Positions 1 through 64,000 of a DNA stretch of 64,000 nt are shown piece after piece. The stretch covers positions 248,001 to 312,000 of the forward strand of contig JAYWIR010000081.1 in assembly GCA_036172245.1 (NCBI GenBank). The letters run 5' to 3'. A program made the translations under genes and the position numbers. The stretch comes from Raillietiella orientalis. Lineage: Eukaryota. How positions within the stretch are numbered: position 1 is the stretch's first letter; every line of letters begins with the position of its first letter. The notes beneath the pieces are model-generated. The model did not search any database and had not been told where the DNA came from. It worked only from the letters and a program-made list of their open reading frames with translations.

Positions 1-960
1 GGCCTTCGGTGTCGAAGCGAACGCCGCGCACCGCTTCCGCCAAAGTTCCTCGTACGAGGAAAGCGATGCTGCACGTAGGTGCGACGCCGCACCTATAATG
101 TAACCTTGCACCGAGCGCAGTTCGATTTCGGCAGCCTGCTCTTCGGAGATGCTGTGAATCTCCTGCAGGAGCGTCAAGTATAAGTCGCGCAGAGCGTTAG
201 CCACAAGTCGCCTCTTCTTGTCGTGTCGGAGACCGTTGAGTTTGCAGCACGCCACGGCAACACGACGAGAAGACGCGATCGCCCTCATCACGGCTGGGAA
301 AGCGAGGCCGTGGTGCTCGCCTCACCCGGCGAGCGGGCAGCAAGCAGTACGAAGGGATGGAAGGCGCGGTTGCCACCGGCCTCCATCGTGCTGAGGGTAA
401 TCGAGTGCTTCTCCCCGGATGCAGAACCTGCGGGTCCCGGGGAGAGCACTCGCCGTTCCGCGGAGAGCGCATCACGCCTCAGGGCGTCAGTACTGCGAAT
501 TCTCGATCCCGTGCCAGTAACACGTGGTTTTGCGGCGTTAAAGGACTTCTTTACGGAATCTGATGCTCGCACGATGAACGTGCGCTTGCATCCGTCCGAT
601 TGGAGCGCAATCGTTTGCTCGGTGGTCATAGAGGCGGACTTGCACGCACTTTTTCCAGGAGAGAAGTACCCTCCGCACGGGTTTTCTTCTTCACGCGGCT
701 GTTGTTTGCCCTCAAACAGCTAACAGATGGAGGTTGCGAAGCCTTCTTGTGAGTTTTTTTTTTCTCCTCTCGACAATCTCTCACTTGCCGTTACGATTTC
801 CGGACGCTTCCGCGACTTTTGTCTCGGAAACCTCTGAAGTTTTCGGTACCGTATCTAAAGGCGTCGCTTTCGCCACGCCTTTAAAAGGAGGCAGCGTAGT
901 CGCCTTTTTGTAAGTTGGGAGATTGCTTCTTTCTTGACGAGTAAATAAACTGGCTTCCAG
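1..960 (-). mobile_element. Tx1/L1-type retrotransposon fragment, B-like: 3' half of ORF1 (stop 288-290) and start of ORF2 APE endonuclease running off the window
   Basis: ORF 288-629 ends STMEAGGNRAFHPFVLLAARSPGEASTTASLSQP, similar to the family B ORF1 end (STTEDGGDRPLQPVVLLAVCSPDKASKKPPPSQQ). A TGATG overlap then opens MRAIASSRRVAVACCKLNGLRHDKKRRLVANALRDLYLTLLQEIH. Right boundary approximate. Confidence 0.8.
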
Positions 961-984
961 GTTCATTGTATTGCGCGCACGACG

Positions 985-3950
985 ACAGTTAATTAGTTAA
1001 TTGTGATCGTGTGTGTCCGGAGAGGGAAAGTATCCAGAGGAAAGTGAGTGTGATACAGTCCACAGTGAGTGTGGACAAGAGTGTGCTGCGAAGGATCTGC
1101 TCATACAACTACAAATGAAGCGCCAAGGAGATCAGAGCGGAAAACCTTCAAACTTCCTCAGCAATAGTTTCAGCTGTCAGGATGCTGGCATTAGCAGAAG
1201 AGGAGAAGCCGACGTCCCCATGCAGATGGAGGTAACGTATGGCAACGGCGAGGTGGCATCGGCGATGCCGAGGATCGTGAACACGTAAGGCTTTGCTGCG
1301 CCGGTGACGGCAATGCCAAGGGTCGCGCTTGCTGCGGCAACGGACACGCCTGCGGCGGCGATGCCGGGGGTCGCGCCTGCGGCAGCGGCGTCGGCAACGT
1401 CGAAGTTGCGCTCGCGGCGGCGTCCCAGGCGGGACCAGCGCGCGTCCACACTGTGCAGGGAGCGTAAGATGCGACGCCATCTTGCTCGGCTGAGGCGGTG
1501 CAGCCGTTTTTGTAGGCGTCGGTGGTGGCGGGGAATGTCAGTGTCCATCCGCCAAGGAAATTCGGCAAACCTCTCAGAGGGAAAGTCAAAAAGGTAGATC
1601 GGCCTATCGTCCAGTTAGGGCCAGAGGTGAAGCCTATTATTTTTAAGACTGAAACGATAAAGTTCAACAATATCCGGGAGATATATCTGTCTCTAGACAA
1701 GACAGATATAGATTTTGACCGTAACCACGCAATCATTCCCAGCAACAACGGGTTCACGGTCTTCACGGACTGTGAATACGTTAGGGAAGGATTGATCCAG
1801 AATGGGATCAATATTCAAGAAAAGATGTTTTGTGGCGTTGGCAAGATGCCATACACTACCGTGTTTTCAAATAGCATATCCATCTACACACTTCAACTCA
1901 CGGTGTGGAAATACTTGGAGAAGTTTGGGGAAGTTCTCTACCTCGAGTTTGAGAACTTCTCAGGAAAAATCTTTTTTGGCGACATGATCGCCAACATAAA
2001 ATTAAAGGAAGGCGCGGTGATCCCTGGGATAGCAGTCATCGATGAGCAATCACATTGTGTGAAAGTGCGTTATCGGCAACCGAAAATATTTTGCACCGGA
2101 TGCAAGCAGTTTGGCCACAATGCAGGCGCTTGCCGAACATCTCGTTCCTGCCGCTGCGGCAAGATAGAACAACATGTCCGAAACTGCCCGCAGCCGGAGG
2201 TTTGTTCCTTCTTCAAGACGCATGGGCACGGTAAATGAAGCTGCCCTCAATTCGCCATTTGCAGAACGATCAGAGGACACTCTCCCGTGAGAGTAAGGAA
2301 TATAAAAGAGGCGGAAGGGCCTCAAAAGTTGGCAGGAAGGCCGATGAAAACTAAGGAAGCCGTGCCGGTATCGGCGAACGGCTTTATCGAAGTCGGTAAA
2401 AAGGGAAAGAGGAAGATGCTCATCAAGGAGCAGAAAGCCTCTTTTATCCCAGAAAGAGCAGCGGAAAACTAGAAAATGGGACAGCACAGGAAGAAGCAAA
2501 GGTGGAAAAAGAAGCCACTGGGGTGTCTCAATAGGCCCTGCAGTCTACCCAAGAGCTGGCAAAGCTGGCGTAAGAACTGATGGAGGTGCAAAGCGGGCCA
2601 CAGCAGTAGCAAATCTTGCAAAAGATCTGCAACGCACAGGAGACGGTGAATAAGGTGGTGGAAGTTACCGAGCGCGACAAACTGAAGGAACAGCTTCTCG
2701 ACGTTAAAGCAAACTTCTGCGCAAAGGTGGCAATAGAGGCTCTACCTAGGAAACTTATCGCGCGAGCAGAACACTCTACGGAGGATGCCGAATTTACCGA
2801 GCTCACCGAGACGGAGAGTGACGCTGCTAGCAAAAAACCCGATCCTTCTTCATCGTCTGGAATAGCACGCTCTCCCAGACAGAAGAAGCTCAGGAAGGCC
2901 AAAAAGTCTGTCTTCTCCTTTATGGCCTAATACCTGTCGACCGCCAGGAGGATCAACATCGCCTCCTGGAACGTACACGGGTTAGTCGACAAGAGAAAGA
3001 GAAAGAGGTTTGTGCGGATCATCGCAAAACAAGACATCGTGTGCCTGCAGGAGACCCACACGTTGGGTGTCCAAATCATCCAGCAAATGGAACGACGTTT
3101 CAATATGCAGATGCTCGTCAGCGACGAAGAACGAAACACGCAGGGTGTGGAGGTCTTGGTCAAGAACCAACTGGCCCCTACCATTCTGGAAATCTTCTGT
3201 CGCTTGCCGGGATGTATAATCGGCGTACGACTGGCCTGGACCTCTCACGTTCACCTTTTCCGGGTAAACGTGTACGGGTCACACAGGAACAAACATCGAT
3301 GTGCGGAGGCGCTGCATGCAGCACTCCGGGAAAAGGACGCGTCCAAGGACGTCGTGATCTTTGCTGGCGATCTTAATATCCTGGACGAACACACAAGATC
3401 CCAGGACGCCGGAGGAAGAAGGAGTATCGTTGGCTATCGGACGAGTTCGGACTGGTGTGCCGAACAGCAAGTCACAAGCCGATCGATCACGTCCTCCACA
3501 GCACCGAACTAGGGAATCGCATTCAGGGTTTTCGAGACACATTGACCACTCTGTCCGATCACCCGTTGGTGCGGTTTCCCCTAAGAACGGAGAATCCTCG
3601 GCGGAGGCAAGGCATCAGGGCGGCCCTCATCAGCATGCCCGCCTGGTTCGAGACACATCCTGGACATCAGGAGGTCCTGGAGACGATTCTGAAGACCACA
3701 AAAATCAGAAGAGTCGCCGACTGGGACATCTCCAAACACAGGATACACCGGTTTGCAAATATGCAATTTGGGGATAGGCGCTTGAGACAGGAGGCGTACC
3801 GGGAGCTGAACATCCAAAATCGCTCACTCTCCAAGTACTTCGAGGAGTACGAGGGACGGTACGTCTTCCACAATGTAAAAGGAAAAGTCGGCGTGCTGGA
3901 GAAGAGAAGTACGGAAACAGAAATCTTCTGCATCCAGTACGGCTATCAAA
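985..3950 (+). mobile_element. Divergent, decayed L1/Tx1-type element: ORF1 (~1115-2930) and ORF2 endonuclease (~2931-3950), truncated before the RT
   Basis: Zinc knuckles CTGCKQFGHNAGAC and CRCGKIEQHVRNC in ORF 1522-2238; APE motifs INIASWNVHGL, IVCLQETH, FAGDLN, LSDHP. Several stops and frameshifts. Confidence 0.8.
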
Positions 3951-4560
3951 GTCGACACACGTCTGAAGATTTCGTGGCCGCCGCAGTGACTTCTGCGTAG
4001 GATTGGGACTTTGCCGATTTCCGAAGGGACAGCGGGTTAGAGCTGAAAGTATTCGCCCGGTGGCGATCTTCCTGCTCTCCTACCTTTCCTACTGAAAGTC
4101 TTCGGAAATTTTTTGGTTCCTGGCTTGAAGAAGTGCTTCCGAGTACGGCAGCGAGGACGGGCACGGCACGCGTCGCGCCCTCGCGTCCCTTTGGATTTGG
4201 CTTCTTCGCCGCGATTTCTCCCTTTTGGAACGTTGCGGGCGGGGACGCCTTTTGTAAAGCCGCGTATTGCTTAGCTTTATTGCAAAGACTCCGCGGAAAC
4301 TGTTTTTTTTTGGAGGCAGCGGCCTTTCGTGCGTTAATCTCTTGAACGCGACGAACTTCCGCTGCTGCCCTTTTCTTTTACAGGATCGGGCACTTTTTTA
4401 TTTCGTGCCAGGTTTCTTTACAATAGCAGCATTCCGGAGTGGGATATTGCTTCTTCCCGTGTCCCTCCTTGCCTCACTGCTTCTACGCGCGAGTCTGTTC
4501 TATAATCCACAGGCTCCTTTCCTCCGCTTCTTGCTTTTTGTTTGCCCCTTCTGAGCGGAG
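3946..4560 (-). pseudogene. Possible ORF1 low-complexity fragment of another retroelement
   Basis: Lys/Ser-rich translation including SYAEV, typical of LINE ORF1 disordered regions; no diagnostic domain. Confidence 0.3.
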
Positions 4561-5945
4561 AACAAAAAAAGGAATAAGGACCTCCTTGAGATCGCCCTTT
4601 GTGGCAGAGGAAGGCCCCGAGTCCGTCTTGCAAACTTGTGCGCTCTGCGTCGGAATGGTGGTCTGGGTCCCCCGACGCTGAAGCGGCTGGAGCTTCAGCT
4701 CCAGTTCTAGATAATTGCCTTTATGTCAAGGAACTGGTGCACCCCCTGGTGCGGCCCTGCACGCCTCCTCGTCGAGCAGGCCAACGGCAACGTGGGGCTC
4801 TGCTCCTACTTTGCGCTCCGAAGGCCGATCTGCCACTGCGGAATTTAGCTCCGAAGGGCGGCCAAACTCGTAAGAAACAACGCGGGATCCATCTTGGTAT
4901 GCCCTGCAAACGGTCCTGCCTGGCTGCAGGAAACCTTTCGAACGTGGGCGATGACTCAGGAAAAGAGCCTGCAACTGGAGCGAATAGCGCTGGTCGGGCC
5001 GAACGCCCACCGCACGCTACGAGAAATCGTCGAGGATCCCCGAAGGAGAGCGTTGGCACAAAGAAGCTCCCTTGCTGCGGTACTGCCTACTTTAGGAGAA
5101 CATATGGGCAGCGACGTCGCGGCACAATGGGAGGTTACCTTCAACATAGCTCGCAGGGGAAAGAAGGTCGGGGAATGGAGACCGGGTCAGCTCACCAACG
5201 CTGCAACACCGAGGACCACCCCACACGCTGAGATGAGCAACTGGATGTTCCGGAAGAACATGTCGAGGGGCCCCCGGTGCAAATGGACTCGCGCACTCTT
5301 CCCATGAAGTGCAACAGTCGGCACTGCTGGTTTTGCATTGGGGTGTTCCCTTCAACGCACGCCTACACCACTGGACGCGGGGGGGTGTCACCCCCAATTG
5401 TGTCAGGTGCGGGGAGAAGGAATACCTCCACCACCTGTTAGTGGATTGTGTTGCACTCCGTCCCTTGTGGGAACGCTTTGCCGCGGCCCTGGTTATCCCC
5501 GAAGGCAATCCCAGAGACGATTTGCGCCCCCTCTTCGTCCGTAACGCTCTAACACCCGAGGCTTCGCTGGCAGCCCTGCGCTGCCTACGCGAAGTCGTCG
5601 TGGCATGGAGCAAAGCGACGGGACGAACCGGCGACAGGGATGACACCGTTTATGCCGCCCGCTTCCTGAAGATGGCGACGCGATGGCACAATCTGAAATC
5701 CACCATTCACCAACAGCTTGCCGGCATCCTCTACAGGATGAGGTCCTCAGTCTGCGGTCCTTCCCAGCAGACAGTGATCCCTTGACGCTCCCTCCCCAAT
5801 TTAGTTCATTTTTTTGTTTTATTCTTTGTTTCATTCCACCACCTCTCTGCTGCAGAGTTGGACCGCACCCGTCTTCGAACTGGGGAGCGGGCGGGCGGCA
5901 TGCTTCTAGGGCGTCGCTGAACTAGTGGTCCAGTCACAGTTTATA
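4560..5945 (+). mobile_element. Tx1-type ORF2 C-terminal fragment with partial 3' UTR
   Basis: LCALRRNGGLG and CVRCGEKEYLHHLLVDC zinc finger; stop at 5785 in the TGATCCCT/C-tract/T-tract 3' UTR pattern shared with the other copies; terminal hairpin missing. Confidence 0.85.
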
Positions 5946-6333
5946 GAGGTTTACTTGAAAAAATAAACGTCTTCACGAACCGAATTTAAATGAAGGCTCT
6001 GGAGAGTGACGCCTCTCATTGATTCGAGAAGGTGTTTCTTCGCACCTAAGAGTCGCGTCCAGTCCCCCGGCGGACGCCACACCCTGCATGGCGGTACCTT
6101 GTCGCGAGGAGGTATCTCGAAAATTAGCCGGGAATGGTCCGACACCGTCGACGCAACCTTCCCCCGTTTACCGACCCGCGAACACGGGTCGGCGTCGAGA
6201 AACGCGTGGTCGATGCTGAGGACTATTCCCCTCTCACCCGCGAACAAGTTGCGCGCACGCATAACGGCGCACAACTCGTTCATCGAGTCCTATTCTGTTT
6301 CTGGCTCACCTGTTAGCAGGCGGAGATTGAAAT

Positions 6334-9300
6334 TTATCACCCGGTCACGCCGGGGCGTTAATTAATAATAATAAACTGGTCAGCGACAATGTCCTTAACC
6401 AACAGAACGACAGAGAACATAGAAAAATTACCGGCACGCAGGCCTGGTAAACAAACCGCTCGCAGCGCGGGAGGAATGAGGGGAAACAAACAAAAATCAA
6501 AACCTGGAGGGAAGGGTAACGGGTTTTTGGTTAGGCTCCGTACTCACGGGGTTTTATACGATGAGCACCTAAAATGTTCCGGAGCCTATGGGGACGCGGG
6601 TGTAAAAAGAAAATACAAATTTAGTTTATGGAGGGTAGGGCAATGATCACCGGGATGGCCGCTGATGAGGGTGTGTAAACCGGCGGTGTATTGCGGCGAG
6701 ATTCCTCTTTGTCTCCTCTGTCAAATGAGGCCATCTAGCGGATGCTCCCATGTAGAAGGATGCTTTGCTGATTACCTCTTGGTGCTGTCCGTTGATTACC
6801 AACGCCTGGAGGACGGAAACTATCGCGCGTATGCAACCGATGGTTGCAATCCTTGCGCTTAGTGAAAGCCCGCTCGGCGTGAAGAATCGTCGCAGCAAGT
6901 CTCTTGCGGTGTCCACGGAATGCAATTGTGCTGTTGCCAGCCTACGCCACAGTCCTTGTAGGACACCGCAGTCCAGAAGTAGGTGCGGAATCGACTCCGT
7001 CGATCCGCACCGAACGTAGTTCGCAGACGCAAGTCCCCCGGAGTCACGATGCCAACGCTCGTTGCACTGAAAACCCCAGTGAACGAAAAGCAGCACGGCT
7101 TGTTTCCAAGCAAGGGGGAGCAGCGAACTGTCCATACACTGTGGAGCGACTACAAGTTCTTCGGGGGTGACAGCAAGTTCTTCTGCCCACCGGAGGAGTC
7201 CCTTTGCAGTAACACGAGGAGTGGCGGCGTCCGCCAACTCACTTGTCTTCCAGGTGCCAAGGAGTTTGGTTCTTTTCGCTATCGTGCAGGAAACCTCCCA
7301 CCTCGTCGGTTGGTAACTGTGGTTTCTTGCCCTGAGGGCATACAGCGCTGCGGCAAGAGGCGTGGCAGCCAGGGTAGAAAACTTTACGTCGTCCTGCAGT
7401 ACTTCTTCCAAGGATCGTGGAAAAAATTGGCGCAGGGGGCGAAGATCTTCAGGGCGTATTCCTTGGAACGCCGCCCAGCATTCAACAGACTCCTGCCGCC
7501 AAGCTTCAAAGTTCATTGGGCGGCAGGAGATCCAAGAGTGTGCTTCCAGAAGTGCGGTCAACTGCCGCAATGGAAAACCGAAACCCCGCTTCCTGTATTG
7601 AGTGCCCGGCAAAAGCGAGAGAAATCCTCCGCTGCCGGCGCATCTCCGCAGGAGAATGCGAGCTGGCACACACAGGGGGGATGTCCATAGCTGGGCACAC
7701 AGTGCCAGCAGTCGGAACTGCACCTGCAGTCCGATTCGCTCCATTGTCAAGATACCCAAACCAGCATCCCGACGCGGAGCTGACAAATGTTTAAGGCGGA
7801 TCCTGGATCTCGCCGGACCCCAGAGAGCGTTCCTGAGCAGGCGCTTAGCCCGCTGTTTTGCTGCATAGGGGGGGTCCAAAACAAAAAACAGGGGACGCAG
7901 GAGGGGGGCCGCAAGGGTGTTCCAAATAGTCGCCCGTTCCTGCAAGGTATACTTGCCGTTAAAGAACGGGCTGATGACCAACTCTGCTTTCTGGAGACAG
8001 TCCGAACACGCTTCGGCTGCGCCGAAAGCGCCCAAAGGAACGCCAAGGTACTTAAAGTACCCGCCCGTGGGGATCCCCAGGCGGATCCAGTCGGACTGCC
8101 CCTCCCACGACGTACCCACAAAAACGACCACGCTCTTCTCTCTGTTCACGCTCACGCCCGCTCCCCGACGAATCAGGTCGATGAAATCCACGACAATGGA
8201 CGCCGGGGTGGACATGGGGAGCAGAAGAAGCAGGTCATCAGCGAAGGCGGCCACGGCAAGCGTTCCCGGGCAGGAGCTTGGCAAGTGAGACAGCGTCAGC
8301 CTGTATGCTTTTAGCACCAACTCAAAGAAGATGCTGAAGAGCAACGGGCTTAAACTGTCGCCCTGTCGGATGCCCCTACGAACGGGAATACCATACAGGC
8401 GGCAGCCGCTAAAAGTGATGCAGGTTAGCGCGTAGCGCCAGCACGCGCGCAAATACAGCAGGAGTTGCGCCGGGAACACAAGGCGTTCCATAAGCTCCAA
8501 AAGCAGCTTCTGGTTTACGCAGTCGAACGCCTTGTGGAGATCGACCGCGACCGCCAAGGCACCTGGCGTTCCCTCCTGCCGTCGGCGCCTGTTCTTTTTG
8601 CCTGCGGCAGTGACTTTCGCAGCAGCCTGGCTTTGCGGCGCCACAACTTCCTGCAGCTGCATCCATGTACGCGCGAAAAGGATGTTCGCCTCCATGGATC
8701 GTCCCGGAACCGCGTAGGTTTGTTCCGGGCTCACCACAGATTCCGCGATACTTCCTAACCGCGCGACCCACAGCTTGGAAAACAACTTGACGTCCGAGTT
8801 CACCAAGGTGATCGGACGCCAGTTGTTAAGTTGGCGCAAGTCTCCGCCTTTCTGCAGGAGACGCACCTTCGCTGAGCGGAAGGAATCAGGGACATTCCCG
8901 GATTCACTCATCAGCGTCGCGAGTTTCAGCATCAAGGGAATGAGCTCCACTGCAAGGCACTGATAAAACTCTGCAGGGAGCCCATCCTCGCCTGGCGCCT
9001 TTCATCTCTTCAGCCCAGCGATGGCGGACGAAAATATATCCGCCGTGAAGGGCTCGTCGAGACGTTCGCGTTCCTCCTCGCCGACAACACGTGCATCCTG
9101 AGACAGGAGTATCTCAGAAAGAATATCCTCCGTCGGGGATTCCGCGTAGAGCGAGGAGTAGTAGCGTCTCAGAATGCGGCGTACTTCGGCTGGGGCCCAA
9201 CATTCCTGGCCCTTGTCGTCCAACAGGCATGCTGCTCCGGACTGCCAGACCTGGCGCTCGGCCCTCACCTTGTACTCTGCGAGACGCCCGACATCCGCGC

Positions 9301-11515
9301 GTCTCGAAAACGTGCGGGCCTGCAGAAAGTCTCTACTGTTGGCCACGCCCTCTCGGAAACCGCGTGGAAGCCGGTGCAAGGGGAATTGGCAACAGAACTC
9401 GCGGACAGATCTTTTGAGATCGTCCCAGTCTACAAGTTCTTGAATGGCAAAGCCTCGGAGGTATCCACGTAGATGCTCCGCAGCCTCCGGTTGGCTAAGC
9501 CAATCCGCCTGCATCCTTCAGTTTTGCAACGGAGGCCCCCTGCCTGGAGGAAGGTTCTCAAACTCCAACCTGTGGTGGTCAGAAAGCTCAGTCAACAATC
9601 TTCCTCTCCTACCCACACGCGAATGCAGGTTTTCATCGAGGAAAACGTGATCGAGCGAACTTACCATTCCAGGTTCGCTGACCATCAAGTTGGCGGCGTG
9701 CACGGACGCGCACATCTCGATGGGCAGCGCGCGCTCCCTCGGGCGGCTCCAATCGTCGGAGAGCAGGCGGACGTTGAAGTCCCCAGCGACGAGGTGCGCC
9801 ACTTGGAAACCGGAGTTGTTGAGCCAGTGGCTCTGCACCTCACCAAAGAAAGCTACTCTTTCTTCGAGGTAGCGAGAGCCACTCGGCGCGTAGACGTTCG
9901 TAACGACGAGATCGATGGACTCGGACCACTTGATGACAAGCTGGCCTATCCGTCCGTCGTCATCGAAACGAACACTACGCACCGCTTCCGCCATTTTTCC
10001 TCTTACTAGGAACGCGACGGCGCACGTGTGTGCGCCGCCGCACCGCCAATGTAGCGTTCCGCCTGCGCGCTCCTCGATTTCGGCTGCCTGCTCGTCGGAG
10101 ATTACGTGAATCTCCTGCAGCAGCGCGAGGTCGAAGAAGCGCGGGGCGTTGGCTACTAATCGCCTCTTCTCGTCGTTCTGCAGACCGTTCACGTTTTAAC
10201 ACGTTACGGACAGACGACGAGAGGACGCGATTCCCCGCATTACTGCTGGGAAGGTGGCGGCTTTTTGCTCGCTTTATCTGGCGAGCAGACGGCGAGCAGC
10301 ACGACTGGCTGGAGGGGACGGTCGCCACCGTCCTCTGTCGTGCTGCATGCATGTAATGCCTCCACGCCAGGCTTATCCCCGTCGGGTTTCGTGGAGACTT
10401 CGCGTGGCTTCGCGGCTACAGTTTCCTGGCTGCCTACTTTTGATCGGCGCGCACACGCTTTCGAGCGAGTTGTCCTCGTCTCGGTGATCGGAACGGCATC
10501 CATTTCGGAGTTTGACCGGCGCATGTTCGATCGGGTTTCGGCCTTCCGCGAAGCAGTGACAGGTTCTGCTGGATTGACAGCTGTCCTGTTTTCGTTTTCT
10601 GGCACCAGAGCATCGCTTTTGGTGACGGCTGCTTTCCCGGCGCGCGCGTTTTCAGCGTGCTCACGCGCAGTTGCACGAGGGACCTTTGCTGAAGTCTTCT
10701 TTACTTCATTACGGTTCCTCATTTCGCGTGGCGCCGTAAATGGAGATTGTGCTCCATGGCCATCTTTGAAGCCATCCGCGTCTTTGGACGTGAGCACTTT
10801 GGATGGCTTCGACACGCTCGTCAGGGACACGGCCTTCGAAAGGGCTTTTCATCCCTTCGTTGGCATGGCATCCGTGGCAGTCGAGAGCTTGCTCTCCGAA
10901 TGCGACGGCGTGAGATTTGAGCTCATGGACTGTGGCGAATTTCGCCAACGCGTTCCGAATATCAGTATCGGAGATTTCCGACTCGATGTCGAAAATCTTC
11001 ACCACAAATGAGTCGTCCATGGCGGTCGGGAAGACCTTCTGGCCACGGATCGACAACGGGGTGCGCAGCAAGCGTTGCACAAGTGCCGCGTCTTTGCAAC
11101 GCACCTTGAAATAGCCCATGTCTTTTACGGGCATAATGGCGAGAAGGTCCTCCTCCCGCACGCCAACACGGGTCAGTTCATCGTTGAACTGATTCCCGTC
11201 GCGCGCAGAAAGAAAACCACTCACCTTATATCGGAGAGCAGGTCTATAGCCTTGGGCTACGTATGCCCGCAACTCCGACTCGTCGAGTGGTTTCCCTCTG
11301 ACGGCTGCTGTGGCAGCAACGTGAGCAAAACTCCTCTCCATTGGCGAGAAAGACGAAGTGGAGGCGGCCGTCGGTTCTGCAATTGCAGATCCGGATGCTG
11401 TTCCTCCAACTTGAGTAGCTTCAAGTTGGGTCGACATCGTCATCAAAATGTACGACGCCAATATGAAGCGGATGAAAGCACGGAGACGAGAGCGAAGAAA
11501 AACACGTCCGCACTC
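6334..11515 (-). mobile_element. Tx1-type element, family B, both ends present; ORF1 internally deleted, ORF2 with stops
   Basis: Flanked by direct repeat GATTGAAAT (6325-6333 and 11516-11524). 5' end matches the copy starting at 54336. ORF2 10240->6647 has WNVNG-like, LQEIH, GDFN, SDH, DLHKAFD, RQGDSLSP, FADD, KYLG motifs. Lacks about 0.73 kb of ORF1 (zinc knuckles) relative to the 54336 copy. Confidence 0.93.
6647..10240 (-). pseudogene. ORF2 (APE endonuclease + reverse transcriptase) of family B, interrupted by in-frame stops
   Basis: ORF pieces 9518-10192, 9002-9514 and 6647-8950 are in one frame; ATG at 10238-10240 overlaps the ORF1 TAA. Confidence 0.9.
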
Positions 11516-13945
11516 GATTGAAATCTCCCGCTATCAGGTGATCCTTTCGCACGTTGCTGTCCGCCAGCCAGTCGAGCTTCATGGTTTCCAGCAACCTGGT
11601 GCAGTCGCAGTACCCCTGTTTGCCGCTGGGGCCATACACATTTGTGACGATTTGGTCGATCGAGTCGGAACAGCTGAGAATCAGCTGACCGATCCGACCG
11701 TCGTCATCAAACCGCACGCTTTTTACGGCAGCGCCGATGGCTGGCTTCACGAAGAACGCGACCCCGCAGGTGTTGCGGCAGCCGCATTGCCGGTACAGCC
11801 GACCCCCCGCGATCGTCTCGATCTCCTGGGCGTCTGCCGCGGTGATCACGTGGATCTCCTGCAGCAGGGCCAGGTCGTGCTCACGCATGGTTTCGGCCGT
11901 ATCTCGCCTGTTGCTGTCGTCGCGCAGTCCGTTGACGTTCCAACAGGCCGCGCGAATCCGACGGCGCCTGGCGAGCCCAGGTGTTAGTCCTGGGAATACG
12001 GCGATGCGGCGTCTGCCACCTGCTGGGGCGGGTCGCTAGGTGGAAGGGAAGGGGGGAGAGGTACTGAAGGCACCTGTTCCTCCTCCTCCATCGGTGCCGG
12101 CGCGTCGGCAGAATCAACCGCAGGTGGAATCGCGCCAACCTGTTCGTCCTCCTCCATGGATTAAGGCTGCTCAGGTTTTGCGACAGCAGGAAGGACTTCA
12201 CCCCCCTGCTAACCCTTCTCCATGGGGGTGGCCGACTCGACGGCTTCCGGGCGTGGGAGTTTCCCCTCCAAGTTTCCCACGCTGCCGCTACCTTCTTGGT
12301 TCTCTTCCTCGCTGGTGGAGGGGAGGCGCCTCCTGGGTTTCTGGGACTTGCGACCCGACTTCTTGGGGGGTGCCTCAGAGAAAAAGAATGCGCTTCCGTC
12401 ACCCAGGTCGCACTCACCTGCGGGGGGCTTTTTCGTCGGAGCCAGCCTGCGTACGCCCTTGCGCAACGGGGTTTCGCGCTCGGCGAGCGTTGCTGCGAGC
12501 TCCTCCGTCGCTTTCTCGAAGGCCGCGTCTTCGACAGCGGCAACCGTTGCCGTGGGCTGCTCCGCGACCTTAACGAGCGCGGCGTCCTCGCTGACGGCGA
12601 ACGTTGCCTCGGGCTCCTCCGAGACTTTATCGAGCGCGGCGTCATGGCTGTCTGCGCGCCAGTCTCGCGTTTCACCCTCTAAACGTTAATTGGTCTCGTC
12701 CTCGCGTGTATCCTTCGCGTCCGCATCAGCTGTTTCGTGAACATTGCCGCGGGCGTCCTCGGCAGGAACGGCTAAGCGTTCCAATGCCAGCGAGCATTCG
12801 CAAAGTTGTTTTTTTGTAAGCAGCGCGGCTTTTTTCTTTTTGCCGGCATTTATCTTCTCCGACTTTTCTTCTGCCATCACTTTCTCTTTTTCTTTTCCGG
12901 CCTGATCAGCTGCTAACCCTCCTTTAATCTCACGTCCACGGGAGCTCTTTCTTCCGACGCCTGTACTGGAGGCTGGCAGTTGGGAACGGCCATTTTCGCG
13001 AACTGATCTTTCTATCAGCTTTCCACGTTTTGTCTGCGCCTTTATGACGGCAGGGGGCACCGGGGTGGGGCGCTTGGGGCAAACGCGCCGAACGTGACCG
13101 TTTTCCTCGCATAGTTGGCACACAATGTTCGGGCACCTTTTCCGTAGACGCCCTACTGCATTGCAGTAGCCACAAAATTGGGGTTTGCCCACGTACCAGA
13201 GGTCCACCGCTTCTTGGCAGAGCTCCAGCTTGGGGTGAAGAGCACCACCCTCTTTTACGGAAATACGCACCGCAGCTTGACCTCCGAAAAGGCTATTGTA
13301 GCCTTGGAAAATCGTGGGATTCCGCCACAACGCGTGCACTTCTACGTGCTTTCGCAACTGATCACCAACCGCTGACCTAGTCATGCGACTGGAGATCCCA
13401 GTGAGATGGACCACCACCGAGCGGTCCATCGTCACCGGCAAGATCTTTCGACCATCAACGATCAGCGGGTCGGTGATCAGGCGTTCGGCCAAGGCGATAT
13501 CTTTGCATACCACCTCGACCCGCTGCCTGCCGCTGAGGACGGAGAGGCCGTCAAGATCTTGTTCGAAAATGTTGGCGTGCTGCAGCGCCATCGTAATGGC
13601 GCGTGCAGTTCGCCCATCGAAAAGGTTGCCTACTTTCTAGACTACCGAGGGTTTATACCCCGCTTCGTTGTAGTCTTCCATCTCGGCCATGGCTTCCACG
13701 CTAGGCGCGGCCTCCATGGCGCTCGATGACCTAGACGTCGCCGGGGATGATTCCGGGGCGGATGCCCCTTATCCAGTGGGCTGTGGGGGCAGACAAGCCT
13801 CCTTCACGCCTACTTCCATCGCATTGTCCTCTGGCAACGCTGCCATCGTACACCGACGATGTGCACGCACAAACCACTCAAGGAAAAAGCACTCGCCTTG
13901 CCACGCAGGCGGAGCGCAGGAAAAGCACGTTCTCTCTCCACAAAG

Positions 13946-14570
13946 GGGATTTGGTGCGCAACGAAAGGGCGTATTTGCACGCCCGTCGTTTCGCAAGGAC
14001 TTCTGACGTCCGTCGTTTGGCGGAATACCAAGCCTACGCCGAGCGTCAAGCATGGCAAACCGGACCGCCCAGCGTGCTGGACAATTTGGATCAGGAACAC
14101 TCGAAGCCGGCTTCGATACGTCGCCTCGTGCGCGGATTTTACTTTCCTCTTTAAGCAATTGCACCTGCGTAGTGGTACGCTTCGCGGCGCCTGCTTCCAG
14201 ATGGAGCCCAGGCCAAAGATGAGGAGGAGAAAGAAAGCTTCCGCGAGCCTTTTACGACCGGGGAAATCGTCACCGCGATTAAAAGGCTTAAAGGCGCCAG
14301 GGGAGGACGGCCTGCCAGCATAGTTCTTTTAGTGCTTCGTCGCAGAGCTGACCCCCCTGGTGCTTAAATTGACATCGCTGATTTGAGACCAAGACGAGGT
14401 TCCTTCCTCGTTTCGGCCAGTCAGGGTGAGGCTCCTTCCTGAGGGAGGAGACCCCAGGAAATTAAGCAACTGGCGTCCGATCACGATAGTGAACACGTAC
14501 GCCAAGCTGCTGGCCGGACTGTGGGCTGCGCGACTGGGACAGGTAGCTGACAGCTTCGTCAGCACAAATC
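13946..14570 (+). pseudogene. Tx1-type ORF2 fragment (linker to early RT); host of the A' 5' end
   Basis: VRNERAYLHARRFARTSDVRRLAEY...KAPGEDGLPA...NWRPITIVN. Confidence 0.85.
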
Positions 14571-14845
14571 CTTCAAAGGGACTCGGGGTTTCCCTTTGCC
14601 CCAAAGTTCTATACGTAGGAAGTCCTTCGTCCGCTTTTTAGATTCCACCGGGCGGGGCAAACAAAAAGCAAGGGGCGCAGGATGGGGGCAGCGAAGGCGT
14701 TCCAAACCGCGGTTCGTTCTGGCAAATGAAACCTGCCTTCCAGGAACGGACCGATTGCCGTCTAAACTTTTTGGAGGCAGCTAGACAACGCTCCCGCAAT
14801 GGAGAAGTTTCTTAACGGCACAGCGAGGTACTTGAAGCACTTCAA
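14570..14845 (-). pseudogene. Short Tx1-type ORF2 fragment (KYL motif and downstream)
   Basis: Reverse strand reads KCFKYLAVPL... and aligns by eye with 20530-20790. Confidence 0.75.
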
Positions 14846-15680
14846 GGCTGGCGGCGAAGGCTTGAGGAACGATCAGAACTATCTCCACTCCCGGAGATTC
14901 TCCAACAAGCCCGACGTCCGTCGCCTGGCGGAGTTCAAGGCTGGAGCTGAGAGGCAGGCCCGGAAATCCAAGTTTGCCTGATTACTGGACGAAGAAGGCC
15001 AGGAGCACTCATCTCCAGCGCAGGTTTGCCGCATTCTGCGGGATTTCTATTCCTCCCTTCACGCGCTGAGACCACCAGTGAGCTTCTCTGCCCAGCGCCT
15101 GCTGCCAGAGGGTGCTCCCGCGTTGAGGGAGGAAGAAATAAACATCTTCTTCCAGGAGTTCACGATAGCGGAGATAATCTCCGCCATCACTAAATTGAGA
15201 AAAAACAAAGCACCAGGGGAAGACGGCCTGCCAGCTGAATTCTACCGACACTTCGTTGCAGAGTTGGCTCCTCTGATGCTCAAATTGTGTTTGCTGATCC
15301 GTGAACGCGGGGATGTCCCCAGCTCGTTCCGTTCAGCTAGAGTACGTCTACTCCCCAAGGGAGGAGACTTGCGAAACGTTAGCAACTGGCGCCCCATCAC
15401 TGTGGTGAATGCGGATGCAGAGTTGCTCGCCAAACTCTAGAGTGAGCGTCTGAAACGGGTAGCGGAATCCGTGGTCAGTCCGGAACAGAGTTACGCTGTT
15501 CCCGGAACAACCATGGAGGCCAACTTGTTCCTCGCCAGCACAATTTGGAAGTTGCAACAGCGCGAGGCTCGGCTAGGTCGGAAGAGTCCTGGACTGTTCG
15601 CTGACCGGGAAGAGGAAAGCCGGGGGAAGGATGCGGCGCTTGGAGCTCTTGCGGTCGCAGTCGACTTGCACAAAGCATTC
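14846..15680 (+). pseudogene. Tx1-type ORF2 fragment from the GEG-RN linker to RT motif DLHKAF, cut there by an antisense element
   Basis: GGEGLRNDQNYLHSRRF...KAPGEDGLPAEFY...NWRPITVVN...AVAVDLHKAF. Confidence 0.88.
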
Positions 15681-16530
15681 AATTTTCACCCGGATTTCTC
15701 CGGGTCGTTCATTAAAAAATAAACTTTATGTTGAAAGTATTTATGGCTGTGGAATAGCTCCAGCCAGTAGCGAAGAACCACGAAGCTTGCCAATTCACCG
15801 GTCTCTGGATAGGCACAGTCCACCAAGGCATCAGGGGGAAGGGGAAAAACAAAAAAACTAAACAAAAAGAAACAAAGGGTGATAGGGAACGGGAAGGGAT
15901 CACTGATGCTGCTGAGGCCGCATCATCCCTCTCAGAATGCAGGCAAGCTCTTGTTTGTTGTGAACATCCAGGTGGGGCCATCGCGACGCCCTCCTCAGGA
16001 ATTCGGAGGCGCACTGGATGGCTTCCTGATCGCGACGTCCTCCCGTCGCCGTACTCCAGGCGGCGACGATCCAACGAAGGCAGAAAAAGGCTGCTATCGA
16101 GGACGCAGGCCGCAGAGCGTCGGCAGCGAAGAAGACTTTTAGTGCGTCCCTGGGGTTGCTGCAAGGGATACCGATGGCCGCGGCAAATCGGAACCAAAGG
16201 GGCCGAAGGGCAACACAATCCACTAGGAGGTAGGGGAGGGATTCCCGTTCCCCGCACCTTACACAATTGGGATCCACCGCTCCCCAGGTCCAGTGGTGGC
16301 GATGGGAGTCGCAGGGACTCCCCTATGCTGCAACAGGAATGCCGACTCTAGCCATTTTAAGGGAAGAGTGAAAGTGTTCATAAGAACCGGAGGCCACTTC
16401 CGATGTTGAATCGGAACATCGAGCAGCGCTCTCCAGCGCAGAAGTCCATTGGGAGGCGAATTCGGGGGCGCAGCATGAGTTAGCTGACCCGTCTTCCACT
16501 CTCTCTGCTTCTTCTCCTTCCCGGAGATTT
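15681..16530 (-). mobile_element. 3' fragment of a Tx1-type element (possibly family F) with complete 3' UTR and terminal hairpin
   Basis: LPLKWLESAFLL...CVRCGERESLPYLLVDC, stop at 15900, terminal CCCGGA-GAAA-TCCGGG (15689-15704). Confidence 0.85.
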
Positions 16531-16534
16531 TTAT

Positions 16535-19155
16535 TCGCGAAGGTGTTCCTTCGCACCTGATAGTCGCGTTTAGTCATCTGGCAGACTCTAATTTCTGGAT
16601 GGCGGTCCTTTGTCGCGAGGCCGCATCTTGAAAATTAACCTGGAATGGTCCGACAACGTCGACGCAACCCTACCCCGTTTGCCGACCCGTGAACACAGGT
16701 CAGCGTCGACGAAGACGTGGTCGATGCTGAGGACCATTCCCCTCTCACCTGCGAACAAGTTGCGCGCACGCATGGCGGCGCACAACTCGTTCATCGCGTT
16801 CTCTTGTGTTTCTGGCTCACCTGTTAGCAGGCGGAGATTGAAATCTACCGCTATCAGGTGAGCCTTTCGCACGTTCGTGTTCGCCAGCCAGTCGCGCTTC
16901 AGGGATTTCAGCAGCATGGTACGGTCGCTGTATCCCTGTTTACCGCTTAGGGCGTACACATTCGTAACGATCAGTTCGATCGAGTCGGACCAGCTGAGAA
17001 TCAGCTGACCGACCCGACCGTCGCCATCGAAGCGCACGCATTTCAAGGCAGCGTCGATGGCCGGCTTCACGAAGAACGCGACCCCGCAGGTGTTGCGGAG
17101 GCCTCACCGCCAATACAACGGACCCCCCGCGATCGTCTCGATCTCCTGAGCGTCTGCCGCAGTGATCACGTGGATCTCCTGCAGCAGGGCCAGGTCGAGC
17201 TCACGCAGGGTGTCGGCCGTATCTCGCCTGTTACCGTCGCCGCGCAGCCCGTTGACGTTCCAACAGGCGGCGCGAATCCGACGGCGACTGGCGAGCCCAG
17301 GTGTTACTCCTGGGAAGATGGCAGTGCGGCGTCCGCCACCTGCTGGGGCGGAACGCTAGGTGGAGGAGGGGGGTCAGGTGCTGAAGGCACCTGGTCCCCC
17401 TCCACCAACGGTGCCGGCGCGTCGGCCGGATCACCCGCAGGTGGAGTCGCGCCTACCTGTTCGCCCTCCTCCATGGGGGCGGGCTGTTCAGGGTGGGCGC
17501 CTGCAGGGGGGACTTAACCCCCTGTTCACCCTCTTCCATGGGGGTGGCCGGCTCGACGGCTTCCGAGCGTGGGAGTTCCCCCTCCGGGATTCCCACGCTA
17601 CCGCTACCTTCCTGCTTCTCCTCCTCGCTGGTGGAGGGGAGGCGCTTCCTGGGTTTCTGGGACTTGCGTCTCGAATTCCTGGGGGGTGCCTCCGAGGAGG
17701 AGGATGCACTTCCGGCCTCCATGTCCGACTCACCTGTATGGGCCTTATTCGCGAGAGCCGGCCTTCGCACGGCCTTGCAAGAGGGGTTCCCACGCTCGGC
17801 CAGCGTGGCCGCGAGGTCCTCCGCCGCCTGAGCGAACGCGACGTCCTCGGCTTCGACCGTCGCTATTTCGCGCGGCTCACCCTCTGTGTAAACAGAGGGT
17901 TCGCCGTCGCGAACCTCGGGCGCGGCGCAAACGGCGAGGAAAGGCTCGTCGCCCCAGGTGGCAATCTCGGGAACGGCTATGCGCTCCAGTGTTACGGTAC
18001 ACTCGCGCATGGTCTTTGAGCGCGGCCCAGGTTTTTTCGCCTTGCCGGCTGTCTTTTTTACCGCTTTCGCGGGTTCCGCGTGGGGCACCTTTTTCTCCTT
18101 CCTGGCCTTGACCAGCTGCCAGCCGTCTTGGACTCCCGCTTCTTCGGAGGGTTTTTCTTCCGACGCCTGTGTGGGAGGAGAAGGGGCTAGCGGCTGCTGC
18201 CGGCCAGTATCTCTTTTTGGTCTTTCGACTAGTTTACCGCGTTTTGCCTGTGCTTTCTTTGCAGCAGGCGGCACCGGAGTGGGGCGTTTAGGGTATACGC
18301 GGCGTACGTGGCCCCTCTCCCCGCATAAGTGGCACACAATGTTCGGGCACCGCTTGCGCAAGTGTCCTACTGCATTGCAGTAGCCACAAAAGCGGGGTTT
18401 CCCCACGTACCAGAGGTCTACGACTTCGCCATTGACCTCTAGTTTGTGGGGAAGCCCACTCTCCTTCACCGTCACGCGCGCGGCGGCCTGCCCTCCGAAA
18501 AGGCTATCGTAGCCATCGAAGATTGTGGCCTTTGGCCAAAGCGCGTGAACATCTCCGTACTTTCTTAACTGATCACCAACCGCAGACCGCGTCATGCGGC
18601 TGGTGATCCCTGTCAGATGGACCACTACGGAGCGGTCCATCGTGACTGGGAGGATCTTGCGTCCGTCCACGTTCAGCGGGGTGGTTATCAAGCTTTGCGC
18701 CAAGGTGATGTCCTTGCAGACAACCTCAACGCGCTGACCCCCGCTTAGCACGGATAGACCGTCAAGGTCCTTTTCCAACACGTTGGCGTTCTGCAGCGCT
18801 TTCGAAAAAGCGCGTGCAGTTCGCCCGTCAAAGAGATTGCCTACCTGGTAAACCAAGCTGGGCTTGTACCCAGCTGCCCGGTAGGCCGCCATCTCGGCCT
18901 TGGTTTCCGCGCTCGGCGCGGCTACCATGGCGCTCCAGCTCCTCGCTTTGAGCGGCGAGGGCGATTCCGGGGCGGACGCCCCTGATTCTGTAGGCTGTGG
19001 AGGTGGGCAAGCCTCCCCCACACCTACCTCTATCGTGATGTCCTCAGGCATCGCTGCCATCGGACACCAACGATGTTCCACACTAAACAACACAACAAAA
19101 AACCGCTTCCTGTCGACTCACTCGGGAGCGAAGGAAACACACGTCCACTCGCCAA
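16535..19155 (-). mobile_element. Family A copy 2 (5' UTR, ORF1 with late frameshift, endonuclease domain), 3'-truncated; in tandem with copy 1
   Basis: Nearly identical to 22190-24815; ORFs 17453-19093 and 16588-17070. Confidence 0.92.
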
Positions 19156-19371
19156 GGGATTCGGCGTTGCCACCCGGGTACGCCCGGGGCGTTTATTGAT
19201 AAACTTTACATGCGTGGTACAAGGCCCCACCACGGCCGTAAACACAGGACCTGTCGGGACACCGGGACGCAGCCCGGCGTGGCACTCCCCGACAGCGAAG
19301 GGGGATGGGGATGAGACAAAAAGTAAAATAAAAAGAAACAAACAAAAAGAAGTTGGAGGGCAGGGAAGGGA

Positions 19372-22300
19372 TCACTGGTCGCTGTGGGGAGGGCCCATCC
19401 GTCGAACGAAGCCCTCGAGGTCAGCCTGCATATTCCCCAGTTGGGGCCATCCGGCAGCTCTTCGCAAGAAGCGTTTGGCATACGGGATGACATCCCTCGC
19501 CTGTGGACCCACTCCTTCGTTGTTGGCGTCGCTCCATGCCGCCACGATGCCACGGACGCAGCACAAGGCTGCGATGGCCGCGGCTGGCTGCAGTGCGTCC
19601 TTCACGAAGAGGGGCCGAAGAACGTCTCTGGGGGTGCTGCCCGTAGGGAGCCCGAGGGTCGTCCCGAACCGTTCCCAAAGGGGTCGGAGGGCAGCATAAT
19701 CCACAATAAGGTGGGGAAGCGACTCCCGCTCCCCGCACCTGGCACACGCAGGATCCACAGCTCCCCTCGTCCAGTGGAAGCGGCGCGCGTTGCAGGGTAG
19801 ACCCCAGTGCAACAAAAGCAACGCCGACTCTTGCCACTTCAGGGGCAGGATCCTGGATTTACTCAATGCCGCGGGCCACTTCAGCTCATCCCTGGGGATG
19901 GCGAGCAGCTCGCCCCATCTTAACAATCCTCGCGGCTGGACGCTCGGGGTCGAGGCGTCGGCCAGTTCTCCTGTTGTCCAGCCGCTGATCAACTTCTCCC
20001 GTCCCTCGATGCAGCAGGAGACTTGCCACCTTGGCGTCCGGGTGCTGTGAAGTGCCCTCCTTAGGACGGGTAGCGCCGTAGCTAGGCAGGTCGTCTCTGC
20101 CCACGTGCATCTTGCTGGACTCTCCAGGAGATTCCGCAGCGTGCAGCGGGCGTAGGGGCTGCATCGGAGACGATTCCACGTCTCGTGGCTTCTCTGGTTG
20201 ACTACTGCCCACGTTCCAATATTCTCCTCCAGCCAGGCGGGGGAGTTGGCGGGGCAGCAAACCATCCAGCTGTTCTCCTTGGCCAATGTTGCCATGCGCC
20301 CGAGCAGTAGGCCGCATCTTCGCATCTTCCGGCCACGGCTCAGAAGAAAAGACGCGAGTCCATCGCACCGGGACACACGGCTGGCCAGGAGGCGGGCCTG
20401 AGTGCACCAATGGGTGCTCCACATCTTCGCTGCGATGGCGAGGGTTCGCCACCGCAGCTGCTTTTCCACGCGCTCCAGCGTCAGGAGGCCAAGACCGCCG
20501 TCCCGACGCGGAGCGCACAAGTCCTTCAGTGGGACTCGGGGCCTCCCCTTGCCCCAAAGGGCGATACGGAGGAGGTCCTTCGTCCTCTTCTTCGATTCCA
20601 CGGTGGGGGGGCAAACAAAAAGCAAGGGGCGGAGGATGGGGGCCGCGAAGGCGTTCCAAACCGCGGCCCGTTCCGGCAAGTGAAACTTGCCTTCCAGGAA
20701 CGGGCCGATCGCCGTCTCGACTTTTTGGAGGCAGCTGGACCACGCTTCCGCAGGGGAGTAGTCCCCCAACGGCACACCAAGGTACTTGAAGCACCTCGCC
20801 GTGGGGATCCCCAGACGGACCCAGTCCTGCTGCCCTGCCCACGCCGCAACTATTGGCACAACCGACGACTTCGCCCTGTTAACCTGCAGTCCGGTCCCGC
20901 GGCTGAGCAGATCGAAGAAGTCTCCGACCGCCTTTGCCGGGGTGGACATTGGCAACAAAAGCAGAAGATCGTCGGCGTACGCTGCTACGGCGGGCGTGCC
21001 GGGGCACGAGCTCGGCAATGGGGCCAAAGTCACCCTGGACGCTCTCAGCACCAACTCAAAGTAGGTGCTGAAGAGCAGGGGGCTGAGGCTATCTCCCTGC
21101 CTTATGCCCCGCCGCACCGGCACGCCATACACCTTTGACCGCTGAAAGAGACGGTAATTATCGCATTCCGCCAGCAAGAGCGCAGGTAGGAAATCAGGGA
21201 GGGTGGAAAGCCCATGCGACCCAGGAGCTCCAAGAGAAGTTCCTGGTCTACACAGTCGAACGCCTTGTGGAGATCGACTGCGAGCGCTAGGGCCCCCTTC
21301 CCCGCCCGGGGGTCCCTTCCCAGCCCGGCTGGCGGCCCCAATGTGGGGTTGCCGACTTTCCCTATCCCTTTCTTCTCTCTTCTCTGTAGGTGCACCCATG
21401 TGCTTGCGAAGAAGAGGTTGGCATCCATACTTCGCCCGGGAACAGCATAAGTCTGCTCCGGGCTAATTACGGATTCTGCCACCTGCCCCAGACGCGAAGC
21501 CCATAGCCCTGCGATCAACTTGGCGTCCGTATTCACGATCGTGATCGGACGCCAGTTCTTTAAATCCCTGAGGTCCCCCCTTTCGGCAGGAGCCTCACTC
21601 TGGCTGACCGAAACGAGGCGGGAACATCGCCTTCGTCTCGGATCAGCCTGATCAACTTAAGCAGCAGGGGTGCCAGCTCTTCCGCGAAGCTCTGAAAGAA
21701 CTCCGCGGGCAAGCCGTCTTCCCCTGGAGCTTTACGCCTTTTGAGCCTTTTGATACCGGCGAGAATTTCGCCGGTGGTAAAAGGCTCGTCGAGGCTTTCC
21801 ATCTCCTCCTCCCCTATTGCCGGGGCGCCATCCGGAAGCAAGCGCCGAGAGGCGTTTCGATCCGGGGGCTGCCTGGCGTAAAGGGAGGAATAGAAACTCC
21901 GCACGAGATGCCGTATTGACGCCGGGGACGAACATTCCCGGCCCTGGTCGTCCCGCAAGCTGGCCGACCCGGATTGCCAGGCTTGGCGTTCGGCCCCGGC
22001 GCGGTACTCGGCCAGGCGACGGACATTAGGGGTTCTCTCGTACCTACGAGCCTGTAAATAGGCCCGATGGTTACGAGCACCCTCGCCGAATCCGGGGGGC
22101 AGGCGATCCAGGGGGAACTGCTCACAGAACTCGCGGACCGATTCCTTAAAAAGGTCCCAGTCCTGGAGATTCCGGAGCGTGACACCTCTCAGGTATTCAC
22201 GAAGGTATTCCTTCGCACCTGAGAGTCGCGTCCAGTCCCCCGGCAGACGCCAATCCCTGGATGGCGGTCCCTTGTCACGAGGCCGCATCTCGAAAATTAA

Positions 22301-22965
22301 CCGGGAATGGTCCGACAATGTCGACGCAACCCTCCCCCGTTTGCCGACCCGTGAACACAGGTCAGCGTCGAGGAAGACGTGGTCGATGCTGCGGACCATT
22401 CCCCTCTCACCCGCGAACAAGTTGCGCGCACGCATAGCGGCGCACAACTCGTTCATCGCGTTCTCTTGTGTTTCTGGCTCACCTGTTAGCAGACGGAGAT
22501 TGAAATCTCCCGCTATCAGGTGAGCCTTCCGCACGTTCGTGTCCGCCAGCCAGTCGCGCTTCAGGCAATCCAGCAGCCTGGTACGGTCGCTGTATCCCTG
22601 TTTACCGCTGGGGGCGTACACATTCGTGACGATCAATTCGATCGAGTCGGACCAGCTGAGAATCAGCTGACCGACCCGACCGTCGTCATCGAAGCGCACG
22701 CCCTTCACGGTTGCGTCGATGGCCGGCTTCACGAAGAACGCGACCCCGCAGGTGTTGCGGAGGCCGCACCGCCAATACAGCCGACCCCCCGCGATCGTCT
22801 CGATCTCCTGGGCGTCTGCCGCGGTGATCACGTGGATCTCCTGCAGCAGGGCGAGGTCAAGCTCACGCAGGGTGTCGGCCGTATCTCGCCTGTTACCGTC
22901 GTCGCGCAGCCCGTTGACGTTCCAACAGGCGGCGCGAATCCGACGGCGACTGGCGAGCCCAGGTG
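19372..22965 (-). pseudogene. ORF2 (APE-RT-zinc finger) of family A with two frameshifts
   Basis: Pieces 21560-22831, 21102-21536, 19372-21399; GDFN, SDH, DLHKAFD, YADD, KYLG, CARCGERESLPHL. Confidence 0.92.
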
Positions 22966-24720
22966 TTATTCCTGGGAAGATGGCGATGCGGCGTCCGCCA
23001 CCCGTTGGGGCGGGACGCTAGGTGGAGGAGGAGGGTCAGGCGCTGCGTGCACCTGGTCCCCCTCCTCCATGGGTAACGGCGCGTCGAGGGGGTCACCCTT
23101 AGGTGGGGTCGCGCCTACGTGTTGGCCCTCCTCCATGGGGGCGGGCTGTTCAGGCTCGGCGACTGCAGGGAGGACTTCGCCCCCCTGCTCACCCTCCTCC
23201 ATGGCGGTGGCCGGCTCGACGGCTTCCGAGCGTGGGAGTTCCCCCTCCGGGATTCCCACGCCACCGCTACCTTCCTGCTTCTCCTCCTCGCTGGTGGAGG
23301 GGAGGCGCCTCCTGGGTTTCTGGGACTTGCGTCCCGACTTCCTGGGGGGTGCCTCCGAGGAGGAGGATGCACTTCCGGCCCCCAGGTCCGACTCACCTGT
23401 GGGGGCCTTTTTCGCGGGAGCCGGCCTTCGCACGGCCTTGGGTGAGGGGTTCTCACGCTCCGCCAGCGTGGCCGCGAGCTCCTCCGCCGCCTTTGCGAAC
23501 GCGGCGTCCTCGGTGTCGACCGGCGCGTCGCGCGGCTCACCCTCTGTGTAAACAGAGGGTTCGCCGTCGCGAACCTCGGGCGCGGCGGAAACGGCGAGGG
23601 AAGGCTCGTCGCCCCGGGTGGCAATCTCGGGAACGGCTATGCGCTCCAGTGCTACCGTACACTCCCGCATGGTCTTAGAGCGCGGCCCAGGTTTTTTCGC
23701 CTTGCCGGCTGTCTTTTTTACTGCTTTTGCGGGTTCCGCGGGGGGCACCTTTTTCTCCTTCCTGGCCTTGACCAGCTGCCAGCCGTCTTGGACTCCCGCG
23801 TCTTCGGAGGGTTTTTCTTCCGACGCCTGTGTGAGAGGAACAGGGGCTAGCTGCTTCTGCCGGCCAGTATCTCTTTTTGGTCTTTCGACCAGTTTACTGC
23901 GTTTTGCCTGTGCTTTTTTTGCAGCAGGCGGCACCGGAGTGGGGCGTTTAGGGCATACGCGGCGTACGTGGCCCTTCTCCCCGCATAAGTGGCACACAAT
24001 GTTCGGGCACCGCTTGCGCAAGTGTCCTACTGCATTGCAGTAGCCACAAAAGCGGGGTTTCCCCACGTACCAGAGGTCTACGACTTCTTCATTGACCTCT
24101 AGTTTGTGGGGAAGCCCACTCTCCTTCACCGTCACGCGCGCGGCGGCCTGCCCTCCGAAAAGGCTATCGTAGCCATCGAAGATTGTGGCCTTTGGCCATA
24201 GCGCGTGAACATCTCCATATTTTCTTAACTGATCACCAACCGCAGACCGCGTCATACGGCTGGTGATCCCTGTCAGATGGACCACTACGGAGCGGTCCAT
24301 CGTGACTGGTAGGATCTTGCGTCCGTCCACGTTCAGCGGGGTGGTTATCAAGCTTTGCGCCAAGGTGATGTCCTTGCAGACAACCTCAACGCGCTGACCC
24401 CCGCTTAGCACGGATAGACCGTCAAGGTCCTTTTCCAATACGTTGGCGTTCTGCAGCGCTTTCGAAAAGACGCGTGCAGTTCGCCCGTCAAAGAGATTGC
24501 CTACCTGGTAAACCAAGCTGGGCTTGTACCCAGCTGCCCGGTAGGCCGCCATCTCGGCCATGGTTTCCGCGCTCGGCGCGGCCACCATGGCGCTCCAGCT
24601 CCTCGCCTTGAGCGGCGAGGGCGATTCCGGGGCGGACGCCCCTGATTCTGTAGGCTGTGGGGGTGGGCAAGCCTCCCCCACACCTACCTCCATCGTGGTG
24701 TCCTCAGGCATCGCTGCCAT
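22966..24720 (-). CDS. ORF1 protein of family A (nucleic-acid chaperone with two CCHC zinc knuckles and acidic disordered tail)
   Basis: Open frame from MAAMPEDTT; CGYCNAVGHLRKRC and CHLCGEKGHVRRVC; C-terminal MEEG(E/Q/D) repeats. Confidence 0.9.
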   Translation of the reverse strand: MAAMPEDTTMEVGVGEACPPPQPTESGASAPESPSPLKARSWSAMVAAPSAETMAEMAAYRAAGYKPSLVYQVGNLFDGRTARVFSKALQNANVLEKDLDGLSVLSGGQRVEVVCKDITLAQSLITTPLNVDGRKILPVTMDRSVVVHLTGITSRMTRSAVGDQLRKYGDVHALWPKATIFDGYDSLFGGQAAARVTVKESGLPHKLEVNEEVVDLWYVGKPRFCGYCNAVGHLRKRCPNIVCHLCGEKGHVRRVCPKRPTPVPPAAKKAQAKRSKLVERPKRDTGRQKQLAPVPLTQASEEKPSEDAGVQDGWQLVKARKEKKVPPAEPAKAVKKTAGKAKKPGPRSKTMRECTVALERIAVPEIATRGDEPSLAVSAAPEVRDGEPSVYTEGEPRDAPVDTEDAAFAKAAEELAATLAERENPSPKAVRRPAPAKKAPTGESDLGAGSASSSSEAPPRKSGRKSQKPRRRLPSTSEEEKQEGSGGVGIPEGELPRSEAVEPATAMEEGEQGGEVLPAVAEPEQPAPMEEGQHVGATPPKGDPLDAPLPMEEGDQVHAAPDPPPPPSVPPQRVADAASPSSQE

Positions 24721-24815
24721 CGGACACCAACGATGTTCCACACCAAACAGCACAAGAAAAAACCGCTTCCTGTCGACTCACTCGGGAGCGAAGGAAACAC
24801 ACGTCCACTCGCCAA

Positions 24816-27800
24816 GGGATTCGGCGGAGGGCTGAGGAACGACCGGGCATACCAGCACGCTCATCTTTACCCTAGGACTCATGACGTTCGACGCCTGGCG
24901 GAGTATACAGCTGGGGCTGAGCGACAGACCTGGCGATCCGGGTCGGCCAGCTTGCTGGACTTCCAAGGCCAGGAATGCTCAGCTCCGGCGAAAATAAACC
25001 GCATCCTGCAAGAGTATTACTCCTCCTCGTACGCGGGTAGAACAACAGAGCGCGCCGTTGCGTAGCGCTTGCTGCTGCAAGGCGCCTTCGCGCTACAGGA
25101 GGAGCAGAAGCATGAACTTGAGGAGCCATTCCCGATGGCGGTGATCATCTCCGCCATCGGAAAGCTCAGAAAGAGGAAAGCACCAGAAGAACACGGTCTG
25201 CCCGCGGAGATCTATCGAGGCTTCGTGGCAAAGCCGGCCTTCTTAATGCATCGGCTTTGCATGCTGATCCGAGAACAAGGGGACGTCCCCAAATCGTTCC
25301 GGTCAGCTAGAGTACGTCTCCTGCAGAAAAACGGAGACAATCGCAACGTAGGCAACTGGCGTCGCATTACAGTAGTGAATGCGGATGCGAAATTGCTTGC
25401 CAAGATTTTAGCTGAGCGACTCGGACGTGTGGCGGAATCCGTGGTGAGACCGAAGCCGACATACGCTGTTTCCGGACGAAGCATGGAAGGCAACCTGTTC
25501 CTTGCCAGTACATGTTGGCAGTTGCAACAAAGCGAAGACCAGGGAGATCATGAGAATCCTGAATTCTGCTCTGACCAGGGAGGGTTCGCCATTCATGGAA
25601 GAGCCGCGCCCGGTGCCCTTGCGGTCGCAGTCCATCTGCGCAAAGGTTCGATTGCGTCGAAAAGCAACTCCTTGTGGAGCTCCAGAAACGCTCGGGATTT
25701 CCGGCCATCTTCCGGGATTACCTGCGCTCCTGCTGGCGCTTCGCTCTAATAAACATCTCTTCTAGGGCCGGCACGTGTACGCCCTGCCGGTTCGGCGTGG
25801 CATAAGGCAGGCTGACAGTCTGAACCCCTTGCTCTTGAGCATCTACTTAGAGCTGGTGTTGAGGGCACACAAGCAGACTTTTGCAACCCTGCCAGGCTCG
25901 TGTCCCGGCACGCCTGCCGTGTCGGCCTACGCCGACGACCTTCTGCTCCTGCTCCCCGGGTCCACCACGGAGTCGGCGCTCGAAGATTTCTTTGAGTTGC
26001 TGCGCCGCGGGACGGGCCTCGAGGTGAACAGAGAGAAATCCACAATCGTTCCTACATCACCACTGCTTTGTGAATACACGGCGTGGGCCGGAAGGTCGGA
26101 CTCGAATCGCTTGGGGATCCCCACGGGCCGGTGCTTCAAGTACCTCGGCGTTCCGTTTGGGGACTTCTGCGTTGCAGAAGCCTGGTCCGACCATCTCCAA
26201 AAGGTGGAGTTGGCGTTCGGCCGGTTCCAGAACTGCAAGTTTTACTTGCAGGAACGGGCCGCGGTGTGGAACGTGTTCGCGGCCCCCCTCCTTCGCCCCT
26301 TACTTTTTGTTTGCTTCGCTCCTCTCTTCATACAGAGACGGACCAAAGCCCACTTGAGGGCTGCCATTTCGAACACAGCGTGGTCGCGAGACCGATTGAA
26401 ACACTTGTGCGCTCCACGCAGGGATGGTGGCTTGGGCCTTCTTACGTTGGAGCGCATCCAACTTCAAACACGAATTCGAAAGTTAGCCCTTGCGGCTAGC
26501 TTATGGATGACGCCATTGTGGGATCCGGCACGGCTCCTCGCCAGAAGAGCGACCGGCTGCGAAGGATTGTCCTTGATCTTCGTGGCCTACCAGCGCAGTC
26601 TCTCCAACTGTGGCACTTATTCGCGCCAAATTGTGGCACTTATTCGCGCCAAATGGTCGCCCTGATGTGGGAGAATACCTGGATCTCCTGCCTTCCCGCG
26701 AACTGCACTGCCTGGCTTCAGGAGTCAGCATCCGCGTGGGCGAAGATGAACAGCACGAGCAAGGCGGAATGCAACTGCCTACGACGAGGAACTTACGTTC
26801 GACAGCCGCTGCAGGATATTATCAACACGCCCCGGAAGTTTCTGTGGGCTTCTTTCAACCCCCTTGCTCCCGTTCTGTCCTCCCTAAAAAGCACTAGGAG
26901 CAGCAACCAGCGGGCATAGTGGGAAGTGTCCTGCCTAATCCGAGGCAGGAAAAAACCTTTAAAGGCGTGAACGACTGGGGAGCTAACGGACGCTGCCATT
27001 CCGAGCGTCCCGCCTCACGGACTTGCGCGCTGAAGAGAGCTGCTCGCAATACCTCCGGAGGAGGTGAAGTGGTCCCCAGCGTTTTGGGATTGCGGCACAC
27101 TTCCGTTGAAGTGGCAGGAGACGGCGTTGCTATTTCTGCACTGGAGACTGTGAAGCAGAGCACGCCTTTCTTAATGGACACTGTGGAATGTGGATGCTCG
27201 CTCTGTGGAGTGCGGTGAAAGAGAAACCTTCCCGCATCTCACCCTCGAGTGTGTCGTCCTGGATGGACTCTGGATTCGAATCGCCCCAATCCTTCATCTT
27301 CCAGTAGGCGACCATAAGGACATTTATCGTCGCCTCTTTCTGCGTGACGGTCTGCGCTCCGCTGCGTCTCAAGCAGTCCTCTGCTGCGTGCGCGGGATTG
27401 CGCAAAGGTGGCACGCAAGAAGAAGAGGCTCAAGATGCATGGACGCCATCCAATGGACGGCGATGTCTTTAGAGACGGCGACAAGGTGGCGTGTACCTTT
27501 CACAATAAAAACCGAACTTGACTGCATCCTCAACAGGATGCGAAGGAACGAACCAGGTGCACAGTGATCCCTTTTCTACCCTCCACCTCCCCATAGAACA
27601 GTTTCTCTCCCCGTTATTCTCTTTTTTGTTTTTTGTTTTCCCTTTCCTCTTTCCCAGCGCCTGGGTAGGGAACCTCGCCGGTCTGGAGACTGAGTAGCGA
27701 GTACATTGTAGCGTGGGACAACTCAGTGTTGCTCCACAGAAAACATTTTTTAAAGTCTTTATGATCTAATTTTTGTAACAAATTAGAATAATAAATGCCC

Positions 27801-27819
27801 CGGCATATCCGTGTGACAA
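24816..27819 (+). mobile_element. Element X (possibly family C): decayed ORF2 from the GFG linker to the 3' end; host of the family A array
   Basis: GFGGGLRNDRAY..., YADD, KYLG, CGERETFPHL; stop 27567; terminal AATAAATGCCCCGGCATATCCG; 23-bp tandem duplication at 26609-26654 causes a frameshift. Confidence 0.9.
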
Positions 27820-27831
27820 ACGGCGGAGGCA

Positions 27832-28450
27832 ATTGTTGTGCGCTCCGTGGATAGGAAGTTATTGGTTTGGTGTTTCGTGTGTTTGTCGCGGCCGTTGACA
27901 GGCAGAAATGCCTGTGAATTCCGCAGATTTAGGTAAGGGAGGCGGGAAGACCGTGTCTCCCAAGCCAAAGGAGGTGGGATCACGCCCCACCACTACTTCT
28001 GAACCTTACCTTGCCACTACGGAAAGGGTTTTAAGCGCGGTGGTAGCAGCGAAAACGCCCAATGTCGCCGCCGAAATACAATCCTACATCCAAAAGGGCT
28101 ACAATCCGGCCCTCCTGTACAAGGTAGGAAATTTATATTCCCCGTTGAAGGCGCGAAAGTTCGGCAATGCCATCAAAAAGATGGGCATTGCCGACCATGA
28201 AATTCTTTGCCTGTCAATACAAAGCGGAGGGTAGTTGGCGGAACTCAACTGCAAGGATGCAGCTCTCACCCACAAACTGCTCTGCACGCCCGTACAATTT
28301 GAGGGCAGGAATTTACTTTCCCACACGGTGGACCACTCCATTGTGGTTCACCTTCTCGGGACAACAGTTCGGATGGATGAGAACGCCATCCGCGCTGAGC
28401 TTGAAAAATTCGCAAGGGTTTTCGCAATGTGGCGAAAGCCCAACACCTTC
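27832..28450 (+). mobile_element. Family C copy 2, 5' part of ORF1, interrupted by antisense element G
   Basis: MPVNSADLG... closely similar to 34356 onward; breaks after WRKPNTF. Confidence 0.9.
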
Positions 28451-30356
28451 AAAGTAATTTCCACCCGGGTAATCCCGGGAAGTTTATTAAAAAAACATTC
28501 CACAAACGTGGTATTAGGCCCCACTAACGGCCACACAACACCGGACCTGCCGAGACGCAGGGACGCAGGACGACGTGGCTCTCCTCGGCAGTGGAAGGGA
28601 TGGGGGAGAAAACAAAAAGAAAAATAAAAAGTAAGGAAAACAAAATGAAGTTGAAGGGCTGGGAAGGGATTACTTTGCACTGGAAGGAGGTCCCATCCTT
28701 CGAAGGAAGCCCTTTAAGTCCATCCGAATTGTGCCCAGCTGGGGCCATTCAGAAGCTCTCGTCAGGAAGGGAACAGCATACCTGATGACGTCGCTGTCGT
28801 TCTGGTACACATCTTCGTCGCGTGTATCACTCCACGCCGCCACGATGCCACGGATGCAGCATAATGCTGCCAAGGCTGCGACTGGCTGCAGGGCGTCCCG
28901 CACAAAGAGGAGGCGGAAAACGTTCCTGGGCGCTCTCCCCGTAGGGAGCCCTAGGATCGTCCTAAACCGTCCCACAGGGGTCGAAGAACAGCACCGTCAA
29001 CAAGAAGGTGGGGGAGCGATTCCCTCTCCACACACCGTGCACAATCAGGATTTACTCACCCCCAGGTCCCTCGTCCAACAATATCCCTCGTCCTGAGTTA
29101 CGGTAGGAGACTTGCCACTTCGGCGTGCGGCCGCTGGTAAGAGTTCTATACAGAAAGGGCAGCGCCGTAGCTAAAGGGTTGGTCTCCTCCCACGTGCTTC
29201 TGGCGGGACACTGCAAAGTGGACAGCAGAGTGCAGCAGGCGTTACTGCCGAATCGCAGGCGGTTCCAGTTTTCCTCTCTGGTGTTGTTCAACTTTGCACA
29301 CGTTCCAACGGTTTCCTTCAACCAGGCGGAAGAATTGGCGGGGCTGCATACTATCCAACCTTTCTCTCTTACCAGGGCTTCCATACGTCCGAGAAAGAGG
29401 CCGCATCTTCTAACCTTCCGGCCGCGGCACACAAGATGGGACGCGAGCCCTTGCGTATCGGAAACACGGCTGGCAACGAGGCCAGAACGCACCAAGGGGT
29501 GTTCCACAACTTCGCTGAGATAGCCAAAGTGCGCCATCGCAGCTGGATCTCCAAGCGCTCTAGCGTCAGAAGGCCGAGACCACCGTCCGGACGAGGAGCG
29601 TTTATGTCTTTCAAGTTAAATCGGAGTCTTCCGCTGCCCCAATGGGCAATACGGAGGACCTCCTTGGTCCGTTTTTTCGACAGGGTAGGGACTGGGCAAA
29701 CAAAAAGTAGAAGGCGTAGGATGGGGGCCGCGTATGCGTTCCAAACCGCGGCCCCTTCCGGCAGAAGGAACTTGCCTTCCAGGAACAGGCCGATCGCGAG
29801 CTCTAACTTTAGGAGACGACCAGACCAGTCATCTGCTAAGCAGAAGTCCCCCAACATGACACCCAGGTACTTCAGGCACCTGGCCGTGGGGATCTACAAG
29901 CGGTTCCAGTCAAGCCGTCCGACCCACGTCGCACCAACCGCTACTATCGATGACTTCGCCTTGTTAACACGCAGTCCAGACCCGCGGCTTAGCAGATCGA
30001 AGAAATCCTCGACTGCGGCTGCCGTGGTGGACATGGGCAACATCAGCAGAAGATCGTCGGCGTATGCTGCAACAGCGGCCGTGCCGGGGCAAGAGCTCGG
30101 TAAGGCGGCCAAAGTCACCCTGTACGCTCTCAGCACGAACACAAAGTAGGTGCTAAAGAACAGGGGACTGAGGCTTTCGCCCTGCCGTATGCCCCGCCGC
30201 ACCGGCACGCCGTACGCTGCGATTCCCCTGTAATGAACATTAATCAGCGCGCAGCGCCAGCATGAGCGCAGGTAGGAGAGAACAGACGGTGGGAAGCCCA
30301 TGAGACCCAATAGCTGCAGCATAAGATCCTGGTCTACGCAGTCGAACGCCCTATGC
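28451..30356 (-). mobile_element. Element G (A-related): RT motif HRAFD to the 3' end; interrupted by element F
   Basis: AFDCVDQDL, RQGESLSP, YADD; 3' UTR similar to family A; terminal AATAAA + CCCGGG-ATTA-CCCGGG (28464-28479). Confidence 0.9.
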
Positions 30357-31545
30357 GCTCGAGGGCGGACGTGTTTTCTCGGTGCTCCTTGTGCCAGGAA
30401 GTCTCCCCCAGTGCAAGCGTCGTGCGGTTCGGTGGTCGATCAGACAGGGATGCATAACGTGAACACCAAGGATGGCCAGGGGGCAGAGGCAACGTCGCAC
30501 CCAGTGGCGATGGGAAGCCAAGGTGCGGCGGCGACGTCGGCCCTAGAGGCAATGGAGTTGAAGGAATCCGCCCCCACAGAATCGATCATCGCTGCAGCGC
30601 GGGCATGGAGAGCCGTTGTGTCGGCGCCATCGCCTGCAGCCGCGGCGGAATTGCCGGCCTATGTGAAGGAGGGGTATAACCCCCTAAAGTTCTACAATGT
30701 AGGCAATCTCTATTTTTTTGAGAGCGCGCGCGCCTTTTCGAAGGGCATGCGCGCTCTCGATGTAAAAGAGGAGGAGATCAGCGGTATGACCATCCGCAGC
30801 TAGGGTCAGTACGTTGAGGTCAACTGCAAACAAGCAGAGCTGGCCCAACGACTTCTTAAAACCCCCGTTGTGATGGCAACGCTCAGGCTCCTCCTCACTA
30901 CGGCGTACCGCAGCATGGTGGTCCACCTGTTAGGTGTAACCGCGCGAATGCGCAAAGAACAGGTTCGCGCCGCTCTAGAACAGTTTCGAACGGTCAACGC
31001 GAAGTGGACGGAAGTTAGTCCCTTCAAGGACTACACGGGACTGCAACACGGCCTCACGGCTGTGCTCGTGACCGTTCAGAAGAACTGCACCCTTCCCCCC
31101 AAAATGGTGGTCGAAGGCGGAACCGTTTACCTCTGCTATGTGGGGAAGACAAAATACTGCGGCTTCTGCAATACGTCGGGCCACCTCAAAAAGAGGTGTC
31201 CCAAAGTGCAGTGCCAAGTATGCGGCACAATGGGTCACCCGAGAGAGGTGTGCTCAAAAGCAGCAGTGCGGGTGGTTTCCAGGAGAAACCTTAAAAAACG
31301 TGCCCGGCTTCTGCGGAACAGGCTGGCGGCCAAAGCTGCCGCGAAGGCTGTGCCAGCCGCGCCCAAGGCCCAGGCCGCACCCGAGATCCCGGCGAACAAC
31401 GCCGAAAAAGTTGAAGGAGCCGTCCAGGAGACTGGGTGGCAAGTGGCAACGGCCAAAAAATCAAAGAAGGAGAGAAGGATGGAGCTCGCGTACCGCAAGA
31501 ACAAACAGCAGCCAAGCGAGCACATTAAAGAATGCAGCGTTATCG
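30357..31545 (+). mobile_element. Element F: 5' end and ORF1 (stop and frameshift), interrupted by antisense element H
   Basis: 5' GGACGTG motif; CGFCNTSGHLKKRC and CQVCGTMGHPREVC; breaks at IKECSV. Confidence 0.88.
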
Positions 31546-34277
31546 TTTATTACCCGGTTGTGCCGGGACGTTTATTAAAATATCAACTAAGAACTGTGTT
31601 CCCAGGCAAGGGGAACAGAAAATGGGGAGTGGATTTCCCGGAACGCAGTCCGGGCACACGGAGAGTTCGGAACGGGAGGGGGTGGGACAATAAATAAATA
31701 GACTGGGTGGGAGGGCGGGGACAGGGGTATACAGTCTAACCGTTCCTATTCTCAGAACCGGCGGTGAATGCCAACGATCTCCGTCCTCAATTCTGCTCCA
31801 AGATGTGGCCACCCGGCAGCCATTTGCAGGTTGCAGGCTGTGGTGTCGGGGACCGATGTTCGGACTGCTCGCATCTGCAATACGTGGCGGGCCCTGACAA
31901 TGGCGCGGACGCAGCAGATGATTGCGACGACCGCTCCAAGAGAAAGTTCGCCACGCGTGTAGAAGCGGCGCATCCAATCCAGTGCGGTGTGTCCAGGGTG
32001 CAGGAGCGCTGAAGACAGCCGCTGCCGCAGCTCCTGAAGGGCACCGCACTCAAACAGCAAATGCGGAAGCGAATCCACCGCTCCGCATTAGGCACAGTTC
32101 GGGGACGCAACTACCCCGGAAATCAGGTGCGCCCGCTGGTTGCAGTACAAACCCCAATGCACCAGCAGAAAAGCGTCCTGCTTCCACCGAAGGGGGAAGA
32201 GAGTCGCGTCCAAACACACAGAAGGGACCACAAGTTCATCGGTGGGCACCCCGAGGAGCTCACTCCACCGGAGAAGCCCCTTTGCAAGAATGCGAGGTGT
32301 GGCAGCGTCTGCCACTTCGCAAGTCCGCCAGCCGCCCAGCAGTCGTTTTTCGCCTGCCATTTCGCAAGTGATCTCCCACTTCGCCGGCAGGTCACTGTCA
32401 TCTCGCACCATCAGTATACACAGTGCTTCGGCGAGTGGCGTAGCGGCTAGGCGTGTCCACTGGTCCTGGTCTTCCAGCACCTCCCCATACTGTCCAGTGG
32501 GGAGGTGCTGGAAGTTTCACGCAACGGAGTTCCAAACGGGACACATCCTGTTGCGCTGCCCAGGACGATAAGGCTTCCTGCCTCCAGGCGTTGAAGTTTG
32601 TCGGCCGGCAGGAGATCCACTCATGCTTCAACAGAAGCGTGGAGAGCTGCTTCAAAGGGAAGCCGAATCCTCTCTGGGCGCGCTCCGTGCGCAGATGCAA
32701 CGAACGTAGTCCGTCGCCACCCGTGCTGCGCGGCAGCAGCAGCCGCGCTGGAGCACACCGGGGAGTAGTCCAGAGCTGCGCACAAAGTGCCAGCATGCGG
32801 AACTGCACTAGCAGTCGGATCCGCTCCAGCGTCAGGATGCCCAATCCTGCATCCCGCCGAGGAGCCGCCAAGTCCTTCAGGCGTATCCTGGACCTCGGCG
32901 GTCCCCACAGGGCGTTACGCAACAGGCGTTACGCCCGGCTCTTAGCCGAGTTGGTAGGGGGACAAACAAAAAAGAGGAAACGGAGCAGGGGGGCATCCAA
33001 AATGTTCCTCACGAAAGCCCGTTCCGACAGGAGAAACCTGCAGCCTTTGAACGAACCCAGAGCAGTCTCGGCCTTGTGAAGGCAGTCCGACCACGCTTCT
33101 GCTGGACAGAAGGCGCCCAAGGGAACGCCAAGGTACTTCAAGCACCTGCCCGTGGGGATCCTCAGTCGGATCCATTCGGACTGCCCCTCCCACGTAGAGC
33201 TAACCGGTACAACGATTGATTTCGTCCTGTTTACGCTCAGGCCCGCTCCCCGACGAATGAGCTCGAAGAAGTCCTCGAGCCTGGACGCCGGGGAGGACAT
33301 GGGCAGCAGCAGGAGAAGGTCGTCAGCAGAGGCGGCCACGGCCGCTGTTCCCGGGCAGGAGCTCGGCAGGTTGGCCAGCGTCAGCCTGTACGCCCTCAGC
33401 TCCAACTCAAAGAAGATGCTGAAGAGCAGGGGGCTTAAGCTGTCTCCCTGCCTGATACCCCACCGTATGGGAAAACCGTACACGTGACGGCCTCTGAAAG
33501 AGATACAGCATAACGGGTGGCGCCAGCCGGAGCGCAAGAAGGCGATGAGGTTCGTCGGGAGGCCAAGGCGTCCCATAAGCTCCAGAAAAAGGTGCTGGTT
33601 TACGCTGTCGAACGCTTTAGAGAGATCGACGGCGACCGCTAAGGCTCCCGGCGTTTTATTGTGCCTTGAACACCGCCGCTTTCTTTTGGCTGCAGCGATT
33701 TTGGCTGCCTGGCTCTGCTGCGCCAGGCGCTGCTGCAACTCGAACCATGTTCGCGCGAGGAAAAGATTCGCGTCCATGGACCGCCCCGGAACTGCATACG
33801 TCTGCTCCGGACTCACCAAGGACTTTGCGATTCTCCCCGAGCGCGCGACCGATAGCCTGGGGAACAACTTGACGTCCGAATTCACCAATGTGATCGGAAG
33901 CCAGTTGCTGAGGTGGCGCAAATCACCGCCTTTCGGCAGGAGCCGCACCTTTGCTGAGCGGAAAGAAGCGGGAACATCTCCCGTCTCACGCATCCGCGAG
34001 GAAAGGCTTAGCACCAGGGGGACGAGCTCCGCCGCGAAGCATCGTAAGAACTCCGCGGGCAGGTCATCCTCGCCAGGCGCCTTACGCCTCTTCAGGCCCG
34101 CTATGGCAGAAGATACTTCTTCCGCCGTGAAGGTCCAATCCAATCTGGTGCGTTCCTCCTCGTCGATAGCAGGGTTTCCCGTCGGAAGAAGCAGCTCGGA
34201 GAGACTGAGTTCCGTGGGCTTCTCCGATGTACAAGGCGGAGTAGTAGCGCTTGACTACGCGGTGCACGGCGGACGCA
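31546..34277 (-). mobile_element. Element H (B-related): ORF2 from the linker to the 3' end; interrupted by family C
   Basis: ORF 32929-34143 with DLSKAFD, RQGDSLSP, SADD, KYLG; terminal AATAAA + CCCGG-CACAA-CCGGG (31553-31567). Confidence 0.9.
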
Positions 34278-35489
34278 CTTGTTGCGCGCTCCTTGGATAG
34301 GGAGTTTTTCTTTCCTGGTGTTCCGTGTGTGTTTCGCGGCCGTTGACAGGCAGAAATGCCTGTGAACGCCGCAGTTTCAGGTGAGGGAGGCGGGAAGACC
34401 GCGTCTCAAAAGCCAAAGGAGGTGGGATCACGCCCCACCACTTCTTCTGAACCCGCCACTACGGCGAGGGCCTGGAGCGCGGTGGCAGCGGCGGAAACGC
34501 CCGATGTCGCCGCCGAAATTCAATCCTACATCCAGGAGGGCTACAATCCGGCCCTCCTGTACAAGGTAGGCAATTTATATTCCCCGTTAAGGGCGAGAAA
34601 GTTCGGCAATGCCATCAAAAAGATGGGCATTGCCGACCATGAAATTCTTTGCCTCTCTATACGGAGCGGAGGGCAGTTGGCGGAGCTCATCTGCAAGGAT
34701 GCAGCTCTTACCCACAAGATGCTCTGCACGCCCGTACAATTTGAGGGCAGGAATTTACTCCCACACACGCTGGACCACTCCACTGTGGTCCACCTAACAG
34801 GGACAACAGTGCGGATGGATGAGAACGCCATCCGCGTGGAACTGGAAAAATACGCAAGCGTTTTCGCGATGTGGAGAAAGTCCAACACTTTCGGAGTGAA
34901 TGGTGCATTTAGTGGGCGAGTAGGCGCGCGCGTGACGCTTCGAGAAAAAGTACAGCTTCCCCACAAGCTCCAAATTGGCGACGAGTTCGTCGACATTTGG
35001 TTTGCGGGGAAACCTAAATTTTGTGGAAACTGTAAGTCGTTCGGGCATTTGAAAAAACGGTGCCCGGACGCGGTTTGCCCAACGTGCGGCGCGAAGGGCC
35101 ACACCAAAGTGGTGTGCCCGATGAACGTCGCTCCAACGCCGGAACTTCCGCAAAAGAAGGCAGGGAAGGCAAAAATAGTAATAAACCCCACAAAAGGGGA
35201 TCAACCGTCGGCTCCGACAAAAGTCGCGCAGCAGGAAAGGGACTCGGTAAAGGAGCTCCCGGAAAAGACTGCCGACGAGGAAGGCTGGCAGCTGGTCACC
35301 CGTAAAGTAAAAATCGTTAAAAAAACCGCGCCCGCACCGGCGAAAGTGGTGAAGGGCAAGGGGAAGGTCGCGCCATACCCAACAATCAAAGCGTGCAGCG
35401 TGGCCATCAAACGCGTGCCGGCGATCGATACTCGCTCCGCTGACGGATCGATGCGTTGTGACGTCACGCCAGCTGTTCAACCCGCCGCC
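34278..35489 (+). mobile_element. Family C copy 1: 5' UTR and open ORF1 (from 34356), truncated by the family D array
   Basis: CGNCKSFGHLKKRC and CPTCGAKGHTKVVC; frame ends at VQPAA where the D 5' end begins. Confidence 0.92.
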
Positions 35490-35580
35490 TGAGAGGGTGG
35501 ACGAGCTTTTGTGGTGCTCCGCGTTTTTCTCGCGAGTGTTTTCGGTGTTTTCAGCTGTGAGCGGTTGTTCCTGGGCAGAG

Positions 35581-37247
35581 ATGCCCGAGGACGCCGCAAA
35601 GACGGCGGAGGGGGGCGAGCGAGCCTCGTCCCCCCAGCCCATGGATGTGGGGGCCATCTCCCCCACGGAATCGTCCCCCGCCCCGGCGAGGGCTTGGAGC
35701 GCGGTGGGGGCGGCGCCTGCGCCGCCCCCCGCAGAGGAACAGCGGGCCTATATGGCCGACGGCTACAACCCGGCCCTACTTTACAAGGTAGGTGGCCTGT
35801 ACTCCCCCGCGGTGTTACGATCGTTCGCCGCGGAGTTTAAAAAGTTGAAAGTCCCGGAGGACGAAGTCCTCGGGCTTTCGGTTAGGAGTGGCGGGCAGCT
35901 GGTTGAGCTGAACTGCAAATCTGCAGGGATGGCTCAGCAGCTGCTCCGCCTGCCGGTGACCGTGAACGGGCGAAGGATCTTCCCGTTCACGGCGGACAAC
36001 TCCATCGTGGTGCATTTGACCGGCATAACGATGCGCATGGCAAAGAGCGCCGTGCGAGAATCGTTAGAGAAGTTCGGGACCGTTCACGCGTTGTGGGCAA
36101 AACCCAATGTCCTGGGTTACACCAGGGCAGTTAGTGGTTACGCCGCTGCGCGTGTGACGGTACGTGCCGAGGGTGGGCTACCCCACAGACTGCAGGTCGG
36201 GGAGGAGGAGATCGACCTGTGGTATGTGGGGAAACCCGTATACTGCGGCTTTTGCCAGGTGTCGGGGCATTTAAAAAAGAAATGCCCCAACATCGTGTGC
36301 TTGGGCTGTGGGGAGAAGGGGCACATCAGGCGGATGTGCCCCAACCGAAAAGGTCCGTTCCGTCAGGCGCGAGGAAGGAAGAGACGCCGAAGGAAAAGGA
36401 CCGAAGCCAACAACTGGCAGAATCCCGCCCTGCCGACCAACCCGCTACTCAGGCATCCACCAGCGAACAACCAGCTGGAGAAAGCGCCGAGAACGAGGAA
36501 GGTTGGCAAAAGGTAGAACGGAAGAAGCCCCAGAAGAAGGAGGCAAAAAAGATAAACAAGGCGGCGCCGAAAAAGCAGAAACCGGTCGTCCGCGCTTGTA
36601 CGGTGAAGATCGAACGCGTCTCGATCGCCAGAGCCGTAAAGAAAGTAACGGTAAAGGCGATCGATACCGTCGATCCTGAGCCGGTCGTGCCCGCAGTGAC
36701 GTCACCATCAGCTGACGACAATGCCGTTCCGGCATTGCCAGCGAAGGACGTCTGCGCGCCGATCGATGAAGCCGCCCCTGTCGCGCCTGCGCAAAGCGTC
36801 GGTGCGGAAAGCGAGGAGGCGGCGCGCATAACGGACGCGACCTTCGCGCAGGCCGCGGAAGAGCTGGCAGCCATGTTACGGCAGCCTGCCAAGGCCGAGA
36901 AGAAGGCCATGAGACGACCGGCAACGGTGAAGGGCCCGGAAAATTCCGAGTCCGAAACCGAAGCCGGTTGTTCTACTTCCGCAGCCGTGCCGAAGAGGAA
37001 GGCTGGCAAGAAGACCGGTTGCCCGAGACGGGTCGCCCCTCCGCAGGTGGAGGAGGCCATGTCCTCGGGCACGGAGGAGGAGGCAATGTGCGTCGCGCCA
37101 CGCGACCCCTCCCCGATCCGTGTCTCGGAAGCCAGCCCCATGGAAGTCGCTGTGGACGACGTGCTCCCGTGTGAGCAGCCGACCGTCGTCACGGCCGCCA
37201 ACAAGCCGCCTCCCGCAAGGGAGGAGGCCGCCTCCACCCCACAATAA
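35581..37247 (+). pseudogene. ORF1 of family D, with a one-base frameshift in an A-run near 36348
   Basis: CGFCQVSGHLKKKC and CLGCGEKGHIRRMC. CCGAAAAGG here versus CGAAAAAGG in copy 2 (41941), which stays in frame. Confidence 0.85.
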
Positions 37248-37255
37248 ACGCATCA

Positions 37256-40200
37256 GTGCGTGGGCTCGCCTTCTGCCGCCGCTTGCGCATCACCTGTTGG
37301 AATGTCAACGGGTTGCGCGACGGCGGAAAGAGGCGAGATGTAGCCGCCATACTGCGAGACTTCGACCTGGTGCTCCTGCAAGAGACGCACGTTCTCCGAC
37401 CGGGAGATGTCCAGGAAATCGAAAGAATCGCGGGGGGGCGGCTACTGTGGAGGAACGGAACGGACAACTCCTGCGGAGTGGCCTTTCTGCTAAAGCCAAC
37501 CGTCGACAACTCACTGCGCAGTGCACGGTTCGACGGGGATGGTCGAGTTGGGCAGCTTGTGTTCAAGTGGTCCGACTCGATCGACCTCGTAGTCACGAAC
37601 CTGTACGCTCCGGTGAGCAGTCACAGGGCCGAGGAACGCACTGCGTTCTTCGAAACCTTGCGGCGAGACTGGTTGGCCGAAGCAGGCGTGCGAAGGGCGC
37701 ACCTCATTGCGGGCGATTTCAATCTCCGCCTGCTGGCAGGTGCGCCCAGCGGACGAGCACAGCTGGTCAACGAATTGTGCGCAGCCATGCATGCGCGCAA
37801 CTTGTTGGCCGGCGATGCCGGGAGAGATCGGAACATCGACCACATGTTCCTCGACAACCACCTGTGCACGCGGGTGGGAACTCGAGGAACGCTCCCGGCA
37901 GAGCTGTCCGACCATCCACGGCTCGTGCTCGAGTTACATCCGCGCAATAAGGGCCCTCCCCTGAAAACATGGCACCTGCCAGGGGATTGGTTGCGCCTCG
38001 CAGGAGCGGCGGAACATCTACGCTGTTTCCTGCGAGGATTCCAGCTTCAGACGCTCGCGGACTGGGACGAAATGAAGTGCTCAGTCCGTGAGTTTTGCGA
38101 CCAGTTTCCGCTGGAACGTCTTCCGCCGGGCTTCGGTGAGGGTGTCAGGAACGAGCGGGCGTACCTCCAGGCGCGCCGTTATTCCCGGCGTCCCGACGTC
38201 CGTCGCCTGGCTGAATTCAAGGCTGAGGCGGAGAGGCAGGCCTGGCAGTCAGGCTCGGCCTGCCTGCTGGATCATCAGGGCCAAGAACGCTCCAGCCCAG
38301 CCCTGGTAAGCCGCATCGTGCGGGAGTTTTATTCCTCCTTGTACGCGCCACTGACACCTGAGCGCCATTTCGCGCAGCGCCTGCTGCCGGATGGCGCTCC
38401 CGCGCTCAAGGAGGAGGACCGTTCCAGATTGGCGGAACCGTTCACGATGGCGGAGATCATCTCCGCCATCAACAGGCTAAAGAGAAGGAAGGCACCAGGG
38501 GAGGACGGCCTGCCCGCGGAGTTTTACCATCGCTTCGCGCCAGAGCTGGCCCCCCTGGTGCTCAGGTTAAGTGCGCTGATCCGCGAACACGGCGAAGTTC
38601 CCGCCTCGTTCCGGTCAGCTAAATTACGTCTCCTGCCGAAGTCAGGAGACTTACGCAACATTGGCAACTGGCGTCCCATCACAGTAGTGAATGCGGACGC
38701 AAAGTTGTATGCCAAGTTGTGGGCTGAGCGTTTGGGGCGGGTGCCCGCTTCCGTGGTGAGTCCCGAGCAGACCTATGCTGTTCCCGGACGAACCATGGAG
38801 GCCAACCTGCTCCTCGCCAGCTCATGGTGGCAGTTGCGACAACGCGTTGCACACGACGGTCAAGGGAGCCTCGCGCCCTTCTCTGACCAAGAAGATCGGG
38901 CAGAGGGTGGGATGGATTCGGCGGGAGCCTTTGCCGTCGCGGTCGATTTGCACAAAGCATTCGACTGCGTCGACCAGGATCTCCTTCTGGAGCTCCTGGA
39001 ACGCATGGGTTTCCCTGCCGTGCTCCAGTCCTACCTGCGCTGCTGCTGGCGCAACGCGTCAATAAATATTGGTTTTAGCGGCCGGCACGTGTACGGTGTG
39101 CCAGTGCGCCGCGGCATCCGGCAGGGTGACAGCCTGAGCCCCTTGCTCTTCAGCATCTACTTCGAGTTGGTGCTGAGGGCATATAGGGTAACTCTGGCAA
39201 CCCTGCCGAGCTCGTGTGCCGGCACGCCTGCCGTGTCGGCCTATGCAGACGATCTTCTGCTGCTGCTTCCCGGGTCCACCCCGGCGAGTGCACTCGAGGA
39301 CTTCTTCGAGTTGCTGCGCCGCGGGACGGGCCTGGAGGTGAACAGGGCGAAGTCGTCCATGGTCTTCGTCGGTTCGGCGTGGGCTGGACAGTCGGACTGG
39401 ATCCGCTTGGGGATCCCCACGGGCAGGTGCTTCAAGTACCTCGGCGTACCGTTGGGGGACTTCTGCGCAGCAGAAGCCTGGTCCGACCGTCTCCAAAAGG
39501 CAGCGTTGGCGATCGGTCCGTTCCAAGAAGGCAAGTTCTACTTGCAGGAACGGGCCGCGGTGTGGAACGCGTTTGCGGCTCCCCTCCTTCGCCCCCTACT
39601 TTTTGTTTGCCCCGCCCCTTATTTTATTCGAAAACGAGCAGCGGGCCTCCTGAGGACAGTCCTTTGGGGCAAAGGGAGGTCCCGTGTGAGGCTCAAAGAC
39701 TTGTGCGCTCCACGTAAGGACGGTGGACTTGGCTTACTTACGCTGGAGCGCATCGAAATACAACTTCGATTCAGGACTCTCGCCCTTGCGGCAGAATTGT
39801 GGGACACGCCTTGGTGCGTTCCAGCACGCCTCCTGGCCCAACAAGCCTGCGGAATCGGCGGACTTTTGTCGTTTCTGTCTGCGCGCGTCTGCAGAAGACC
39901 ATACTGTGGCTCTATGCTGCGACGCATCTTTGTTGCGGTTCGGGAGAACGCCTGGATCTCCTGCCTCCCAGGGAACTACTCCGCCTGGTTGCACGAGTCA
40001 GTCTCCACCTGGGTAAAGACCCACGTTCCGGCGGGCACAAGGAACACTTGTATGAAAAGGCACGCCCGCTGGACGCTGCAGGAGATCGTGCAGTCCCACG
40101 ACAAGCTTCTGTGGGCCTTGATAACCCCCCTCTCCCCAGTGCTGCCCTTCCTTGTGAATGCCAGGGACAGTAGCGAGCAGGGGAAATGGACCGTGTCCTG

Positions 40201-40813
40201 CACTATAGGCGGCAGGACACAATCGATAAAGGCGTGGACATCTCGGCAGCTAGCTGACGCTGCGACGCCGAGTGTCCCGCCCAACGGAATTCGACGCTGG
40301 GGCGAGCTACTCGGACTATCTCCGGAGGAGATGAAGTGGCCCCCAGCGTCCTGGAACCGTGCATCCCTCCCCCTGAAATGGCAGGATGTGGCGTTGCTTG
40401 TGGTCCTCTGGGGACTTCCATTCAAAGCACGCCTTCATCACACAACCCGGGGGGCTGTGGATCCTTATTGTGGCCGGTGCGGGGAAAAAGAGACCTTCCC
40501 CCACCTTCTCATCGAGTGCAGTGCCATCCGCCCTTTATGGGATCGTCTCGCGGCGATCCTGGACTTGCGCGGATTCGGCCCAAAGGACGTTTTCATGCGC
40601 CTCTTCTGTAGTGACGCCTTCTCCCCGCCCGCTAGTGTAGCAGTCCTCTGCTGCATCAGAGGAATAGTGGCGGCTTGGAACGCCACCAGAAGAAGGCGTC
40701 AGCCAACCGGCAACGCCTTACACTGGACTCGCGTTTTCGCGCGAAGTGTCTGCAAGTGGCGCCACTTGGGCGCTGAAAGGACGAAGCTTGTGCGGATCCT
40801 GAATAGGATCTAG
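37256..40813 (+). CDS. Intact ORF2 polyprotein, 1185 aa: APE endonuclease + reverse transcriptase + CCHC zinc finger
   Basis: WNVNG, LQETH, NLYAP, GDFN, IDH, SDH; APGEDG, NWRPI, DLHKAFD, RQGDSLSP, YADD, KYLG; CGRCGEKETFPHLLIEC. Confidence 0.96.
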   Translation: MRGLAFCRRLRITCWNVNGLRDGGKRRDVAAILRDFDLVLLQETHVLRPGDVQEIERIAGGRLLWRNGTDNSCGVAFLLKPTVDNSLRSARFDGDGRVGQLVFKWSDSIDLVVTNLYAPVSSHRAEERTAFFETLRRDWLAEAGVRRAHLIAGDFNLRLLAGAPSGRAQLVNELCAAMHARNLLAGDAGRDRNIDHMFLDNHLCTRVGTRGTLPAELSDHPRLVLELHPRNKGPPLKTWHLPGDWLRLAGAAEHLRCFLRGFQLQTLADWDEMKCSVREFCDQFPLERLPPGFGEGVRNERAYLQARRYSRRPDVRRLAEFKAEAERQAWQSGSACLLDHQGQERSSPALVSRIVREFYSSLYAPLTPERHFAQRLLPDGAPALKEEDRSRLAEPFTMAEIISAINRLKRRKAPGEDGLPAEFYHRFAPELAPLVLRLSALIREHGEVPASFRSAKLRLLPKSGDLRNIGNWRPITVVNADAKLYAKLWAERLGRVPASVVSPEQTYAVPGRTMEANLLLASSWWQLRQRVAHDGQGSLAPFSDQEDRAEGGMDSAGAFAVAVDLHKAFDCVDQDLLLELLERMGFPAVLQSYLRCCWRNASINIGFSGRHVYGVPVRRGIRQGDSLSPLLFSIYFELVLRAYRVTLATLPSSCAGTPAVSAYADDLLLLLPGSTPASALEDFFELLRRGTGLEVNRAKSSMVFVGSAWAGQSDWIRLGIPTGRCFKYLGVPLGDFCAAEAWSDRLQKAALAIGPFQEGKFYLQERAAVWNAFAAPLLRPLLFVCPAPYFIRKRAAGLLRTVLWGKGRSRVRLKDLCAPRKDGGLGLLTLERIEIQLRFRTLALAAELWDTPWCVPARLLAQQACGIGGLLSFLSARVCRRPYCGSMLRRIFVAVRENAWISCLPGNYSAWLHESVSTWVKTHVPAGTRNTCMKRHARWTLQEIVQSHDKLLWALITPLSPVLPFLVNARDSSEQGKWTVSCTIGGRTQSIKAWTSRQLADAATPSVPPNGIRRWGELLGLSPEEMKWPPASWNRASLPLKWQDVALLVVLWGLPFKARLHHTTRGAVDPYCGRCGEKETFPHLLIECSAIRPLWDRLAAILDLRGFGPKDVFMRLFCSDAFSPPASVAVLCCIRGIVAAWNATRRRRQPTGNALHWTRVFARSVCKWRHLGAERTKLVRILNRI

Positions 40814-41042
40814 AGGACCTCTCCACGCGCACCGTGATCCCTTCCCCGCCCTCCCATCCCTACAACATTTGTTCCCCCCCCCACATTTGAACTTTTTGTT
40901 TCTTTTTGTTTTTCTTTATTTCCCATCCCCGCGCATCGGAAGGACCTCTCCGGCACGGAGCCGGTAACCAGCAAGCTGTTATGGAGTGGTGAACCTTCGG
41001 GTTCGCCACGCGACATTTCTTCTGTTATTTTATTTTTTATGA

Positions 41043-41067
41043 AATAAATGCCCCGGCACATCCGGGT
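41043..41067 (+). terminator. Conserved element 3' terminus: AATAAA + CCCGG-N5-CCGGG hairpin (representative of nine instances)
   Basis: AATAAATGCCCCGGCACATCCGGGT; homologues near 6340, 15689, 19173, 27799, 28464, 31553, 47906 and 52284. Confidence 0.75.
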
Positions 41068-41093
41068 GTGAACAACCCGCCGCCTGAGAGGGT

Positions 41094-41100
41094 GGACGTG
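41094..41100 (+). promoter_or_regulatory. Conserved 5' motif (G/A)GACGTG, DPE-like internal promoter element (representative)
   Basis: Near the 5' ends of A (19140-19146, 24800-24806, minus), B (11503-11509 minus, 54342), D (41094, 52326), E (42300) and F (30367). Confidence 0.5.
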
Positions 41101-42297
41101 CTTTTGTGGTGCTCCGCGTTTTTCTCGCGAGTGTTTTCGGAGTTTTCAGGGTTGAGCGGTTGTTCCTGGGCAGGGATGCCCGAGGACGCCGCAAAGACGG
41201 CAGAGGGGGGCGAGCGAGCCTCGTCCCCCCAGCCCATGGATGTGGGGGCCATCTCCCCCACGGAATCGTCCCCCGCCCCGGCGAGGGCTTGGAGCGCGGT
41301 GGTGGCGGCGCCTGCGCCGCTCCCCGCAGAGGAACAGCGGGCCTACATGGCCGACGGGTATAACCCGGCCTTGTTATACAAGGTAGGTGGCCTGTACTCC
41401 CCCGCGGTTTTGCGGTCGTTCGCGGCCGAGTTCAAAAAATTAAAAGTCCCGGAGGACGAAGTCCTCGGACTTTCGGTAAGGAGTGGCGGGCAGCTGGTTG
41501 AGCTGAACTGCAAGTCTGCAGGGATGGCTCAGCAGCTGCTCCGCCTGCCGGTCACCGTGAACGGGAGAAGGATCTTCCCGTTCACGGCCGACAATTCGAT
41601 CGTGGTGCATTTGACCGGCATAACGATGCGCATGGCAACGAGCGCCGTGCGAGAATCGTCAGAGAAGTTCGGGAGCGTTCACGCGTTGTGGGCAAAACCC
41701 AATGTCCTGGGTTACACCAGGGCATTTAGTGGTTACGCCGCTGCGCGCGTGACGGTACGTGCCGAGGGTGGGCTACCCCACAGACTGCAGGTCGGGGAGG
41801 AGGAGATCGACCTGTGGTATGTGGGGAAACCCGCATACTGCGGCTTTTGCCAGGTGTCGGGGCACCTGAAGAAGAAATGCCCCAACATCGTGTGCTTGGG
41901 CTGTGGGGAGAAGGGGCACATCAGGCGGATGTGCCCGAACCGAAAAAGGTCCGTTCCGTCAGGCGCGAGAAAGGATGAGACGCCGAAGGAAAAGGACCGA
42001 AGCCAACAACTGGCAGAACCCCGCCCTGCCGATTAACCCGCTACTCAGGCATCCACCAGCGAACAACCAGCTGGAGAAAGCGCCGAGAACGAGGAAGGGC
42101 GGCAAAAGGTAGAAAGGAAGAAGCCCCAGAAGAAGGAGGCAAAAAAGATAAACAAGTCGGCGCCGAAAAAGCAGAAACCGGTCGTCCGCGCTTGTACGGT
42201 GAAGATCGAACGCGTCTCGATCGCCAGAGCCGTAAAGAAAGTAACGGTAAAGGCGATCGATACCGTCGATCCTGAGCCGGTCGTGCCCGCAGTGACG

Positions 42298-45200
42298 GCA
42301 GACGTGTTTCTTTTGCTGCTCCTGCGTTTTAGCGCGAGGTTGTAGGTTGTGTGGTGTTTGGGCGGTGTTTTGAAGGCAGAAATGCCTGAGGACACCGCCA
42401 ATGCGGAAAAGGGGGACGGGCGTGCCTTGTCCCCTCAGCCCATGGATGTGGGGGCCATCTCCCCCACAGATTCGTCCCCCGCCCCGGCGAGGTCTTGGAG
42501 TGCGGTGGTGGCGGCTCCTGCGCCGCCACCATGCGAGGAACAGCGGGCCTATGAGTCCCACGGATATAACCCGGCCCTACTGTATAAGGTAGGTGGGCTT
42601 TATTCTCCCGCGATGTTGAGAACGTTTGCCGCGGAATTTAAAAAACTGAAAGTGCCGGAAGAAGAAGTTCTCGGGCTTTCCGTTCGCAGTGGCGGTCAGC
42701 TAGTGGAGCTGAACTGCAAAACTGCAGGAATGACTCAGCAGTTGCTGAGATGCCCGGTGACCGTGAACGGGAGAAGGATCTTCCCGTTTACTGCCGACAA
42801 ATCGATCGTCATCCACCTGACCGGGTTGACGATGCGAATGGCGAAAAATGCCGTTAGGCAGGAACTGGAAAAATACGGGACCGTCCACGCTCTCTGGGCT
42901 AAGCCGAACACCCTGGGCTATACTAGGGCGTTCAGTGGCTATGCCGCCGCGCGTGTGACAGTCCGCGAGGATAGTGGTTTACCCCACCGACTTCAGGTCG
43001 ATGAAGAATACATTGATCTGTGGTACATAGGGAAACCCAAATTTTGCGGAAACTGCGAGACTACAGGGCACCTTAAACGGAGGTGCCCCAACATCGTGTG
43101 TCTACGCTGCGGTAACAAGGGCCACGTAAGAAAGGTGTGCCCTCTTCGTTTTGCTTCCACTCCTGTTGGCAACAAGAGAACAGAGTCGCCACAGGAACCG
43201 GACAAACAGGATCCCCAATCGAGTGAAACCTCCCAGACAGGCGAGATATCGACGCCAGTGGAACAAAAACCGGAGGAAGGCGAAACTGTCGCCGAAAACA
43301 GTTGGCAGTTGGTGAAAAAGAAGGAAAGCAAAAAGAAAGGTAAGGCCCCCAAGAAAACGGTGAAAATGGTGGCAAAAACCGTCCGCCGTTCCACCGTGCA
43401 CATCGATCGCGTTCCCGCGAAGGCTTCCACCAGCAAGCCATCGATCGATACCGCACCCGCGGCGTCGATCGATAGAGCGGTTCCGGCTTCGTGCGGCGAA
43501 ATCGCTACGGTCGCGATCGATAGCGCGGCACACGTTGCCGCGATCGAAATTGTTGTTCCAGTCCAGTCCACTGGAAGCGTTGTAGCGGCGAGCGAAAGCT
43601 CAGCCGCTGCGGTTCCGAACGATAGCGCGCCAGTTGCCGCTATCGAATCGGTTGTTACGTCACCCGACTCGCCAACAGGCGGCGAAATCCGTGATGACGT
43701 GGAACGCATCTCTGATGCAAACTTCGCTCAAGCCGCGGAAGAGTTGGCTGCCTTCCGGAGGCAGCCCGTCAAGGCCGAGAAGAAGGCCGTTCGACGCCCG
43801 GCTACGGCAAAAGACCCGGAAACCTCCGAGTTTGACGCCGAAAGCGGGAACTCGCCCTCCGTTGGCTTGCCGAAAAGAAAACATAAAAATGCAACAGGTG
43901 CTCGTAAGCGTGCTGTCACCTCTCAGGAAGAGGTTGAAATGCCATCTGACAGCGAGGAAGAGTCCATGTGCGTTGCACAATGCGACTTCGTGCCTGAGAG
44001 CATCCTTTACCAACTGTTAACACAGTCCACGGCCGACGGAGTGAGCGATGCCCCTGAACACTCCAACGACATGGACCCGGACCACCCGTCTTCTGAACAG
44101 GAGGCGGTTTCTTCCACCCCACCATAACAACACCATTGCGTGGACTCGCCTCCTCTAGCCGCTTGCGAATAACCTGTTGGATCGTCAAAGGGTTGAGCAG
44201 CGACGGGAAGAGGCGAGACGTAGCCGCCATTCTGCGAAACTTCGACCTGGCCATACTGCAAGAGACTCACGTGCTCACAACAGAAGCAGGCCAGGATTTC
44301 GAAAGAATCACAGGAGGGCGGCTACTGTGGAGGAACGGAACAGACTACTCCTGCGGAGTGGCCTTTCTGCTGAAGCCGGCAGTCGAAAACTCTCTGCGTA
44401 GCGTTCGCTTCGACGGGGACGGTCGAGTTGGACAACTTGTTCTCAAGTGGTCCGACTCGATCGACCTCGTAGTCACGAACCTGTACGCGCCAGTGAGCAA
44501 CCACGGGGCCGAGGAACGCACTGCGTTCCTGGAATCCCTGCGGCGAGACTGGCTGGCTGAAGTAGGCGTACGGAAGGCGCACCTCATTGCGGGCGCTTTC
44601 AATCTCCGCCTGCTAGCAGGTGCACCCAACAGACGAGCACAGCTGGTCAACGAGTTGTGCGCAGCAATGAATGCTAGCAACTTGTTGGCCGGTGATACCG
44701 GGAGAGATCGGAACATCGATCACATGTTCCTCGACAACCACCTGTGCACGCGGGTGGGAACTCGTGGAACGCTCCCGGCAGAGCTGTCCGACCATCCACG
44801 GCTCGTGCTCGACCTACATCCGCGCAACAAGGGTCCTCCCCTGAAAACGTGGCGCCTGCCAGGGGACTGGTTGCGCCTCGCAGGAGCGGCGGAACATCTG
44901 CGCGCCTTCCTGCGAGAATTACATCTTCAGACGCTCGCGGACTGGGACGAAATGAAGTACTCAGTCCGCGAGTTTTGCGAACGGTTTCCCCTGGAGCGTC
45001 TTCCTCCGGGCTTCGGAGAAGGTGTCAGGAACGAGCGAGCCTACCTTCAGGCCCGCCGGTATTCCTGACGACCCGACGTTCGTCGCCTGGCGGAATTCAA
45101 AGCTGAGGCGGAGAGGCAGGCCTGGCAGTCAGGCTCGGCCTGCTTGCTGGACCATCAGGGCCAAGAACGCTCCAGCCCAGCTCACGTAAGCCGCATCGTG

Positions 45201-47926
45201 CGGGAGTTTTATTCCTCCTTATACGCGCCATTAACACCCGAGGGCCAATTCGCGCAGCAGTTGCTGCCGGATGGGGCTCTCGCGATCGGGGAGGAAGTTT
45301 GTTCCAGGTTGTCGGAACCATTTACGGTGGCAGAGATTGTCTCCGCCATCAGTAAATTGAAGACAAAGGACGGCCTGCCCGCGGAGTTTTACAAACACTT
45401 CGCGACAGAGCTGGCTCCCCTGGTGCTCAAGCTAAGTACGCTGATCCGCGAACACGGCGAAGTTCCCGCCTCGTTCCGATCAGCAAAAGTACGTCTCCTG
45501 CCGAAGTCAGGAGACCTACGCAAATTTAGCAACTGGCGTCTCATCACAGTGGTGAATGCGGACGCAAAGTTGTATGCCAAATTGTGGGTTGAGCGTTTAG
45601 GACCGGTGGCGGATTCCGTGATCAGCCCGGAGCAAACATACGCTGTTCCCGGGCGAACCATGGAAGCCAACCTGCTCCTCGCCAGCACATGGTGGCAGTT
45701 GCAACAGCGCTTTGCACAGGACGGTCAAGGGAGCCTTGAGCACCCCTCTGACCAGAGAGACCCGGTAGAGGGTGGGGCGGAATCGGCGGGAGCCTTCGCC
45801 ATCGCTGTCGACTTGCGCAAAGCATTCGACTGCGTCGACCAGGATCTCCTTCTGGAGCTCCTGGAACGAATGGGTTTCCCGTCCGTGCTCCAGTCCTACC
45901 TGCGCTCCTGCTGGCGCGACGCGTTGATTAACATTGTTTTCAGCGGCCGGCACGTGTATGGCGTGCCAGTGCGCCGCGGCATCCGGCAGGATGACAGCCT
46001 GAGCCCCTTGCTCTCCAGCATCTACTTTGAGTTAGTGCTGAGGGCATACAGGGTAACTCTGGCAACCCTGCCGAGCTCGTGTCCCGGCACGCCTGCTGTG
46101 TCGGCCTATGCAGACGATCTTCTGCTGCTGCTTCCCGGGTGCACCCCGGCGAGTGCACTCGAGGACTTCTTCGAGTTGCTGCGCCGCGGGACGGGCCTGG
46201 AGGTGAACAGGGCGAAGTCGTCCATAACTTGTACCTGCTCGGCGTGGGCTGGACGGTCGGACTGGATCCGCTTGGGGATCCCCACGGGCAGGTGCTTTAA
46301 GTACCTTGGTGTTCCGTTGGGGGAATTCTGCGTGACAGAAGCCTGGTCCGACCGTCTACAAAAGGCATCGTTGGCGATCGGTGCGTTTCACGAAGGCAAG
46401 TTTTACTTGCAGGAACGGGCCGCAGTGTGGAACGCGTTTGCGGCCCCCCTTCTACGCCCTTTACTTTTTGTGTGCGCCGCTTCTTATTTCGTCAGGAAAA
46501 GAGCAGCGGGCCTCCTACGGACAGTCCTTTGGGGCAAAGGGAGGTCCCGTGTGCGTCTTAAAGACTTGTGCGCTCCACGTAAAGACGGTGGACTTGGCCT
46601 ACTTACGCTGGAGCGCATGGAAGTACAATTTCAGTTTAGGACTCTCGCCCTTGCGGCGGAATTGTGGGACACGCCTTGGTGCGGTCCAGCACGACTTCTG
46701 GCCCAGCGAGCCTCAGGATATAGCGGACTTTCTTCGTTTCTCTGGGCGCGCGACCGCTGACAAGCACACTCCGGCTTTCATCTGCGGCGCATGGCCGTTG
46801 TGGTTCGGAAGAACACCTGGATCTCCTGCGTCCCAGGGAACTACTCGGCATGGTTGCACGAGACAGTCTCCACTTGGGAAAAGCTTCACTTTCCGGCGGG
46901 CACAAGAAACACTTGCCTGAAAAGGCACGCCCGCTGGACGCTACAGGAGATCGTGCAGTCCCACGATCAGCTTCTGTGGGCCCTGATAACCCCGCTTGCT
47001 CCTGTGCTGCCCTTCCTACAAAACGCTAGAGACAACAGGGAGCAGGGGAAATGGACCGTATCCTGCACCATCAAAAGTAGGACACAAAAGATTAAGGCGT
47101 GGACATCTCGGCAGCTAGCGGACGCTGCGACGCCGAGTGTCCCGCCCAACGGAATCCGACGCTGGGGAGAGCTACTCGGACTATCTCCGGAGGAGATGAA
47201 GTGGCCCCCAGCGTCTTGGAATAGTGACTCTCTCCCCCTGAAATGGCAAAAGGTGGCGCTGCTCGTGATACATTGGGGTTTACCCTTCAAGGCACGCCTC
47301 TCTCACTCCACTCGGGGGGCTGTGGATTCCCACTGCGACCGGTGTGGGGAGAAAGAGACATTCCCCCACCTCCTTATTGAGTGCATTGCTCTCCGCCCTC
47401 TCTGGGATCGTCTTGGAGCAATCCTGGACATTCGCGGAGGCGGCCCTAAAGGTGTTTTTAGGCGACTCTTCTTGCGTGATGCCTTGTCCCCTCCCGCTTC
47501 TGTGGCAGTTCTTTGCTGCATTAGAGGGATCGTGTCGGCTTGGAACGCGACAAGAAGAAGGCGCCAAGCTTGCGGCAATGCTGTACACTGGACTCGCCTT
47601 TTTGTGAGAAACATTTGCAGGTGGAGACACCTGGGTGCACAACGGACGCAGCTTGTGAAGATCCTGAACAGGATCTAGAGGACCTTTAAGCGTGCAATGT
47701 GATTCCCTTCCCGCCCTCCCTTCCCAAACATAAGTACTCCCTCCAACTTTTACATTTTTTTGTTTGTTTCGTTTTTTTCTTCCCGTTCCCGCGCGTTGGA
47801 AGGACCTCGCCGGTTTAGAACCGGCAAGAAGCAGGCTGCTTTGTGCTGAACCATCAGGTTCTTCACCCGAAAATTACATGTATTTTAATTTTTTTAGATA
47901 AATGCCCCGGCATATCCGGGTAAAAA
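42298..47926 (+). mobile_element. Family E full-length Tx1-type element nested in D ORF1
   Basis: Direct repeat CGCAGTGACG at 42288-42297 and 47927-47936; the empty site (CCCGCAGTGACGTCACC) is visible in D copy 1 near 36692; ORF2 44136-47678 with stops. Confidence 0.96.
42382..44127 (+). CDS. ORF1 protein of family E (two CCHC zinc knuckles)
   Basis: Open frame MPEDTANAEK...; CGNCETTGHLKRRC and CLRCGNKGHVRKVC. Confidence 0.9.
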   Translation: MPEDTANAEKGDGRALSPQPMDVGAISPTDSSPAPARSWSAVVAAPAPPPCEEQRAYESHGYNPALLYKVGGLYSPAMLRTFAAEFKKLKVPEEEVLGLSVRSGGQLVELNCKTAGMTQQLLRCPVTVNGRRIFPFTADKSIVIHLTGLTMRMAKNAVRQELEKYGTVHALWAKPNTLGYTRAFSGYAAARVTVREDSGLPHRLQVDEEYIDLWYIGKPKFCGNCETTGHLKRRCPNIVCLRCGNKGHVRKVCPLRFASTPVGNKRTESPQEPDKQDPQSSETSQTGEISTPVEQKPEEGETVAENSWQLVKKKESKKKGKAPKKTVKMVAKTVRRSTVHIDRVPAKASTSKPSIDTAPAASIDRAVPASCGEIATVAIDSAAHVAAIEIVVPVQSTGSVVAASESSAAAVPNDSAPVAAIESVVTSPDSPTGGEIRDDVERISDANFAQAAEELAAFRRQPVKAEKKAVRRPATAKDPETSEFDAESGNSPSVGLPKRKHKNATGARKRAVTSQEEVEMPSDSEEESMCVAQCDFVPESILYQLLTQSTADGVSDAPEHSNDMDPDHPSSEQEAVSSTPP

Positions 47927-50900
47927 CGCAGTGACGTCACCATCAGCTGACGACAATGCCGTTCCGGCATTGCCAGCGAAGGACGTCTGCGCGCCGATCG
48001 ATGAAGCCGCCCCTATCGCGCCTGCGCAAAGCGTCGGTGCGGAAAGCAAGGAGGCGGCGCGCATAACGGACGCGACCTTCGCGCAGGCCGCGGAAGAGCT
48101 GGCAGCCATGTTACGGCAGCCTGCCAAGGCCGAGAAGAAGGCCTTGAGACGACCGGCAACGGTGAAGGGCCCGGAAAATTCCGAGTCCGAAACCGAAGCC
48201 GGTTGCTCTACTTCCGCAGCCGTGCCGAAGAGGAAAGCTGGCAAGAAGGCCGGATGCCCGAGACGTGTCGCCTCCTCCCAAGTGGAGGAGCCCATGTCAT
48301 CGGGCACGGAGGAGGAGGCAATGTGCGTCGCGTCACGCGAGCCTTCTCCGATCCGTGTCTCGGAAGCCAGCGCAATGGAGGTCGCTGCTGACGACGTGCT
48401 CCCGGGTGAGCAGCCGACCGTCGTCACGTCCGCCAACGAGCCGCCTCCCGAACGGGAGGAGGCCGCCTCCACCCCACCATAAATACACCAATGCGTGGGC
48501 TCGCCTCCTGCCGCCGCTTGCGCATCACCTGTTGGAATGTCAACGGGTTGCGCGACGACGGAAAGAGGCGAGATGTAGCCGCCATACTGCGAGATTTCGA
48601 CCTGGTGCTCCTGCAAGGGACGCACGTTCTCCGACCGGGAGATGTCACGGAAATCGAAAGAATCGCGGGAGGGCGGCTACTGTGGAGGAACGGAACGGAC
48701 AACTCCTGCGGAGTGGCCTTTCTGCTAAAGCCAACCGTCGACAACTCACTGCGCAGTGCACGGTTCGACGGGGATGGTCGAGTTGGGCAGCTTGTGTTCA
48801 AGTGGTCCGACTCGATCGACCTCGTAGTCACGAACCTGTACGCTCCGGTGAGCAGCCACAGGACCGAGGAACGCACTGCGTTCTTCGAAACCTTGCGGCG
48901 AGACTGGTTGGCCGAAGCGTGCGTGCGAAGGGCGCACCTCATTGCGGGCGATTTCAATCTCCGCCTGCTGGCAGGTGCGCCCAGCGGACGAGCACAGCTG
49001 GTCAACGAGTTGTGCGCAGCCATGCATGCGCGCAACTTGTTGGCCGGTGATGCCGGGAGAGATCGGAACATCAACCACATGTTCCTCGACAACCACCTGT
49101 GTACGCGGGTGGGAACTCGAGGAACGCTCTCGGCAGAGCTGTCCGACCATCCACGGCTCGTGCTCGAGTTACATCCGCGCAATAAGGGCCCTACCCTGAA
49201 AACATGGCGCCTGCCAGGGGATTGGTTGCGCCTCGCAGGAGCGGCGGAACATCTACGCTGTTTCCTGCGAGGATTCCTGGTTCAGACGCTCGCGGACTGG
49301 GACGAAATGAAGTGCTCAGTCCGTGAGTTTTGCGACCAGTTTCCCCTGGAACGTCTTCCGCCGGGCTTCGGTGAGGGTGTCAGGAACGAGCGGGCGTACC
49401 TCCAGGCGCGCCGTTATTCCCGGCGTCCCGACGTCCGTCGCCTGGCTGAATTCAAGCCTGAGGCGGAGAGGCAGGCCTGGCAGTCAGGCGCGGCCTGCCT
49501 GCTGGATCATCAGGGCCAAGAACGCTCCAGCCCAGCCCAGGTAAGCCGCATCGTGCGGGAGTTTTATTCCTCCTTGTACGCGCCACTAACACCTGAGCGC
49601 CATTTCGCGCAGCGCCTGCTGCCGGATGGCGCTCTTGCGCTCAAGGAGGAGGACCGTTCCAGATTGGCGGAACCGTTCACGATGGCGGAGATCATCTCCG
49701 CCATCAACAGGCTCAAGAGAAGGAAGGCACCAGGGAAGGACGGCCTGCCCGCGGAGTTTTACCATCGCTTCGCGTCAGAGCTGGCCCCCCTGGTGCTTAG
49801 GTTAAGTGCGCTGATCCGCGAACACGGCGAAGTTCCCGACTCGTTCCGGTCAGCTAAAGTACGTCTCCTGCCGAAGTCAGGAGACTTACGCAACATAGGC
49901 AACTGGCGTCCCATCACAGTAGTGAATGCGGACGCAAAGTTGTATGCCAAGTTGTGGGCTGAGGGTTTGGGGCGGGTGGCCGCTTTCGTAATGAGTCCCG
50001 AGCAGACCTATGCTGTTCCCGGACGAACCATGGAGGCCAACCTGCTCCTCGCCAGCTCATGGTGGCAGTTGCGACAACGCGTTGCACATGACGGTCAAGG
50101 GAGCCTCGCGCCTTCCTCTGACCAAGAAGATCGGGCAGAGGGTGGGATGGACTCGGCGGGAGCCTTTGCCGTCGCGGTCGATTTGCACAAAGCATTCAAC
50201 TGCGTCGACCAGGATCTCCTTCTGGAGCTCCTGGAACGCATGTGTTTCTCTGCCGTGCTTCAATCTTACCTGGGCTCCTGCTGGCGCAACGCGTCAATCA
50301 ATATCGGTTTCAGCGGCCGCCACGTGTACGGCGTGCCCGTACGCCGCGGCATCCGGCAGGGTGACAGCCTGAGCCCCTTGCTCTTCAGCATCTACTTCGA
50401 GTTGCTGCTGAGGGCATACAGGGTAACTCTGGCAACCCTGCCGAGCTCGTGTGCCGGCACGCCTGCCGTGTCGGCCTAGGCAGACGATCTTCTGCTGCTG
50501 CTTCCCGGGTCCACCCCGGCGAGTGCACTCGAGGACTTCTTCGAGTTGCTGCGCCAAGGGACGGGCCTGGAGGTGAACAGGGCGAAGTCGTCCATGGTCT
50601 TCGTCGGTTAGGCGTGGGCTGGACGGTCGGACTGGATCCGCTTGGGGATCCCCACGGGCAGGTGCTTCAAGTAGCTCGGCGTACCGTTGGGGGACTTCTG
50701 CGCAGCAGAAGCCTGGTCCGACCGTCTCCAAAAGGCAGCGTTGGCGATCGGTCCGTTCCAAGAAGGCAAGTTCTACTTGCAGGAACGGGCCGCGGTGTGG
50801 AACGCGTTTGCGGATCCCCTCCTTCGCCCCCTACTTTTTGTTTGCCGCGCCCCTTATTTTATTCGGAAACGAGCAGCTTGTCTCCTGAGGACAGGTCTTT

Positions 50901-52316
50901 GGGGCAAAAAGAGGTCCCGTGTGAGGCTCAGAGACTTGTTCGCTCCACGTAAGGACGGTGGACTTGGCGTACTTACGCTGGAGCGCATGAAACTACAACT
51001 TAGATTCAGGACACTCGCCCATGCGGCGGATTTCTGGGACACGCCTTGGTGCGTTCCAGCACGCCTCCTGGCCCAACGAGCCTGCGGATTCGACGGACTT
51101 TTGTCGTTTCTGTCTGCGCGCGTCTGCAGAAGACCATACTGTGGCTCTATGCTGCGACGCATCTTCGTTGCGGTTCGGGAGAACGCCTGGATCTCCTGCC
51201 TCCCAGGGCACTACTCCGCCTGGTTGCACGAGTCAGTTTCCACCTGGGAAAAGATCCACGTTCCGGCGGGCACAAGGAACACTTGTATGAAAAGGCACGC
51301 CCGCTGGTTGCTGCAGGAGATCGTGCAGTCCCACGACAAGCTTCTGTGGGCCTTGATAACCCCCTTCGCCCCAGTGCTGCCCTTCCTTGTGTATGCCAGG
51401 GACAGTAGCGAGCAGGGGAAATGGACCGTTTCCTGCACTATAGGCGGCAGGACACAATCGATAAAGGCGTGGACATCTCGGCAGCTAGCTGAGGCTGCGA
51501 CGCCGAGTGTCCCGCCCAACGAAATTCTACGCTAAGGCGAGCTACTCTTACTATCTCCGGAGGAGATGAAGTGGCCCCCAGCGTCCTGGAACAGTGCATC
51601 CCTCCCCCTGAAATGGCAGGATGTGGCGTTGGTTGTGGTCCTCTGGGGACTTCCATTCAAAGCACGCCTTCATCACACAACCCGGGGGGCTGTGGATCTT
51701 TATTGTGACCGGTGCGGGGAAAAAGAGACCTTCCATCACCTTCTCATCGAGTGCAGTGCCATCCGCCCTTTGTGGGATCGTCTCGCGTCGATCCTGGACT
51801 TGCGCGGATGCGGCCCAAAGGACGTTTTCAGGCGCCTCTTCTGTAGTGACGCCTTGTCCCCGCCCGCTAGTGTAGCAGTCCTCTGCTGCATCAGAGGAAT
51901 AGTGGCGGCTTGGAACGCCACCAGAAGAAGGCGTCAGCCAACCGGCAACGCCTTACACTGGACTCGCGTTTTCGCGCGAAGTGTCTGCAAGTGGCGCCAC
52001 TTGGGCGCTGAAAGGACTCAGCTTGAGCGGATCCTGAATCGGATCTAGAGGACCTCTCCACGCGCACCGTGATCCCTTCCCCGCCCTCCCACCCCTACAA
52101 CATTTGTTCCCCCCCACATTTGAACTTTTTGTTTCTTTTTGTTTTTCTTTATTTCCCATCCCCGCGCATCGGAAGGACCTCTCCGGCACGGAGCCGGTAA
52201 CCAGCAAGCTGTTTTGGAGTGGTGAACCTTCGGGTTCGCCACGTGACATTTTTTCTGTTATTTTATTTTTAAGAAATAAATGCCCCGGCACATCCGGGTG
52301 TGAACAACCCGCCGCC

Positions 52317-54335
52317 TGAGAGGGTGGACGTGCTTTTGTGGTGCTCCGCGTTTTTCTCGCGAGTGTTTTCGGGGTTTTCAGCTGTGAGCGGTGGTTCCTG
52401 GGCAGAGATGCCCGAGTACGCCGGAAAGACGGCGGAGGGGGGCGAGCGAGCCTCGTCCCCCCAGCCCATGGATGTGGGGGCCATCTCCCCCACGGAATCG
52501 TCCCCGCCCCGGCGAGGGCTTGGAGCGCGGTGGTGGCGTGGTGCATTTGACCGGCATAACGATGCGCATGGCAAAGAGCGCCGTGCGAGAATCGTTAGAG
52601 AATTTCGGGACCGTTCACGCGTTGTAGGCAAAACCCAACACCCTGGGTTATACCAGGGCGTTCAGTGGCTATGCCGCCGCGCGTGTGACGGTCCGAGAGG
52701 AAAGTGGTTTACCCCACCGACTGCAGGTCGGTGATGAACACATCGACCTGTGGTACATAGGGAAACCTAAATTTTGTGTAAATTGCGAAGCCATCGGACA
52801 CCTCAAACGGAGGTGCCCTAACATCGTGTTCCTCCGATGTGGTACCAAGGGACACGTACGAAAGGTGTGCCCTTCTCGTTTTGCGTCCACTCCTGCTGGC
52901 AACAAGAAAACCGAGTCGCCACAGGTGCAGGACAAACAGCATCCCCCATCGGGTGAATGCTCGCAAGCAGGCGAGAAACCGATGCCGGAGGAAGAAAAGG
53001 CGGAGGATGGCGAAGCTGTCGCCGAATACAGCTGGAAGTTGGTGGAGAAAAAGGAGAGCAAGGGGAAAGGTACGGCCCCCAAGAAAACGGTAAAAATGGT
53101 GGCGAAAAGCGTCCGTCGTTCCACCGTAAACATCGATCGCTTTACCGCGAAGGCTTCCTCCAGCAAGCCGTCGATCGATACCGCATCTGCGGCATCGATC
53201 GATAGAGCGGTCCCGGCCCCGTCCACCGAAATCGCTACGGTAGTGATCGATATCGCGGCACCTGTTGCCGCGATCGATACTATTGTTCCAGTTCCGTCCG
53301 CTGGAAGTGTTGTAGTGGCGAGTGAAAGCTCAGCCGCTGCTGTTCCGATCGATAGCCCGCCGGCTGCAGCTTTCGATTCGGCAGTGACGTCACCGGACTC
53401 GCCAACAGGCGGCGAAGTCTGCGATGACGCGGAACGCATCTCCGATGCAGCGTTCGCGCAAGCCGCGGAAGAGTTGGCTGCCTTGTTAAGGCAGCCCGTC
53501 AAGGCCGAGAAGAAGGCCGTTCGACGCCCGGCTACGGCGAAGGACCCAGAAAACAGCGAGTCCGACGCCGAAACCGGGAACTCGTCGACCGTAGGGTTGC
53601 CGAAAAGAAAAAATAAAAGTTCAACGGGAGCTCGTAGGCGTGCTGTCCCCACTCAGGTAGAGGTGGAAATGGCATCCGACAGCGAAGAGGAGTCAATGTG
53701 CGTTCAAGCGTGCGACTCTGCGCCTAAGAGCATCCTATTCCAACTGTTGACACAGTCCTCGGCCGACGAAGCACACCAAACTCCTTCCGAATCCGTCGGC
53801 GTGGACGCGGAACACCCGTTTCCTGAAAGGGAGACGGTTTCCTCCACACCACCATAAATACACCTATGGTGTGGGCTCGCCTGCTGCCGTCGCTTGCGAA
53901 TTACTTGTTGGAACGTCAACGGGTTGAGCAGCGACGGCAAGAGGCGAGACGTAGCCGCTATACTGCGAGAATTAGACCTGGCTCTACTGCAAGAGACTTA
54001 CGTGCTCACAGCAGAGGCAGGCCAGCATTTCGAGAGGATCGCAGGGGGCAGGCTACTGTGGAGGAACGGAACAGATCACTCCTGCGGAGTGGCCTTTTTG
54101 CTGAAGCCGTCCGTCGAAAACTCACTGCGTAGTGCACGGTTCGACGGGGGCGGTCGAGTTGGGCAGCTTGTTCTCAAGTGGTTCGACTCCATCGACCTCG
54201 TGGTCACGAACCTGTACGCTCCGGTGGGCAGCCACAGATCCGAGGAACGCACTGCGTTCTTCGAATCCCTGCGGCGAGACTGGTTGGCCAAAGCAGGCGA
54301 GCGAAGGGCGCACCTCATTGCGGGCGATTTCAGTC
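52317..54335 (+). mobile_element. Chimeric D/E-like element (D 5' end, internal deletion, E-like ORF1, endonuclease up to GDF); host of family B copy 2
   Basis: 5' end matches D; sequence jumps from ...GTGGTGGCG to TGGTGCATTTGACC near 52538; downstream ORF 52685-53857 resembles E ORF1. Confidence 0.88.
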
Positions 54336-56425
54336 GAGTGCGGACGTGTTTTTCTTCGCTCTCGTCTCGGTGCTTTCATCCGCTTCATCTTGGCGTCGTA
54401 CATTTTGACGACGATGTCGACCCAACTTGAAGCTACTGAAGTTGGGGGAACAGCATCCGGATCTGCAATCGCGGAACCGACGGCCGCCTCCACTTCGTCT
54501 TTCTCGCCAATGGAGAGGAGTTTTGCTGACGTTGCTGCCACAGCAGCCGTCAAACGGAAACCACTCGACGAGTCGGAGTTGCGGGCATACGTAGTCCAAG
54601 GCTATAGACCTGCTCTCCGATATAAGGTGAGTGGTTTTCTTTCTGCGCGCGACGGGAATCAGTTCAACGATGAACTGACCCGTGTTGGCGTGCGGGAGGA
54701 GGACCTTCTCGCCATTATGCCCGTGAAAGACATGGGCTATTTCAAGGTGCGTTGCAAAGACGCTGCACTTGTGCAACGCTTGCTGAGCACCCCGTTGTCG
54801 ATCCGTGGCCAGAAGGTCTTCCCGGCCGCCATGGACGACTCATTTGTGGTGGAGATTTTCGACATCGAGTCGGAAATCTCCGATACTGATATTCGGAACG
54901 CGTTGGCGAAATTCGCCACGGTCCATGCGCTGTGGAGGGTGCGTAGCAACCTCAAGGACTTCCCGTCCATACACAGCGGAGTCGCTGGAGTCCGGCTTAC
55001 AATGCCGGACCGCCGTCTGCTGCCCACCAAACTACAGGTGAAAGACACGGTCGTTCACCTGTGGTTCGTGGGCAAAGTAGAAACGTGCGAGCAATGCGGG
55101 AAGGAGGGGCATTGTTTGAATAAATGCCCCTCTGGAAAATGCCGTTATTGCAAACTATCCAGGCACCCATTGAAAAATTGCCCGGATCTTTTGCGAAAAA
55201 AGGCAGCCGCGGAGCTTCATCTTAAGAAACAAGGCGCGGAGAAAAAGAAAAAATCTGCGAAAAACATGGAGACCCCACGGCAGAAATTCGGTAAAAACGC
55301 GAGGCGGAATGTCGCCCCAAAGCAGCATGAAACCTCGCACGCGAAGCCCTGCGTGCCCACTCTCGAGGCAGGGGAGCCGAAAAAGAAAGAGTGCGGGTAA
55401 TCCGGGGCAATGGTAAGTCCCCCTAGGCGCAATAGCTGTCCTTCGCGAGCACGCCCGGCTCTTTCGGAGTTCGAGCAACCGGCGGGGACGTCAATGGACA
55501 ACGGCGGTAAGGACACTTCCAGTACCGTTAGATCCAATCCTTCACCTCCTGCAGTGACTGAGAAGCCCAAATCGGGTAAGAAGGGTTGTGCAGTGTCGAC
55601 TTCGAAAGTCGGCAAAAAACAATCCGCGTCGCGATCCGACACCGCGAAAGCGGAGAAAAATCTCACGCCGTCGCAATCGGAGAGCAAGCTCTCGACTGGC
55701 GCGGATGCCATGCCAACGAAGGGATTAAAAGCCCTTCCGAAGGCAGCGTCCATGACGAGCGTGTCGAAGCCATCCAAAGTGCTCCCGTCCTAAGACGCGG
55801 ATGGCTTCAAAGATGGCAATGGAGCACAATCTCCATTTACGGCGCCACGCGAAGTGAGGAGCCGTAATGAAGTAAAGAAGACTTCAGCAAAGGTCCCTCG
55901 TGCAACTGCGCGTGAGCACGCTGAAAACGCGCGCGCCGGGAAAGTAGCCGTCACCAAAAGCGACGCTCTGGTGACGGAAAACGAAAACAGGACAGCTGTC
56001 AATCCAGCAGAAGCTGTCACTGCTTCGCGGAAGGCCGAAACCCGATCGAACATGCGCCGGTCGGACTCTGAAGTGGATGCTGTTCCGATCACCGAGACGA
56101 GGACAACTCGCTCGAAAGCGTGTGCGCGCCGATCAAAAGTAGGCAGCCAGGCAACGCTCGCCGCGAAGCAACGCGAAGTCTCCACGAAACCCGACGGGGT
56201 TCAGCGTGGCGTGGAGGCATTACATGCATGCAGCACGACAGAAGACGGTGGCGACCGTCCCCTCCAGCCAGTCGTGCTGCTCGCCGTCTGCTCGCCGGAT
56301 AAAGCGAGCAAAAAGCTGCCACCTTCCCAGCAGTAATGCAGGAATCGCGTCTTCTCGTCGCCTGTCCGTAACGTGTTGGAACGTGAACGGACTGCAGAAC
56401 GACGAGAAGAGGCGATTAGTAGCCA
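54336..56425 (+). mobile_element. Family B copy 2: 5' end, ORF1 (with stops) and first codons of ORF2, 3'-truncated
   Basis: MSTQLEAT..., CEQCGKEGHCLNKC and CRYCKLSRHPLKNC, TCWNVNGLQNDEKRRLVA; near-identical to 10150-11515 on the reverse strand. Confidence 0.93.
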
Positions 56426-56450
56426 TCGGGCAGTCTGCTTTTTAGAATCC

Positions 56451-58210
56451 GCCCCACTCTCCTGTCCTGAGCCGAACTGTGGTAAGAACTGCCGCTATCG
56501 GAAGGCTCTTGTTTACCACTCTCGCTGGCATGACTAGCTCGTCAGCGCTGAGGAAAGAGATTATATGTGAGGGCAGTGGGCGGCACCATCTGCGCTACCA
56601 ACTAGTCGTCTGCTCATGCTTCGTTCGTACTTAGGCTACCGCCCCCTCACCTTGAGCCCTTAACATCACCGTTTGGCTAACCGGACTTGACCAACAACAC
56701 CTGATGCGTCTCAGGTGTGGCAGGGCGTTCCCCCGCAGTAGGCATGTAACCAGATCTCGGCGTATTGGACTGCTGCGTGCAAAGCTTCCACGCCAGCGAA
56801 TAACTTTCCCCAGTGAGAGTGAATTTTCTGTTGTTTCGTTCTCCGCCCGTGGTTCCCGGTTGGACGTATTTAGGGAAAAACGCTTAGGCGAACTCAGTTT
56901 TACCCGAAGTTGTGCTGCCCCTGCTCGTCCGCCTAGAATCTTGGGAACTAATCTAAGAACGCAACTGATAGGTCTGGATGAGACCATTAGGATAGATGCT
57001 GCTCTGAGCTCGGAAGCCCTCACCGTGGACTGGTGGGGATCAGAGATACCTGTGCTTTACACTGCGTATGGCTTTATACAAAGCACTTTTTGTCTTCGCC
57101 CCTTGTGTTGCCTTCGGCACGTTCTGCGCCACCAAACATGTCGCTTAGATAACTTCAAAGGCTGTGTCTTCGGAATCGTCGCTGAGCTATTATAGTCGTT
57201 CTCGACGGTTCCTGTTAAGTGCAGTGCCATTCGCGTCGACACCAAGCAATAATTTTCCAGTGTTAACTGCTGAGCAGGGCTTTCGCGCTGCTTCTTGGGA
57301 CGATGTAGTTATCCCTGACTATGAACCTATAGACATGTCTCCCTTTGACCCCCTTGGGATCAATAGTTGCCTGCGACTATGCGTTCATTGCACCGGGAGC
57401 AGATGGAATTCCATTCTTAACGTTTCGCCGAATGTATCCAGAATGCAGGTTCCTTGTGGCCATATTCAATATGTCTCGCTCACCGTTGCAACCCCTTAAA
57501 TGGAAGCAACCTCGTACCACTATTATTCCCAAGGCAGAGGCCGAGCAATTGCATGATTTTTCCAGTTGCGCTGAATTGCAATCAGCCGCACAATAGGCAA
57601 AATATTTGCCATGTACCTTGCTCGACGGTTACGTGAGTGGATATTCCAGCAACACATCTTAGGCTTGCACCATATAGGTTTCTTCCCGTATGCTCGTGTC
57701 TTAGAGCATAACTATATGTTCCGACACCAAATGGACTACAGCGAGCTGGATTATCGCACGCTGTGTTGCATGGCTCGACCTGAAGGATGCTTTCGCCTGG
57801 ATCCCACAGCCGCAACACCTAAGTGCCTTTCAATGTGCAGGTGCTGACAATAGAATTGTGGAACTAATCTGCCAAATGTACTTTGATAACAGCACGCTAG
57901 TTGTGACCGGTGAAGGATTAGCACCGCCTATTTCTGTGACGCGAGGAGTAAAACTAGGCTGCACCCTATCAGGCCTTTTTCTACATAGTCCTGGAACGTA
58001 TGTGTATGTGTGAAACAGCGTTCCTGGGGCAAATGTTTTACCCTACGCCGACGATCTCGTCGTCCTGGTGGAAGAATGAGACATCACAAAAAGCGCTTGA
58101 CTGCGCTTATGCCATAGCCAGTCGCTTTGGAGTGCACATTAGTGCCAGGAAGTGCGCCTCTTTCCATAACGAGCCTCCCACTCCTCGAATTGTTGGCAAA
58201 CAGCGCTTTT
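56451..58210 (+). mobile_element. Decayed R2/NeSL/Utopia-like non-LTR element (N-terminal C2H2 finger, RT remnants)
   Basis: CPEPNCGKNCRYRKALVYHSRWH (56463-56531); WKQPRTTIIPK, VLEHNY, VAWLDLKDAF (~57765), GVKLGCTLSG, YADDL (58044). The RLE domain itself was not seen. Confidence 0.7.
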
Positions 58211-58229
58211 AAGTCGTTGTGGAGGGAAC

Positions 58230-59300
58230 GAAGGAAAAAACCTGTCAATGGCATCAGATTTCTGCCAAAGGGGAAGATGACATTCGACGAACGCTTGTAG
58301 CTTGTTGCATTGTTTGCACAGGCAAGAGGAAGAATTTCGGGAAGCGGTTGTGAAACACTTCAAGTAAATGTTCGACAGCAATTTGGTATAATAATCCACT
58401 GAGTTGACAACCTTGTTAAACTCCGGCGTAGATCAAAACAGGTTTAGAAAGTTCTGTAACGGTGCATATACTGCTGGAATGTTCAGTGTGCATATCCTTT
58501 ATAATAGGGAGTAAGTAAGCACCAATTCCAAAGTGCCGCAAGGAGGAAAGGATAAGGCCGTGGGGAACAGAAGAGAAAGCATCTTGGAAGTCGAGCCAAC
58601 AATTACAGAGATTTTGAAGATGTACCCTAGCGCGTTCTAACATGGAAGCAAGAAGAAAGTTTTGATCTAGAACGCCGTCATGGGGTGAAAAACCTTTTTG
58701 GTAGGGACCGAGAATAGAATTTTTGAAAATTCATGAACGAAAAACATTCTTACAAATCCTTGGTACTTTGTTGATCATAGTATTGCATTTTCTATTGATT
58801 CGATTAGTCCATAATTAATGTTTTACATGTCTTTTTTTGAATCTATTATGACTATTTTCGGTCATCAATACATGATGTAAACGTCTGCTTTTTGGAAATT
58901 ATTTAGATATAAAGCATCGTATTTGATGTGGATGTTTGGCTATGGTTGTATTTCCTGAGGCCCCTTGATAATCTCTGAAGCAGTGCATGTCTGTTACGTT
59001 GGGTTCTTCGAGCAATATGTAGAGTAGATTTTATTGCAATATTTTTGGTATTTTTCCTTGCATGGGATCGTCTGTGAAATCCTTTGTAAACCTTATGCTG
59101 TTATTTATGAATATTGTATGTTTGTCGTATATTTCTGGTTTTTCGCGCCATATCCGCTTTTCTTTTTTCCTTGTAAATTATTTTTTTCGGAGAAATTATT
59201 AATTGAGGATTGCTTGGAGAGGTCCTTTCATTCCTATAAGCAGAGGTGTTGCTTATGGTTCTTTGAAATTTTACAAAGAGGCACCTTATATATACGGTTA
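58230..59300 (-). mobile_element. Second decayed R2/NeSL/Utopia-like RT fragment (AT-rich; may extend to ~60050)
   Basis: Reverse strand QKGFSPHDGVLDQNF followed by WLDFQDAFSSVPH. Confidence 0.65.
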
Positions 59301-60294
59301 TGAGAGAGGGCGAAGATTGGGAGTATTTGAGTTAAGAGTGTTTATTGAATGTGGAGGTCTGGCAGAAATAGGTTCAAGAAATGCCAGGCCGTTTTCTTGA
59401 ACTTCGAAAACTGAGAATCTGTTGATGTGGGGATTGGTGCGAAATAAGCAGTAGAATAGACACCTCAATTGCGCTCTGCCCAGGATCTGTTTGTGCCATC
59501 TCTAGTGATTTTGAGGACCTCTGGAGGGGGTAAAAGAGGAACATTTTGGTGCGAGCATTTATAAACAGAAGGATTGGGATTGACGTAAGAAGGGGATGGC
59601 TTTCGATTATTCCTGAAACATATGGTGTTCAATAGGAAGCGTTAGAGTGGAATTAGACTCTTGGCAAATAAGATCATGAGTATGCAAGAGAATTTTATGA
59701 TGAAGTTTCAGGTGAGTACCAGCTTTGGAGTACCAATTGTTCTCGACTCCATTGTTCTCGCACACCATTTACAGGAGGATAAAACGCACTTAAGTGCGCT
59801 GTTCACAGGAAACTTTACACTAAGGTGATTGTTACGGGAGAGGATAATGTCATTGTGCAAGAGAGAAACGAACAGACTTGCTAATGTAGGAGTGGGAATT
59901 TTCGGAGGTACTTGCTGCAGCATTGAATTCTCAGCAAAGGGATTCATAGTAGGGGGATTGCAAATTGCCGAAGAAGACAATGGTAGGATTGACCATACGG
60001 AAGAGAAGAGGAAGCAGATTGGAAGCGGTCATCCAAGGCGACGGGAATGTTGAATTTCGCCTTGCAGGACTACTTGAAAGTAGAGGCGCTTCCAAAGGAT
60101 AAACTGGAAAACCAAGCTCTTACTGACTCAGAACTCTCCTTAAAAATTGCAAACATAAAAATAGCTTACCAAGATAGCACCTTCTCCCGTTTCAATTTCG
60201 AGGAGACTCGCAGGAACGCACTAGCAGGTGCACCACAACTCCGGCACAACAAGCAGAAGACGGAACTGGAGCTAAAGCTCCAGTTGTTCCAATG

Positions 60295-61240
60295 TCAGAA
60301 GTCCGAGGCGACCGTTCCTACGCGGAGCGCACAGGGCCTTGAAGCGGACGCGAGCCTTCCCGTTGCCCCAAAGGGCGATGAGGAGGTCCTTCGTCCGCTG
60401 TTTGATTCGATCTGTGGAGGTGCAAACAAAAAGTAGGGAACCGAGGAGAGGAGCCGCGAACGTGTTCGAAACAGCAGACCGTTCAGGCAGGAAAGACCTG
60501 CAGCCTCGTAACGGGCCGATCGCCTTCTGGACTTTCTAGAGTCAGCCGGACCACGGTTCCGCAGGGGAATAGTCCCCCAATGGTACACCAAGGTACTCGA
60601 AGTACCTCACTGTGGGATCCCCAAGCCGAACTAGTACTGCTGCCCTGCCCACGCCGCACCAATTGGCATCACGGACTTCGCCCTGCTCACCGGAAGATTC
60701 GGTTCCCCGATTCAGCAGGGCGAAGAACTCGACCGCCTAAGCCGAGGAGGACATAGGGAGCAGCAGAAGTAGGTCGTCCGCATATGCCGAAACCGCAGGT
60801 GTACCGACGCAGTCGTGCGGCGGGTGCGCTAGAGGTTCCCTCAACGCTCTCAGTGCCAACTTAAGGTAAGAACTCAAGAGCAAGGAGCTCAGGCTGTCTT
60901 CATGCCGGATCCCACGCCGTAATGGCACGCCATGCACGGTATGCACGATGAAAGTAAGATTATTTAGCGCGTCGCGCCAGCTGAAGCGCAGATAGGCCAA
61001 TAATGAAGCCGAGAAGACCAAGCGTTCCAGAAGCTCCAGCGAGATATTCTGGTCGGCGCTATCAAATGCTTTACGCTGGTCGACAGCAACCGCAAGGGCT
61101 CTTTCACCCGACCATCCGAACCATGGCTGACGGACTCACCAGAATTCCGGCTGCGAATCAAGCCCCTTTGATGTTGGAGCTGCAAGCAAGTGGAAGCATG
61201 GGAGAGGTTCGCGTCCACGTTTCGCCCGGAAACACCATAT
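60295..61240 (-). pseudogene. Old Tx1-type RT fragment
   Basis: VSGRNVDANL, RRGIRHEDSLS, SAYADDLLLLLP, EYLGVPLGDY, LCAPRR. Confidence 0.85.
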
Positions 61241-61940
61241 AACATATATACTACTAGCTCATGTACCACTAGAGTTTCAAACTGCATAATAATAATTTTT
61301 GATAATCGCCAATTCAAAGTGTTTTTCCACGTAAAATGCAATACTGTATAGGCAATTCAAAGATTCATATATACCTAATTATTGTGATATAAACCAGCTT
61401 CCAACTAAAAATCATTAAGAAGAACTTTCGGCGCAGTACCATCCCAAATTTATTACAAATATCTATGGAATACCAAAATTTATTTAAAAAAGTTTTCTCT
61501 TTTCATCCTTAGAAAATATTTCTTCAAGTATACCTTTTGATTAAAGAGAAAATGTTCTTCATAGTTTCTTTTTATTTCTACAATTTTACAAGCATCTTTC
61601 ACTATATACATTCAAAGTAATATACCATACACTGAAAATAAATAAATGTTATAACTATCAATTTGGATTGAATATAAATGATGATCTATCCGAATTCCGC
61701 TTTCTAGATTTAATATTGATATTGCATTTAAAATCAGGTATAAAACTCTTCTTTCATTAAAGCAAATTATTGAGGTATGTCAATGTCTTTTTGTTTCATA
61801 ATATAATTTGCATGCTCGTATATATATACGAAATACATTCATATATATGCATATCCGAAACGACGAACCTTTATCAGCGGGAACGACGCATTCTGCTGCG
61901 CGAATCTTCAAATTCGACCACGTATCAATGTGACAATCGT

Positions 61941-62500
61941 AGCGCTGATTGCGGATTAGCGCCGCTATCCAGGTCGGCCGCGCTGATCTGCAAGTGAAGC
62001 GACGGATCAGCGTCGCGAACGACGACTACCACGCTGATCTCGGATTCGCTGGCGGGATCAGCGTTGCGACCGCCGACCGTCGCGCGGATCTCCGAATCTC
62101 GGGCGAGATCAGCGCAGCGGATGCCTACCGCCGCGCTGATCCAGCAAACCTCGGACAGATCAGCGCAGCGGATGCCTACCGCCGCGCTGATCCAGCAAAC
62201 CTCGGACAGATCAGCGCAGCGGATGCCTACCGCCGCGCTGATTCAGCAAACCTCGGACAGATCAGCGCCGCGACCGCCGAACGACGCGCTGATCTTGGAT
62301 TCTTGGGCGAGATCAGCGCCGCGATCGCGGTCGGCAGCGCTGATCTGCAAGGGAAGCGGCGGATCAGCGCTGCGAACAGCCACTAGGCGCTGAACTTGGT
62401 AAGCCGAGCGGCATCAGCGCCGCGGATGACGAACGCTTCGCTGATCCATGGCACTACGGACGGATCAGCGCCGCGAACGGCGACCGTCGCGCTCATCTAG
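61941..62500. repeat. 51-bp-period array of alternately inverted GATCAGCGC / GCGCTGATC motifs (11 units)
   Basis: Unit = GATCAGCGC-N17-GCGCTGATC-N16; three central units nearly identical, the others with divergent spacers. Confidence 0.9.
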
Positions 62501-64000
62501 GATTAAAAAATGTAATCAGAAATAGCATCCTCTTCGAAAGCTTTGACCTTAAACCACCAAGCTTTATGCGCAGCTGCACTCCTAATGGCGCTCAGAAGTG
62601 AAAGGATTATAGGGAGAATAGCAGAGAAATTCAAAAGAATTACGTAAGATACATGAAGATGGCTACCTTACGTGTGCCCTCTTCCTCATTCGGAAAACAA
62701 ACCACTCCTTTCAGTTCTTGTACTCATTCAGGCGTTGTGTGCAAGAAATGTTTTCTCATTCGAATATTCGAAGAAACGAATCCATCTCTTTGCCGCACAT
62801 GTCCTCTCAAGAAACGATGCCAGTAGCAGCTAGGCAGTTAATCCCAAATATTTGATGTCCTGCATATAATCCATTCCATTCAAGAGATCACACAATCAAG
62901 ACAAGAAAGATCCTTCCGGTAAGAAAGCATTGATTTGTCTTGTGACTTCAACGCAATAGGATGGCACACCATTCATTTGTTTACGCAATTACGAGTTTAC
63001 ACTCAGGTGTTAACAAAAATGTGCGATTCTTTCTCTGCATTAATGTACTCTGATCGATATAATTGTCTCTGGTCGTGCCGGGAAGCTGTCAGAATTCTTA
63101 TTTATAGACTCATCCGTACAAGAGAGAAGCATGCCTCACGTACTATCCAACTTTGCGGTAGTGCTGTGTGTCGCTGTCAATAGAAGAGGATATAGAAAAG
63201 TATAAAACGGCTCATTTCAAGGTGGTTATTGTTTCAAAGTGTGAATGTTACGATGATGCTTTGAACTTCGGTATGATTAACGTTTGAAGTGATTACGGAA
63301 AAGTTTTTCTTTTTAATCGCCAGGGAATAGCACTTAGCAGGAAAGAAAGGCAGAATTCGAAAGTAGTCTACTCATTTATCCGATTCATCAGAGTTTCTTT
63401 CAACGATAATTTAATTGAAATCCTGGAAAATTTACCAGTCAAAGGAAATTAATTATACGTGTTCTAAAGTATAACTGCTTTCGATTGCGCAATGACATTT
63501 CGAAAAATTCACTTTTGTTAGTATGAATCGGCAAAAAAGCAGCTAATTTCTTTTTTTTTGTTACAAAGGCGAATGTCCTCTTGACGCATTGCGGATTTCG
63601 AGGATGTCATTATCGCGAAGTAGCACGAATATGCTTTTCATTTTAGGCAGACTCTGCAAAGGAAACGTAACTAATGAATGTTGAGGCGCAAGGAAATAAG
63701 AAGTAGGTTGATGGTTGGAAAATAACAGTTTCTAATTTGAGCATATCCTGTGATGTAGGGAGATAATTTCCTTTTTAATAAACTTTCTTTCTTTCTTTTC
63801 ATTTTTTCTTTTTTTCTTTCTTTTCTTTTCATTATAATATACACTGCAATTACAACTTTGCATAATAAGTAGTTGTGTTATGGTCTCTGCATATGCTGCT
63901 CTAAAGCTGCATATCTATAAGGGATTTCATCAATAGCGTGAATCGAAATATGAAATTACAAAACCGAACGTCAAGTGTAGTTTCGAGAGTAATATCACAG

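Follow-up and report, generated by a model that had tools for sequence, protein, structure and literature searches.

R1/R2, TRAS/SART and other classical site-specific LINEs insert into a multicopy 'safe' target (compare PMC1919474 and PMC7265360). They nick their target specifically with their own endonuclease and then copy themselves in by target-primed reverse transcription, which is also the model proposed here; their targets, however, are telomeric repeats or multicopy genes of the host, whereas those considered below are other LINEs. Target-specific LINEs of the Tx1 clade, as presented in excerpts of PMC4494074, are APE-type elements with a defined target sequence, and their targets can be other transposons: Tx1L inserts in Tx1D, Tx1-Mar in Mariner-N4_AMi, Tx1-9_AMi in Harbinger, and Tx1-8_Crp and Tx1-4_AMi in LTR elements, with Keno, Kibi and Koshi as further examples. 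The same excerpts describe target site duplications (TSDs) of 13-16 bp, tandems that sandwich a TSD (the pattern reported for Tx1-mobilised SINEU-3) and related families that changed target, all of which have counterparts in the locus described here.

Self-nesting LINEs have been published as well. Zepp and ZeppL of green algae are L1-type LINEs that insert into existing copies and form GC-rich nested clusters (excerpts of PMC8226300, PMC9940879 and PMC3446292), with a single cluster on each chromosome as a further hallmark; in Zepp one family nests in itself, its arrays consist mostly of 3' ends as a result of frequent 5' truncation (PMC8226300), and in the excerpted Zepp literature we found no defined nucleotide insertion site stated. 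Cnl1 of Cryptococcus neoformans is a non-LTR element that reportedly prefers its own copies as insertion sites and forms arrays; the available text of PMC12810828 describes it as R2/MoTeR-like and its arrays as subtelomeric, with precise sequence specificity undefined. Tourist MITEs within Tourist and the nested transposon niches of maize likewise exemplify other transposons as a low-cost niche, but Tourist MITEs are DNA transposons with a loose preference (PMC6719617, in part).

The locus described here lies in a 64-kb window of Raillietiella orientalis DNA (the whole stretch that was analysed), and it differs from each of these systems. Compared with the known target-specific Tx1 LINEs, its elements target the coding sequences of sister LINEs from their own radiation, several lineages act as guest as well as host, and the different sites used within one 50-kb nest number at least four or five; unlike Zepp, several lineages take part, each with a nucleotide-level site; unlike Cnl1, they are of the APE type and have insertion sites fixed to the nucleotide; and unlike the Tourist case, the sites are nucleotide-exact and lie in coding motifs. 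A literature search turned up no mutual LINE network that involves several lineages and several sites. The initial annotation knew of no described mutual-targeting network; less is new than it implied, as Tx1 families directed at DNA transposons or LTR elements, and self-nesting LINEs, were already known.

Composition of the nest

ORF2-homology mapping, self-BLAST and junction read-outs resolved positions 4513-56428 of the window into some 24 nested pieces of L1/Tx1-like LINEs with an APE endonuclease, a reverse transcriptase (RT) and a CCHC ORF1, in which four lineages (A, B, F and C/D/E) were distinguished; within the window, each of the four is both guest and host. Pfam recognized Exo_endo_phos (E 1.2e-14) and RVT_1 (E 1e-22) in ORF2, together with a weak zf-RVT match (E 1.7e-4; 22.6 bits, under the Pfam cut-off of 27.5), and ORF1 has CCHC knuckles. 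The N-terminal APE endonuclease, central RT and C-terminal Cys/His region are the layout of an APE-type LINE of the L1 superfamily. Among solved structures (PDB), the best match for ORF2 was human LINE-1 ORF2p (E 4.6e-46), R2 proteins reached only E ~1e-14, and the endonuclease matched L1-EN chains (E 2.5e-5); by this sequence comparison L1 ORF2 proteins are the closest characterised relatives, a match that places ORF2 with LINE-1 ORF2p only and not with any particular clade such as Tx1. Outside proteins, which carry at most a few generic labels, are 21-35% identical to those of the nest. The nest shares the target-sequence preference, often for repeats or transposons, that excerpts of PMC4494074 give as a Tx1-clade trait; occurrence in animals is another trait of that clade.

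The element ends comprise ten 3' ends, 12 full-length 5' heads and one 5'-truncated end (S6). Nine of the ten 3' ends carry AATAAA, a CCCGG-N4-6-CCGGG hairpin and a T(G)NNAA tail, the exception being that of Z (5969), which has no terminal hairpin; a GACGTG-type motif lies 0-22 nt inward of the junction in 10 of the 12 full-length heads and is missing from both C heads. The TSDs of 8, 13 and 14 bp, the constant 3' tails and the truncated copy point to target-primed reverse transcription in the nest, and the RT probably recognises the conserved hairpin instead of a poly(A) tail. According to the initial annotation, almost all intact element ends adjoin defined positions in sister ORFs and several positions are reused. 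Both statements hold: all 23 element ends in the window border either a tandem sister or some other LINE of this group, as expected where new copies enter existing ones in the manner of Zepp, and three ORF2 positions (GDFN, GFG and HKAFD) are reused by independent insertions. The nest departs from the Zepp pattern of mostly 3' ends in having full-length heads at 12 of its 13 5' junctions. Five further breakpoints (4512/3, 14562/3, 16534/5, ~52540 and 56428/9) are not element ends and look like deletions or truncations, so that deletions too shaped the nest. GC content is 55-64% in the cluster as against 41-46% in the right flank; the CpG observed/expected ratio is about 1, which argues only against a strongly CpG-depleted genome.

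Insertion sites in sister coding sequences

At GDFN, in the endonuclease, two B elements lie in sense orientation. The full-length B_X (6334-11516, minus strand), which lacks 726 bp of ORF1 present in B', splits H1, an A'-family element on the same strand, into a downstream half (5970-6333; 88% to A_G 2321-2656) and an upstream half (11517-13942) comprising the 5' head, ORF1 and the endonuclease as far as GDFN; copies of the 8-bp TSD ATTTCAAT occupy 6326-6333 and 11517-11524. B' (54335-56428, plus), a second B copy of which the 5' 2.1 kb is present, cuts R (52548-54334, plus), an E-like host 84% alike to E positions 518-2304, and breaks off at 56428 against AT-richer DNA. The two B copies are 97.0% (578/596) and 94.7% (730/771) alike and their hosts 69.0% (310/449). 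Beyond the nest, AT-richer DNA holds an RT fragment of the A lineage (60155-61240), which weighs against the site-specific reading given below.

At GFG, in the ORF2 linker, three A-lineage elements lie antisense in three hosts. The full-length A_G (19167-24812, minus; ORF1 intact at 603 aa, ORF2 frameshifted) abuts with its 5' end at 24812 the GFG of K3 (24813-27819, plus), a C-family 3' part spanning ORF2 aa 316-1212 and the 3' end. A 14-bp host copy flanks A_G on either side (19153-19166 is identical to 24813-24826), and the former is the sandwiched TSD copy between A_G and G2 (16535-19152, minus), a second A copy of which only the 5' 2.6 kb is present, 94-97% to A_G, the two forming a head-to-tail tandem. 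The 5' end of H1 (13942) is at the GFG of K1 (13943-14562, plus), an A-lineage fragment (ORF2 aa 319-529) that starts at this site, and the truncated 5' end (14842) of S6 (14563-14842, minus; A-lineage, 86% to A_G) adjoins the GFG site of K2 (14843-15682, plus), a C/D/E-lineage fragment (ORF2 aa ~317-597) whose left edge is the GFG site and whose right edge is the HKAFD site. The A-lineage inserts are 74-86% like A_G, whereas K1, K2 and K3, which come from different lineages, are 61-67% alike.

At HKAFD, in the RT, both junctions are antisense. The hairpin tail of Z2 (15683-16534, minus), an F-lineage 3' part, adjoins K2 at 15683, and F5 (30356-31546, plus), a 5' head and ORF1, begins at 30356 in the HRAFD of A3 (28458-30355, minus; A-lineage, ORF2 aa 593 to the 3' end, 78% to A_G in the RT). 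The two flanks span the same 14 nt, antisense to H-K/R-A-F-D/N, and are compatible with one 14-bp TSD; they stem from non-overlapping fragments, and F5 is assigned to the F lineage only because of this shared insertion site.

Two further sites lie in ORF1. The full-length E (42301-47926, plus; ORF1 intact at 593 aa, ORF2 spread over three frames, GDFN changed to GAFN) is inserted in sense in ORF1 of the D copy P2, whose 5' part (41073-42300, plus) ends in the 13-bp TSD copy 42288-42300 and whose 3' part (47927-52304, plus) begins with the other, 47927-47939; the unoccupied counterpart in P1 is 36692-36704. D itself forms three tandem copies in C3 (34266-35477, plus; C-family 5' 1212 bp), whose ORF1 is interrupted at 35477/35478, 12 nt past the TGACGTCA motif: P1 (35478-41072, plus; full length, ORF1 frameshifted), P2 and the first 234 bp of P3 (52305-52538, plus), which meets R at a junction that is no element end. 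P1 holds the sole uninterrupted ORF2 (37175-40813; 1212 codons stop to stop), with GDFN, SDH, HKAFD, YADD and CGRC...HLLIEC in that frame.

Four ends lie at single, unreplicated sites. Z (4513-5969, plus; F-lineage, ORF2 aa 802-1212 and 3' UTR) adjoins H1 antisense at SVRE; A3 has its 3' end antisense in ORF1 of C2 (27820-28457, plus), a C-family 5' end of 638 bp in tandem behind K3; S17 (31547-34265, minus; B-lineage, ORF2 aa ~378 to the 3' end, 75% to B_X in the RT) has its 3' end antisense in F5 ORF1; and the 5' end of C3 is antisense in the S17 ORF2 linker (34265/34266). These placements bear out what had been claimed for B (GDFN, two insertions in different hosts), for A/A' (antisense at GFG, with a tandem), for an F-type element (antisense at HKAFD, one 3' and one 5' junction), for E in D ORF1 and for three tandem D copies in C ORF1. 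C had been described as antisense in the ORF2 linker, with a tandem; one junction and one tandem (K3/C2) agree with this, but the host junction is a single one. The assignment of Z to GFG fails, since its end lies 13-16 codons before that site.

Independent insertion and its alternatives

Reuse of exact positions by independent events, TSDs, split hosts and full-length ends are all observed in the nest. The identity comparisons support independent insertions at the same positions of sister lineages' coding sequence within the window, and we give a probability of about 0.8 to the reading that four lineages of L1/Tx1-like LINEs insert at specific sequences inside their sisters' coding regions by target-primed reverse transcription. 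It is improbable that the elements were instead targeted to, or retained in, an existing LINE cluster at the level of the region, their shared junctions being coincidence rather than nucleotide specificity. Nested clusters of LINEs that target existing copies are indeed known (excerpts of PMC8226300 and PMC3446292), the GC contrast with the right flank is as reported for Zepp, and the four unreplicated sites fit such a view, but independent events in diverged hosts reuse the same nucleotide position and orientation, and tandems sandwich TSD copies. With nine random ORF2 insertions under a uniform model, 0.035 coincident pairs were expected; five were observed, and none of 2,000,000 simulations reached four.

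The junctions could also be copies of a few ancestral nested events, multiplied as composites when a segment was duplicated, a gene conversion took place or a transcript of host plus guest was retrotransposed. BLAST alignments do cross two junction types (10920-11979/54931-53872 and 12886-14082/23749-24960), and the tandem D copies, 95.6-97% alike, could come from unequal exchange. Segmental duplication of single events had been named beforehand as an outcome that would undo the reading of repeated junctions; across the B junction, however, identity is 69% in the host and rises abruptly to 97% in the guest. Similarly, the A hosts, which come from different lineages, are less alike than their guests, and S6 is 5'-truncated but A_G and H1 are full length, all of which makes composite copying very unlikely. 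We consider it equally unlikely that the junctions arose by misassembly, or as mosaics of template switching or recombination at conserved motifs with template homology setting the breakpoints. Repeat nests are hard to assemble, the short contigs of a public run bridge no junction independently, and the breakpoints do fall in the most conserved DNA; however, switching between homologous templates cannot produce the A and F junctions, which are antisense, the 5' heads and 3' hairpin tails of the guests are complete, and TSDs flank guests whose host halves join up without a gap when the guest is taken out together with one copy of the TSD.

Target specificity and its possible evolution

Site-specific insertion into sister elements would document transposons for which the constrained coding motifs of their relatives are a safe harbour that renews itself. 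Repeated insertion at the same few nucleotide positions suggests that each endonuclease evolved recognition of a different conserved spot in its relatives, and by analogy with Tx1L, R1 and TRAS each lineage's APE endonuclease probably supplies the sequence specificity. B would nick DNA encoding the endonuclease motif GDFN and insert in sense with an 8-bp TSD; A/A' would nick where the linker motif GFG is encoded, their antisense insertion leaving a 14-bp TSD; the F-type element may use DNA encoding the RT motif HKAFD, antisense, with a TSD of about 14 bp; E may use the site around TGACGTCA in D ORF1, in sense, with a 13-bp TSD; and the putative D site in C ORF1 would lie some 20 nt further along than that of E. 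Insertion duplicates the target, so that a later copy may land in the duplicate and yield head-to-tail tandems (A_G/G2, the three D copies, K3/C2). Site-specific insertion could in this simple way lead to tandem arrays and to repeat nests rich in GC.

How APE-type LINE endonucleases gain and change sequence specificity is poorly understood. Those of the nest are closely related (54-59% overall identity, with the motifs N..QE..GDFN..SDH kept in the D, A and B lineages), their targets are different and precisely defined, and enzymes and targets lie side by side in one locus, which turns the question of specificity into a direct comparison. Site-specific retrotransposon proteins are under exploration for targeted insertion, a possible practical use.

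The proposal that relatives serve as targets, with one site per lineage, fared unevenly: positions are reused and the lineages differ, but a single site is well supported only for A and B. Sister families differ in site (A versus A3, B versus S17, Z versus Z2), and the A3, S17 and Z sites were each seen once, so that one sharp site per lineage applies only to A and B and less firmly to F and D/E; as the closest relatives of the singly-sited elements use other sites, specificity either changes very readily or is not strict. All of the evidence comes from one 64-kb window, and one public run yielded 208 short contigs that are uninformative on genome-wide flanks.

The insertion sites fall in conserved DNA: 65 of 3698 windows outscore the best 14-nt ones at GDFN and GFG (11/14), and 14 windows outscore that at HKAFD (12/14). 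Two observations count against site specificity: the three occupied GFG sites differ from one another in sequence, and close target matches stand empty at GDFN in P1, P2 and A_G and at GFG in A_G. We advance only tentatively, and with some doubt, the wider reading of a hyperparasitic LINE guild, in which endonuclease specificity would have switched at least five times toward the indispensable motifs of sisters and the nest would be the main habitat genome-wide; sister lineages could not easily change the target DNA because it encodes GDFN, HKAFD, GFG and the ORF1 site. Recoding of a guest's own target would, on the same reading, avoid self-insertion by B at GDFN and by E at the ORF1 site. The GDFN of B itself reads GGGGACTTCAAC, as against GGAGATTTCAAT in a B host, and E's own ORF1 site carries three changes in 14 nt relative to the D and R sites.

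Composition of the nest

Stop-to-stop reading frames and Pfam searches of the window revealed many LINE pieces with APE endonuclease, reverse transcriptase (RT) and CCHC-type ORF1 domains. By means of tblastn with the intact ORF2, self-BLAST, BLAST of four full-length references and ORF1 tblastn, with each boundary read directly, 24 pieces were resolved at 4513-56428 (the nest). The only uninterrupted ORF2 frame, at 37175-40813 (1212 codons), carries the motifs GDFN, SDH, HKAFD and YADD; human LINE-1 ORF2p was its nearest solved relative (E 4.6e-46), and a protein search returned 133 matches at E ≤ 1e-20, nearly all unnamed and none outside the range of 21-35% identity, for which cluster look-up and a protein atlas yielded no clade or useful taxon. 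On sequence likeness, the elements can be placed in the L1 superfamily. Trees of the RT and of the C-terminal region gave four lineages: B (B_X, B' and S17), A (A_G, G2, H1, S6, A3 and K1), F (Z and Z2) and C/D/E (K3/C2/C3, D, E, R and K2). The GC content is 55-64% in the nest and 41-46% in the right flank, the CpG observed/expected ratio is about 1 over the whole nest, and Rfam and tRNA scans gave no match.

The element ends follow a common plan. Nine of ten 3' ends close with AATAAA, a CCCGG-N4-6-CCGGG hairpin and a T(G)NNAA tail, poly(A) being absent; the exception is Z, which has no hairpin. A GACGTG-type motif lies 0-22 nt inside the junction in 10 of 12 full-length 5' ends, and two C heads begin differently.

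No copy with both ORFs intact was present in the window. ORF1 of the D copy P1 is split over two frames, the P2 endonuclease (48491-49225) has QGTH where other copies have QETH, and GAFN replaces GDFN in E (44597-44610). ORF2 lacks an ATG upstream of codon 205, and its frame is -1 to that of ORF1 in D (37175-37260), E (~44097-44130) and A_G (~22965-23020, minus strand), with the ORF1 stop TAA overlapping an in-frame ATA of ORF2 (A-TAA / ATA-A) just ahead of the conserved ORF2 start. A programmed -1 frameshift from ORF1 into ORF2 was ruled out, because the overlap contains no slippery XXXYYYZ heptamer. Together these features suggest that ORF2 may be translated by termination-reinitiation or non-AUG coupling.

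Insertion sites within coding sequences

At the endonuclease motif GDFN, the A' family host H1 is split in the sense orientation by the B element B_X (6334-11516), which is bordered by an 8-bp duplication (6326-6333 and 11517-11524); the halves of H1 on either side are contiguous in A coordinates. A second B element, B' (54335 onwards), begins at the same GDFN codon in another host, R. Identity across these junctions is 69.0% between the hosts, against 97.0% and 94.7% between the B copies; there were therefore two insertion events, not one event copied. Empty GDFN sites closely resembling the target are found in the D copies P1 and P2 and in A_G. The GDFN sequence of B itself is recoded, reading GGGGACTTCAAC (9773-9784, minus strand) versus GGAGATTTCAAT or GGCGATTTCAAT in hosts (11517-11528, minus strand; 37712-37723; 22499-22510, minus strand).

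At GFG, in the ORF2 linker, insertions are antisense. Three elements adjoin the same host position here with their 5' ends: A_G at 24812, H1 at 13942 and S6, which is 5'-truncated, at 14842; in each case the junction lies directly ahead of 14 nt of host sequence reading (C)AAGG...GG(C/T)G. Their hosts come from two lineages and share 61-67% identity, and the guests are 74-86% like A_G. A_G and G2 stand head to tail, separated by a 14-bp spacer that is the host sequence beside the A_G 5' end; the pair is a tandem sandwiching a target site duplication (TSD), an arrangement also reported for Tx1-clade families in excerpts of PMC4494074. The GFG site within A_G is empty and closely matches its target, unlike the recoded sites of B and E. 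The 3' end of Z (5969) was considered as another GFG insertion from a common CCGAAT; translation puts the junction at the motif SVRE, 13-16 codons upstream, which ruled this out.

The RT motif HKAFD has antisense junctions of Z2, an F-lineage piece, and F5. In K2, the antisense of H-K-A-F-(N) comes after the Z2 3' tail; in A3, the antisense of H-R-A-F-D comes before the F5 5' head. Both flanks span one stretch of 14 nt, which is what a single site with a 14-bp TSD would give. We assume here that Z2 and F5, which share no overlapping region, represent one family.

Two further sites lie in ORF1. The D copy P2 is split by E (42301-47926), with a 13-bp TSD around TGACGTCA, and the unoccupied site is seen in P1 (36692-36704). 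Three tandem D units, P1, P2 and P3, lie in the C element C3, 12 nt beyond another TGACGTCA. This palindrome occurs four times in the 64-kb window versus 0.76 expected from 100 mononucleotide shuffles (at 35459, 36697, 47932 and 53385), every time within the ORF1 of an element of the C/D/E lineage. It adjoins the D and E insertion sites, and its reading frame differs between C and D. The ORF1 site of E itself (43640-43680) differs at 3 of 14 nt from those of D and R (36697 and 53385). Each D hairpin is followed by 10-13 nt that could either be a duplicated C target (TSD) or belong to the D head itself; the window holds no uninterrupted C copy.

Other sites were each seen once: the A3 3' end, antisense in C2 ORF1; the S17 3' end, antisense in F5 ORF1; and the C3 5' end, antisense in the S17 linker (~aa 378). 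Each is unlike the site of the nearest relative (A_G, B_X). Breaks joining internal element points (4512/3, 14562/3, 16534/5, ~52540 and 56428/9) most likely reflect deletions or 5' truncations. B_X is missing 726 bp of ORF1 present in B' (10918-10920, minus strand, versus 54932-55657); a common ORF1 hot spot for this gap and the A3 site in C2 was ruled out, as 8 codons separate the two breaks. Inside the H1 ORF1 region, a tandem duplication of 57 bp (2.1 copies, 12525-12643) explains some of the length by which H1 exceeds A_G.

Chance, mechanism and alternatives

Nine guest-in-ORF2 events (two of B, three of A, two of F, C3 and Z) were compared with a crude null of uniform random position and orientation at 3-nt tolerance; 0.035 coincident pairs were expected and 5 observed, and at least 4 arose in 0 of 2,000,000 simulations. 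The reuse of insertion sites is real and greatly exceeds what chance would give. The reused sites are conserved at the DNA level. When the ORF2s of D, A and B were aligned, 11 columns of the best-scoring 14-nt window were invariant at GDFN and likewise at GFG, a score exceeded by 65 of 3698 windows; at HKAFD 12 were invariant, a score exceeded by 14 windows. A weak preference would not yield nucleotide-exact reuse in hosts so diverged.

The initial annotation had proposed that these lineages insert site-specifically into each other's coding sequences, each at its own site. Within the window, this is supported for B (two GDFN insertions in different hosts), for A/A' (antisense at GFG, with a tandem), for E in D ORF1 and for the three tandem D copies in C ORF1. 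It is plausible for F at HKAFD, where one 3' and one 5' junction share 14 nt and a common family is assumed.

Insertion would proceed by target-primed reverse transcription, signatures of which are the constant 3' tail, TSDs of 8-14 bp and mostly complete 5' ends, with one truncated copy. The bottom-strand nick context predicted from the TSDs differs per lineage, without a common consensus. The catalytic motifs are retained in the D, A and B endonuclease domains, which are 54-59% identical, and by analogy with Tx1L, R1 and TRAS each lineage's endonuclease may supply its specificity. The conserved 3' hairpin would stand in for poly(A) as the handle of the RT on the RNA.

Targeting of the cluster as a whole, without site specificity, does not account for the reuse of exact positions. 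Had composite host-plus-guest units been copied, so that repeated junctions were copies of single events, identity should not jump across the junctions as it does. Template switching or misassembly likewise appears not to explain the nest, given that guests stand in antisense, TSDs are present and the halves of split hosts are contiguous. Site-specific insertion is the reading that we retain.

In the parts of the sources consulted, Tx1-clade families are described that target DNA transposons and LTR elements (PMC4494074), Zepp forms nested, GC-rich clusters (PMC3446292), Cnl1 is said to insert into its own copies with undefined specificity (PMC12810828), and a review lists preferences of Tx1 for Tx1D and Tourist for Tourist (PMC6719617). 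LINEs targeting transposons and self-nesting LINEs are already described; we found no report of several LINE lineages targeting defined sites in each other's coding sequence, a search to which Repbase Reports and the PMC4494074 supplements could add cases.

Flanks of the nest and a sequencing run

The nest ends inside B' at 56428, next to AT-richer DNA. To the right lie weak RVT_1 fragments that stem from other retroelements (57705-58010, plus strand; 58419-58730, minus strand) and a 51/102-bp tandem repeat (62004-62323), and an isolated A-lineage RT fragment lies outside the nest at 60155-61240 (minus strand). LINE debris goes on leftward of 4513, within 1-4512, and includes a B-like ORF1/endonuclease fragment (2-476, minus strand), a distant LINE endonuclease of 25-30% identity with its GDLN motif uninterrupted (2907-3757, plus strand) and an ORF1 fragment adjoining the truncated 5' end of Z (4354-4512, minus strand).

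In the DNA sequencing run X1, a fraction of 0.30 of the words of 54001-64000 was present. Comparison of X1 with 24000-41200 at 90% likeness gave 208 short contigs, of which 40 were at least 99%, 52 were 95-99% and 116 were 90-95% alike. Among the 6 of 77 loose ends listed, one joint passes from a 3' hairpin tail directly into a D 5' head and looks like a further tandem-type junction or a variant of those in the window; two other joints fit contigs of paralogous copies, each side matching one family.

Follow-up and report, generated by a model that had tools for sequence, protein, structure and literature searches.

Two independent insertions of a LINE at the GDFN codons of sister elements and its probable homing to their coding sequence

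Site-specific LINEs are known to target rDNA, snRNA genes, microsatellites, telomeres and a few DNA and LTR transposons. Stringent, often site-specific LINEs typically have no poly(A) tail and a conserved 3' hairpin. Human L1 nicks a loose TTTT/AA consensus and has poly(A) at its end.

Target-specific LINEs of the APE type that pick other transposons as targets are documented in the Tx1 clade, as two reports describe (PMC4494074, PMC4640811). Tx1L of Xenopus inserts in the piggyBac-type transposon Tx1D, crocodilian Tx1-Mar in Mariner-N4_AMi, Tx1-8_Crp and Tx1-4_AMi in specific LTR retrotransposons, and Keno in U2 snRNA genes. The element described here, B, lies in the coding sequence of related LINEs and occurs twice in the window (the whole 64-kb stretch of DNA that was analysed). 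Features are collected in Table 1.

Table 1. Positions of element B, its two hosts and the homologous sites in the window
Feature	Position	Strand	Remarks
Host A', downstream part	5998..6333	minus	APE C-terminal part, in frame again (DFNLRLLTGEPETE*...)
Target-site duplication, B copy 1 3' end	6325..6333		GATTGAAAT on plus strand, ATTTCAATC in element orientation
B copy 1	6334..11515	minus	APE+RT LINE, 5.2-kb
B 3'-terminal GC hairpin	6338..6354	minus	CCCGG-CGTGA-CCGGG, then TG ATAA
B's own GDFN block	9762..9784	minus	GGG GAC TTC AAC GTC CGC CTG CT
B copy 1 5' terminus	11503..11515	minus	GAGTGCGGACGTG; identical terminus at 54336-54348 (+)
Target-site duplication, B copy 1 5' end	11516..11524		GATTGAAAT on plus strand
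Host A', upstream part	11516..12533	minus	APE N-terminal part as far as G-D-F-N
Empty homologous site, A copy 2	16836..16845	minus	GATTTCAATC
Empty homologous site, A copy 1	22498..22507	minus	GATTTCAATC
Empty homologous site, E1	37715..37724	plus	GATTTCAATC; ORF2 intact (1203 aa)
Empty homologous site, D	44595..44604	plus	variant GCTTTCAATC (G-A-F-N)
Empty homologous site, E3	48950..48959	plus	GATTTCAATC
Host 2 (D-like LINE, D')	52320..54335	plus	5' terminus, ORF1, APE residues 1-141
Target 9-mer, B copy 2 5' junction	54327..54335	plus	ATTTCAGTC, one A>G difference
B copy 2	54336..56428	plus	5' 2.1 kb only

Element B and its insertion in host A'

B copy 1 is composed of a 5' UTR, an ORF1 remnant, a spacer ORF, APE, linker, RT and a 3' UTR that ends with AATTAA, the hairpin and the TGATAA tail. 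Read on the minus strand it begins GAGTGCGGACGTG and finishes CCCCGGCGTGACCGGGTGATAA, and termini related to its 5' terminus are present in families A, C, D and E. This copy is incomplete: a 726-bp ORF1 segment, present in copy 2 (54932-55657), is deleted, and ORF2 has three in-frame stops.

The flanking 9-bp duplication, ATTTCAATC, is perfect in both copies and reads (G)AT TTC AAT C(TC), the codons D-F-N-L. With this perfect duplication and without terminal repeats, B has the marks of TPRT-type insertion. The host, A', is 85.4% (A1) and 84.8% (A2) identical to uninterrupted copies of family A, to which its homology stops at 5998. Its two halves (5998-6333 and 11516-12533) align to a single uninterrupted paralogue at 22171-22506 and 22498-23512, with an overlap of exactly 9 nt between the alignments, which shows that B was inserted cleanly and duplicated 9 bp of its target site. 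In tblastn, residues 1-152 of the host APE lie on one side of B and residues 139-224 on the other, with the frame unchanged. Coordinates, sequences and tblastn therefore agree with the initial annotation, in which B was flanked by the D-F-N-L codons of a host gene whose frame resumes beyond it.

Pfam matches in B were RVT_1 (3.9e-22) and Exo_endo_phos (1.3e-09), and in sister element E1 Exo_endo_phos (1.2e-14) and RVT_1 (1e-22). Among solved structures, the clade's ORF2 is closest to human LINE-1 ORF2p (5e-46; R2 gave 1e-14), and the nearest named proteins are unlabelled fish pol-like proteins (~30% identity). Judged by domain content and nearest solved relative, B's clade belongs in the L1 group. 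The zf-RVT score of E1 (22.6 bits) is under the 27.5 cut-off; B gave no zf-RVT match at E<=1, and a C..C...H....C pattern is visible in its translation. For ORF1, zf-CCHC was above the cut-off in E1 (5.7e-05). ORF1 of B copy 2 is intact (328-aa, 54414-55400) and had no Pfam match at E<=1; its translation carries CEQCGKEGHCLNKC, a CCHC-like knuckle. B ORF1 shares 29-33% aligned identity with the ORF1 regions of sister elements.

A hairpin CCCGG-N5-CCGGG (or a 6-bp form of it), followed by TG/TA and an A-rich tail, was found at 8/8 recognised 3' ends, belonging to several families. As its stem is invariant, the hairpin offers no covariation, and the fold of the last 60 nt of B was no better than that of shuffles (z = -0.19). 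Across the whole window no Rfam family, HDV-like ribozymes included, reached the gathering score, and Rfam matches at E<=5 within 11150-11600 were limited to three chance-level miRNA/snoRNA matches.

A second, independent insertion in host family D/E

B copy 2 stops at B position 1369, with unrelated sequence beyond, and is 97.0% identical to B positions 1-596 and 94.6% identical to positions 598-1369. Its 3' junction is outside the window, leaving the 5' side visible. The reading frame of its host ends ...IAGDFS at the junction, and the sequence just before the start of B is ...GCGGGCGATTTCAGTC. The flank is D/E-type right up to this point, host 2 as a whole being 83.9% identical to D and 72% to E. 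The two B junctions are nucleotide-identical in position and share the orientation of the host gene. A second copy at the GDFN codons of a different, D/E-like family had been proposed, and it is indeed found at the homologous base in sense orientation.

Over 1367 nt the two B copies share 95.68% identity. The 5' flanks of their hosts are 63.0, 64.5 and 63.7% identical over 100, 200 and 460 nt, and either host has a nearer relative in an unoccupied paralogue (84-85%) than in the other host (~64%). It follows from these identities that the insertions are independent, and the phrase 'twice independently' in the initial annotation stands, a single ancestral insertion being excluded by the comparison of B copies with host flanks.

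B might instead have inserted once and then moved between host families by ectopic recombination, gene conversion or template switching, with exchange across the 20-nt block common to A and D/E hosts and with no part played by endonuclease choice. Both hosts do carry the identical block GATTTCAATCTCCGCCTGCT around the junction, the nest contains a segmental duplication that spans an element boundary (36692-41307 versus 47927-52538, 96.2%), and with the 3' junction of copy 2 missing the case can be checked on one side alone. However, the 5' side offers just 10 nt of identity for exchange, with host-specific flank right beside it, and hosts that are ~64% identical are far too diverged for homologous recombination. 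The B copies also differ by 4.3% plus the 726-bp indel, as expected of separate retrotransposition products. Such a transfer is therefore very improbable.

Length of the preferred site and fate of the host

The evidence directly visible in the window consists of two insertion events with three junctions, and every B terminus (5' ends 2/2, 3' end 1/1) is at the target site. The exact 9-mer ATTTCAATC occurs six times in the 64-kb window, 6/6 at homologous APE sites. The exact 10-mer is present at five of the seven host-type sites, four of them empty; with the variant site of D, five homologous sites are unoccupied. For the looser 10-mer GATTTCARTC with up to one mismatch, nine matches were found against 7.5 expected in the window, which is no enrichment. 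If insertion were blind to position, a second hit at a homologous site would have p ~5e-5 by our own arithmetic, assuming ~7 homologous bonds, the same orientation and 2 x 64,000 positions. Homing of B to this sequence is the most likely reason for the 9-base coincidence of the two insertions.

How much of the sequence is read is a separate matter. B could have only a short nick preference of ~4-6 nt (ATTTC, TTCAAT), like ordinary L1-type elements, and accumulate in a permissive LINE-rich region where the GDFN codons are rare A/T-rich spots. The elements are GC-rich (55-62%; window GC 52-64% over the LINE nest), and homologous sites form a sizeable share of all sites for the longer sub-motifs: 6 of 46 for GATTTC and 6 of 12-13 for 7-mers, so that the coincidence has p ~0.13 for a preference of 6 nt and ~0.5 for one of 7 nt. 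The two insertions are thus compatible with a preference of 6-7 nt as well as with true recognition of 10-20 nt. The four empty perfect sites likewise suit a short preference. Against it, ATTTC has 131 sites in the window, 7 of them homologous, and specificity of 5 nt or less gives p <=0.05 for the second homologous hit; the junctions, moreover, coincide to the nucleotide and in orientation, and B's lack of a poly(A) tail and its conserved 3' hairpin are typical of stringent LINEs. Among the elements of the window B is most closely related to element I (31545-34265, RT 67% identical), and the sequence flanking the 3' end of element I is not B's site.

Further copies bear on the same question. 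No additional B copy was found in the public collections scanned, and the following comes from public run X1, from 6 of the 45 loose ends listed. One contig runs across the canonical B 3' junction and ends 19 nt into the flank, the exact length of the block common to A-type and D/E-type hosts; another runs 30 nt past the canonical 5' terminus and represents the full-length form of B (726 letters between 10918 and 10920). Both reach far into the canonical flank, which argues against a short preference. In a contig of an empty site, 6324 is directly followed by 11516, with nine shared (ambiguous) letters at the joint. One further B 3' end (loose end at 6332) has a different flank after only 'AT', as a short preference would allow; this flank matches nothing in the window, and the copy behind it may sit at another place, or in a host that is more diverged and is cut at shifted positions. 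The X1 contigs are not clearly independent, since run and window may share a sample and the copy is possibly orthologous. The expectation that the flanks of other B copies would be canonical is consequently borne out for one 3' and one 5' junction and fails for the deviant 3' end. Taken with the window, a short preference is the weaker account, with perhaps one chance in several of being right.

We consider it probable, though well short of certain, that B is a site-specific L1/Tx1-like LINE targeting the coding sequence of sister LINEs. It would be a non-LTR retrotransposon of L1/Tx1 type, ~5.9-kb long, with a zinc knuckle in ORF1, an ORF2 comprising APE endonuclease, reverse transcriptase and a C-terminal cysteine motif, and a 3' end made of the hairpin and a short A-rich tail instead of poly(A). 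Integration would proceed by target-primed reverse transcription at one block, GATTTCAATC(TCCGCCTGCT), which codes for G-D-F-N-L(-R-L-L) of the endonuclease in sister families A and D/E, and in host-gene orientation. The B endonuclease would nick the host-antisense strand, 5'-...GATTGAAAT^CTCC-3', and the 3'-OH of the nick would prime cDNA from the end of the B 3' UTR, with the terminal hairpin and tail, and not poly(A), as the feature that the RT reads. Cutting of the sense strand 9 nt downstream would then give the ATTTCAATC duplication. Because the target is multicopy and nucleotide-conserved across families otherwise ~64% identical, it would be a dependable, harmless landing pad, and loss of the host element's endonuclease would be a consequence of insertion. 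We infer, within this scheme, the site-reading part of the protein, the recognised length, the nick positions and any selective benefit.

That loss could also be the purpose of insertion, if B were specialised to kill competing LINEs through their catalytic codons, with hosts escaping by synonymous change and B protected by its own codons. Each insertion does split the host APE domain after GDFN, and B's own block, with its GACTTCAACG variant, differs from the target at 3/20 positions, all within the duplicated 9-mer (two synonymous, GAC and AAC, and one L to V). However, this placement has a chance of ~0.1, and 3/9 is what the average divergence of 33-36% would give. Nor is an escape signature seen in the hosts: the A copies, E1 and E3 retain the exact 10-mer with T-ending codons, and the only differing sites, in D (GCT) and host 2 (AGT), carry changes that destroy the motif and are not synonymous. 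Both B copies are defective or truncated, and the safe-haven explanation requires no competition. Specialised killing is accordingly unlikely.

Neighbouring families and comparison with known systems

True termini of other families in the window also fall at conserved motifs in the coding sequence of sister elements (RT motif A, PPGFGEG), so the choice of such sites seems to be a trait of the clade. On a wider and more tentative reading, possible but not favoured, the window samples a guild of related L1/Tx1-like LINEs, at least five families, each homing to a conserved coding block of its sisters that differs from family to family. For B the block would be the APE GDFN codons, entered in sense orientation. 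The RT motif-A codons (L-H-K-A-F-D) would receive C and an A-like element in antisense, the linker PPGFGEG codons would receive A, also in antisense, and E and D' would enter the final ORF1 codons of another family. In its own copy of the target, each family would have variant codons. If true, this would be a self-contained parasite-on-parasite system that builds LINE nests and leaves host genes untouched.

A1 and A2 form a head-to-tail pair with a target-duplication 16-mer between them. E1, E2/3 and D' are also head-to-tail, separated by a 15-mer target-duplication copy, and some of the E array may have arisen by segmental duplication. Site-preferring transposons are reported to form head-to-tail dimers by double insertion (McGurk and Barbash 2018, PMC5932611); the likeness lies in head-to-tail pairs split by a target duplication and concerns B's neighbours, not B.

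Coding sequence of this sort would be a new kind of target for a known type of site-specific element. No report of a LINE homing to the catalytic-motif codons of its relatives was found in the full-text literature, a scope that excludes subscription journals and Repbase reports. If homing by B is true, selfish elements offer, in their conserved coding sequence, a safe landing pad present in many copies, which would be a simple mechanism for the growth of nested LINE clusters. It would also provide a natural APE endonuclease with a defined 9-20-bp target, relevant to programmable RNA-templated insertion, and make interference between competing retrotransposon families directly testable.

Human LINE-1 (8uw3, 8sxt; EN domain 7n8s) resembles B in its APE fold with the GDFN motif, its RT, probably its C-terminal cysteine-rich segment, and its TPRT with target-site duplications. 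B differs from it in the hairpin and TGATAA end and in same-site insertions. R1/R2 rDNA elements and homing endonuclease genes choose, as B probably does, the best-conserved part of a sequence that is multicopy or essential, where conservation guarantees persistence of the target and occupied and empty sites coexist; their targets, however, are host genes and not other parasites, and R2 has a restriction-like endonuclease and an HDV-like ribozyme, whereas no ribozyme family was detected here. The Tx1 clade (PMC4494074, PMC4640811) shares with B an APE-type endonuclease and RT in the L1 group, and would share with it a zinc-knuckle ORF1, insertion at one defined sequence of a multicopy target and the use of transposable elements as targets. 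It is described as an animal group, and B is likened to it by domains and targeting rather than by RT phylogeny. The landing pad of B may be likened to rDNA for R1/R2 and to Tx1D for Tx1, but whereas Tx1 targets are DNA transposons, LTR elements or RNA genes, the target of B would be the GDFN codons of closely related LINEs.

B insertions in the endonuclease codons of two host LINEs

Related non-LTR retrotransposons form a eukaryote-type nest in the window, with a GC content of 52-64% over 1-58 kb. The first copy of B carries an ORF1 remnant, a spacer ORF, an APE endonuclease, a linker and a reverse transcriptase (RT) (Pfam Exo_endo_phos, 1.3e-09; RVT_1, 3.9e-22). It is flanked by a 9-bp duplication, and the sequence outside it on both sides represents the halves of a single LINE, A'. 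These align with an uninterrupted A copy (5998-6333 to 22171-22506 and 11516-12533 to 22498-23512) with an overlap of exactly 9 nt. The A' reading frame enters B as ...HLIAGDFN and resumes beyond it as DFNLRLLTGEPETE..., while tblastn places residues 1-152 of the A' APE on one side of B and residues 139-224 on the other. The contiguous halves and the duplication show that the initial annotation, which put B within the D-F-N-L codons of A' with the frame resuming beyond, was correct to the base.

Coordinates of B copies, target sites and sister elements in the window
Feature	Position	Strand	Details
B copy 1	6334-11515	-	5' start GAGTGCGGACGTGTTTTTC; 3' end AATTAACG-CCCCGGCGTGACCGGG-TGATAA (element orientation)
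Duplication flanking B copy 1	6325-6333, 11516-11524	+	GATTGAAAT; element orientation ATTTCAATC
B's own GDFN block	9762-9784		GGG GAC TTC AAC GTC CGC CTG CT
B copy 2	54336-56428	+	54336-54931 = B 1-596 (97.0%); 55658-56428 = B 598-1369 (94.6%)
Unoccupied homologous APE sites	16836, 22498, 37715, 48950		exact GATTTCAATC
Unoccupied homologous APE site	44595		variant GCTTTCAATC
B-like fragment	2-476	-	75% identical to B
A-like element, canonical 3' end	~15684	-	adjoins another host (+) directly after ...L-H-K-A-F (15660-15720)
16-mer ahead of A1 and A2	19151-19166, 24811-24826	-	CGCCGAATCCCTTGGC
Element C, canonical 5' end	30361	+	adjoins host H (-) at codons A-H-R-A-F-D (30340-30373)
Element I	31545-34265	-	5'-truncated
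Element F ORF1	34356-35492		
15-mer separator of the E array	35478-35492, 41073-41087, 52305-52319		CAACCCGCCGCCTGA
Element E1	35493-41072		
Element D	42301-47926		nested in E2/3 (halves 41073-42300, 47927-52304); 10-bp duplication CGCAGTGACG
Decayed RT	60200-61135	-	same clade, 48% identical to B's RT

Copy 1 is a dead element, since its ORF2 has in-frame stops and its ORF1 lacks 726 bp that are present in copy 2 and in one contig of the public sequencing run X1. The stops (TAA, TGA, TGA) lie opposite W, W and R of E1, an intact sister element. An alternative genetic code was considered as their source and ruled out, as the 1203-aa ORF2 of E1 is open under the standard code; the alignment of the stops with W, W and R codons also contradicts it. 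The three stops fall within 6647-10239 (TGG>TAA, TGG>TGA and CGA>TGA-like), every change being a C>T or G>A transition; apart from these, the substitution spectra between the two B copies and between E1 and E3 have no strong skew.

The second copy follows ...CACCTCATTGCGGGCGATTTCAGTC without a gap, at the point where a D-like LINE (host 2) encodes ...HLIAGDFS, and lies in the same orientation as that host. With the 726-bp segment between its two blocks, its ORF1 is complete and open (328 aa) and has a CCHC-like knuckle. The copy ends by joining unrelated sequence of lower GC content, with its 3' junction outside view. From 56429 to 64000 GC falls to 40-46%; this region contains the decayed RT and, around 61950-62390, a short tandem repeat.

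Two independent B insertions had been claimed, and the identities uphold this. The B copies are 95.68% identical over 1367 nt, but their host 5' flanks are only about 64% alike (63.0, 64.5 and 63.7% over the last 100, 200 and 460 nt). Host 1 shows 85.4 and 84.8% identity to the uninterrupted elements A1 and A2, host 2 shows 83.9% to D and 72% to E, and the host 2 flank is D/E-type all the way to the B junction. A single ancestral insertion copied by host duplication, which would have undone the claim, is thus excluded. B might instead have been transferred between host families by recombination, yet this would have had merely 10 nt of identity to use on the 5' side. These comparisons establish that the two insertions are independent.

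Probable specificity of B for the GDFN codons

Every B terminus in the window lies at the GDFN site (5' ends, 2/2; 3' ends, 1/1). The exact 9-mer of the B target occurs six times in 64 kb, each time at a homologous APE site, and under a position-blind model a second B insertion at such a homologous site has, by our own arithmetic, p ~5e-5. Among shorter motifs, ATTTC is found at 131 sites in the window (7 homologous), GATTTC at 46 (6 homologous) and 7-mers at 12-13 (6 homologous). From these counts, the data demand that B would recognize roughly at least 6 nt, and recognition of the whole motif goes beyond them. Site-specific homing of B to the GDFN codons of sister LINEs is the best explanation and probably the right one; it is preferred over the short-motif preference, which is rather unlikely.

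B's own GDFN block differs from the 20-nt block common to all hosts, GATTTCAATCTCCGCCTGCT, at three positions, all within the duplicated 9-mer (where B has GACTTCAACG); the ten positions after the 9-mer are the same in both. These differences fit self-immunity of B, but three in nine equals the average divergence, and their placement inside the 9-mer has a chance probability of ~0.1. Synonymous escape at the GDFN site, as in a putative arms race between B and its hosts, was not seen among the host copies in the window: their sole variants both change the amino acid, GCT in D and AGT in host 2, and both occur in decayed copies.

Further B junctions were sought in public data. X1, which contains 43% of the sampled window words and is perhaps the window's own sample, was the one run of three compared with contigs matching the window (at least 88% likeness); X2 and X3 had none, and no RNA run containing the stretch was listed. 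The X1 findings cover 6 of 45 loose ends and part of the contig pieces. One contig, with nine ambiguous letters, links 6324 to 11516 and represents an empty site. Another contig, of 1040 nt and 98% like B, begins at 6315, 19 nt beyond B's 3' end and the exact position of the first difference between A-type and D/E-type hosts. A break there would be expected if B occupies more than one host type, but contig ends have other causes as well. A 3755-nt contig with a full-length form of B extends to 11545, 30 nt beyond the 5' end. At one B 3' end a different flank follows 'AT'; neither this flank nor the other listed loose ends had a meaningful match within the window. The deviant flank could be read as (A)AT CTC TTG CGC TTG (N-L-L-R-L), which would put the target motif in a third host, with the cuts displaced. 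Overall, the X1 contigs weakly favour the canonical B site, with one dissenting junction.

Other X1 contigs differ in B itself. One has just B's last 30 nt in common (window 6363), followed by different, A-rich sequence, and may come from a non-autonomous or variant element using that tail. Two others, lacking 228 and 239 nt inside B (8554-8783 and 9430-9670), are internal deletion variants. The B-like fragment at the left edge of the window (APE residues 1-81 and spacer; 75% identity to B over 12-393) continues past that edge, and no 5' end of it is recognizable in the window.

Searches of public contigs gave no further copies. B's last 20 nt matched one locus among metagenome contigs, in an unrelated GC-rich contig without B sequence, and its first 24 nt matched none in genome contigs or in viral contigs. 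A related-locus search of genome contigs with B's RT returned 14 pattern matches and no relatives. An occupied-site search with residues 150-204 of P0050, an ORF reading through from host into B, returned one candidate and none scored (proteins of 112-357 aa).

Proposed integration of B and the termini of sister families

B would integrate by target-primed reverse transcription. A cut at 5'-GATTGAAAT^CTCC-3' would make the host-antisense strand the primer, and the sense strand would be cut 9 nt downstream; both positions are inferred from the duplication geometry. Poly(A) is absent from B's 3' end. Eight 3' ends (from B, A, D, E, G, H and I) consist of an AATAAA-like motif, 2-3 nt, a CCCGG-N5-CCGGG hairpin, TG/TA and a 3-5-nt A-rich tail, and reverse transcription may start at the hairpin structure. 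The hairpin is invariant and so provides zero covariation, and its fold is no better than that of shuffles. Rfam revealed no ribozyme or other RNA family at B's 5' end, whose form GAG(N)G(N)GGACGTG is common to all families.

Several further true termini adjoin conserved coding blocks of sister elements. The insertions of element C and of an A-like element both lie antisense in RT motif A (residues 584-588 of the E1 ORF2 reference), and are separate events since their host copies differ at 8/17 nt. A1 and A2 stand head to tail, each 5' terminus preceded by a 16-mer antisense to the (P)KGFG codons of element G, part of the conserved PPGFGEG linker motif; the pair resembles two insertions into a single site, with a duplication of 16 bp. 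E1, E2/3 and D' (host 2) follow F head to tail, separated by a 15-mer comprising the final four codons and stop of F ORF1. A 96.2% match between 36692-41307 and 47927-52538 spans an element boundary, and some of the array may thus have arisen by segmental duplication instead of separate insertions. Termini of other families at coding blocks raise the prior for site choice as a trait of the clade, and motivate a bolder reading, a possible network of LINEs targeting sister families.

Other features of these elements were noted. The duplication around D is in the ORF1-APE spacer, beside a TGACGTCA palindrome, and the homologous stretch of F, ~25 nt further on, forms the 5' flank of E1. E1 looks potentially active: its 311-aa ORF1 is open and carries a CCHC knuckle, and its ORF2 frame is stop-free for 1203 aa. 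Within ORF2 no ATG occurs ahead of residue 196, and the frame overlaps the ORF before it by ~47 nt, suggesting frameshifting or reinitiation. Within the window, B is most closely related to element I (RT, 67% aa and 70% nt). Element I is truncated near ORF2 residue 375, where it adjoins a full F 5' terminus, and its 3' end (hairpin and TAATAAA) falls in a non-coding part of C rather than at a GDFN site. At 27799-27823 a G 3' end (hairpin and TGACAA) joins an F-type 5' terminus (ACGGCGGAGGCAATTG...) head to tail without spacer.

Relation to known LINEs

The intact ORF2 of E1 matches Exo_endo_phos and RVT_1, with zf-RVT below threshold, and its ORF1 matches zf-CCHC. Among solved structures, human LINE-1 ORF2p is closest to the ORF2 of this clade (5e-46; R2, 1e-14). 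The closest named proteins are fish pol-like proteins (~30% identity), and a protein atlas gave generic APE+RT clusters only. GDFN reportedly holds catalytic residues of L1-type endonucleases, D145 and N147, as attributed to Feng et al. 1996; the solved EN chain 7n8s has GAFN at this position, presumably as a catalytic mutant.

According to PMC4640811, APE LINEs with target specificity fall into the Tx1 and R1 clades, and transposons are among their known targets. As described in PMC4494074, Tx1 targets the piggyBac-type Tx1D, crocodilian Tx1 families target Mariner-N4_AMi, and two families target specific LTR retrotransposons. No LINE targeting the coding sequence of sister LINEs was found in the full-text literature searched, a coverage outside which subscription journals and Repbase lie. 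In its way of working B resembles Tx1-type site-specific LINEs, and it would add a new class of target to those of an already known type of element.

Follow-up and report, generated by a model that had tools for sequence, protein, structure and literature searches.

How does a LINE come to lie backwards inside the coding sequence of another LINE, with the same 11 bases of the interrupted gene at both of its ends and a second copy of its own family joined to it head to tail? This is the situation of A1, a copy of LINE family A, in the window, by which we mean the whole 64-kb stretch of DNA that was analysed. A1 and its immediate neighbours are laid out as follows:

16532..19155, minus strand: A2, the older family A copy, with the 5' UTR, ORF1 and endonuclease residues 3-256 only
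19156..19166, plus strand: middle 11-mer GGGATTCGGCG, separating A1 (3' end) from A2 (5' end)
19167..24815, minus strand: A1, full-length family A LINE of 5649 bp, with the box GTGGACGTG in its 5' UTR
19167..19190, minus strand: predicted 3' terminal hairpin of A1, CCCGGG-cgua-CCCGGG and then UGGCAA, without poly(A)
19396-22960, minus strand: A1 ORF2, AP-type endonuclease and reverse transcriptase, with two frame shifts and followed by the 3' UTR
22966-24777, minus strand: A1 ORF1, open, 603 codons, with a CCHC knuckle
24816..24826, plus strand: right 11-mer GGGATTCGGCG, spanning the codons for Gly-Phe-Gly, with the final base of a Pro codon before them and the first base of the following codon after them
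24816..27822, plus strand: host 1, the right half of a different LINE, with ORF2 residues 289-1185, 3' UTR and terminal hairpin

By its gene content, family A appears to be an L1-like (AP-endonuclease) non-LTR retrotransposon, with the endonuclease and the reverse transcriptase encoded in ORF2 and a separate ORF1 upstream. In Pfam, A1 matches Exo_endo_phos (E 2e-13) and RVT_1 (E 6.5e-9), as does an intact relative (1e-14 and 1e-22), and the knuckle of A1 ORF1 matches zf-CCHC above the cut-off (E 5e-5). The zf-RVT domain scores 22.7 bits in the intact relative, under the Pfam cut-off of 27.5, and yields no Pfam score in the C-terminal piece of A1. Among solved structures, human LINE-1 ORF2p is the best relative (E 4.6e-46), and in the alignment with it the Gly-Phe-Gly (GFG) site falls between the endonuclease and the reverse transcriptase stretches. 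The nearest proteins in a large collection are at most 28% identical and unnamed. The endonuclease frame of A1 (22960-21575) is open, and a terminal hairpin of the same kind as that of A1 is predicted at all five element 3' ends that were folded. A2 is 94.3% identical to positions 3028-5649 of A1; its ORF1 is frame-shifted, a cysteine of its knuckle is replaced by tyrosine, and in place of its 3' half stands the truncated 5' end of an element of an unrelated lineage (15686-16531).

The exact 11-mer GGGATTCGGCG matches the 64-kb window at only two places, 19156-19166 and 24816-24826, and thereby brackets A1 (19167-24815) on both sides, as the initial annotation had it. By our arithmetic, about 0.03 exact matches are expected by chance per 64 kb on both strands, and an exact pair placed precisely at both termini of A1 is far beyond chance; three other matches in the window have one mismatch each, one of them being A1's own GFG codons (22084-22094, minus strand). 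The right-hand 11-mer does continue in frame into a plus-strand LINE ORF2, that of host 1 (GFGGGLRNDRAY); to the right of 24816, the plus strand reads ..KGFGGGLRNDRAYQH... Host 1 is 68% identical to A1 in nucleotides and aligns with ORF2 residues 289-1185 of the intact plus-strand element at 37256-40810; the motif PPGFGEG(V/A)RN(E/H)RAY is found in intact copies at 38147, 45027 and 49382 (plus strand) and 22075 (minus strand). The left-hand 11-mer, which had been said to part the 3' end of A1 from the 5' end of A2, is in fact the whole spacer between them, and the two copies, lying on the same strand, form the head-to-tail tandem that had been claimed. The layout is that of an R1-type array: one 11-mer between A1 and A2, and another where A1 meets host 1, which continues in frame. 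At the downstream end of the array, the window contains no further 11-mer and no left half of host 1, both being absent through loss and so telling neither for nor against such an array.

In addition, two further A-lineage copies, A3 and Ax, adjoin two further host LINEs at the same GFG codons, which had not been noticed before:

5998-6333: A3, left part
11516..13944, minus strand: A3, right part, a diverged A-lineage copy with 5' UTR, ORF1 and endonuclease
13946..14563, plus strand: host 2, ORF2 residues 294-502, beginning with GGGATTTGGTG, the homologue of the 11-mer
14562..14845, minus strand: Ax, a 5'-truncated A-lineage fragment with reverse transcriptase residues 714-817
14846..15685, plus strand: host 3, ORF2 residues 294-570, beginning with GGCTGGCGGCG followed directly by AAGGCTTGAGGAAC (..AGGEGLRN)

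A3 is 75-85% identical to A1 (next-best family at most 68%) and is divided in two by an F-lineage element (6334-11515), which is flanked by a 9-bp duplication; Ax is 85.5% identical to A1 (next-best family 75%). In host 2, GGGATTTGGTG is followed by the absence of 8 bp of host and then by CGCAACGAAAGG (RNERAY), making it the one of three host-bearing junctions with an extra gap. In host 3, clear host homology begins at CGGCG (14852), the homologue of the 11-mer matches at 7/11 positions, and the gene is interrupted at its KAFD codons by the 3' end of another lineage.

GFG-site sequence lies 5' of each of the four A-lineage copies (A1, A2, A3 and Ax), of which three adjoin a plus-strand host ORF2 that starts at residues 289-294, and the fourth adjoins the 11-mer and then A1. 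At each of the three host-bearing junctions, all from one window, the host begins within the same 11 bases, and the element is always antisense to it. The proposal that family A targets GFG codons in antisense is thus borne out by three hosts broken at the same codons, each with a backwards A-lineage element to its left. Since the hosts are only 64-71% identical in pairwise comparison, against 79-94% among the A-lineage copies, these are independent hits, and the junctions are not copies of one old junction. Moreover, Ax lacks the A 5' end, and yet its joint with the host falls in the same 11 bases, so that the site is set by the target and not by homology to the A 5' end. The sole A 3' junction surviving in the window, at 19167, adjoins the 11-mer and A2 and not host DNA. 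Judged by its sequence, family A is an L1-like LINE that inserts site-specifically and whose target is of a new kind, and we infer that the specificity of its endonuclease is the cause of its choice of site.

The reading that we favour, at a probability of roughly 0.7, is that family A inserts site-specifically and in antisense at GFG codons, and that the tandem arose by re-insertion into the duplicated 11-mer. The target would be the Gly-Phe-Gly codons between the endonuclease and the reverse transcriptase parts of the ORF2 of other LINEs. The A endonuclease would nick the sense strand of the host, presumably immediately 3' of GGGATTCGGCG, and the freed 3' end would prime reverse transcription of an A RNA that would end in the conserved hairpin, with no poly(A) tail. 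A cut of the second strand about 11 bp upstream would then leave the new copy flanked by the 11-mer on either side. At the 5' end of the element, the 11-mer would still be joined to the complete downstream half of the target, and could be cut again. A2 would have come first and A1 later, into the 11-mer at the 5' end of A2, and the product inside host 1 would be A1, 11-mer and A2, head to tail.

That the 11-mer is a true target-site duplication for A is something we infer, with the sister lineages as a guide. It had been suggested to look for insertions with both host halves present; the window holds such cases for F and B', but not for A, whose left host half is kept at none of its three host-bearing insertions. 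F, inserted in A3, is flanked by a clean 9-bp duplication, GATTGAAAT, and B', inserted in the ORF1 of B3, by a clean 8-bp duplication, GCAGTGAC. The 3' parts of A2, A3 and Ax are all missing, and simple insertion does not account for the junctions at which they were lost. The missing left halves would also suit another origin of the 11-mer, in which A does insert site-specifically but the 11-mer belongs to its RNA, as a 5' leader derived from the target, CGCCGAAUCCC. Such a leader would stem from a transcription start in the flanking host or be an invariant portion of the 5' UTR. The cDNA would then anneal by its end to the GFG site once this is cut, a step proposed for R1 of the melanogaster type and for R2, and the spacer between A1 and A2 would be the leader of A2. 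Host 2 lacks 8 bp directly after its homologue of the 11-mer (with a 2-nt ambiguity), which is what imprecise joining of an element-borne 11-mer would leave; the same 13 nt, CAACCCGCCGCCT, precede the conserved 5' core in B1, B3 and B4, including a copy beside an ORF1 flank; and target-derived 5' extensions are described for SINEU-2B, R1 and R2 (PMC4494074; PMC2718515). The 13 nt form the constant spacer of the B1-B3-B4 tandem, where they could have originated as a duplication or as a leader. Against a leader on the A RNA stand the plain 8-9-bp duplications of F and B', which have none, and the position of the box G[TC]GGACGTG that these lineages share. In F, K and B', the 5' UTR starts 0-8 nt upstream of this box; that of A starts 7 nt before it if the 11-mer is left out and 18 nt if it is included, so A fits the range only if the 11-mer is not part of it. 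The truncated Ax cannot carry a leader and still joins within the same 11 bases. Finally, an element-borne 5' end is seen in the D/N family, in which ACGGCGGAGG adjoins two unrelated flanks, but the window contains no case of an A 5' end beside unrelated flanks. Taken together, we regard a leader as unlikely, though as an explanation to be reckoned with.

The tandem, in turn, could have been built without re-insertion. A duplication of DNA predicts neutral branches of equal length. With A3 as outgroup, however, 25 synonymous, 14 non-synonymous and 0 stop changes are assigned to the A1 branch and 22, 37 and 3 to the A2 branch (Fisher p 0.0075), which is also the longer one (77 versus 50 changes, p 0.02). 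These patterns show A1 and A2 to be separate retrotranspositions of different age and not a DNA duplication. A1, whose branch is constrained and shorter, is the younger: after the split it continued for a while to evolve as a functional gene. In the sense direction, it is found upstream of A2. According to the published account of R1, tandems form when a new copy inserts into the target-site duplication that lies 5' of the resident one, and the newer copy comes to lie upstream (Stage and Eickbush 2009, PMC2718515). The preference of the initial annotation for re-insertion over DNA duplication is therefore upheld by the substitution pattern as well as by an age order that fits this rule. A would have no target preference if the tandem arose by duplication or unequal exchange of the DNA of a single A insertion, or if the hosts were themselves the inserted elements and happened to be 5'-truncated at one codon. 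The region is indeed much rearranged, with several junctions at which elements are joined by internal points. However, three hosts of different families would have to be truncated within ~19 bases of one another in a gene of 3.5 kb, at a rough chance of ~3e-5, and the divergence of the hosts (29-36%) is far above that of the A copies (6-21%); the scenario is disfavoured, and we give it hardly any credence. Non-LTR reverse transcriptases are known to jump from end to end between templates, and the tandem could represent a single integration in which the enzyme copied the A2 RNA and then jumped to the 3' end of the A1 RNA, with no second cut. Joins of this kind without a spacer do exist, given that the 3' end of host 1 meets the 5' end of a D element with no recognisable spacer. 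Such a jump would, however, require the 11-mer as a leader on the A2 RNA; the longer, neutral-looking branch of A2 and the constrained one of A1 fit different insertion times better; and R1 arrays of the same architecture are explained by sequential insertion in the cited account (PMC2718515). We consider it very improbable.

Known site-specific LINEs target multicopy genes of their hosts (rDNA, snRNA, tRNA and spliced-leader genes), telomeric or microsatellite repeats and, in the Tx1 group, DNA transposons and LTR elements. As described in the sources cited below, R1 of the arthropod 28S rDNA resembles A in being a LINE with an AP-type endonuclease and one fixed target, in its head-to-tail copies spaced by a target piece of exactly duplication length (11 bp in A), and probably in the entry of new copies into the duplication that lies 5' of the resident. 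This likeness is one of features. The target pieces between the copies of R1 arrays measure 14 bp in ancestral R1 and 11-13 bp in D. ananassae R1B (PMC2718515; PMC5932611), and first-strand cleavage is reported to be rigid but second-strand cleavage flexible (Stage and Eickbush 2009, PMC2718515; McGurk and Barbash 2018, PMC5932611). Unlike A, which targets the coding sequence of other LINEs in antisense, R1 is described there as targeting a multicopy RNA gene of its host.

Within the Tx1 clade, Tx1L is found in Tx1D, Tx1-Mar in Mariner-N4_AMi, Tx1-8_Crp and Tx1-4_AMi in LTR retrotransposons, and Tx1-9_AMi in Harbinger (Kojima 2015, PMC4494074). By this description, they are similar to A as L1-related elements with an AP-type endonuclease that hit another mobile element at a fixed position and in a fixed orientation; likewise, tandem insertions of the dependent SINE SINEU-3 sandwich a target-site duplication and are explained by sequential insertion (PMC4494074). 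The targets given in that description are DNA transposons or LTR elements, with no coding motif singled out (PMC4494074), whereas the target of A is a conserved protein-coding motif of sibling LINEs. Because of this, each further copy of a LINE, whether of A or of another lineage, adds a target.

Zepp-type clusters have been described at algal centromeres. Like the clusters of Zepp in Coccomyxa ('Chlorella') and of the Zepp-like ZeppL in green algae, the window is a GC-rich island of nested L1-type LINEs (Blanc 2012, PMC3446292; Craig 2021, PMC8226300), a likeness by description. The Zepp clusters are portrayed in these accounts as one family, in arrays mostly of 3' ends, and no nucleotide-exact coding-motif site is given in them (PMC3446292, PMC8226300), whereas the window holds several lineages, each with its own site.

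A LINE that lands in a conserved coding motif of other LINEs would represent a different strategy from that of the known site-specific LINEs: the target would be supplied by the element family itself, protein constraint would block its escape, and each hit would disable a rival. Such a LINE would offer a testable account of how islands made solely of nested LINEs, among them the Zepp-type clusters, originate. It would also make available a group of AP endonucleases that are close relatives but differ in their short recognition sites, useful for studies of how specificity changes. The A tandem would follow the same array-building rule as R1, outside the rDNA. Tentatively, and at odds that we place slightly below even, A may be one of a guild of sibling LINE lineages, each with an endonuclease specialised on a different short, constrained codon motif in the genes of the others; these motifs would be GFG for A, AGDFN for F and KAFD for C1 and K, in addition to sites in ORF1. 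If such a guild exists, its victims could not easily mutate the motif and new LINE copies would bring targets, which would make the system self-renewing; it would kill competitors, spare host genes and build islands that consist of LINEs only and contain tandem arrays like those of R1. Zepp-type LINE clusters would thereby be given a concrete molecular mechanism.

The family A LINE copy A1 lies on the minus strand between the only two exact occurrences of the 11-mer GGGATTCGGCG in the window (19156-19166 and 24816-24826); three more matches carry one mismatch each. We mapped its parts by a stop-to-stop scan and by tblastn, with the intact ORF2 on the plus strand (37256-40810) as reference.

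A1, 19167-24815, minus strand: 5649 bp, between both exact 11-mers
A1 ORF1, 22966-24777, minus strand: open, 603 codons
A1 ORF2, 22960-21575, 21578-21135 and 21147-19396, minus strand: three frames, i.e. two frame shifts; endonuclease frame open

Pfam assigns Exo_endo_phos and RVT_1 to the ORF2 of A1, whose ORF1 carries a CCHC knuckle. The 5' end of A reads TTGGCGAGTGGACGTG; a box G[TC]GGACGTG close to the 5' end is common to all lineages. The 3' terminus of A1 is predicted to form a hairpin, CCCGGG-cgua-CCCGGG, followed by UGGCAA and without poly(A), and a terminal hairpin was predicted at all five element 3' ends that were folded. Every lineage has this hairpin and none has poly(A): the 3' ends at 19167, 41072, 6334, 28458, 15686, 27822, 31550 and 47927 show CCCGG(G)-N4-6-(C)CCGGG and then TG..AA. 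As the stem sequence is invariant, covariation cannot be drawn on. The nearest relatives of the intact ORF2 in protein searches are at most 28% identical to it. Among solved structures, its top relative is human LINE-1 ORF2p (E 4.6e-46), whose endonuclease aligns with query residues 10-183 and whose reverse transcriptase (RT) region aligns from residue 339, so that residues 289-297 (LPPGFGEGV) fall between the two domains.

It is these linker codons that the right-hand 11-mer covers. Beginning at 24816, the plus strand has the sequence KGFGGGLRNDRAYQH, followed by a match to residues 289-1185 of the intact ORF2 at 37256-40810 and, past ORF2, by a 3' UTR and hairpin that end at 27822; we refer to this broken LINE as host 1. 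Uninterrupted copies encode PPGFGEG(V/A)RN(E/H)RAY at 38147, 45027 and 49382 (plus strand) and, in A1 itself, at 22075 (minus strand). Comparison with intact copies shows that, in the frame of host 1, the 11-mer spans the third position of a Pro codon, the three Gly-Phe-Gly (GFG) codons and one base beyond them. On the other side, the left 11-mer divides the 3' hairpin of A1 from the 5' end of A2, a second family A copy (16532-19155) that matches A1 positions 3028-5649 at 94.3% identity, in the same orientation, up to 19155. A2 comprises the 5' UTR, ORF1 and endonuclease residues 3-256, and the order in sense direction is A1 - 11-mer - A2. The initial annotation, which had described the 11-mer on both sides of A1, in frame with a host ORF2 on the right and between A1 and A2 on the left, is thereby confirmed. 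With an identity of just 68% to A1, host 1 is not an inverted A, and twin priming was rejected because the inverted partner belongs to a different family. An open frame across the A1/host 1 junction had no match over residues 1-60 in a protein search. Scanning metagenomes with a 17-base pattern from the A 5' end returned 25 loci, none of them window-like by blastn (E 1e-5), and we therefore regard them as chance matches. The DNA sequencing run X1 contains 0.53 of the sampled window words, and X2 and X3 contain next to none. X1 gave 162 short contigs; among those listed, none spans 19156-19167 or 24815-24826, and the junctions are absent from the listed loose ends. This run is not independent of the assembly.

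Two more A-lineage elements adjoin the same codons of other hosts.

A3, 11516-13944 and 5998-6333, minus strand: 75-85% identical to A1, at most 68% to any other family
Ax, 14562-14845, minus strand: 85.5% identical to A1, 75% to the next family; RT residues 714-817, 5'-truncated

The 5' end of A3 adjoins GGGATTTGGTG and then CGCAACGAAAGG (RNERAY) of the plus-strand host 2 (ORF2 residues 294-502). Eight host 2 bases are absent right after the 11-mer homologue, at a position that a TG repeat leaves ambiguous by 2 nt. Ax adjoins host 3 (residues 294-570), which starts GGCTGGCGGCG|AAGGCTTGAGGAAC. The three hosts are 64-71% identical to each other, a divergence of 29-36%, far above the 6-21% by which the A copies differ; the junctions are therefore independent rather than copies of one, and the spread of a single old junction by segmental duplication was rejected on the same figures. 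The GFG region is present in eight ORF2 copies of the window. An A-lineage element occupies three of them, and the remaining five (those of A1 and of the other-lineage copies B1, B3, B' and F) are intact, with a diverged site (GFR) in F. There, the linker at 9350-9380 (minus strand) reads LPRGFREGV, and the unoccupied site CGGTTTCCGAG has 4 mismatches to the A target over its 11 positions, which may reflect escape from A. A rough estimate puts at ~3e-5 the probability that two more breaks in a 3.5-kb gene would land within ~20 bases of the first. The proposed antisense targeting of the GFG codons is thus borne out by three independent junctions. As Ax is without its own 5' end, its junction was not guided by homology to the A 5' terminus; as far as these junctions tell, the insertion site is set by the target, not by the end of the element.

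Three other joints involve these copies. At 16531/16532, endonuclease residue 256 of A2 meets the truncated 5' end of the LINE copy C1; at 14562/14563, residue 502 of host 2 (plus strand) meets residue 817 of Ax (minus strand); and at 5997/5998, the 3' end of the LINE copy E meets residue 267 of A3, the rest of which is absent beyond E. They may reflect large 5'-junction deletions, template switches or later rearrangements.

Whether A1 and A2 stem from one event or two was judged from the 2.6 kb common to A1, A2 and A3, with A3 as the outgroup. A1 has 50 private changes and A2 has 77 (binomial p 0.02), leaving out of the branch counts 16 sites that differ in all three copies. For the codon counts, which cover the frames of ORF1 and of the endonuclease, we kept ungapped codons that differ once between A1 and A2 and that A3 polarises (n=101), dropping the UTR as well as multiple-hit and unresolved codons. 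The A1 branch shows 25 synonymous, 14 non-synonymous and no stop changes, against 22, 37 and 3 on the A2 branch (Fisher p 0.0075). This contrast implies that A1 was a working element under purifying selection for part of its branch, whereas the pattern of A2 looks like decay in place. In addition, the ORF1 of A2 is frame-shifted, and its zinc knuckle has a Cys replaced by Tyr. Together with the branch counts, this marks A2 as the older copy; the younger A1 lies upstream of it. The unequal substitution patterns exclude a DNA-level duplication of a single insertion. For tandem SINEU-3 insertions that sandwich a target site duplication, Kojima (PMC4494074) offers sequential insertion as the explanation. 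In the case of A, with A2 in place, the 11-mer beside its 5' end would still have been followed by the complete downstream half of its target, host 1 GAGGGCTGAGG.., and a nick after GGCG with a second cut staggered by 11 bp would yield the plus-strand order A2 - 11-mer - A1 - 11-mer - host 1.

The tandem had been ascribed to re-insertion into a target duplication. Two separate insertions with A1 as the younger are upheld; the duplication is one that we infer for A, since no A insertion in the window has kept its left host half. The 3' parts of A2, A3 and Ax are missing, and simple insertion does not account for those junctions. The sequence at issue before the A 5' ends is CGCCGAATCCC. Within the site-specific model, we consider the 11-mer to be probably a target duplication (roughly 0.7-0.75), while a leader carried by the element itself seems unlikely. 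Two points speak against a duplication: such a leader would have joined where the 8-bp gap lies at the A3/host 2 joint, and the 13-nt spacer of the B tandem, constant before each copy, could be either duplication or leader. Three points speak for it. An element-borne 5' end does occur in the D/N family, where ACGGCGGAGG stands beside two unrelated flanks, but the window holds no like case for A. Moreover, the 5' UTR starts 0-8 nt before the box in F, K and B', and A fits this range with 7 nt when the 11-mer is left out, but not with 18 nt when it is counted in. Finally, the sister lineages F and B' give clean duplications flanked by both host halves (GATTGAAAT and GCAGTGAC, respectively). Either reading of the 11-mer leaves the main claim intact. 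Further lineages in the window also recur at sites of their own.

F in A3, 6334-11515, minus strand: at AGDFN codons, sense; both host halves, 9-bp duplication GATTGAAAT (6325-6333, 11516-11524)
F in a B-type copy, 54335-56342, plus strand: at endonuclease AGDFN codons, sense
B' in B3 ORF1, 42297-47927 (with flanks 42289-47935), sense to B3: 8-bp duplication GCAGTGAC
B1, B3 and B4 spacers CAACCCGCCGCCT, 35478-35490, 41073-41085 and 52305-52317, plus strand: 13 nt before each 5' core, head-to-tail tandem
C1 3' end, 15686, antisense to host 3: at RT motif (H)KAFD codons
K 5' end, 30356, antisense to the A-like element G: at RT motif (H)KAFD codons
G 3' end, 28458: in an ORF1
D/N 5' end ACGGCGGA(G/C)G, 27823-27832 and ~34265: flanked by the host 1 3' end and by the antisense of the LINE copy M near ORF2 residue 365

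The two F copies are 95-96% identical and sit in two different hosts. An empty version of the B' site is found in B1 (~36690); 15 nt on from this site, a B1 5' end joins a different ORF1, that of N (35477/35478). The B spacer may be a 5' leader or a duplication of the N ORF1 flank, where it reads in frame as VQPAA. As in the A tandem, the upstream copy, B1, looks younger: 34 changes were counted on its branch, none of them a stop, against 60 with three stops on the B3 branch. B1 carries the only intact 1185-codon ORF2. Host 1 and D form a mixed-family head-to-tail pair with no recognisable spacer. There, CGGCGGAGG at 27824 was rejected as a second GFG target duplication, as it belongs to the D/N 5' end with its two unrelated flanks. 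The LINE island stops near 56.4 kb, where GC drops from ~0.6 to 0.41-0.46; beyond it (56400-64000) lie an unrelated RT fragment at ~57.6-58.7 kb and an island-type RT fragment at 60170-61099 (both minus strand), as well as a 51/102-bp tandem repeat at 62004-62323, outside the island.

The observation made at the outset is thus confirmed and its reading supported. In keyword searches of open-access text, no LINE was found described as targeting the coding motifs of others. Zepp and ZeppL clusters are described as arising by nested insertion aimed at existing copies (PMC3446292, PMC8226300); a nucleotide-exact coding target was not found described for them by keyword search of open-access text, which did not include the original Zepp papers. 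Family A resembles a target-specific AP-endonuclease LINE, and its A1-A2 tandem resembles an R1 array. The published target classes, in the parts of PMC4494074 and PMC2718515 consulted, are rDNA, snRNA genes, microsatellites, DNA transposons, LTR elements and Harbinger; the target of family A differs from these classes, as it is a coding motif conserved among sibling LINEs, which the element enters in antisense.

Follow-up and report, generated by a model that had tools for sequence, protein, structure and literature searches.

The window, which is the whole 64-kb stretch of DNA analysed here, carries a stack of nested LINEs, seven levels deep, that is genuine in the assembled sequence. We put at roughly 85% the explanation, taken as a whole, that the window holds the left half of one nest and that this nest came from an L1-type LINE radiation specific to the lineage (families B, C, D, E, F, G, H, X and Y), whose members each insert at their own short site within the coding sequence of sister families. 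Insertions keep a fixed site and orientation, leave family-typical TSDs and recur as independent events, and tandem arrays arise by re-use of the duplicated target. Insertion would proceed by target-primed reverse transcription, the short sequence particular to each family probably being read by the ORF2 protein, most likely via its endonuclease and perhaps with other domains. Dead sister copies may act as harmless landing pads. Every new copy would carry in targets of other families, so that nests would deepen and the guest-to-host graph would close into loops.

Structure of the nest

All coordinates are positions in the window. A preliminary description had proposed nesting to seven levels, and all of its junctions are present, each consisting of a cut host against an intact guest end. 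Four of its junction positions stand (30357, 31546, 35490 and 54336); the other two were shifted, from 28451 to 28457/28458 and from 34278 to 34267/34268. From left to right, the elements and junctions are as follows.

24817..27821, + strand: C0, older C copy, 3' part (ORF2 from about amino acid 294 to the end, and 3' UTR)
27822..28457, + strand: C1, level 1 host, 5' end and first ~180 codons of ORF1
28457/28458: junction of C1 with the 3' end of G
28458..30356, - strand: G, level 2, RT from about amino acid 571 to the intact 3' end; antisense within C ORF1
30356/30357: junction of G with the 5' end of F
30357..31545, + strand: F, level 3, intact 5' end and part of ORF1; antisense at the KAFD motif of the G RT
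31545/31546: junction of F with the 3' end of H
31546..34267, - strand: H, level 4, ORF2 from about amino acid 357 to the intact 3' end; antisense within F ORF1
34267/34268: junction of H with the 5' end of C2
34268..35489, + strand: C2, level 5, intact 5' end and part of ORF1; antisense within the H ORF2 linker
35489/35490: junction of C2 with D
35490..41073, + strand: D1, level 6, full-length, followed by a TSD copy (41074-41084)
41085..52305, + strand: D2, full-length D in two halves (41085-42297 and 47928-52305) flanking E, followed by a TSD copy (52306-52316)
42298..47927, + strand: E, full-length, sense within D2 ORF1; a complete side nest
52317..54335, + strand: third member of the D array, D 5' end, cut at the endonuclease GDFN motif
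54335/54336: junction of the host with B
54336..56425, + strand: B, level 7, intact 5' end, ORF1 and first ~28 codons of ORF2
56426..58300, + strand: R2-like piece, middle part of a degenerate low-copy element, fused to B

As had been proposed, family C is both the outer host and an inner invader, C1 and C2 being one family (87.8% over 633 bp). C0 stands in tandem with C1, matches the C ORF2 of another contig (locus L274) at 89%, and is cut on its left side by the 5' end of a family X element. The H copy matches a full-length H (L277) at 93%. C2 terminates in the D target AACCCGCCGCC (35479-35489), and the ORF2 of D1 is open (37241-40810), with APE, RT and a C-terminal zinc motif. E is bounded on both sides by the 9-bp TSD GCAGTGACG. 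The third member of the D array has a ~300-bp deletion at 52537 and, near 52620, passes from D-like into E-like sequence. Some nests are complete, retaining TSDs and both halves of the host: E in D2, the B element at 6334-11515, a copy of X in C (L274) and a truncated G (L070).

The junctions are not due to chance, because ends at the same nucleotide recur across many loci. We considered whether they could be assembly chimeras or products of paralogues recombining at conserved motifs. The region consists of repeats only; in the read run compared, whose contigs were those of paralogues, 7 of 68 pieces matched at ≥99% and none spanned the nested stretch. The window also contains one D/E recombinant junction. 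However, the guests at the nest junctions present intact 5' or 3' ends, mainly antisense to the host and with TSDs, which homologous exchange could not produce; the same junction types occur across dozens of contigs, and there is an inward gradient of age. We regard this reading as the least probable of those considered. It could still account for the break at 56425, and for that break only.

At this break, B ends early within its endonuclease and is joined to the middle of the R2-like relic, a junction unique among 40 matches. The preliminary description had noted that all right-hand host halves were absent, and those of C1, G, F, H, C2, the D/E chimera and B were indeed not found in 56427-64000. 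The remaining 27.4 kb to the contig end likewise contained none of them, and a search of the 60 kb upstream found nothing continuing the nest. The sole match downstream of the break, at 60203-61240 on the minus strand, is an F-like piece of RT 1 kb long (82%). These results agree with the large deletion or rearrangement suggested near 56.4 kb, which we place at 56425/56426 and which would have cut the nest as its last step. The RT of an R2-like paralog (L211) matches R2 proteins at E 8e-7, and the window's own piece reaches only E 0.07. A 7.6-kb tandem repeat downstream was considered as rDNA and rejected, with no Rfam match across 91 kb.

The ORF2 proteins match Pfam Exo_endo_phos (E 1e-14) and RVT_1 (E 1e-22), corresponding to an N-terminal APE endonuclease and an RT; a zf-RVT match at E 2e-4 falls below its cut-off. 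Two of the four ORF1s scanned have zf-CCHC (E 5e-5 and 4e-4), and knuckle motifs are visible in the translations. Judged by sequence, the elements classify as L1-type LINEs: a predicted APE and RT ORF2, a separate ORF1, zinc motifs and TSDs. L1-type LINEs have a poly(A) or simple-repeat 3' tail. No such tail was found at the ends here, which consist of AATAAA, a CCCGG/CCGGG inverted repeat and 6-10 further bases; the corresponding hairpin was not a significant fold in seven ends (z-scores -1.8 to +0.35, none strong).

The endonuclease is predicted to adopt an L1-type fold with the catalytic residues present. The distance from GDFN to the second Asp motif is 38-40 residues in all seven local endonucleases, whereas it is 51-66 residues in all 50 homologues. 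All seven are ~20 residues shorter where the L1 specificity hairpin sits, and the betaB6-betaB5 hairpin is absent from the predicted structure (pLDDT 77-80 in that segment). In L1-EN this hairpin guides the enzyme, so its absence here counts against the proposed explanation. The ORF2 proteins of the sister families are 52-84% identical to D, the best protein homologues are 21-35% identical, and the local families form one clade against five homologues (100/100, long branch).

Target specificity and independence of insertions

We typed the hosts flanking element ends at the best 14-30 of 95-1106 candidate loci per query. Loci were chosen by likeness to the guest end alone, except for the D 5' query. 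Flanks <60 bp were dropped (one each for D 5', D 3', F 5', C 5' and C 3'), as was one uncovered G end. Matches for these families are spread over dozens of contigs.

Most families showed a dominant site. All 30 B 5' ends at the best 30 loci lie at the endonuclease GDFN motif (hosts: X 16, Y 5, X-like 1, E 1, tandem 7). F, a generalist, enters X, D, H, B, G and even F itself, always by the same RT motif; 28 of its best 30 5' ends are antisense at KAFD, the others being one tandem and one short flank. For E, 12 of the best 14 3' ends fall at one D site. D 3' ends lie at a single base in C at 15 of the best 30 loci, with seven more in tandem. Among the best 30 H 3' ends, 14 are in F (13 at F position 1201 and one short flank), four are tandem and 11 lack an adjacent reference match. 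C 5' ends occur at H 3083-3084 in 13 of the best 30 loci and in H-like hosts in four more, and 8 of the best 30 C 3' ends lie outside the typed families. X 5' ends at the best 20 loci include eight in C and three in D. G is only partly specific: five of 15 G-proper copies, corresponding to 5 of the best 30 matches, are at the C site, and it is mostly dispersed, with unrelated sites in eight of the 15. The available text of PMC4494074 takes >20% of flanks in one sequence type as specific; B, F, E, D, H, C and X all lie above that value. TSD lengths are 11 bp for D, 9 bp for E and B, ~14 bp for F, ~13 bp for H and ~9 bp for X; family C has at most 2 bp.

This precision bears on an alternative in which a chromatin domain, such as a centromere-like island of the Zepp or Celine kind, attracts elements of weak sequence preference, and the loop is a by-product of piling. 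Matches do cluster on short contigs and LINE-only stretches, ~115 kb of the window's contig is nested LINE, G acts like a weakly specific element, and any deep pile is expected to yield a loop. Regional targeting may contribute, yet nucleotide and strand are constant in as many as 30 of the 30 best loci, which is beyond its reach. As the sole cause it is refuted, and we consider this alternative improbable.

The shared junctions could also be single insertions, uninformative on targeting, within one old composite spread by segmental duplication. Some loci are exact duplicates (L101 and L103, 100% over 3239 bp; counted once, so that F-in-D has four distinct loci), and 10-21 kb upstream of the window there is an inverted X-X-C0 block. 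Three of the five G-in-C loci are in C-tandem context, and for G-in-C the host and guest distances match (0.150/0.156, rho 0.94, n=4). In that inverted block, however, the X copies are 94-95% alike and C0 just 85%. For six of seven junction types, 80-100% of pairs had a larger distance between hosts than between guests, with median host/guest p-distances of 0.046/0.028 for D-in-C, 0.120/0.060 for H-in-F, 0.078/0.032 for C-in-H, 0.105/0.024 for B-in-X and 0.138/0.048 for F-in-X. As hosts are more diverged than their guests, the insertions are independent. No host-guest Mantel test gave p <0.08, and no pair was <1.5% on both sides. B, F, C and X use the same motif across different host families; because one motif is targeted in hosts just 70-85% alike, duplication is excluded there. 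For G, the copies in C are not a single clade (AU p=3.6e-5, 4 rows, in a test of 17 of 30 G-query loci), and one copy, L070, left out of the tree as too short, is 5'-truncated between two TSD copies. The duplication reading is thus largely refuted and very improbable.

Ages and loops of insertion targets

Inner copies of the nest should be younger, and we measured age as private substitutions per copy. E and the E-like host of B were left out, with too few close copies among the loci compared. The counts are 30/623 for C1, 81/1506 for G, 68/1184 for F, 20/1190 for H, 16/1213 for C2, 12/2404 for D1 and 12/1205 for B. They fit two tiers, an outer one (C1, G, F) at ~5% and an inner one at ~1% private change, and F and H differ at p=1e-7. 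The ages do not contradict the nesting, but they do not separate copies within a tier, G and F being nominally older than C1 (p=0.61 and 0.73). The window nest would have grown in an older phase (C1, G, F; ~5%) and a later one (H, C2, D, E, B; ~1%). Family C was active both early and late (C1 30/623 vs C2 7/625, p=9e-5).

Because most families are fixed on one short site in sister LINE genes, landing choices close into loops genome-wide. In the directed graph, built on the best loci, at least three distinct loci back every edge of two loops, D>C>H>F>D and X>C>H>F>X. Binomial chance figures for the edges were set aside; they assume uniform insertion over one element and condition the counts on host. 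A closed loop of targets exists, as the preliminary description proposed, but the route it gave is not supported as stated: it needs F-in-G, which among the best loci is 1 of 30 F ends, namely the window's copy, and G is only partly specific. Loops via D or X are better supported than one via G. Its term "intransitive" adds little, since a loop is inevitable in a finite set where each family targets another.

For the same reason, the loop is no evidence that selection among families maintains it, rock-paper-scissors fashion, with each family hitting competitors and losing its own target. We hold such selection to be unlikely, although less so than the alternatives above. The homologous own-family site mismatches the target in B, C, D, E, G and H, and insertion at conserved catalytic motifs destroys the host copy. 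However, drift alone could remove self targets in variable ORF1 regions, and the X own site resembles the X target. F inserts into F (L106, 93%; L107, F-like), the only self-insertion at an own internal site, with one clear case among the best 30 loci; others are tandem TSD re-use or rearranged ends. Strict self-avoidance is ruled out for F and doubtful for X.

A bolder extension of the radiation of site-specific LINEs, which we advance tentatively and at somewhat less than even odds, is a self-feeding LINE guild whose landing sites are mainly each other's coding motifs, joined in loops, with target reading rebuilt on a hairpin-less endonuclease. In that case a single compact scaffold would have come to recognise no fewer than eight distinct sites of 10-20 bp, on either strand, and the families would be locked in mutual inactivation, escaping at their own sites. 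A transposon community whose members use each other as safe harbours, in closed loops, would be a direct case of competition and dependence, countable from one genome. The related ORF2 proteins, which differ in their precise targets and share a changed endonuclease surface, would form a natural panel for testing how site recognition works in APE-type LINEs.

Comparison with known systems

Target-specific LINEs are known in rDNA, snRNA genes, microsatellites and DNA transposons. Searching open-access article text, we found no paper on mutual targeting among LINE families; the supplement of PMC4494074 lists Tx1 targets and may bear on novelty. According to the available text of that paper, Tx1L inserts in the piggyBac element Tx1D, Tx1-Mar in Mariner-N4_AMi, Tx1-9_AMi in Harbinger, and Tx1-8_Crp and Tx1-4_AMi in LTR elements. 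As here, these are APE-type LINEs with a fixed site and orientation within another mobile element, tandem copies sandwich a TSD, and site choice differs by family; the likeness is one of targeting features. Tx1 targets in that text are DNA transposons, LTR elements, RNA genes and microsatellites, whereas here they are coding motifs of sister LINEs, and mutual. Tx1L-EN carries an eleven-residue hairpin loop (PMC1950540), where the local endonucleases are ~20 residues shorter; the betaB6-betaB5 loop of L1-EN, Tx1L-EN, R1Bm-EN and TRAS1-EN is absent from them.

Human L1 ORF2p (PDB 8uw3, 1vyb) is the best solved-structure match by sequence (E 5e-46). Its endonuclease is matched by the predicted fold (TM 0.75, E 1e-17), and both share the APE-RT-C-terminal zinc layout. 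Unlike human L1, the local elements lack both a poly(A) tail and the betaB6-betaB5 hairpin segment, and their targets are long and specific where that of L1 is TTTT/AA; the endonucleases are ~23% identical.

Celine, a centromeric LINE of poplar, also accumulates nested inside other transposons, but in the text available (PMC11288735) it has a centromeric regional preference, a unique TSD per copy and no fixed sister-LINE site. Zepp of Coccomyxa and ZeppL of Chlamydomonas likewise form big, GC-rich nested L1-type clusters by insertion into existing copies. As described in the accessible parts of PMC3446292 and PMC8226300, Zepp nests in its own family, mainly as 5'-truncated 3' ends, in one cluster per chromosome. 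The system described here differs in having at least eight families, many intact 5' ends and single-base sites in other families.

A nest of seven LINE levels

Up to 56.4 kb, the window (from a 210 Mb genome) is almost entirely composed of non-LTR retrotransposon sequence. Seven levels of related L1-type LINE families are inserted one into the next: C1, G, F, H, C2, an array of D copies, and B. We found all the junctions listed in the preliminary description, two of them shifted by 7-10 bp:

28457/8, C1 cut by the 3' end of G
30356/7, G cut by the 5' end of F
31545/6, F cut by the 3' end of H
34267/8, H cut by the 5' end of C2
35489/90, C2 cut by D
54335/6, last member of the D array cut by B

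The array comprises D1, D2 and a third member, with copies of an 11-bp target duplication between them. A complete E, flanked by a 9-bp duplication, lies within D2. The third member switches from D-like to E-like near 52620. We infer from this sequence pattern that it would be a D with an E-like copy inside, collapsed through recombination, in which case the original depth may have reached eight.

Left of C1, positions 24817-27821 are the 3' part of a separate C copy (C0), in turn cut by X. A mirror-image nest occupies 5993-27821. It contains a complete B (6334-11515, minus strand, carrying a deletion in ORF1) flanked by both halves of its host, a Y-type endonuclease, tandem X copies (16532-24816, minus strand) inside C0, and, at the RT motif near 15688, the 3' end of an F-type element.

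The right-hand host halves had been described as absent from the window, and no continuation of the nest was found in the remaining 27.4 kb of the contig or in 60 kb upstream. The one downstream match is an F-like RT fragment of 1 kb (82%, minus strand, 60203-61240), isolated beyond the break and adjoining a tandem repeat. This AT-rich repeat of ~7.6 kb (61237-64000, and L021-L023 elsewhere) extends to the contig end, has 51-bp subrepeats at 62004-62400, and gave no match in Rfam. At 56425, B joins midway into a sequence of which the genome has three further copies; the RT of one of these copies is closest to R2 proteins. B continues normally past the equivalent point in 8/8 other copies inspected. 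Because the join is mid-element to mid-element, it reflects a deletion, a rearrangement or a misassembly. The large deletion or rearrangement proposed near 56.4 kb is consistent with this join.

Sister families with fixed target sites

A 5' motif is common to families B, C, D, E, F, G, H, X and Y, as is a 3' end consisting of AATAAA and a short inverted repeat, without poly(A). In all families (e.g. 41030-41073), the inverted repeat is an invariant CCCGG/CCGGG stem with a family-specific loop, a possible signal for recognition by the cognate ORF2. In our tree, the local families form a single clade relative to five unnamed outside homologues (≤35% identity). The intact ORF2 of D1 encodes an APE endonuclease and an RT, with a weak zinc motif at the C terminus, and its closest solved structure is human L1 ORF2p (E 5e-46). 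Target-primed reverse transcription is established for APE-type LINEs. Insertion here would follow the same route, with which the fixed nicks, duplications and tandem re-use agree.

The end of each family served as a genome-wide query, and the flanks of the matches were assigned to hosts by comparison with family references at ≥85% identity. Among the best 30 matches per end, all B 5' ends were at the GDFN motif of the endonuclease (X 16, Y 5, X-like 1, E 1, tandem 7). F 5' ends were antisense at the RT KAFD motif in 28 cases (hosts X 9, D 5 including two identical, H 1, B 1, G 1, F 1, less similar relatives 10); the other two were one tandem and one with too short a flank. D 3' ends fell at a single base of C ORF1 in 15 cases, with another 7 in tandem. 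H 3' ends were at F position 1201 in 14 cases, with another 4 in tandem and the remainder either untyped or in the ORF1 of other elements. C 5' ends were at H 3083-3084 in 13 cases, with four in H-like hosts and one in B, and C 3' ends included cases in H (6), H-like hosts (6), B (1) and tandem (4). E 3' ends had a D host in 12 of the best 14 matches; for X 5' ends, the host was C in eight of the best 20 and D in three. Further families (L010, L161, L178; L152, L156, L171; L182) each have their own fixed site, for example antisense at ~aa 450 of ORF2 in H-like hosts. In a more distant LINE at 1700-3400 (~30% to the D endonuclease), similarity is likewise lost at the GDFN motif.

G is the exception. 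Only 5 of 15 copies assigned to G itself occupy the C site; one tandem bears that site's duplication, and eight are at unrelated sites sharing at most a short motif. The specificity of G may be relaxed, or nested copies may last longer. Young G copies with short terminal branches (L061-L069, L278, L279) are at unrelated sites, the two retrieved in full being only 650-900 bp, and the branches of those at the C site are long.

Copying of whole junctions would leave host and guest sides equally diverged. Instead, for D-in-C, H-in-F, C-in-H, B-in-X, F-in-X and F-in-D, divergence was greater in the host flanks than in the guests in 80-100% of pairs, and host-guest distances were not significantly correlated. 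G-in-C deviates (0.150 for host vs 0.156 for guest, n=4). A single clade of G-in-C copies was rejected (AU p=3.6e-5), and a fifth copy, a truncated G of 320 bp, is flanked by both C halves. The nest and the targeting of sister LINEs are real.

Ages of the levels and loops among families

Private substitutions per site were 0.048 (C1), 0.054 (G), 0.057 (F), 0.017 (H), 0.013 (C2), 0.005 (D1), 0.012 (D2) and 0.010 (B), a measure that varies with the relatives sampled (5-13 for G, 16-25 for others) and also counts changes acquired before insertion. Ages differ between F and H (p=1e-7), C1 and C2 (p=9e-5), and C2 and D1 (p=0.014); the remaining steps between levels showed no significant difference. 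The expectation that inner elements are younger is borne out in two tiers, the outer one old and the inner one young, with no significant inversion, and C, described as both outer host and inner invader, was active in both.

We counted guest>host edges from the flank typing of genome-wide ends. Requiring every edge at ≥3 loci gave the loops D>C>H>F>D and X>C>H>F>X, plus a five-step variant; relaxing this to ≥2 loci added C>B>X>C. The junctions of the originally described loop, G>C>H>F>G, are present, but its F-in-G edge is known from this window only, a single case made believable by the general preference of F for the RT motif. A loop must exist if every family has its target in another family, and its presence therefore does not count as evidence for rock-paper-scissors selection. 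The targeting described as intransitive does close into loops. Families avoid themselves in part. In B, C, D, E, G and H, the element's own counterpart of the site mismatches the target, but an F end was seen in an F host.

Endonucleases and comparison with known systems

The endonuclease is the main determinant of target choice, according to PMC4494074. In the local endonucleases, the catalytic residues are retained and the predicted fold is that of L1-EN (model pLDDT 88; TM 0.75 to 1vyb). The spacing from GDFN to the second Asp motif is 38-40 residues in 7/7 of them vs 51-66 in 50/50 homologues. The endonuclease at 37256-37990 and six others share a deletion of ~20 residues over the L1-EN specificity-hairpin region. 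It aligns to L1 residues 181-196, the start of the betaB6-betaB5 hairpin, and the predicted structure has no hairpin there. As described in PMC1950540, the loop of this hairpin probes the minor groove in L1-EN, and its deletion leaves little activity. How the local proteins read 10-20 bp sites with this hairpin missing is the least certain part of our reading.

We found no description of a mutual LINE-on-LINE target network in the open-access literature, although this does not prove its absence. In mode of working, the local families resemble Tx1-clade elements, LINEs sheltering in other transposons (PMC4494074), but the local endonucleases lack the hairpin. They resemble Zepp in building nested piles (PMC3446292, PMC8226300), but self-nesting was seen only for F. 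They differ from both in having sister LINEs as targets, in a mutual relation.

Follow-up and report, generated by a model that had tools for sequence, protein, structure and literature searches.

The L1-like LINEs nested in the 64-kb stretch of DNA analysed here (the window) end in a common 3'-terminal module of 30–31 nt, made up of a poly(A)-signal-like hexamer, 3 nt, a GC hairpin of 5–6 bp with a loop of 4–5 nt, and 6 nt ending in AA, after which target DNA begins directly. We suggest that the module may represent the conserved 3' end signal of a tail-less, site-specific group of L1-like LINEs, and that it is probably best read as a stringent-type start signal for target-primed reverse transcription. 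The principle is already known, L1 included; what is new is the form (hexamer, N3, invariant stem, 6 nt, no A tail), the animal-type, L1-like, site-specific setting, and the fact that many co-resident families have it in constant form.

A nest of L1-like LINEs

Self-comparison together with tblastn shows at least eight LINE families nested in the window, on both strands, which we label A, B, C, E, F, G, e and H2 (H2 denoting a 5'-truncated element), plus an old fragment, a; G+C is about 52–64% to roughly 58 kb and 41–46% thereafter. The long ORFs have the layout of L1-clade ORF2, with an N-terminal AP-type endonuclease, a reverse transcriptase (RT) and a C-terminal zinc-binding region, all recognized by Pfam (on ORF2, Exo_endo_phos at 1.2e-14 and RVT_1 at 1e-22; in the ORF2 of A-I, zf-RVT at 1.7e-4, a value under its curated cut-off), and the ORF1s upstream carry CCHC knuckles (Pfam zf-CCHC). 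ORF2 identity to A, from tblastn, is 83% for B, 34–69% for C, E, F, G and e, and about 40% for H2.

Among solved structures, human L1 ORF2p matches the intact ORF2 best, at E 5.5e-46, while the best R2-type entry reaches 2.6e-15; the L1 affinity is judged on this comparison. The nearest relative in a large protein collection is 25% identical, and the C-terminal 363 aa give a poor predicted structure (mean pLDDT 51.7). G and C/C' have each entered the same short sequence more than once, with target duplication, a trait of the Tx1 group; the likeness to that group rests on this insertion habit, the search matches including no named Tx1 sequence.

The 3' module

Ten ORF2 C-termini were located in the window by tblastn with the intact ORF2. 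Eight are followed, 200–350 nt downstream, by the strict form hexamer-N3-CCCGG-N5/6-CCGGG-T[G/A]NNAA; one (e) has a stem with a single mismatch and one (a) has no hairpin (Table 1). In A-I the module lies 232 nt beyond the ORF2 stop (40811-40813); a probable target copy of 13 nt separates it from the next A element. Element a is the one exception among the ends: AATAAACGT is present, the hairpin is absent, and the covariance model described below misses it at E up to 10.

Table 1. Coordinates of the 3' ends, of element A-I and of the 5' ends carrying the [G/A]GACGTG motif (CM, covariance model)
Feature	Positions	Strand	Sequence or description	CM score (bits)
A-I 3' module	41043..41072	+	AATAAA TGC CCCGG-CACAT-CCGGG TGTGAA	43.3
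A-II 3' module	52275..52304	+	identical to A-I module	42.4
B 3' module	47897..47926	+	GATAAA TGC CCCGG-CATAT-CCGGG TAAAAA	46.8
e 3' module	27790..27819	+	one stem substitution, 3' arm CCGTG (G-to-T)	44
C 3' module	19167..19197	-	AATAAA CGC CCCGGG-CGTA-CCCGGG TGGCAA	
E 3' module	28458..28488	-	AATAAA CTT CCCGGG-ATTA-CCCGGG TGGAAA	
F 3' module	31547..31576	-	AATAAA CGT CCCGG-CACAA-CCGGG TAATAA	48
G 3' module	6334..6363	-	AATTAA CGC CCCGG-CGTGA-CCGGG TGATAA	
H2 3' module	15683..15713	-	AATGAA CGA CCCGGA-GAAA-TCCGGG TGAAAA	
Old element a, 3' end	5962..5992	+	AATAAA CGT, without CCCGG hairpin; end mapped within ~3 nt against host C2	
Element A-I	35478..41072	+	intact 1212-aa ORF2 at 37175-40813	
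5' ends with [G/A]GACGTG	35491-35520, 42307-42330, 34266-34295, 30360-30385	+		
5' ends with [G/A]GACGTG	24790-24811, 11490-11515	-		

The full pattern [A/G]AT[A/T/G]AA-N3-CCCGG-N5-6-CCGGGT occurs eight times in the window and in none of 300 dinucleotide shuffles. The bare hairpin, CCCGG-N3-9-CCGGG, has nine matches where 1.26 are expected (at most five in 100 shuffles), and all are terminal modules except the match at 31637-31654, which is internal to the 3' UTR of element F. Moreover, a covariance model was derived from the eight distinct modules; applied to the 64 kb with filters off, it recovers exactly the nine ends, at 40.4–48 bits, with the runner-up at 14.6 bits (E 1.1). The nine ends counted in the first-pass annotation, and the loops listed for them, are correct.

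The geometry of the module is nearly fixed. The gap between hexamer and stem, which had been put at 2–4 nt, is 3 nt in 9/9 ends, and the distance from the hexamer to the terminus is 24–25 nt in every one; the hexamer is AATAAA in 6/9 and a one-letter variant in the other 3/9. The arms are 5 nt apart in A, B, e, F and G and 6 nt apart in C, E and H2, and all three of the 6-nt spacers form a sixth pair (G-C, G-C and A-T), leaving a four-letter loop. The stem is followed in all nine ends by six letters, T[G/A]NNAA; the few, often A-rich bases of the earlier description are indeed short, but with an exact length of 6 nt. A poly(A) tail is found at none of the nine ends, the longest A run being 5 (element B), in agreement with the earlier statement that long tails are missing.

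With filters off, the covariance model detected no orphan module in the 64-kb window, and no non-autonomous or SINE partner with the same tail, so that recognition in trans is without a witness there. Curated Rfam families, such as the histone 3' stem-loop and the UnaL2 3' element, gave no match in the window at the gathering score, and the stretch 40780-41100 gave chance-level Rfam matches only (E 2.8–6.5). A search of the open-access literature by description of the module, as distinct from its motif letters, returned no account of it. In practical terms, the module can be used as a precise 3' boundary marker for annotating and untangling nested islands of this kind.

Element termini at insertion junctions

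At every unambiguous junction the terminus lies 6 nt beyond the stem, and target DNA directly adjoins it. In particular, G sits in the GDFN codons of the C-type host C2, where a 9-bp target duplication, ATTTCAATC, and the empty site at 16836-16844 set its terminus from both sides, and the B terminus is set by a 10-bp target duplication, CGCAGTGACG, in A-II, which with the empty site in A-I fixes it from both sides. In C, A-I and A-II, the tail is followed by a short sequence that, in another context, also precedes a 5' end, and this comparison places the terminus at stem plus 6; for C, the tail with its 15-nt target copy is compared with the flank followed by the same 15 nt at 24812-24826. The boundary of e also falls at 6 nt, where its tail meets the 5' start of D2, a start that recurs after a different flank at 34266. 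The tail of H2 measures 4–6 nt, the final AA being possibly shared with the target (KAFD codons of a + strand RT), and that of E measures 5–6 nt, the junction (host D2 ORF1 region, compared with D) being ambiguous by one nucleotide, an A. The F terminus is placed by its module, as no host homologue was found for an independent mapping.

The first letters of the targets vary (ATTTC, CGCAG, CGCCG, CAACC and TTGAA), which argues that priming is independent of annealing to the target beyond 0–2 nt. In agreement, complementarity between tail and target follows no consistent pattern across the mapped junctions.

Conservation, folding and layout of the 3' UTRs

The nine 3' UTRs were aligned with MAFFT, and identity means were taken over the eight hairpin-bearing elements, with a left out. 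The last 32 columns are the best-conserved stretch of the alignment, with a mean pairwise identity of 0.76 against 0.37 elsewhere, in a sample of eight independent sequences from a single 64-kb nest. Stem letters agree at 273 of 280 pairwise positions (5' arm 140/140, 1.00; 3' arm 133/140, 0.95) and the hexamer reaches 0.88, whereas the spacer stands at 0.54, the loop at 0.53 (36/68) and tail positions 2–4 at 0.38. Since the elements are homologous, chance is the wrong null for this conservation. The stem, however, has stayed constant while the letters beside it drifted, in families that are deeply diverged, which rules out a recent exchange of the whole module and argues for selection. This pattern indicates that the stem, the hexamer and the terminal AA have been kept by purifying selection, and the proposal that a kept stem with a variable loop reflects selection is borne out to that extent.

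Whether selection acts on an RNA helix is a separate matter. The hairpin is predicted to form in RNA: pairing is seen in 38/40 cells, the misses being the e mutation and an alignment-register artefact in H2, and the hairpin lies within the minimum-energy fold of the full 3' UTR in 7/9 copies, the two others being the stem-mutated e, from whose predicted fold it is missing, and C, whose arms pair elsewhere in the global fold. Covariation is zero, as no pair has changed on both sides and the five core pairs vary in none of the elements; with the core pairs invariant, covariation speaks neither for nor against an RNA helix, and the shuffle control is uninformative. The sixth pair, formed in all six-letter spacers with two pair types, is the only hint of RNA structure, and an invariant inverted repeat would be equally suited to a sequence-specific DNA reader. 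The selected RNA structure of the first-pass annotation is thus upheld as regards selection on the stem and finds no covariation support as regards the helix, and the covariance-model check that it proposed for the 3' ends recovered all nine while showing zero covariation over invariant core pairs.

The 3' UTRs, earlier taken to be otherwise dissimilar, have boxes and a common layout in spite of their low identity outside the last 32 columns. A GTGATCCCTTCCC-type box stands directly after the ORF2 stop in most families, and further shared features are a T-rich tract, a C-rich box and, ahead of the hexamer, a box of the AGTTTAT type. A second GC hairpin, with the loop CTGCGT, is present in the UTRs of C, E, F and G some 80–130 nt before the terminus (in F, this is the internal match noted above, on the - strand). 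We also considered an AU helix between GTTTAT and the hexamer and rejected it: the 40 nt before the stem fold no better than shuffles (z -1.44 to +1.19) and, while the boxes recur, single changes in them are uncompensated.

Tandem pairs and target sites

Four tails directly precede a 5' end (A-I|A-II, A-II|A-III, C|C' and e|D2). R2 proteins are able to jump serially between templates in vitro, according to part of a published account (PMC11371274). Serial template jumping was rejected as the origin of the same-family head-to-tail pairs here, as what looked like the first 15 nt of C is antisense of host KGFG codons. These 15 nt between C and C' (19152-19166; 24812-24826, - strand) are homologous to PPGFGEG of A-I and, being host sequence, mark C and C' as two insertions at one target; G, too, was inserted twice, at GDFN codons. 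Those 5' ends that are validated by target duplication or host homology begin 2–6 nt before a [G/A]GACGTG motif, whereas in the A elements 21 nt precede it, and the first 13 nt of A are therefore best read as target. The first 13 nt of A-I (35478-35490) are thus probably a target copy, and we infer the same for all the 13-nt A spacers (35478-35490, 41073-41085 and 52305-52317, + strand). Taken together, this indicates that the same-family tandems reflect repeated insertion at one site and not template jumping, a reading that leaves the 3' boundary unchanged. At the fourth junction the tail of e is followed at once by the D2 5' start, ACGGCGGA... (27814-27835, + strand), with room for a spacer of a few nucleotides at most.

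Relatives outside the genome

Metagenome contigs scanned with an alignment of the window ORF2s yielded 80 loci, which are 22–42% identical in the best-matching segment (at most 29% for the ten best loci). The module was found in none of the 80, either by regular expression or by the covariance model at default filters. The best family (L001–L005, 29% ORF2 identity) has no A tail and ends about 150–190 nt after the ORF2 stop and about 18–21 nt past AATAAA, at three different flanks, with an AGTTTAT...AATAAAC inverted repeat; in a further locus, L009, AATAAA is followed some 20 nt later by 17 A. Considering that these relatives keep an AATAAA near the end but not the module, we regard the hexamer as widespread and the GC hairpin as lineage-specific, and the designation of the terminus as universal does not hold.

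Comparison with known systems

In the L2 clade, UnaL2 of eel and ZfL2-1 and ZfL2-2 of zebrafish carry a 3'-terminal stem-loop that is bound by the cognate ORF2 protein and is essential for retrotransposition, and in ZfL2 recognition is general for the stem and specific for the loop, as set out in part of the source (PMC4176376). The elements described here likewise have a short conserved stem-loop at the extreme 3' end, with a constant stem and a family-specific loop. They differ in clade, their ORF2 being nearest human L1 ORF2p, and in the AATAAA exactly 3 nt before the stem, and where UnaL2 has terminal TGTAA repeats, as described in a portion of another source (PMC3747384), they have a fixed 6-nt tail instead. 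Binding by ORF2p, and the requirement for the stem-loop, were shown in UnaL2 and ZfL2 and are predicted here.

Stringent lineages with a conserved 3' hairpin have also been published within the L1 clade, namely the monocot group around LINE1-1_ZM and L1-1_CR of Chlamydomonas (Ohshima; PMC3747384, in the part that deals with them), so that recognition of a 3' stem-loop is not foreign to this clade. According to the same portion of that source, the last ~45–80 nt of these elements are, as here, far better conserved and form a hairpin. The monocot group nevertheless varies its stem letters with compensation and conserves the loop and a flanking CGAG, the reverse of what we find; nearly all flowering-plant L1-clade LINEs, and L1-1_CR, end in poly(A) repeats, whereas the elements here are without them; and SINE partners are known for the stringent plant and algal L1 lineages, whereas none is present in this window (PMC3747384, same portion).

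For human L1, the relevant part of a recent account (PMC10830416) reports that a C-terminal segment of ORF2p engages a stem-loop of the template and helps to set the start of synthesis, and that an unpaired stem-loop leads to heterogeneous start sites. ORF2 of the present elements is homologous to this protein, as judged by the match given above (E 5.5e-46). Human ORF2p, however, requires poly(A), of which it reads some 15 nt in single-stranded form between the stem and the active site (PMC10830416, same part), whereas here only 6 nt lie past the stem and no A tail is copied. In view of the stringent L1-clade lineages and of the stem-loop binding by human ORF2p, the contrast drawn by the first-pass annotation between poly(A)-dependent L1-group elements and those recognized by a 3' stem-loop was overstated. 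The choice of template by L1-type enzymes remains a matter of active interest: human L1 needs poly(A) yet grips a stem-loop, and the nest described here keeps a hairpin-defined, tail-less terminus across families only 34–69% identical in ORF2.

Finally, the elements are like the site-specific, tandem-forming LINEs (R1 type; Tx1 group) in their fixed short targets, their target duplications and their tandems separated by target copies, and unlike them in that the targets are coding motifs of sister LINEs.

Proposed function and alternatives

We favour the reading that the module probably tells target-primed reverse transcription where to start, in the manner of stringent-type LINEs. The hairpin in the RNA would be gripped by the element's own ORF2 protein, this grip would set the RT active site a fixed 6 nt downstream of the stem, and cDNA synthesis would begin at the same nucleotide regardless of the target sequence, with no poly(A) copied. 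A fixed terminus marked by a hairpin fits a signal for RT recognition or start-site choice, and to this degree the earlier suggestion of an RT recognition or priming signal is sustained; that ORF2p binds the hairpin and sets the start site is what we infer. Should the RNA be polyadenylated, the enzyme would have to start at the boundary of the tail, and the terminal AA could be the first letters of that tail. A bolder form of the proposal, which we put forward as speculation and consider doubtful, is that poly(A) has been wholly abandoned, that the invariant GC stem is a common handle for a conserved ORF2p surface from which the RT start lies 6 nt on by protein measurement alone, and that the drifting loop serves as a family code. 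If this bolder form holds, LINE families that use one another's coding motifs as insertion targets would make up a guild with a single initiation signal that they have in common, or contend for, and the nest would offer a natural system for asking how an L1-type enzyme picks its template without poly(A). A shared hairpin might permit cross-mobilisation among the families, as the first-pass annotation proposed; by analogy with ZfL2, the variable loops could equally keep the families apart. The start signal as such would place a stringent mode inside the L1 group in animals.

The hexamer brings in an alternative, namely that the module forms the 3' end of the RNA: the hexamer would direct polyadenylation, the hairpin would set or protect the cleavage site 24–25 nt downstream, and the terminal AA would mark the point of cleavage or be the start of the A tail, so that element and RNA would have one and the same end. 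In animal poly(A) sites the hexamer stands 10–30 nt before the end, a range that takes in the distance seen at all nine termini, and the hexamer here is not only well kept (identity 0.88; AATAAA or, in three ends, a one-letter variant) but also has counterparts near the end in two unrelated relatives (L009 and L001–L005). In Hebe of Adineta, poly(A) begins 11 bp after AATAAA, as stated in part of the source (PMC2861651). Against this, reverse transcription from the end of a polyadenylated RNA would be expected to leave A tails, which none of the nine ends has, and a poly(A) signal needs no strict 3-nt gap between hexamer and stem; sense AATAAA/ATTAAA within the elements is not depleted either (two in A-I, three in e, one in F, with similar counts of the complementary hexamers), in a test of little power. 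We consider this role unlikely, and note that it may coexist with the start signal that we favour.

Considering that the stem is invariant and does not covary, and that CCCGG...CCGGG is a palindrome in DNA, the inverted repeat might instead work as DNA, the palindrome being used by the endonuclease, in second-strand synthesis or by a host protein; it could, for example, be a landing mark, as three of the 3' ends (A-I|A-II, A-II|A-III and C|C') are followed by a copy of the same family. These tandems are nonetheless explained by the target copies between the elements, the target sites of G and B have no hairpin, a spacer of 5 or 6 nt in which the longer form adds a pair suits a hairpin over a dimer site, and the module is always found on the sense strand at the 3' end, all of which makes a role as DNA very improbable. 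The protein that recognizes the hairpin need not be ORF2p, as CCHC knuckles bind small stem-loops and the ORF1 of these elements carries such knuckles (Pfam zf-CCHC); a packaging or chaperone site for this zinc-knuckle protein would, however, need no fixed distance of 6 nt from the terminus, and we hold it to be improbable. We attach the least weight of all to the notion that the module has no present function and is common by descent only. The nine ends are homologous and their UTRs have other boxes in common, but descent by itself sits poorly with a stem kept at 0.95–1.00 when its neighbours within the module are at 0.38–0.54 and the remaining UTR is at 0.37.

5' ends and further observations

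All full-length 5' ends start 2–8 nt before the shared [G/A]GACGTG, which is followed by a T-rich run and GCTCC. The motif may be an internal promoter or start signal; we take it to resemble the downstream promoter element of insect LINEs, but it lies much nearer the 5' end.

Three e-type RT fragments (13945, 14853 and 24808, + strand; tblastn) begin at about ORF2 residue 316–321, near GFG codons. A C-type 5' end adjoins the fragment at 13945 and at 24808, which suggests that the GFG codons are a recurrent target; at 14853 the reading frame runs on upstream of the GFG-equivalent codons, so that this fragment is uninterrupted there. At 16525-16540 (- strand), a copy of the first 2.6 kb of C (94% identical to C) breaks off at ORF2 residue 283. 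What follows, without change of orientation, starts at residue 1009 of an unrelated family with the H2 module at its end; the join is a chimera, a deletion or a nested event.

DNA contigs aligned to 28000-47999 yielded no usable information on element ends. Among them, a 485-nt contig from DNA run X1 covers 41045-41529, the junction of an A 3' end with an A 5' start, with 18 differences and no gaps. As it matches neither junction of the window exactly, further A tandems are probably present in the genome. The lower-GC right end of the window contains a tandem repeat with a 51/102-bp unit (62004-62323).
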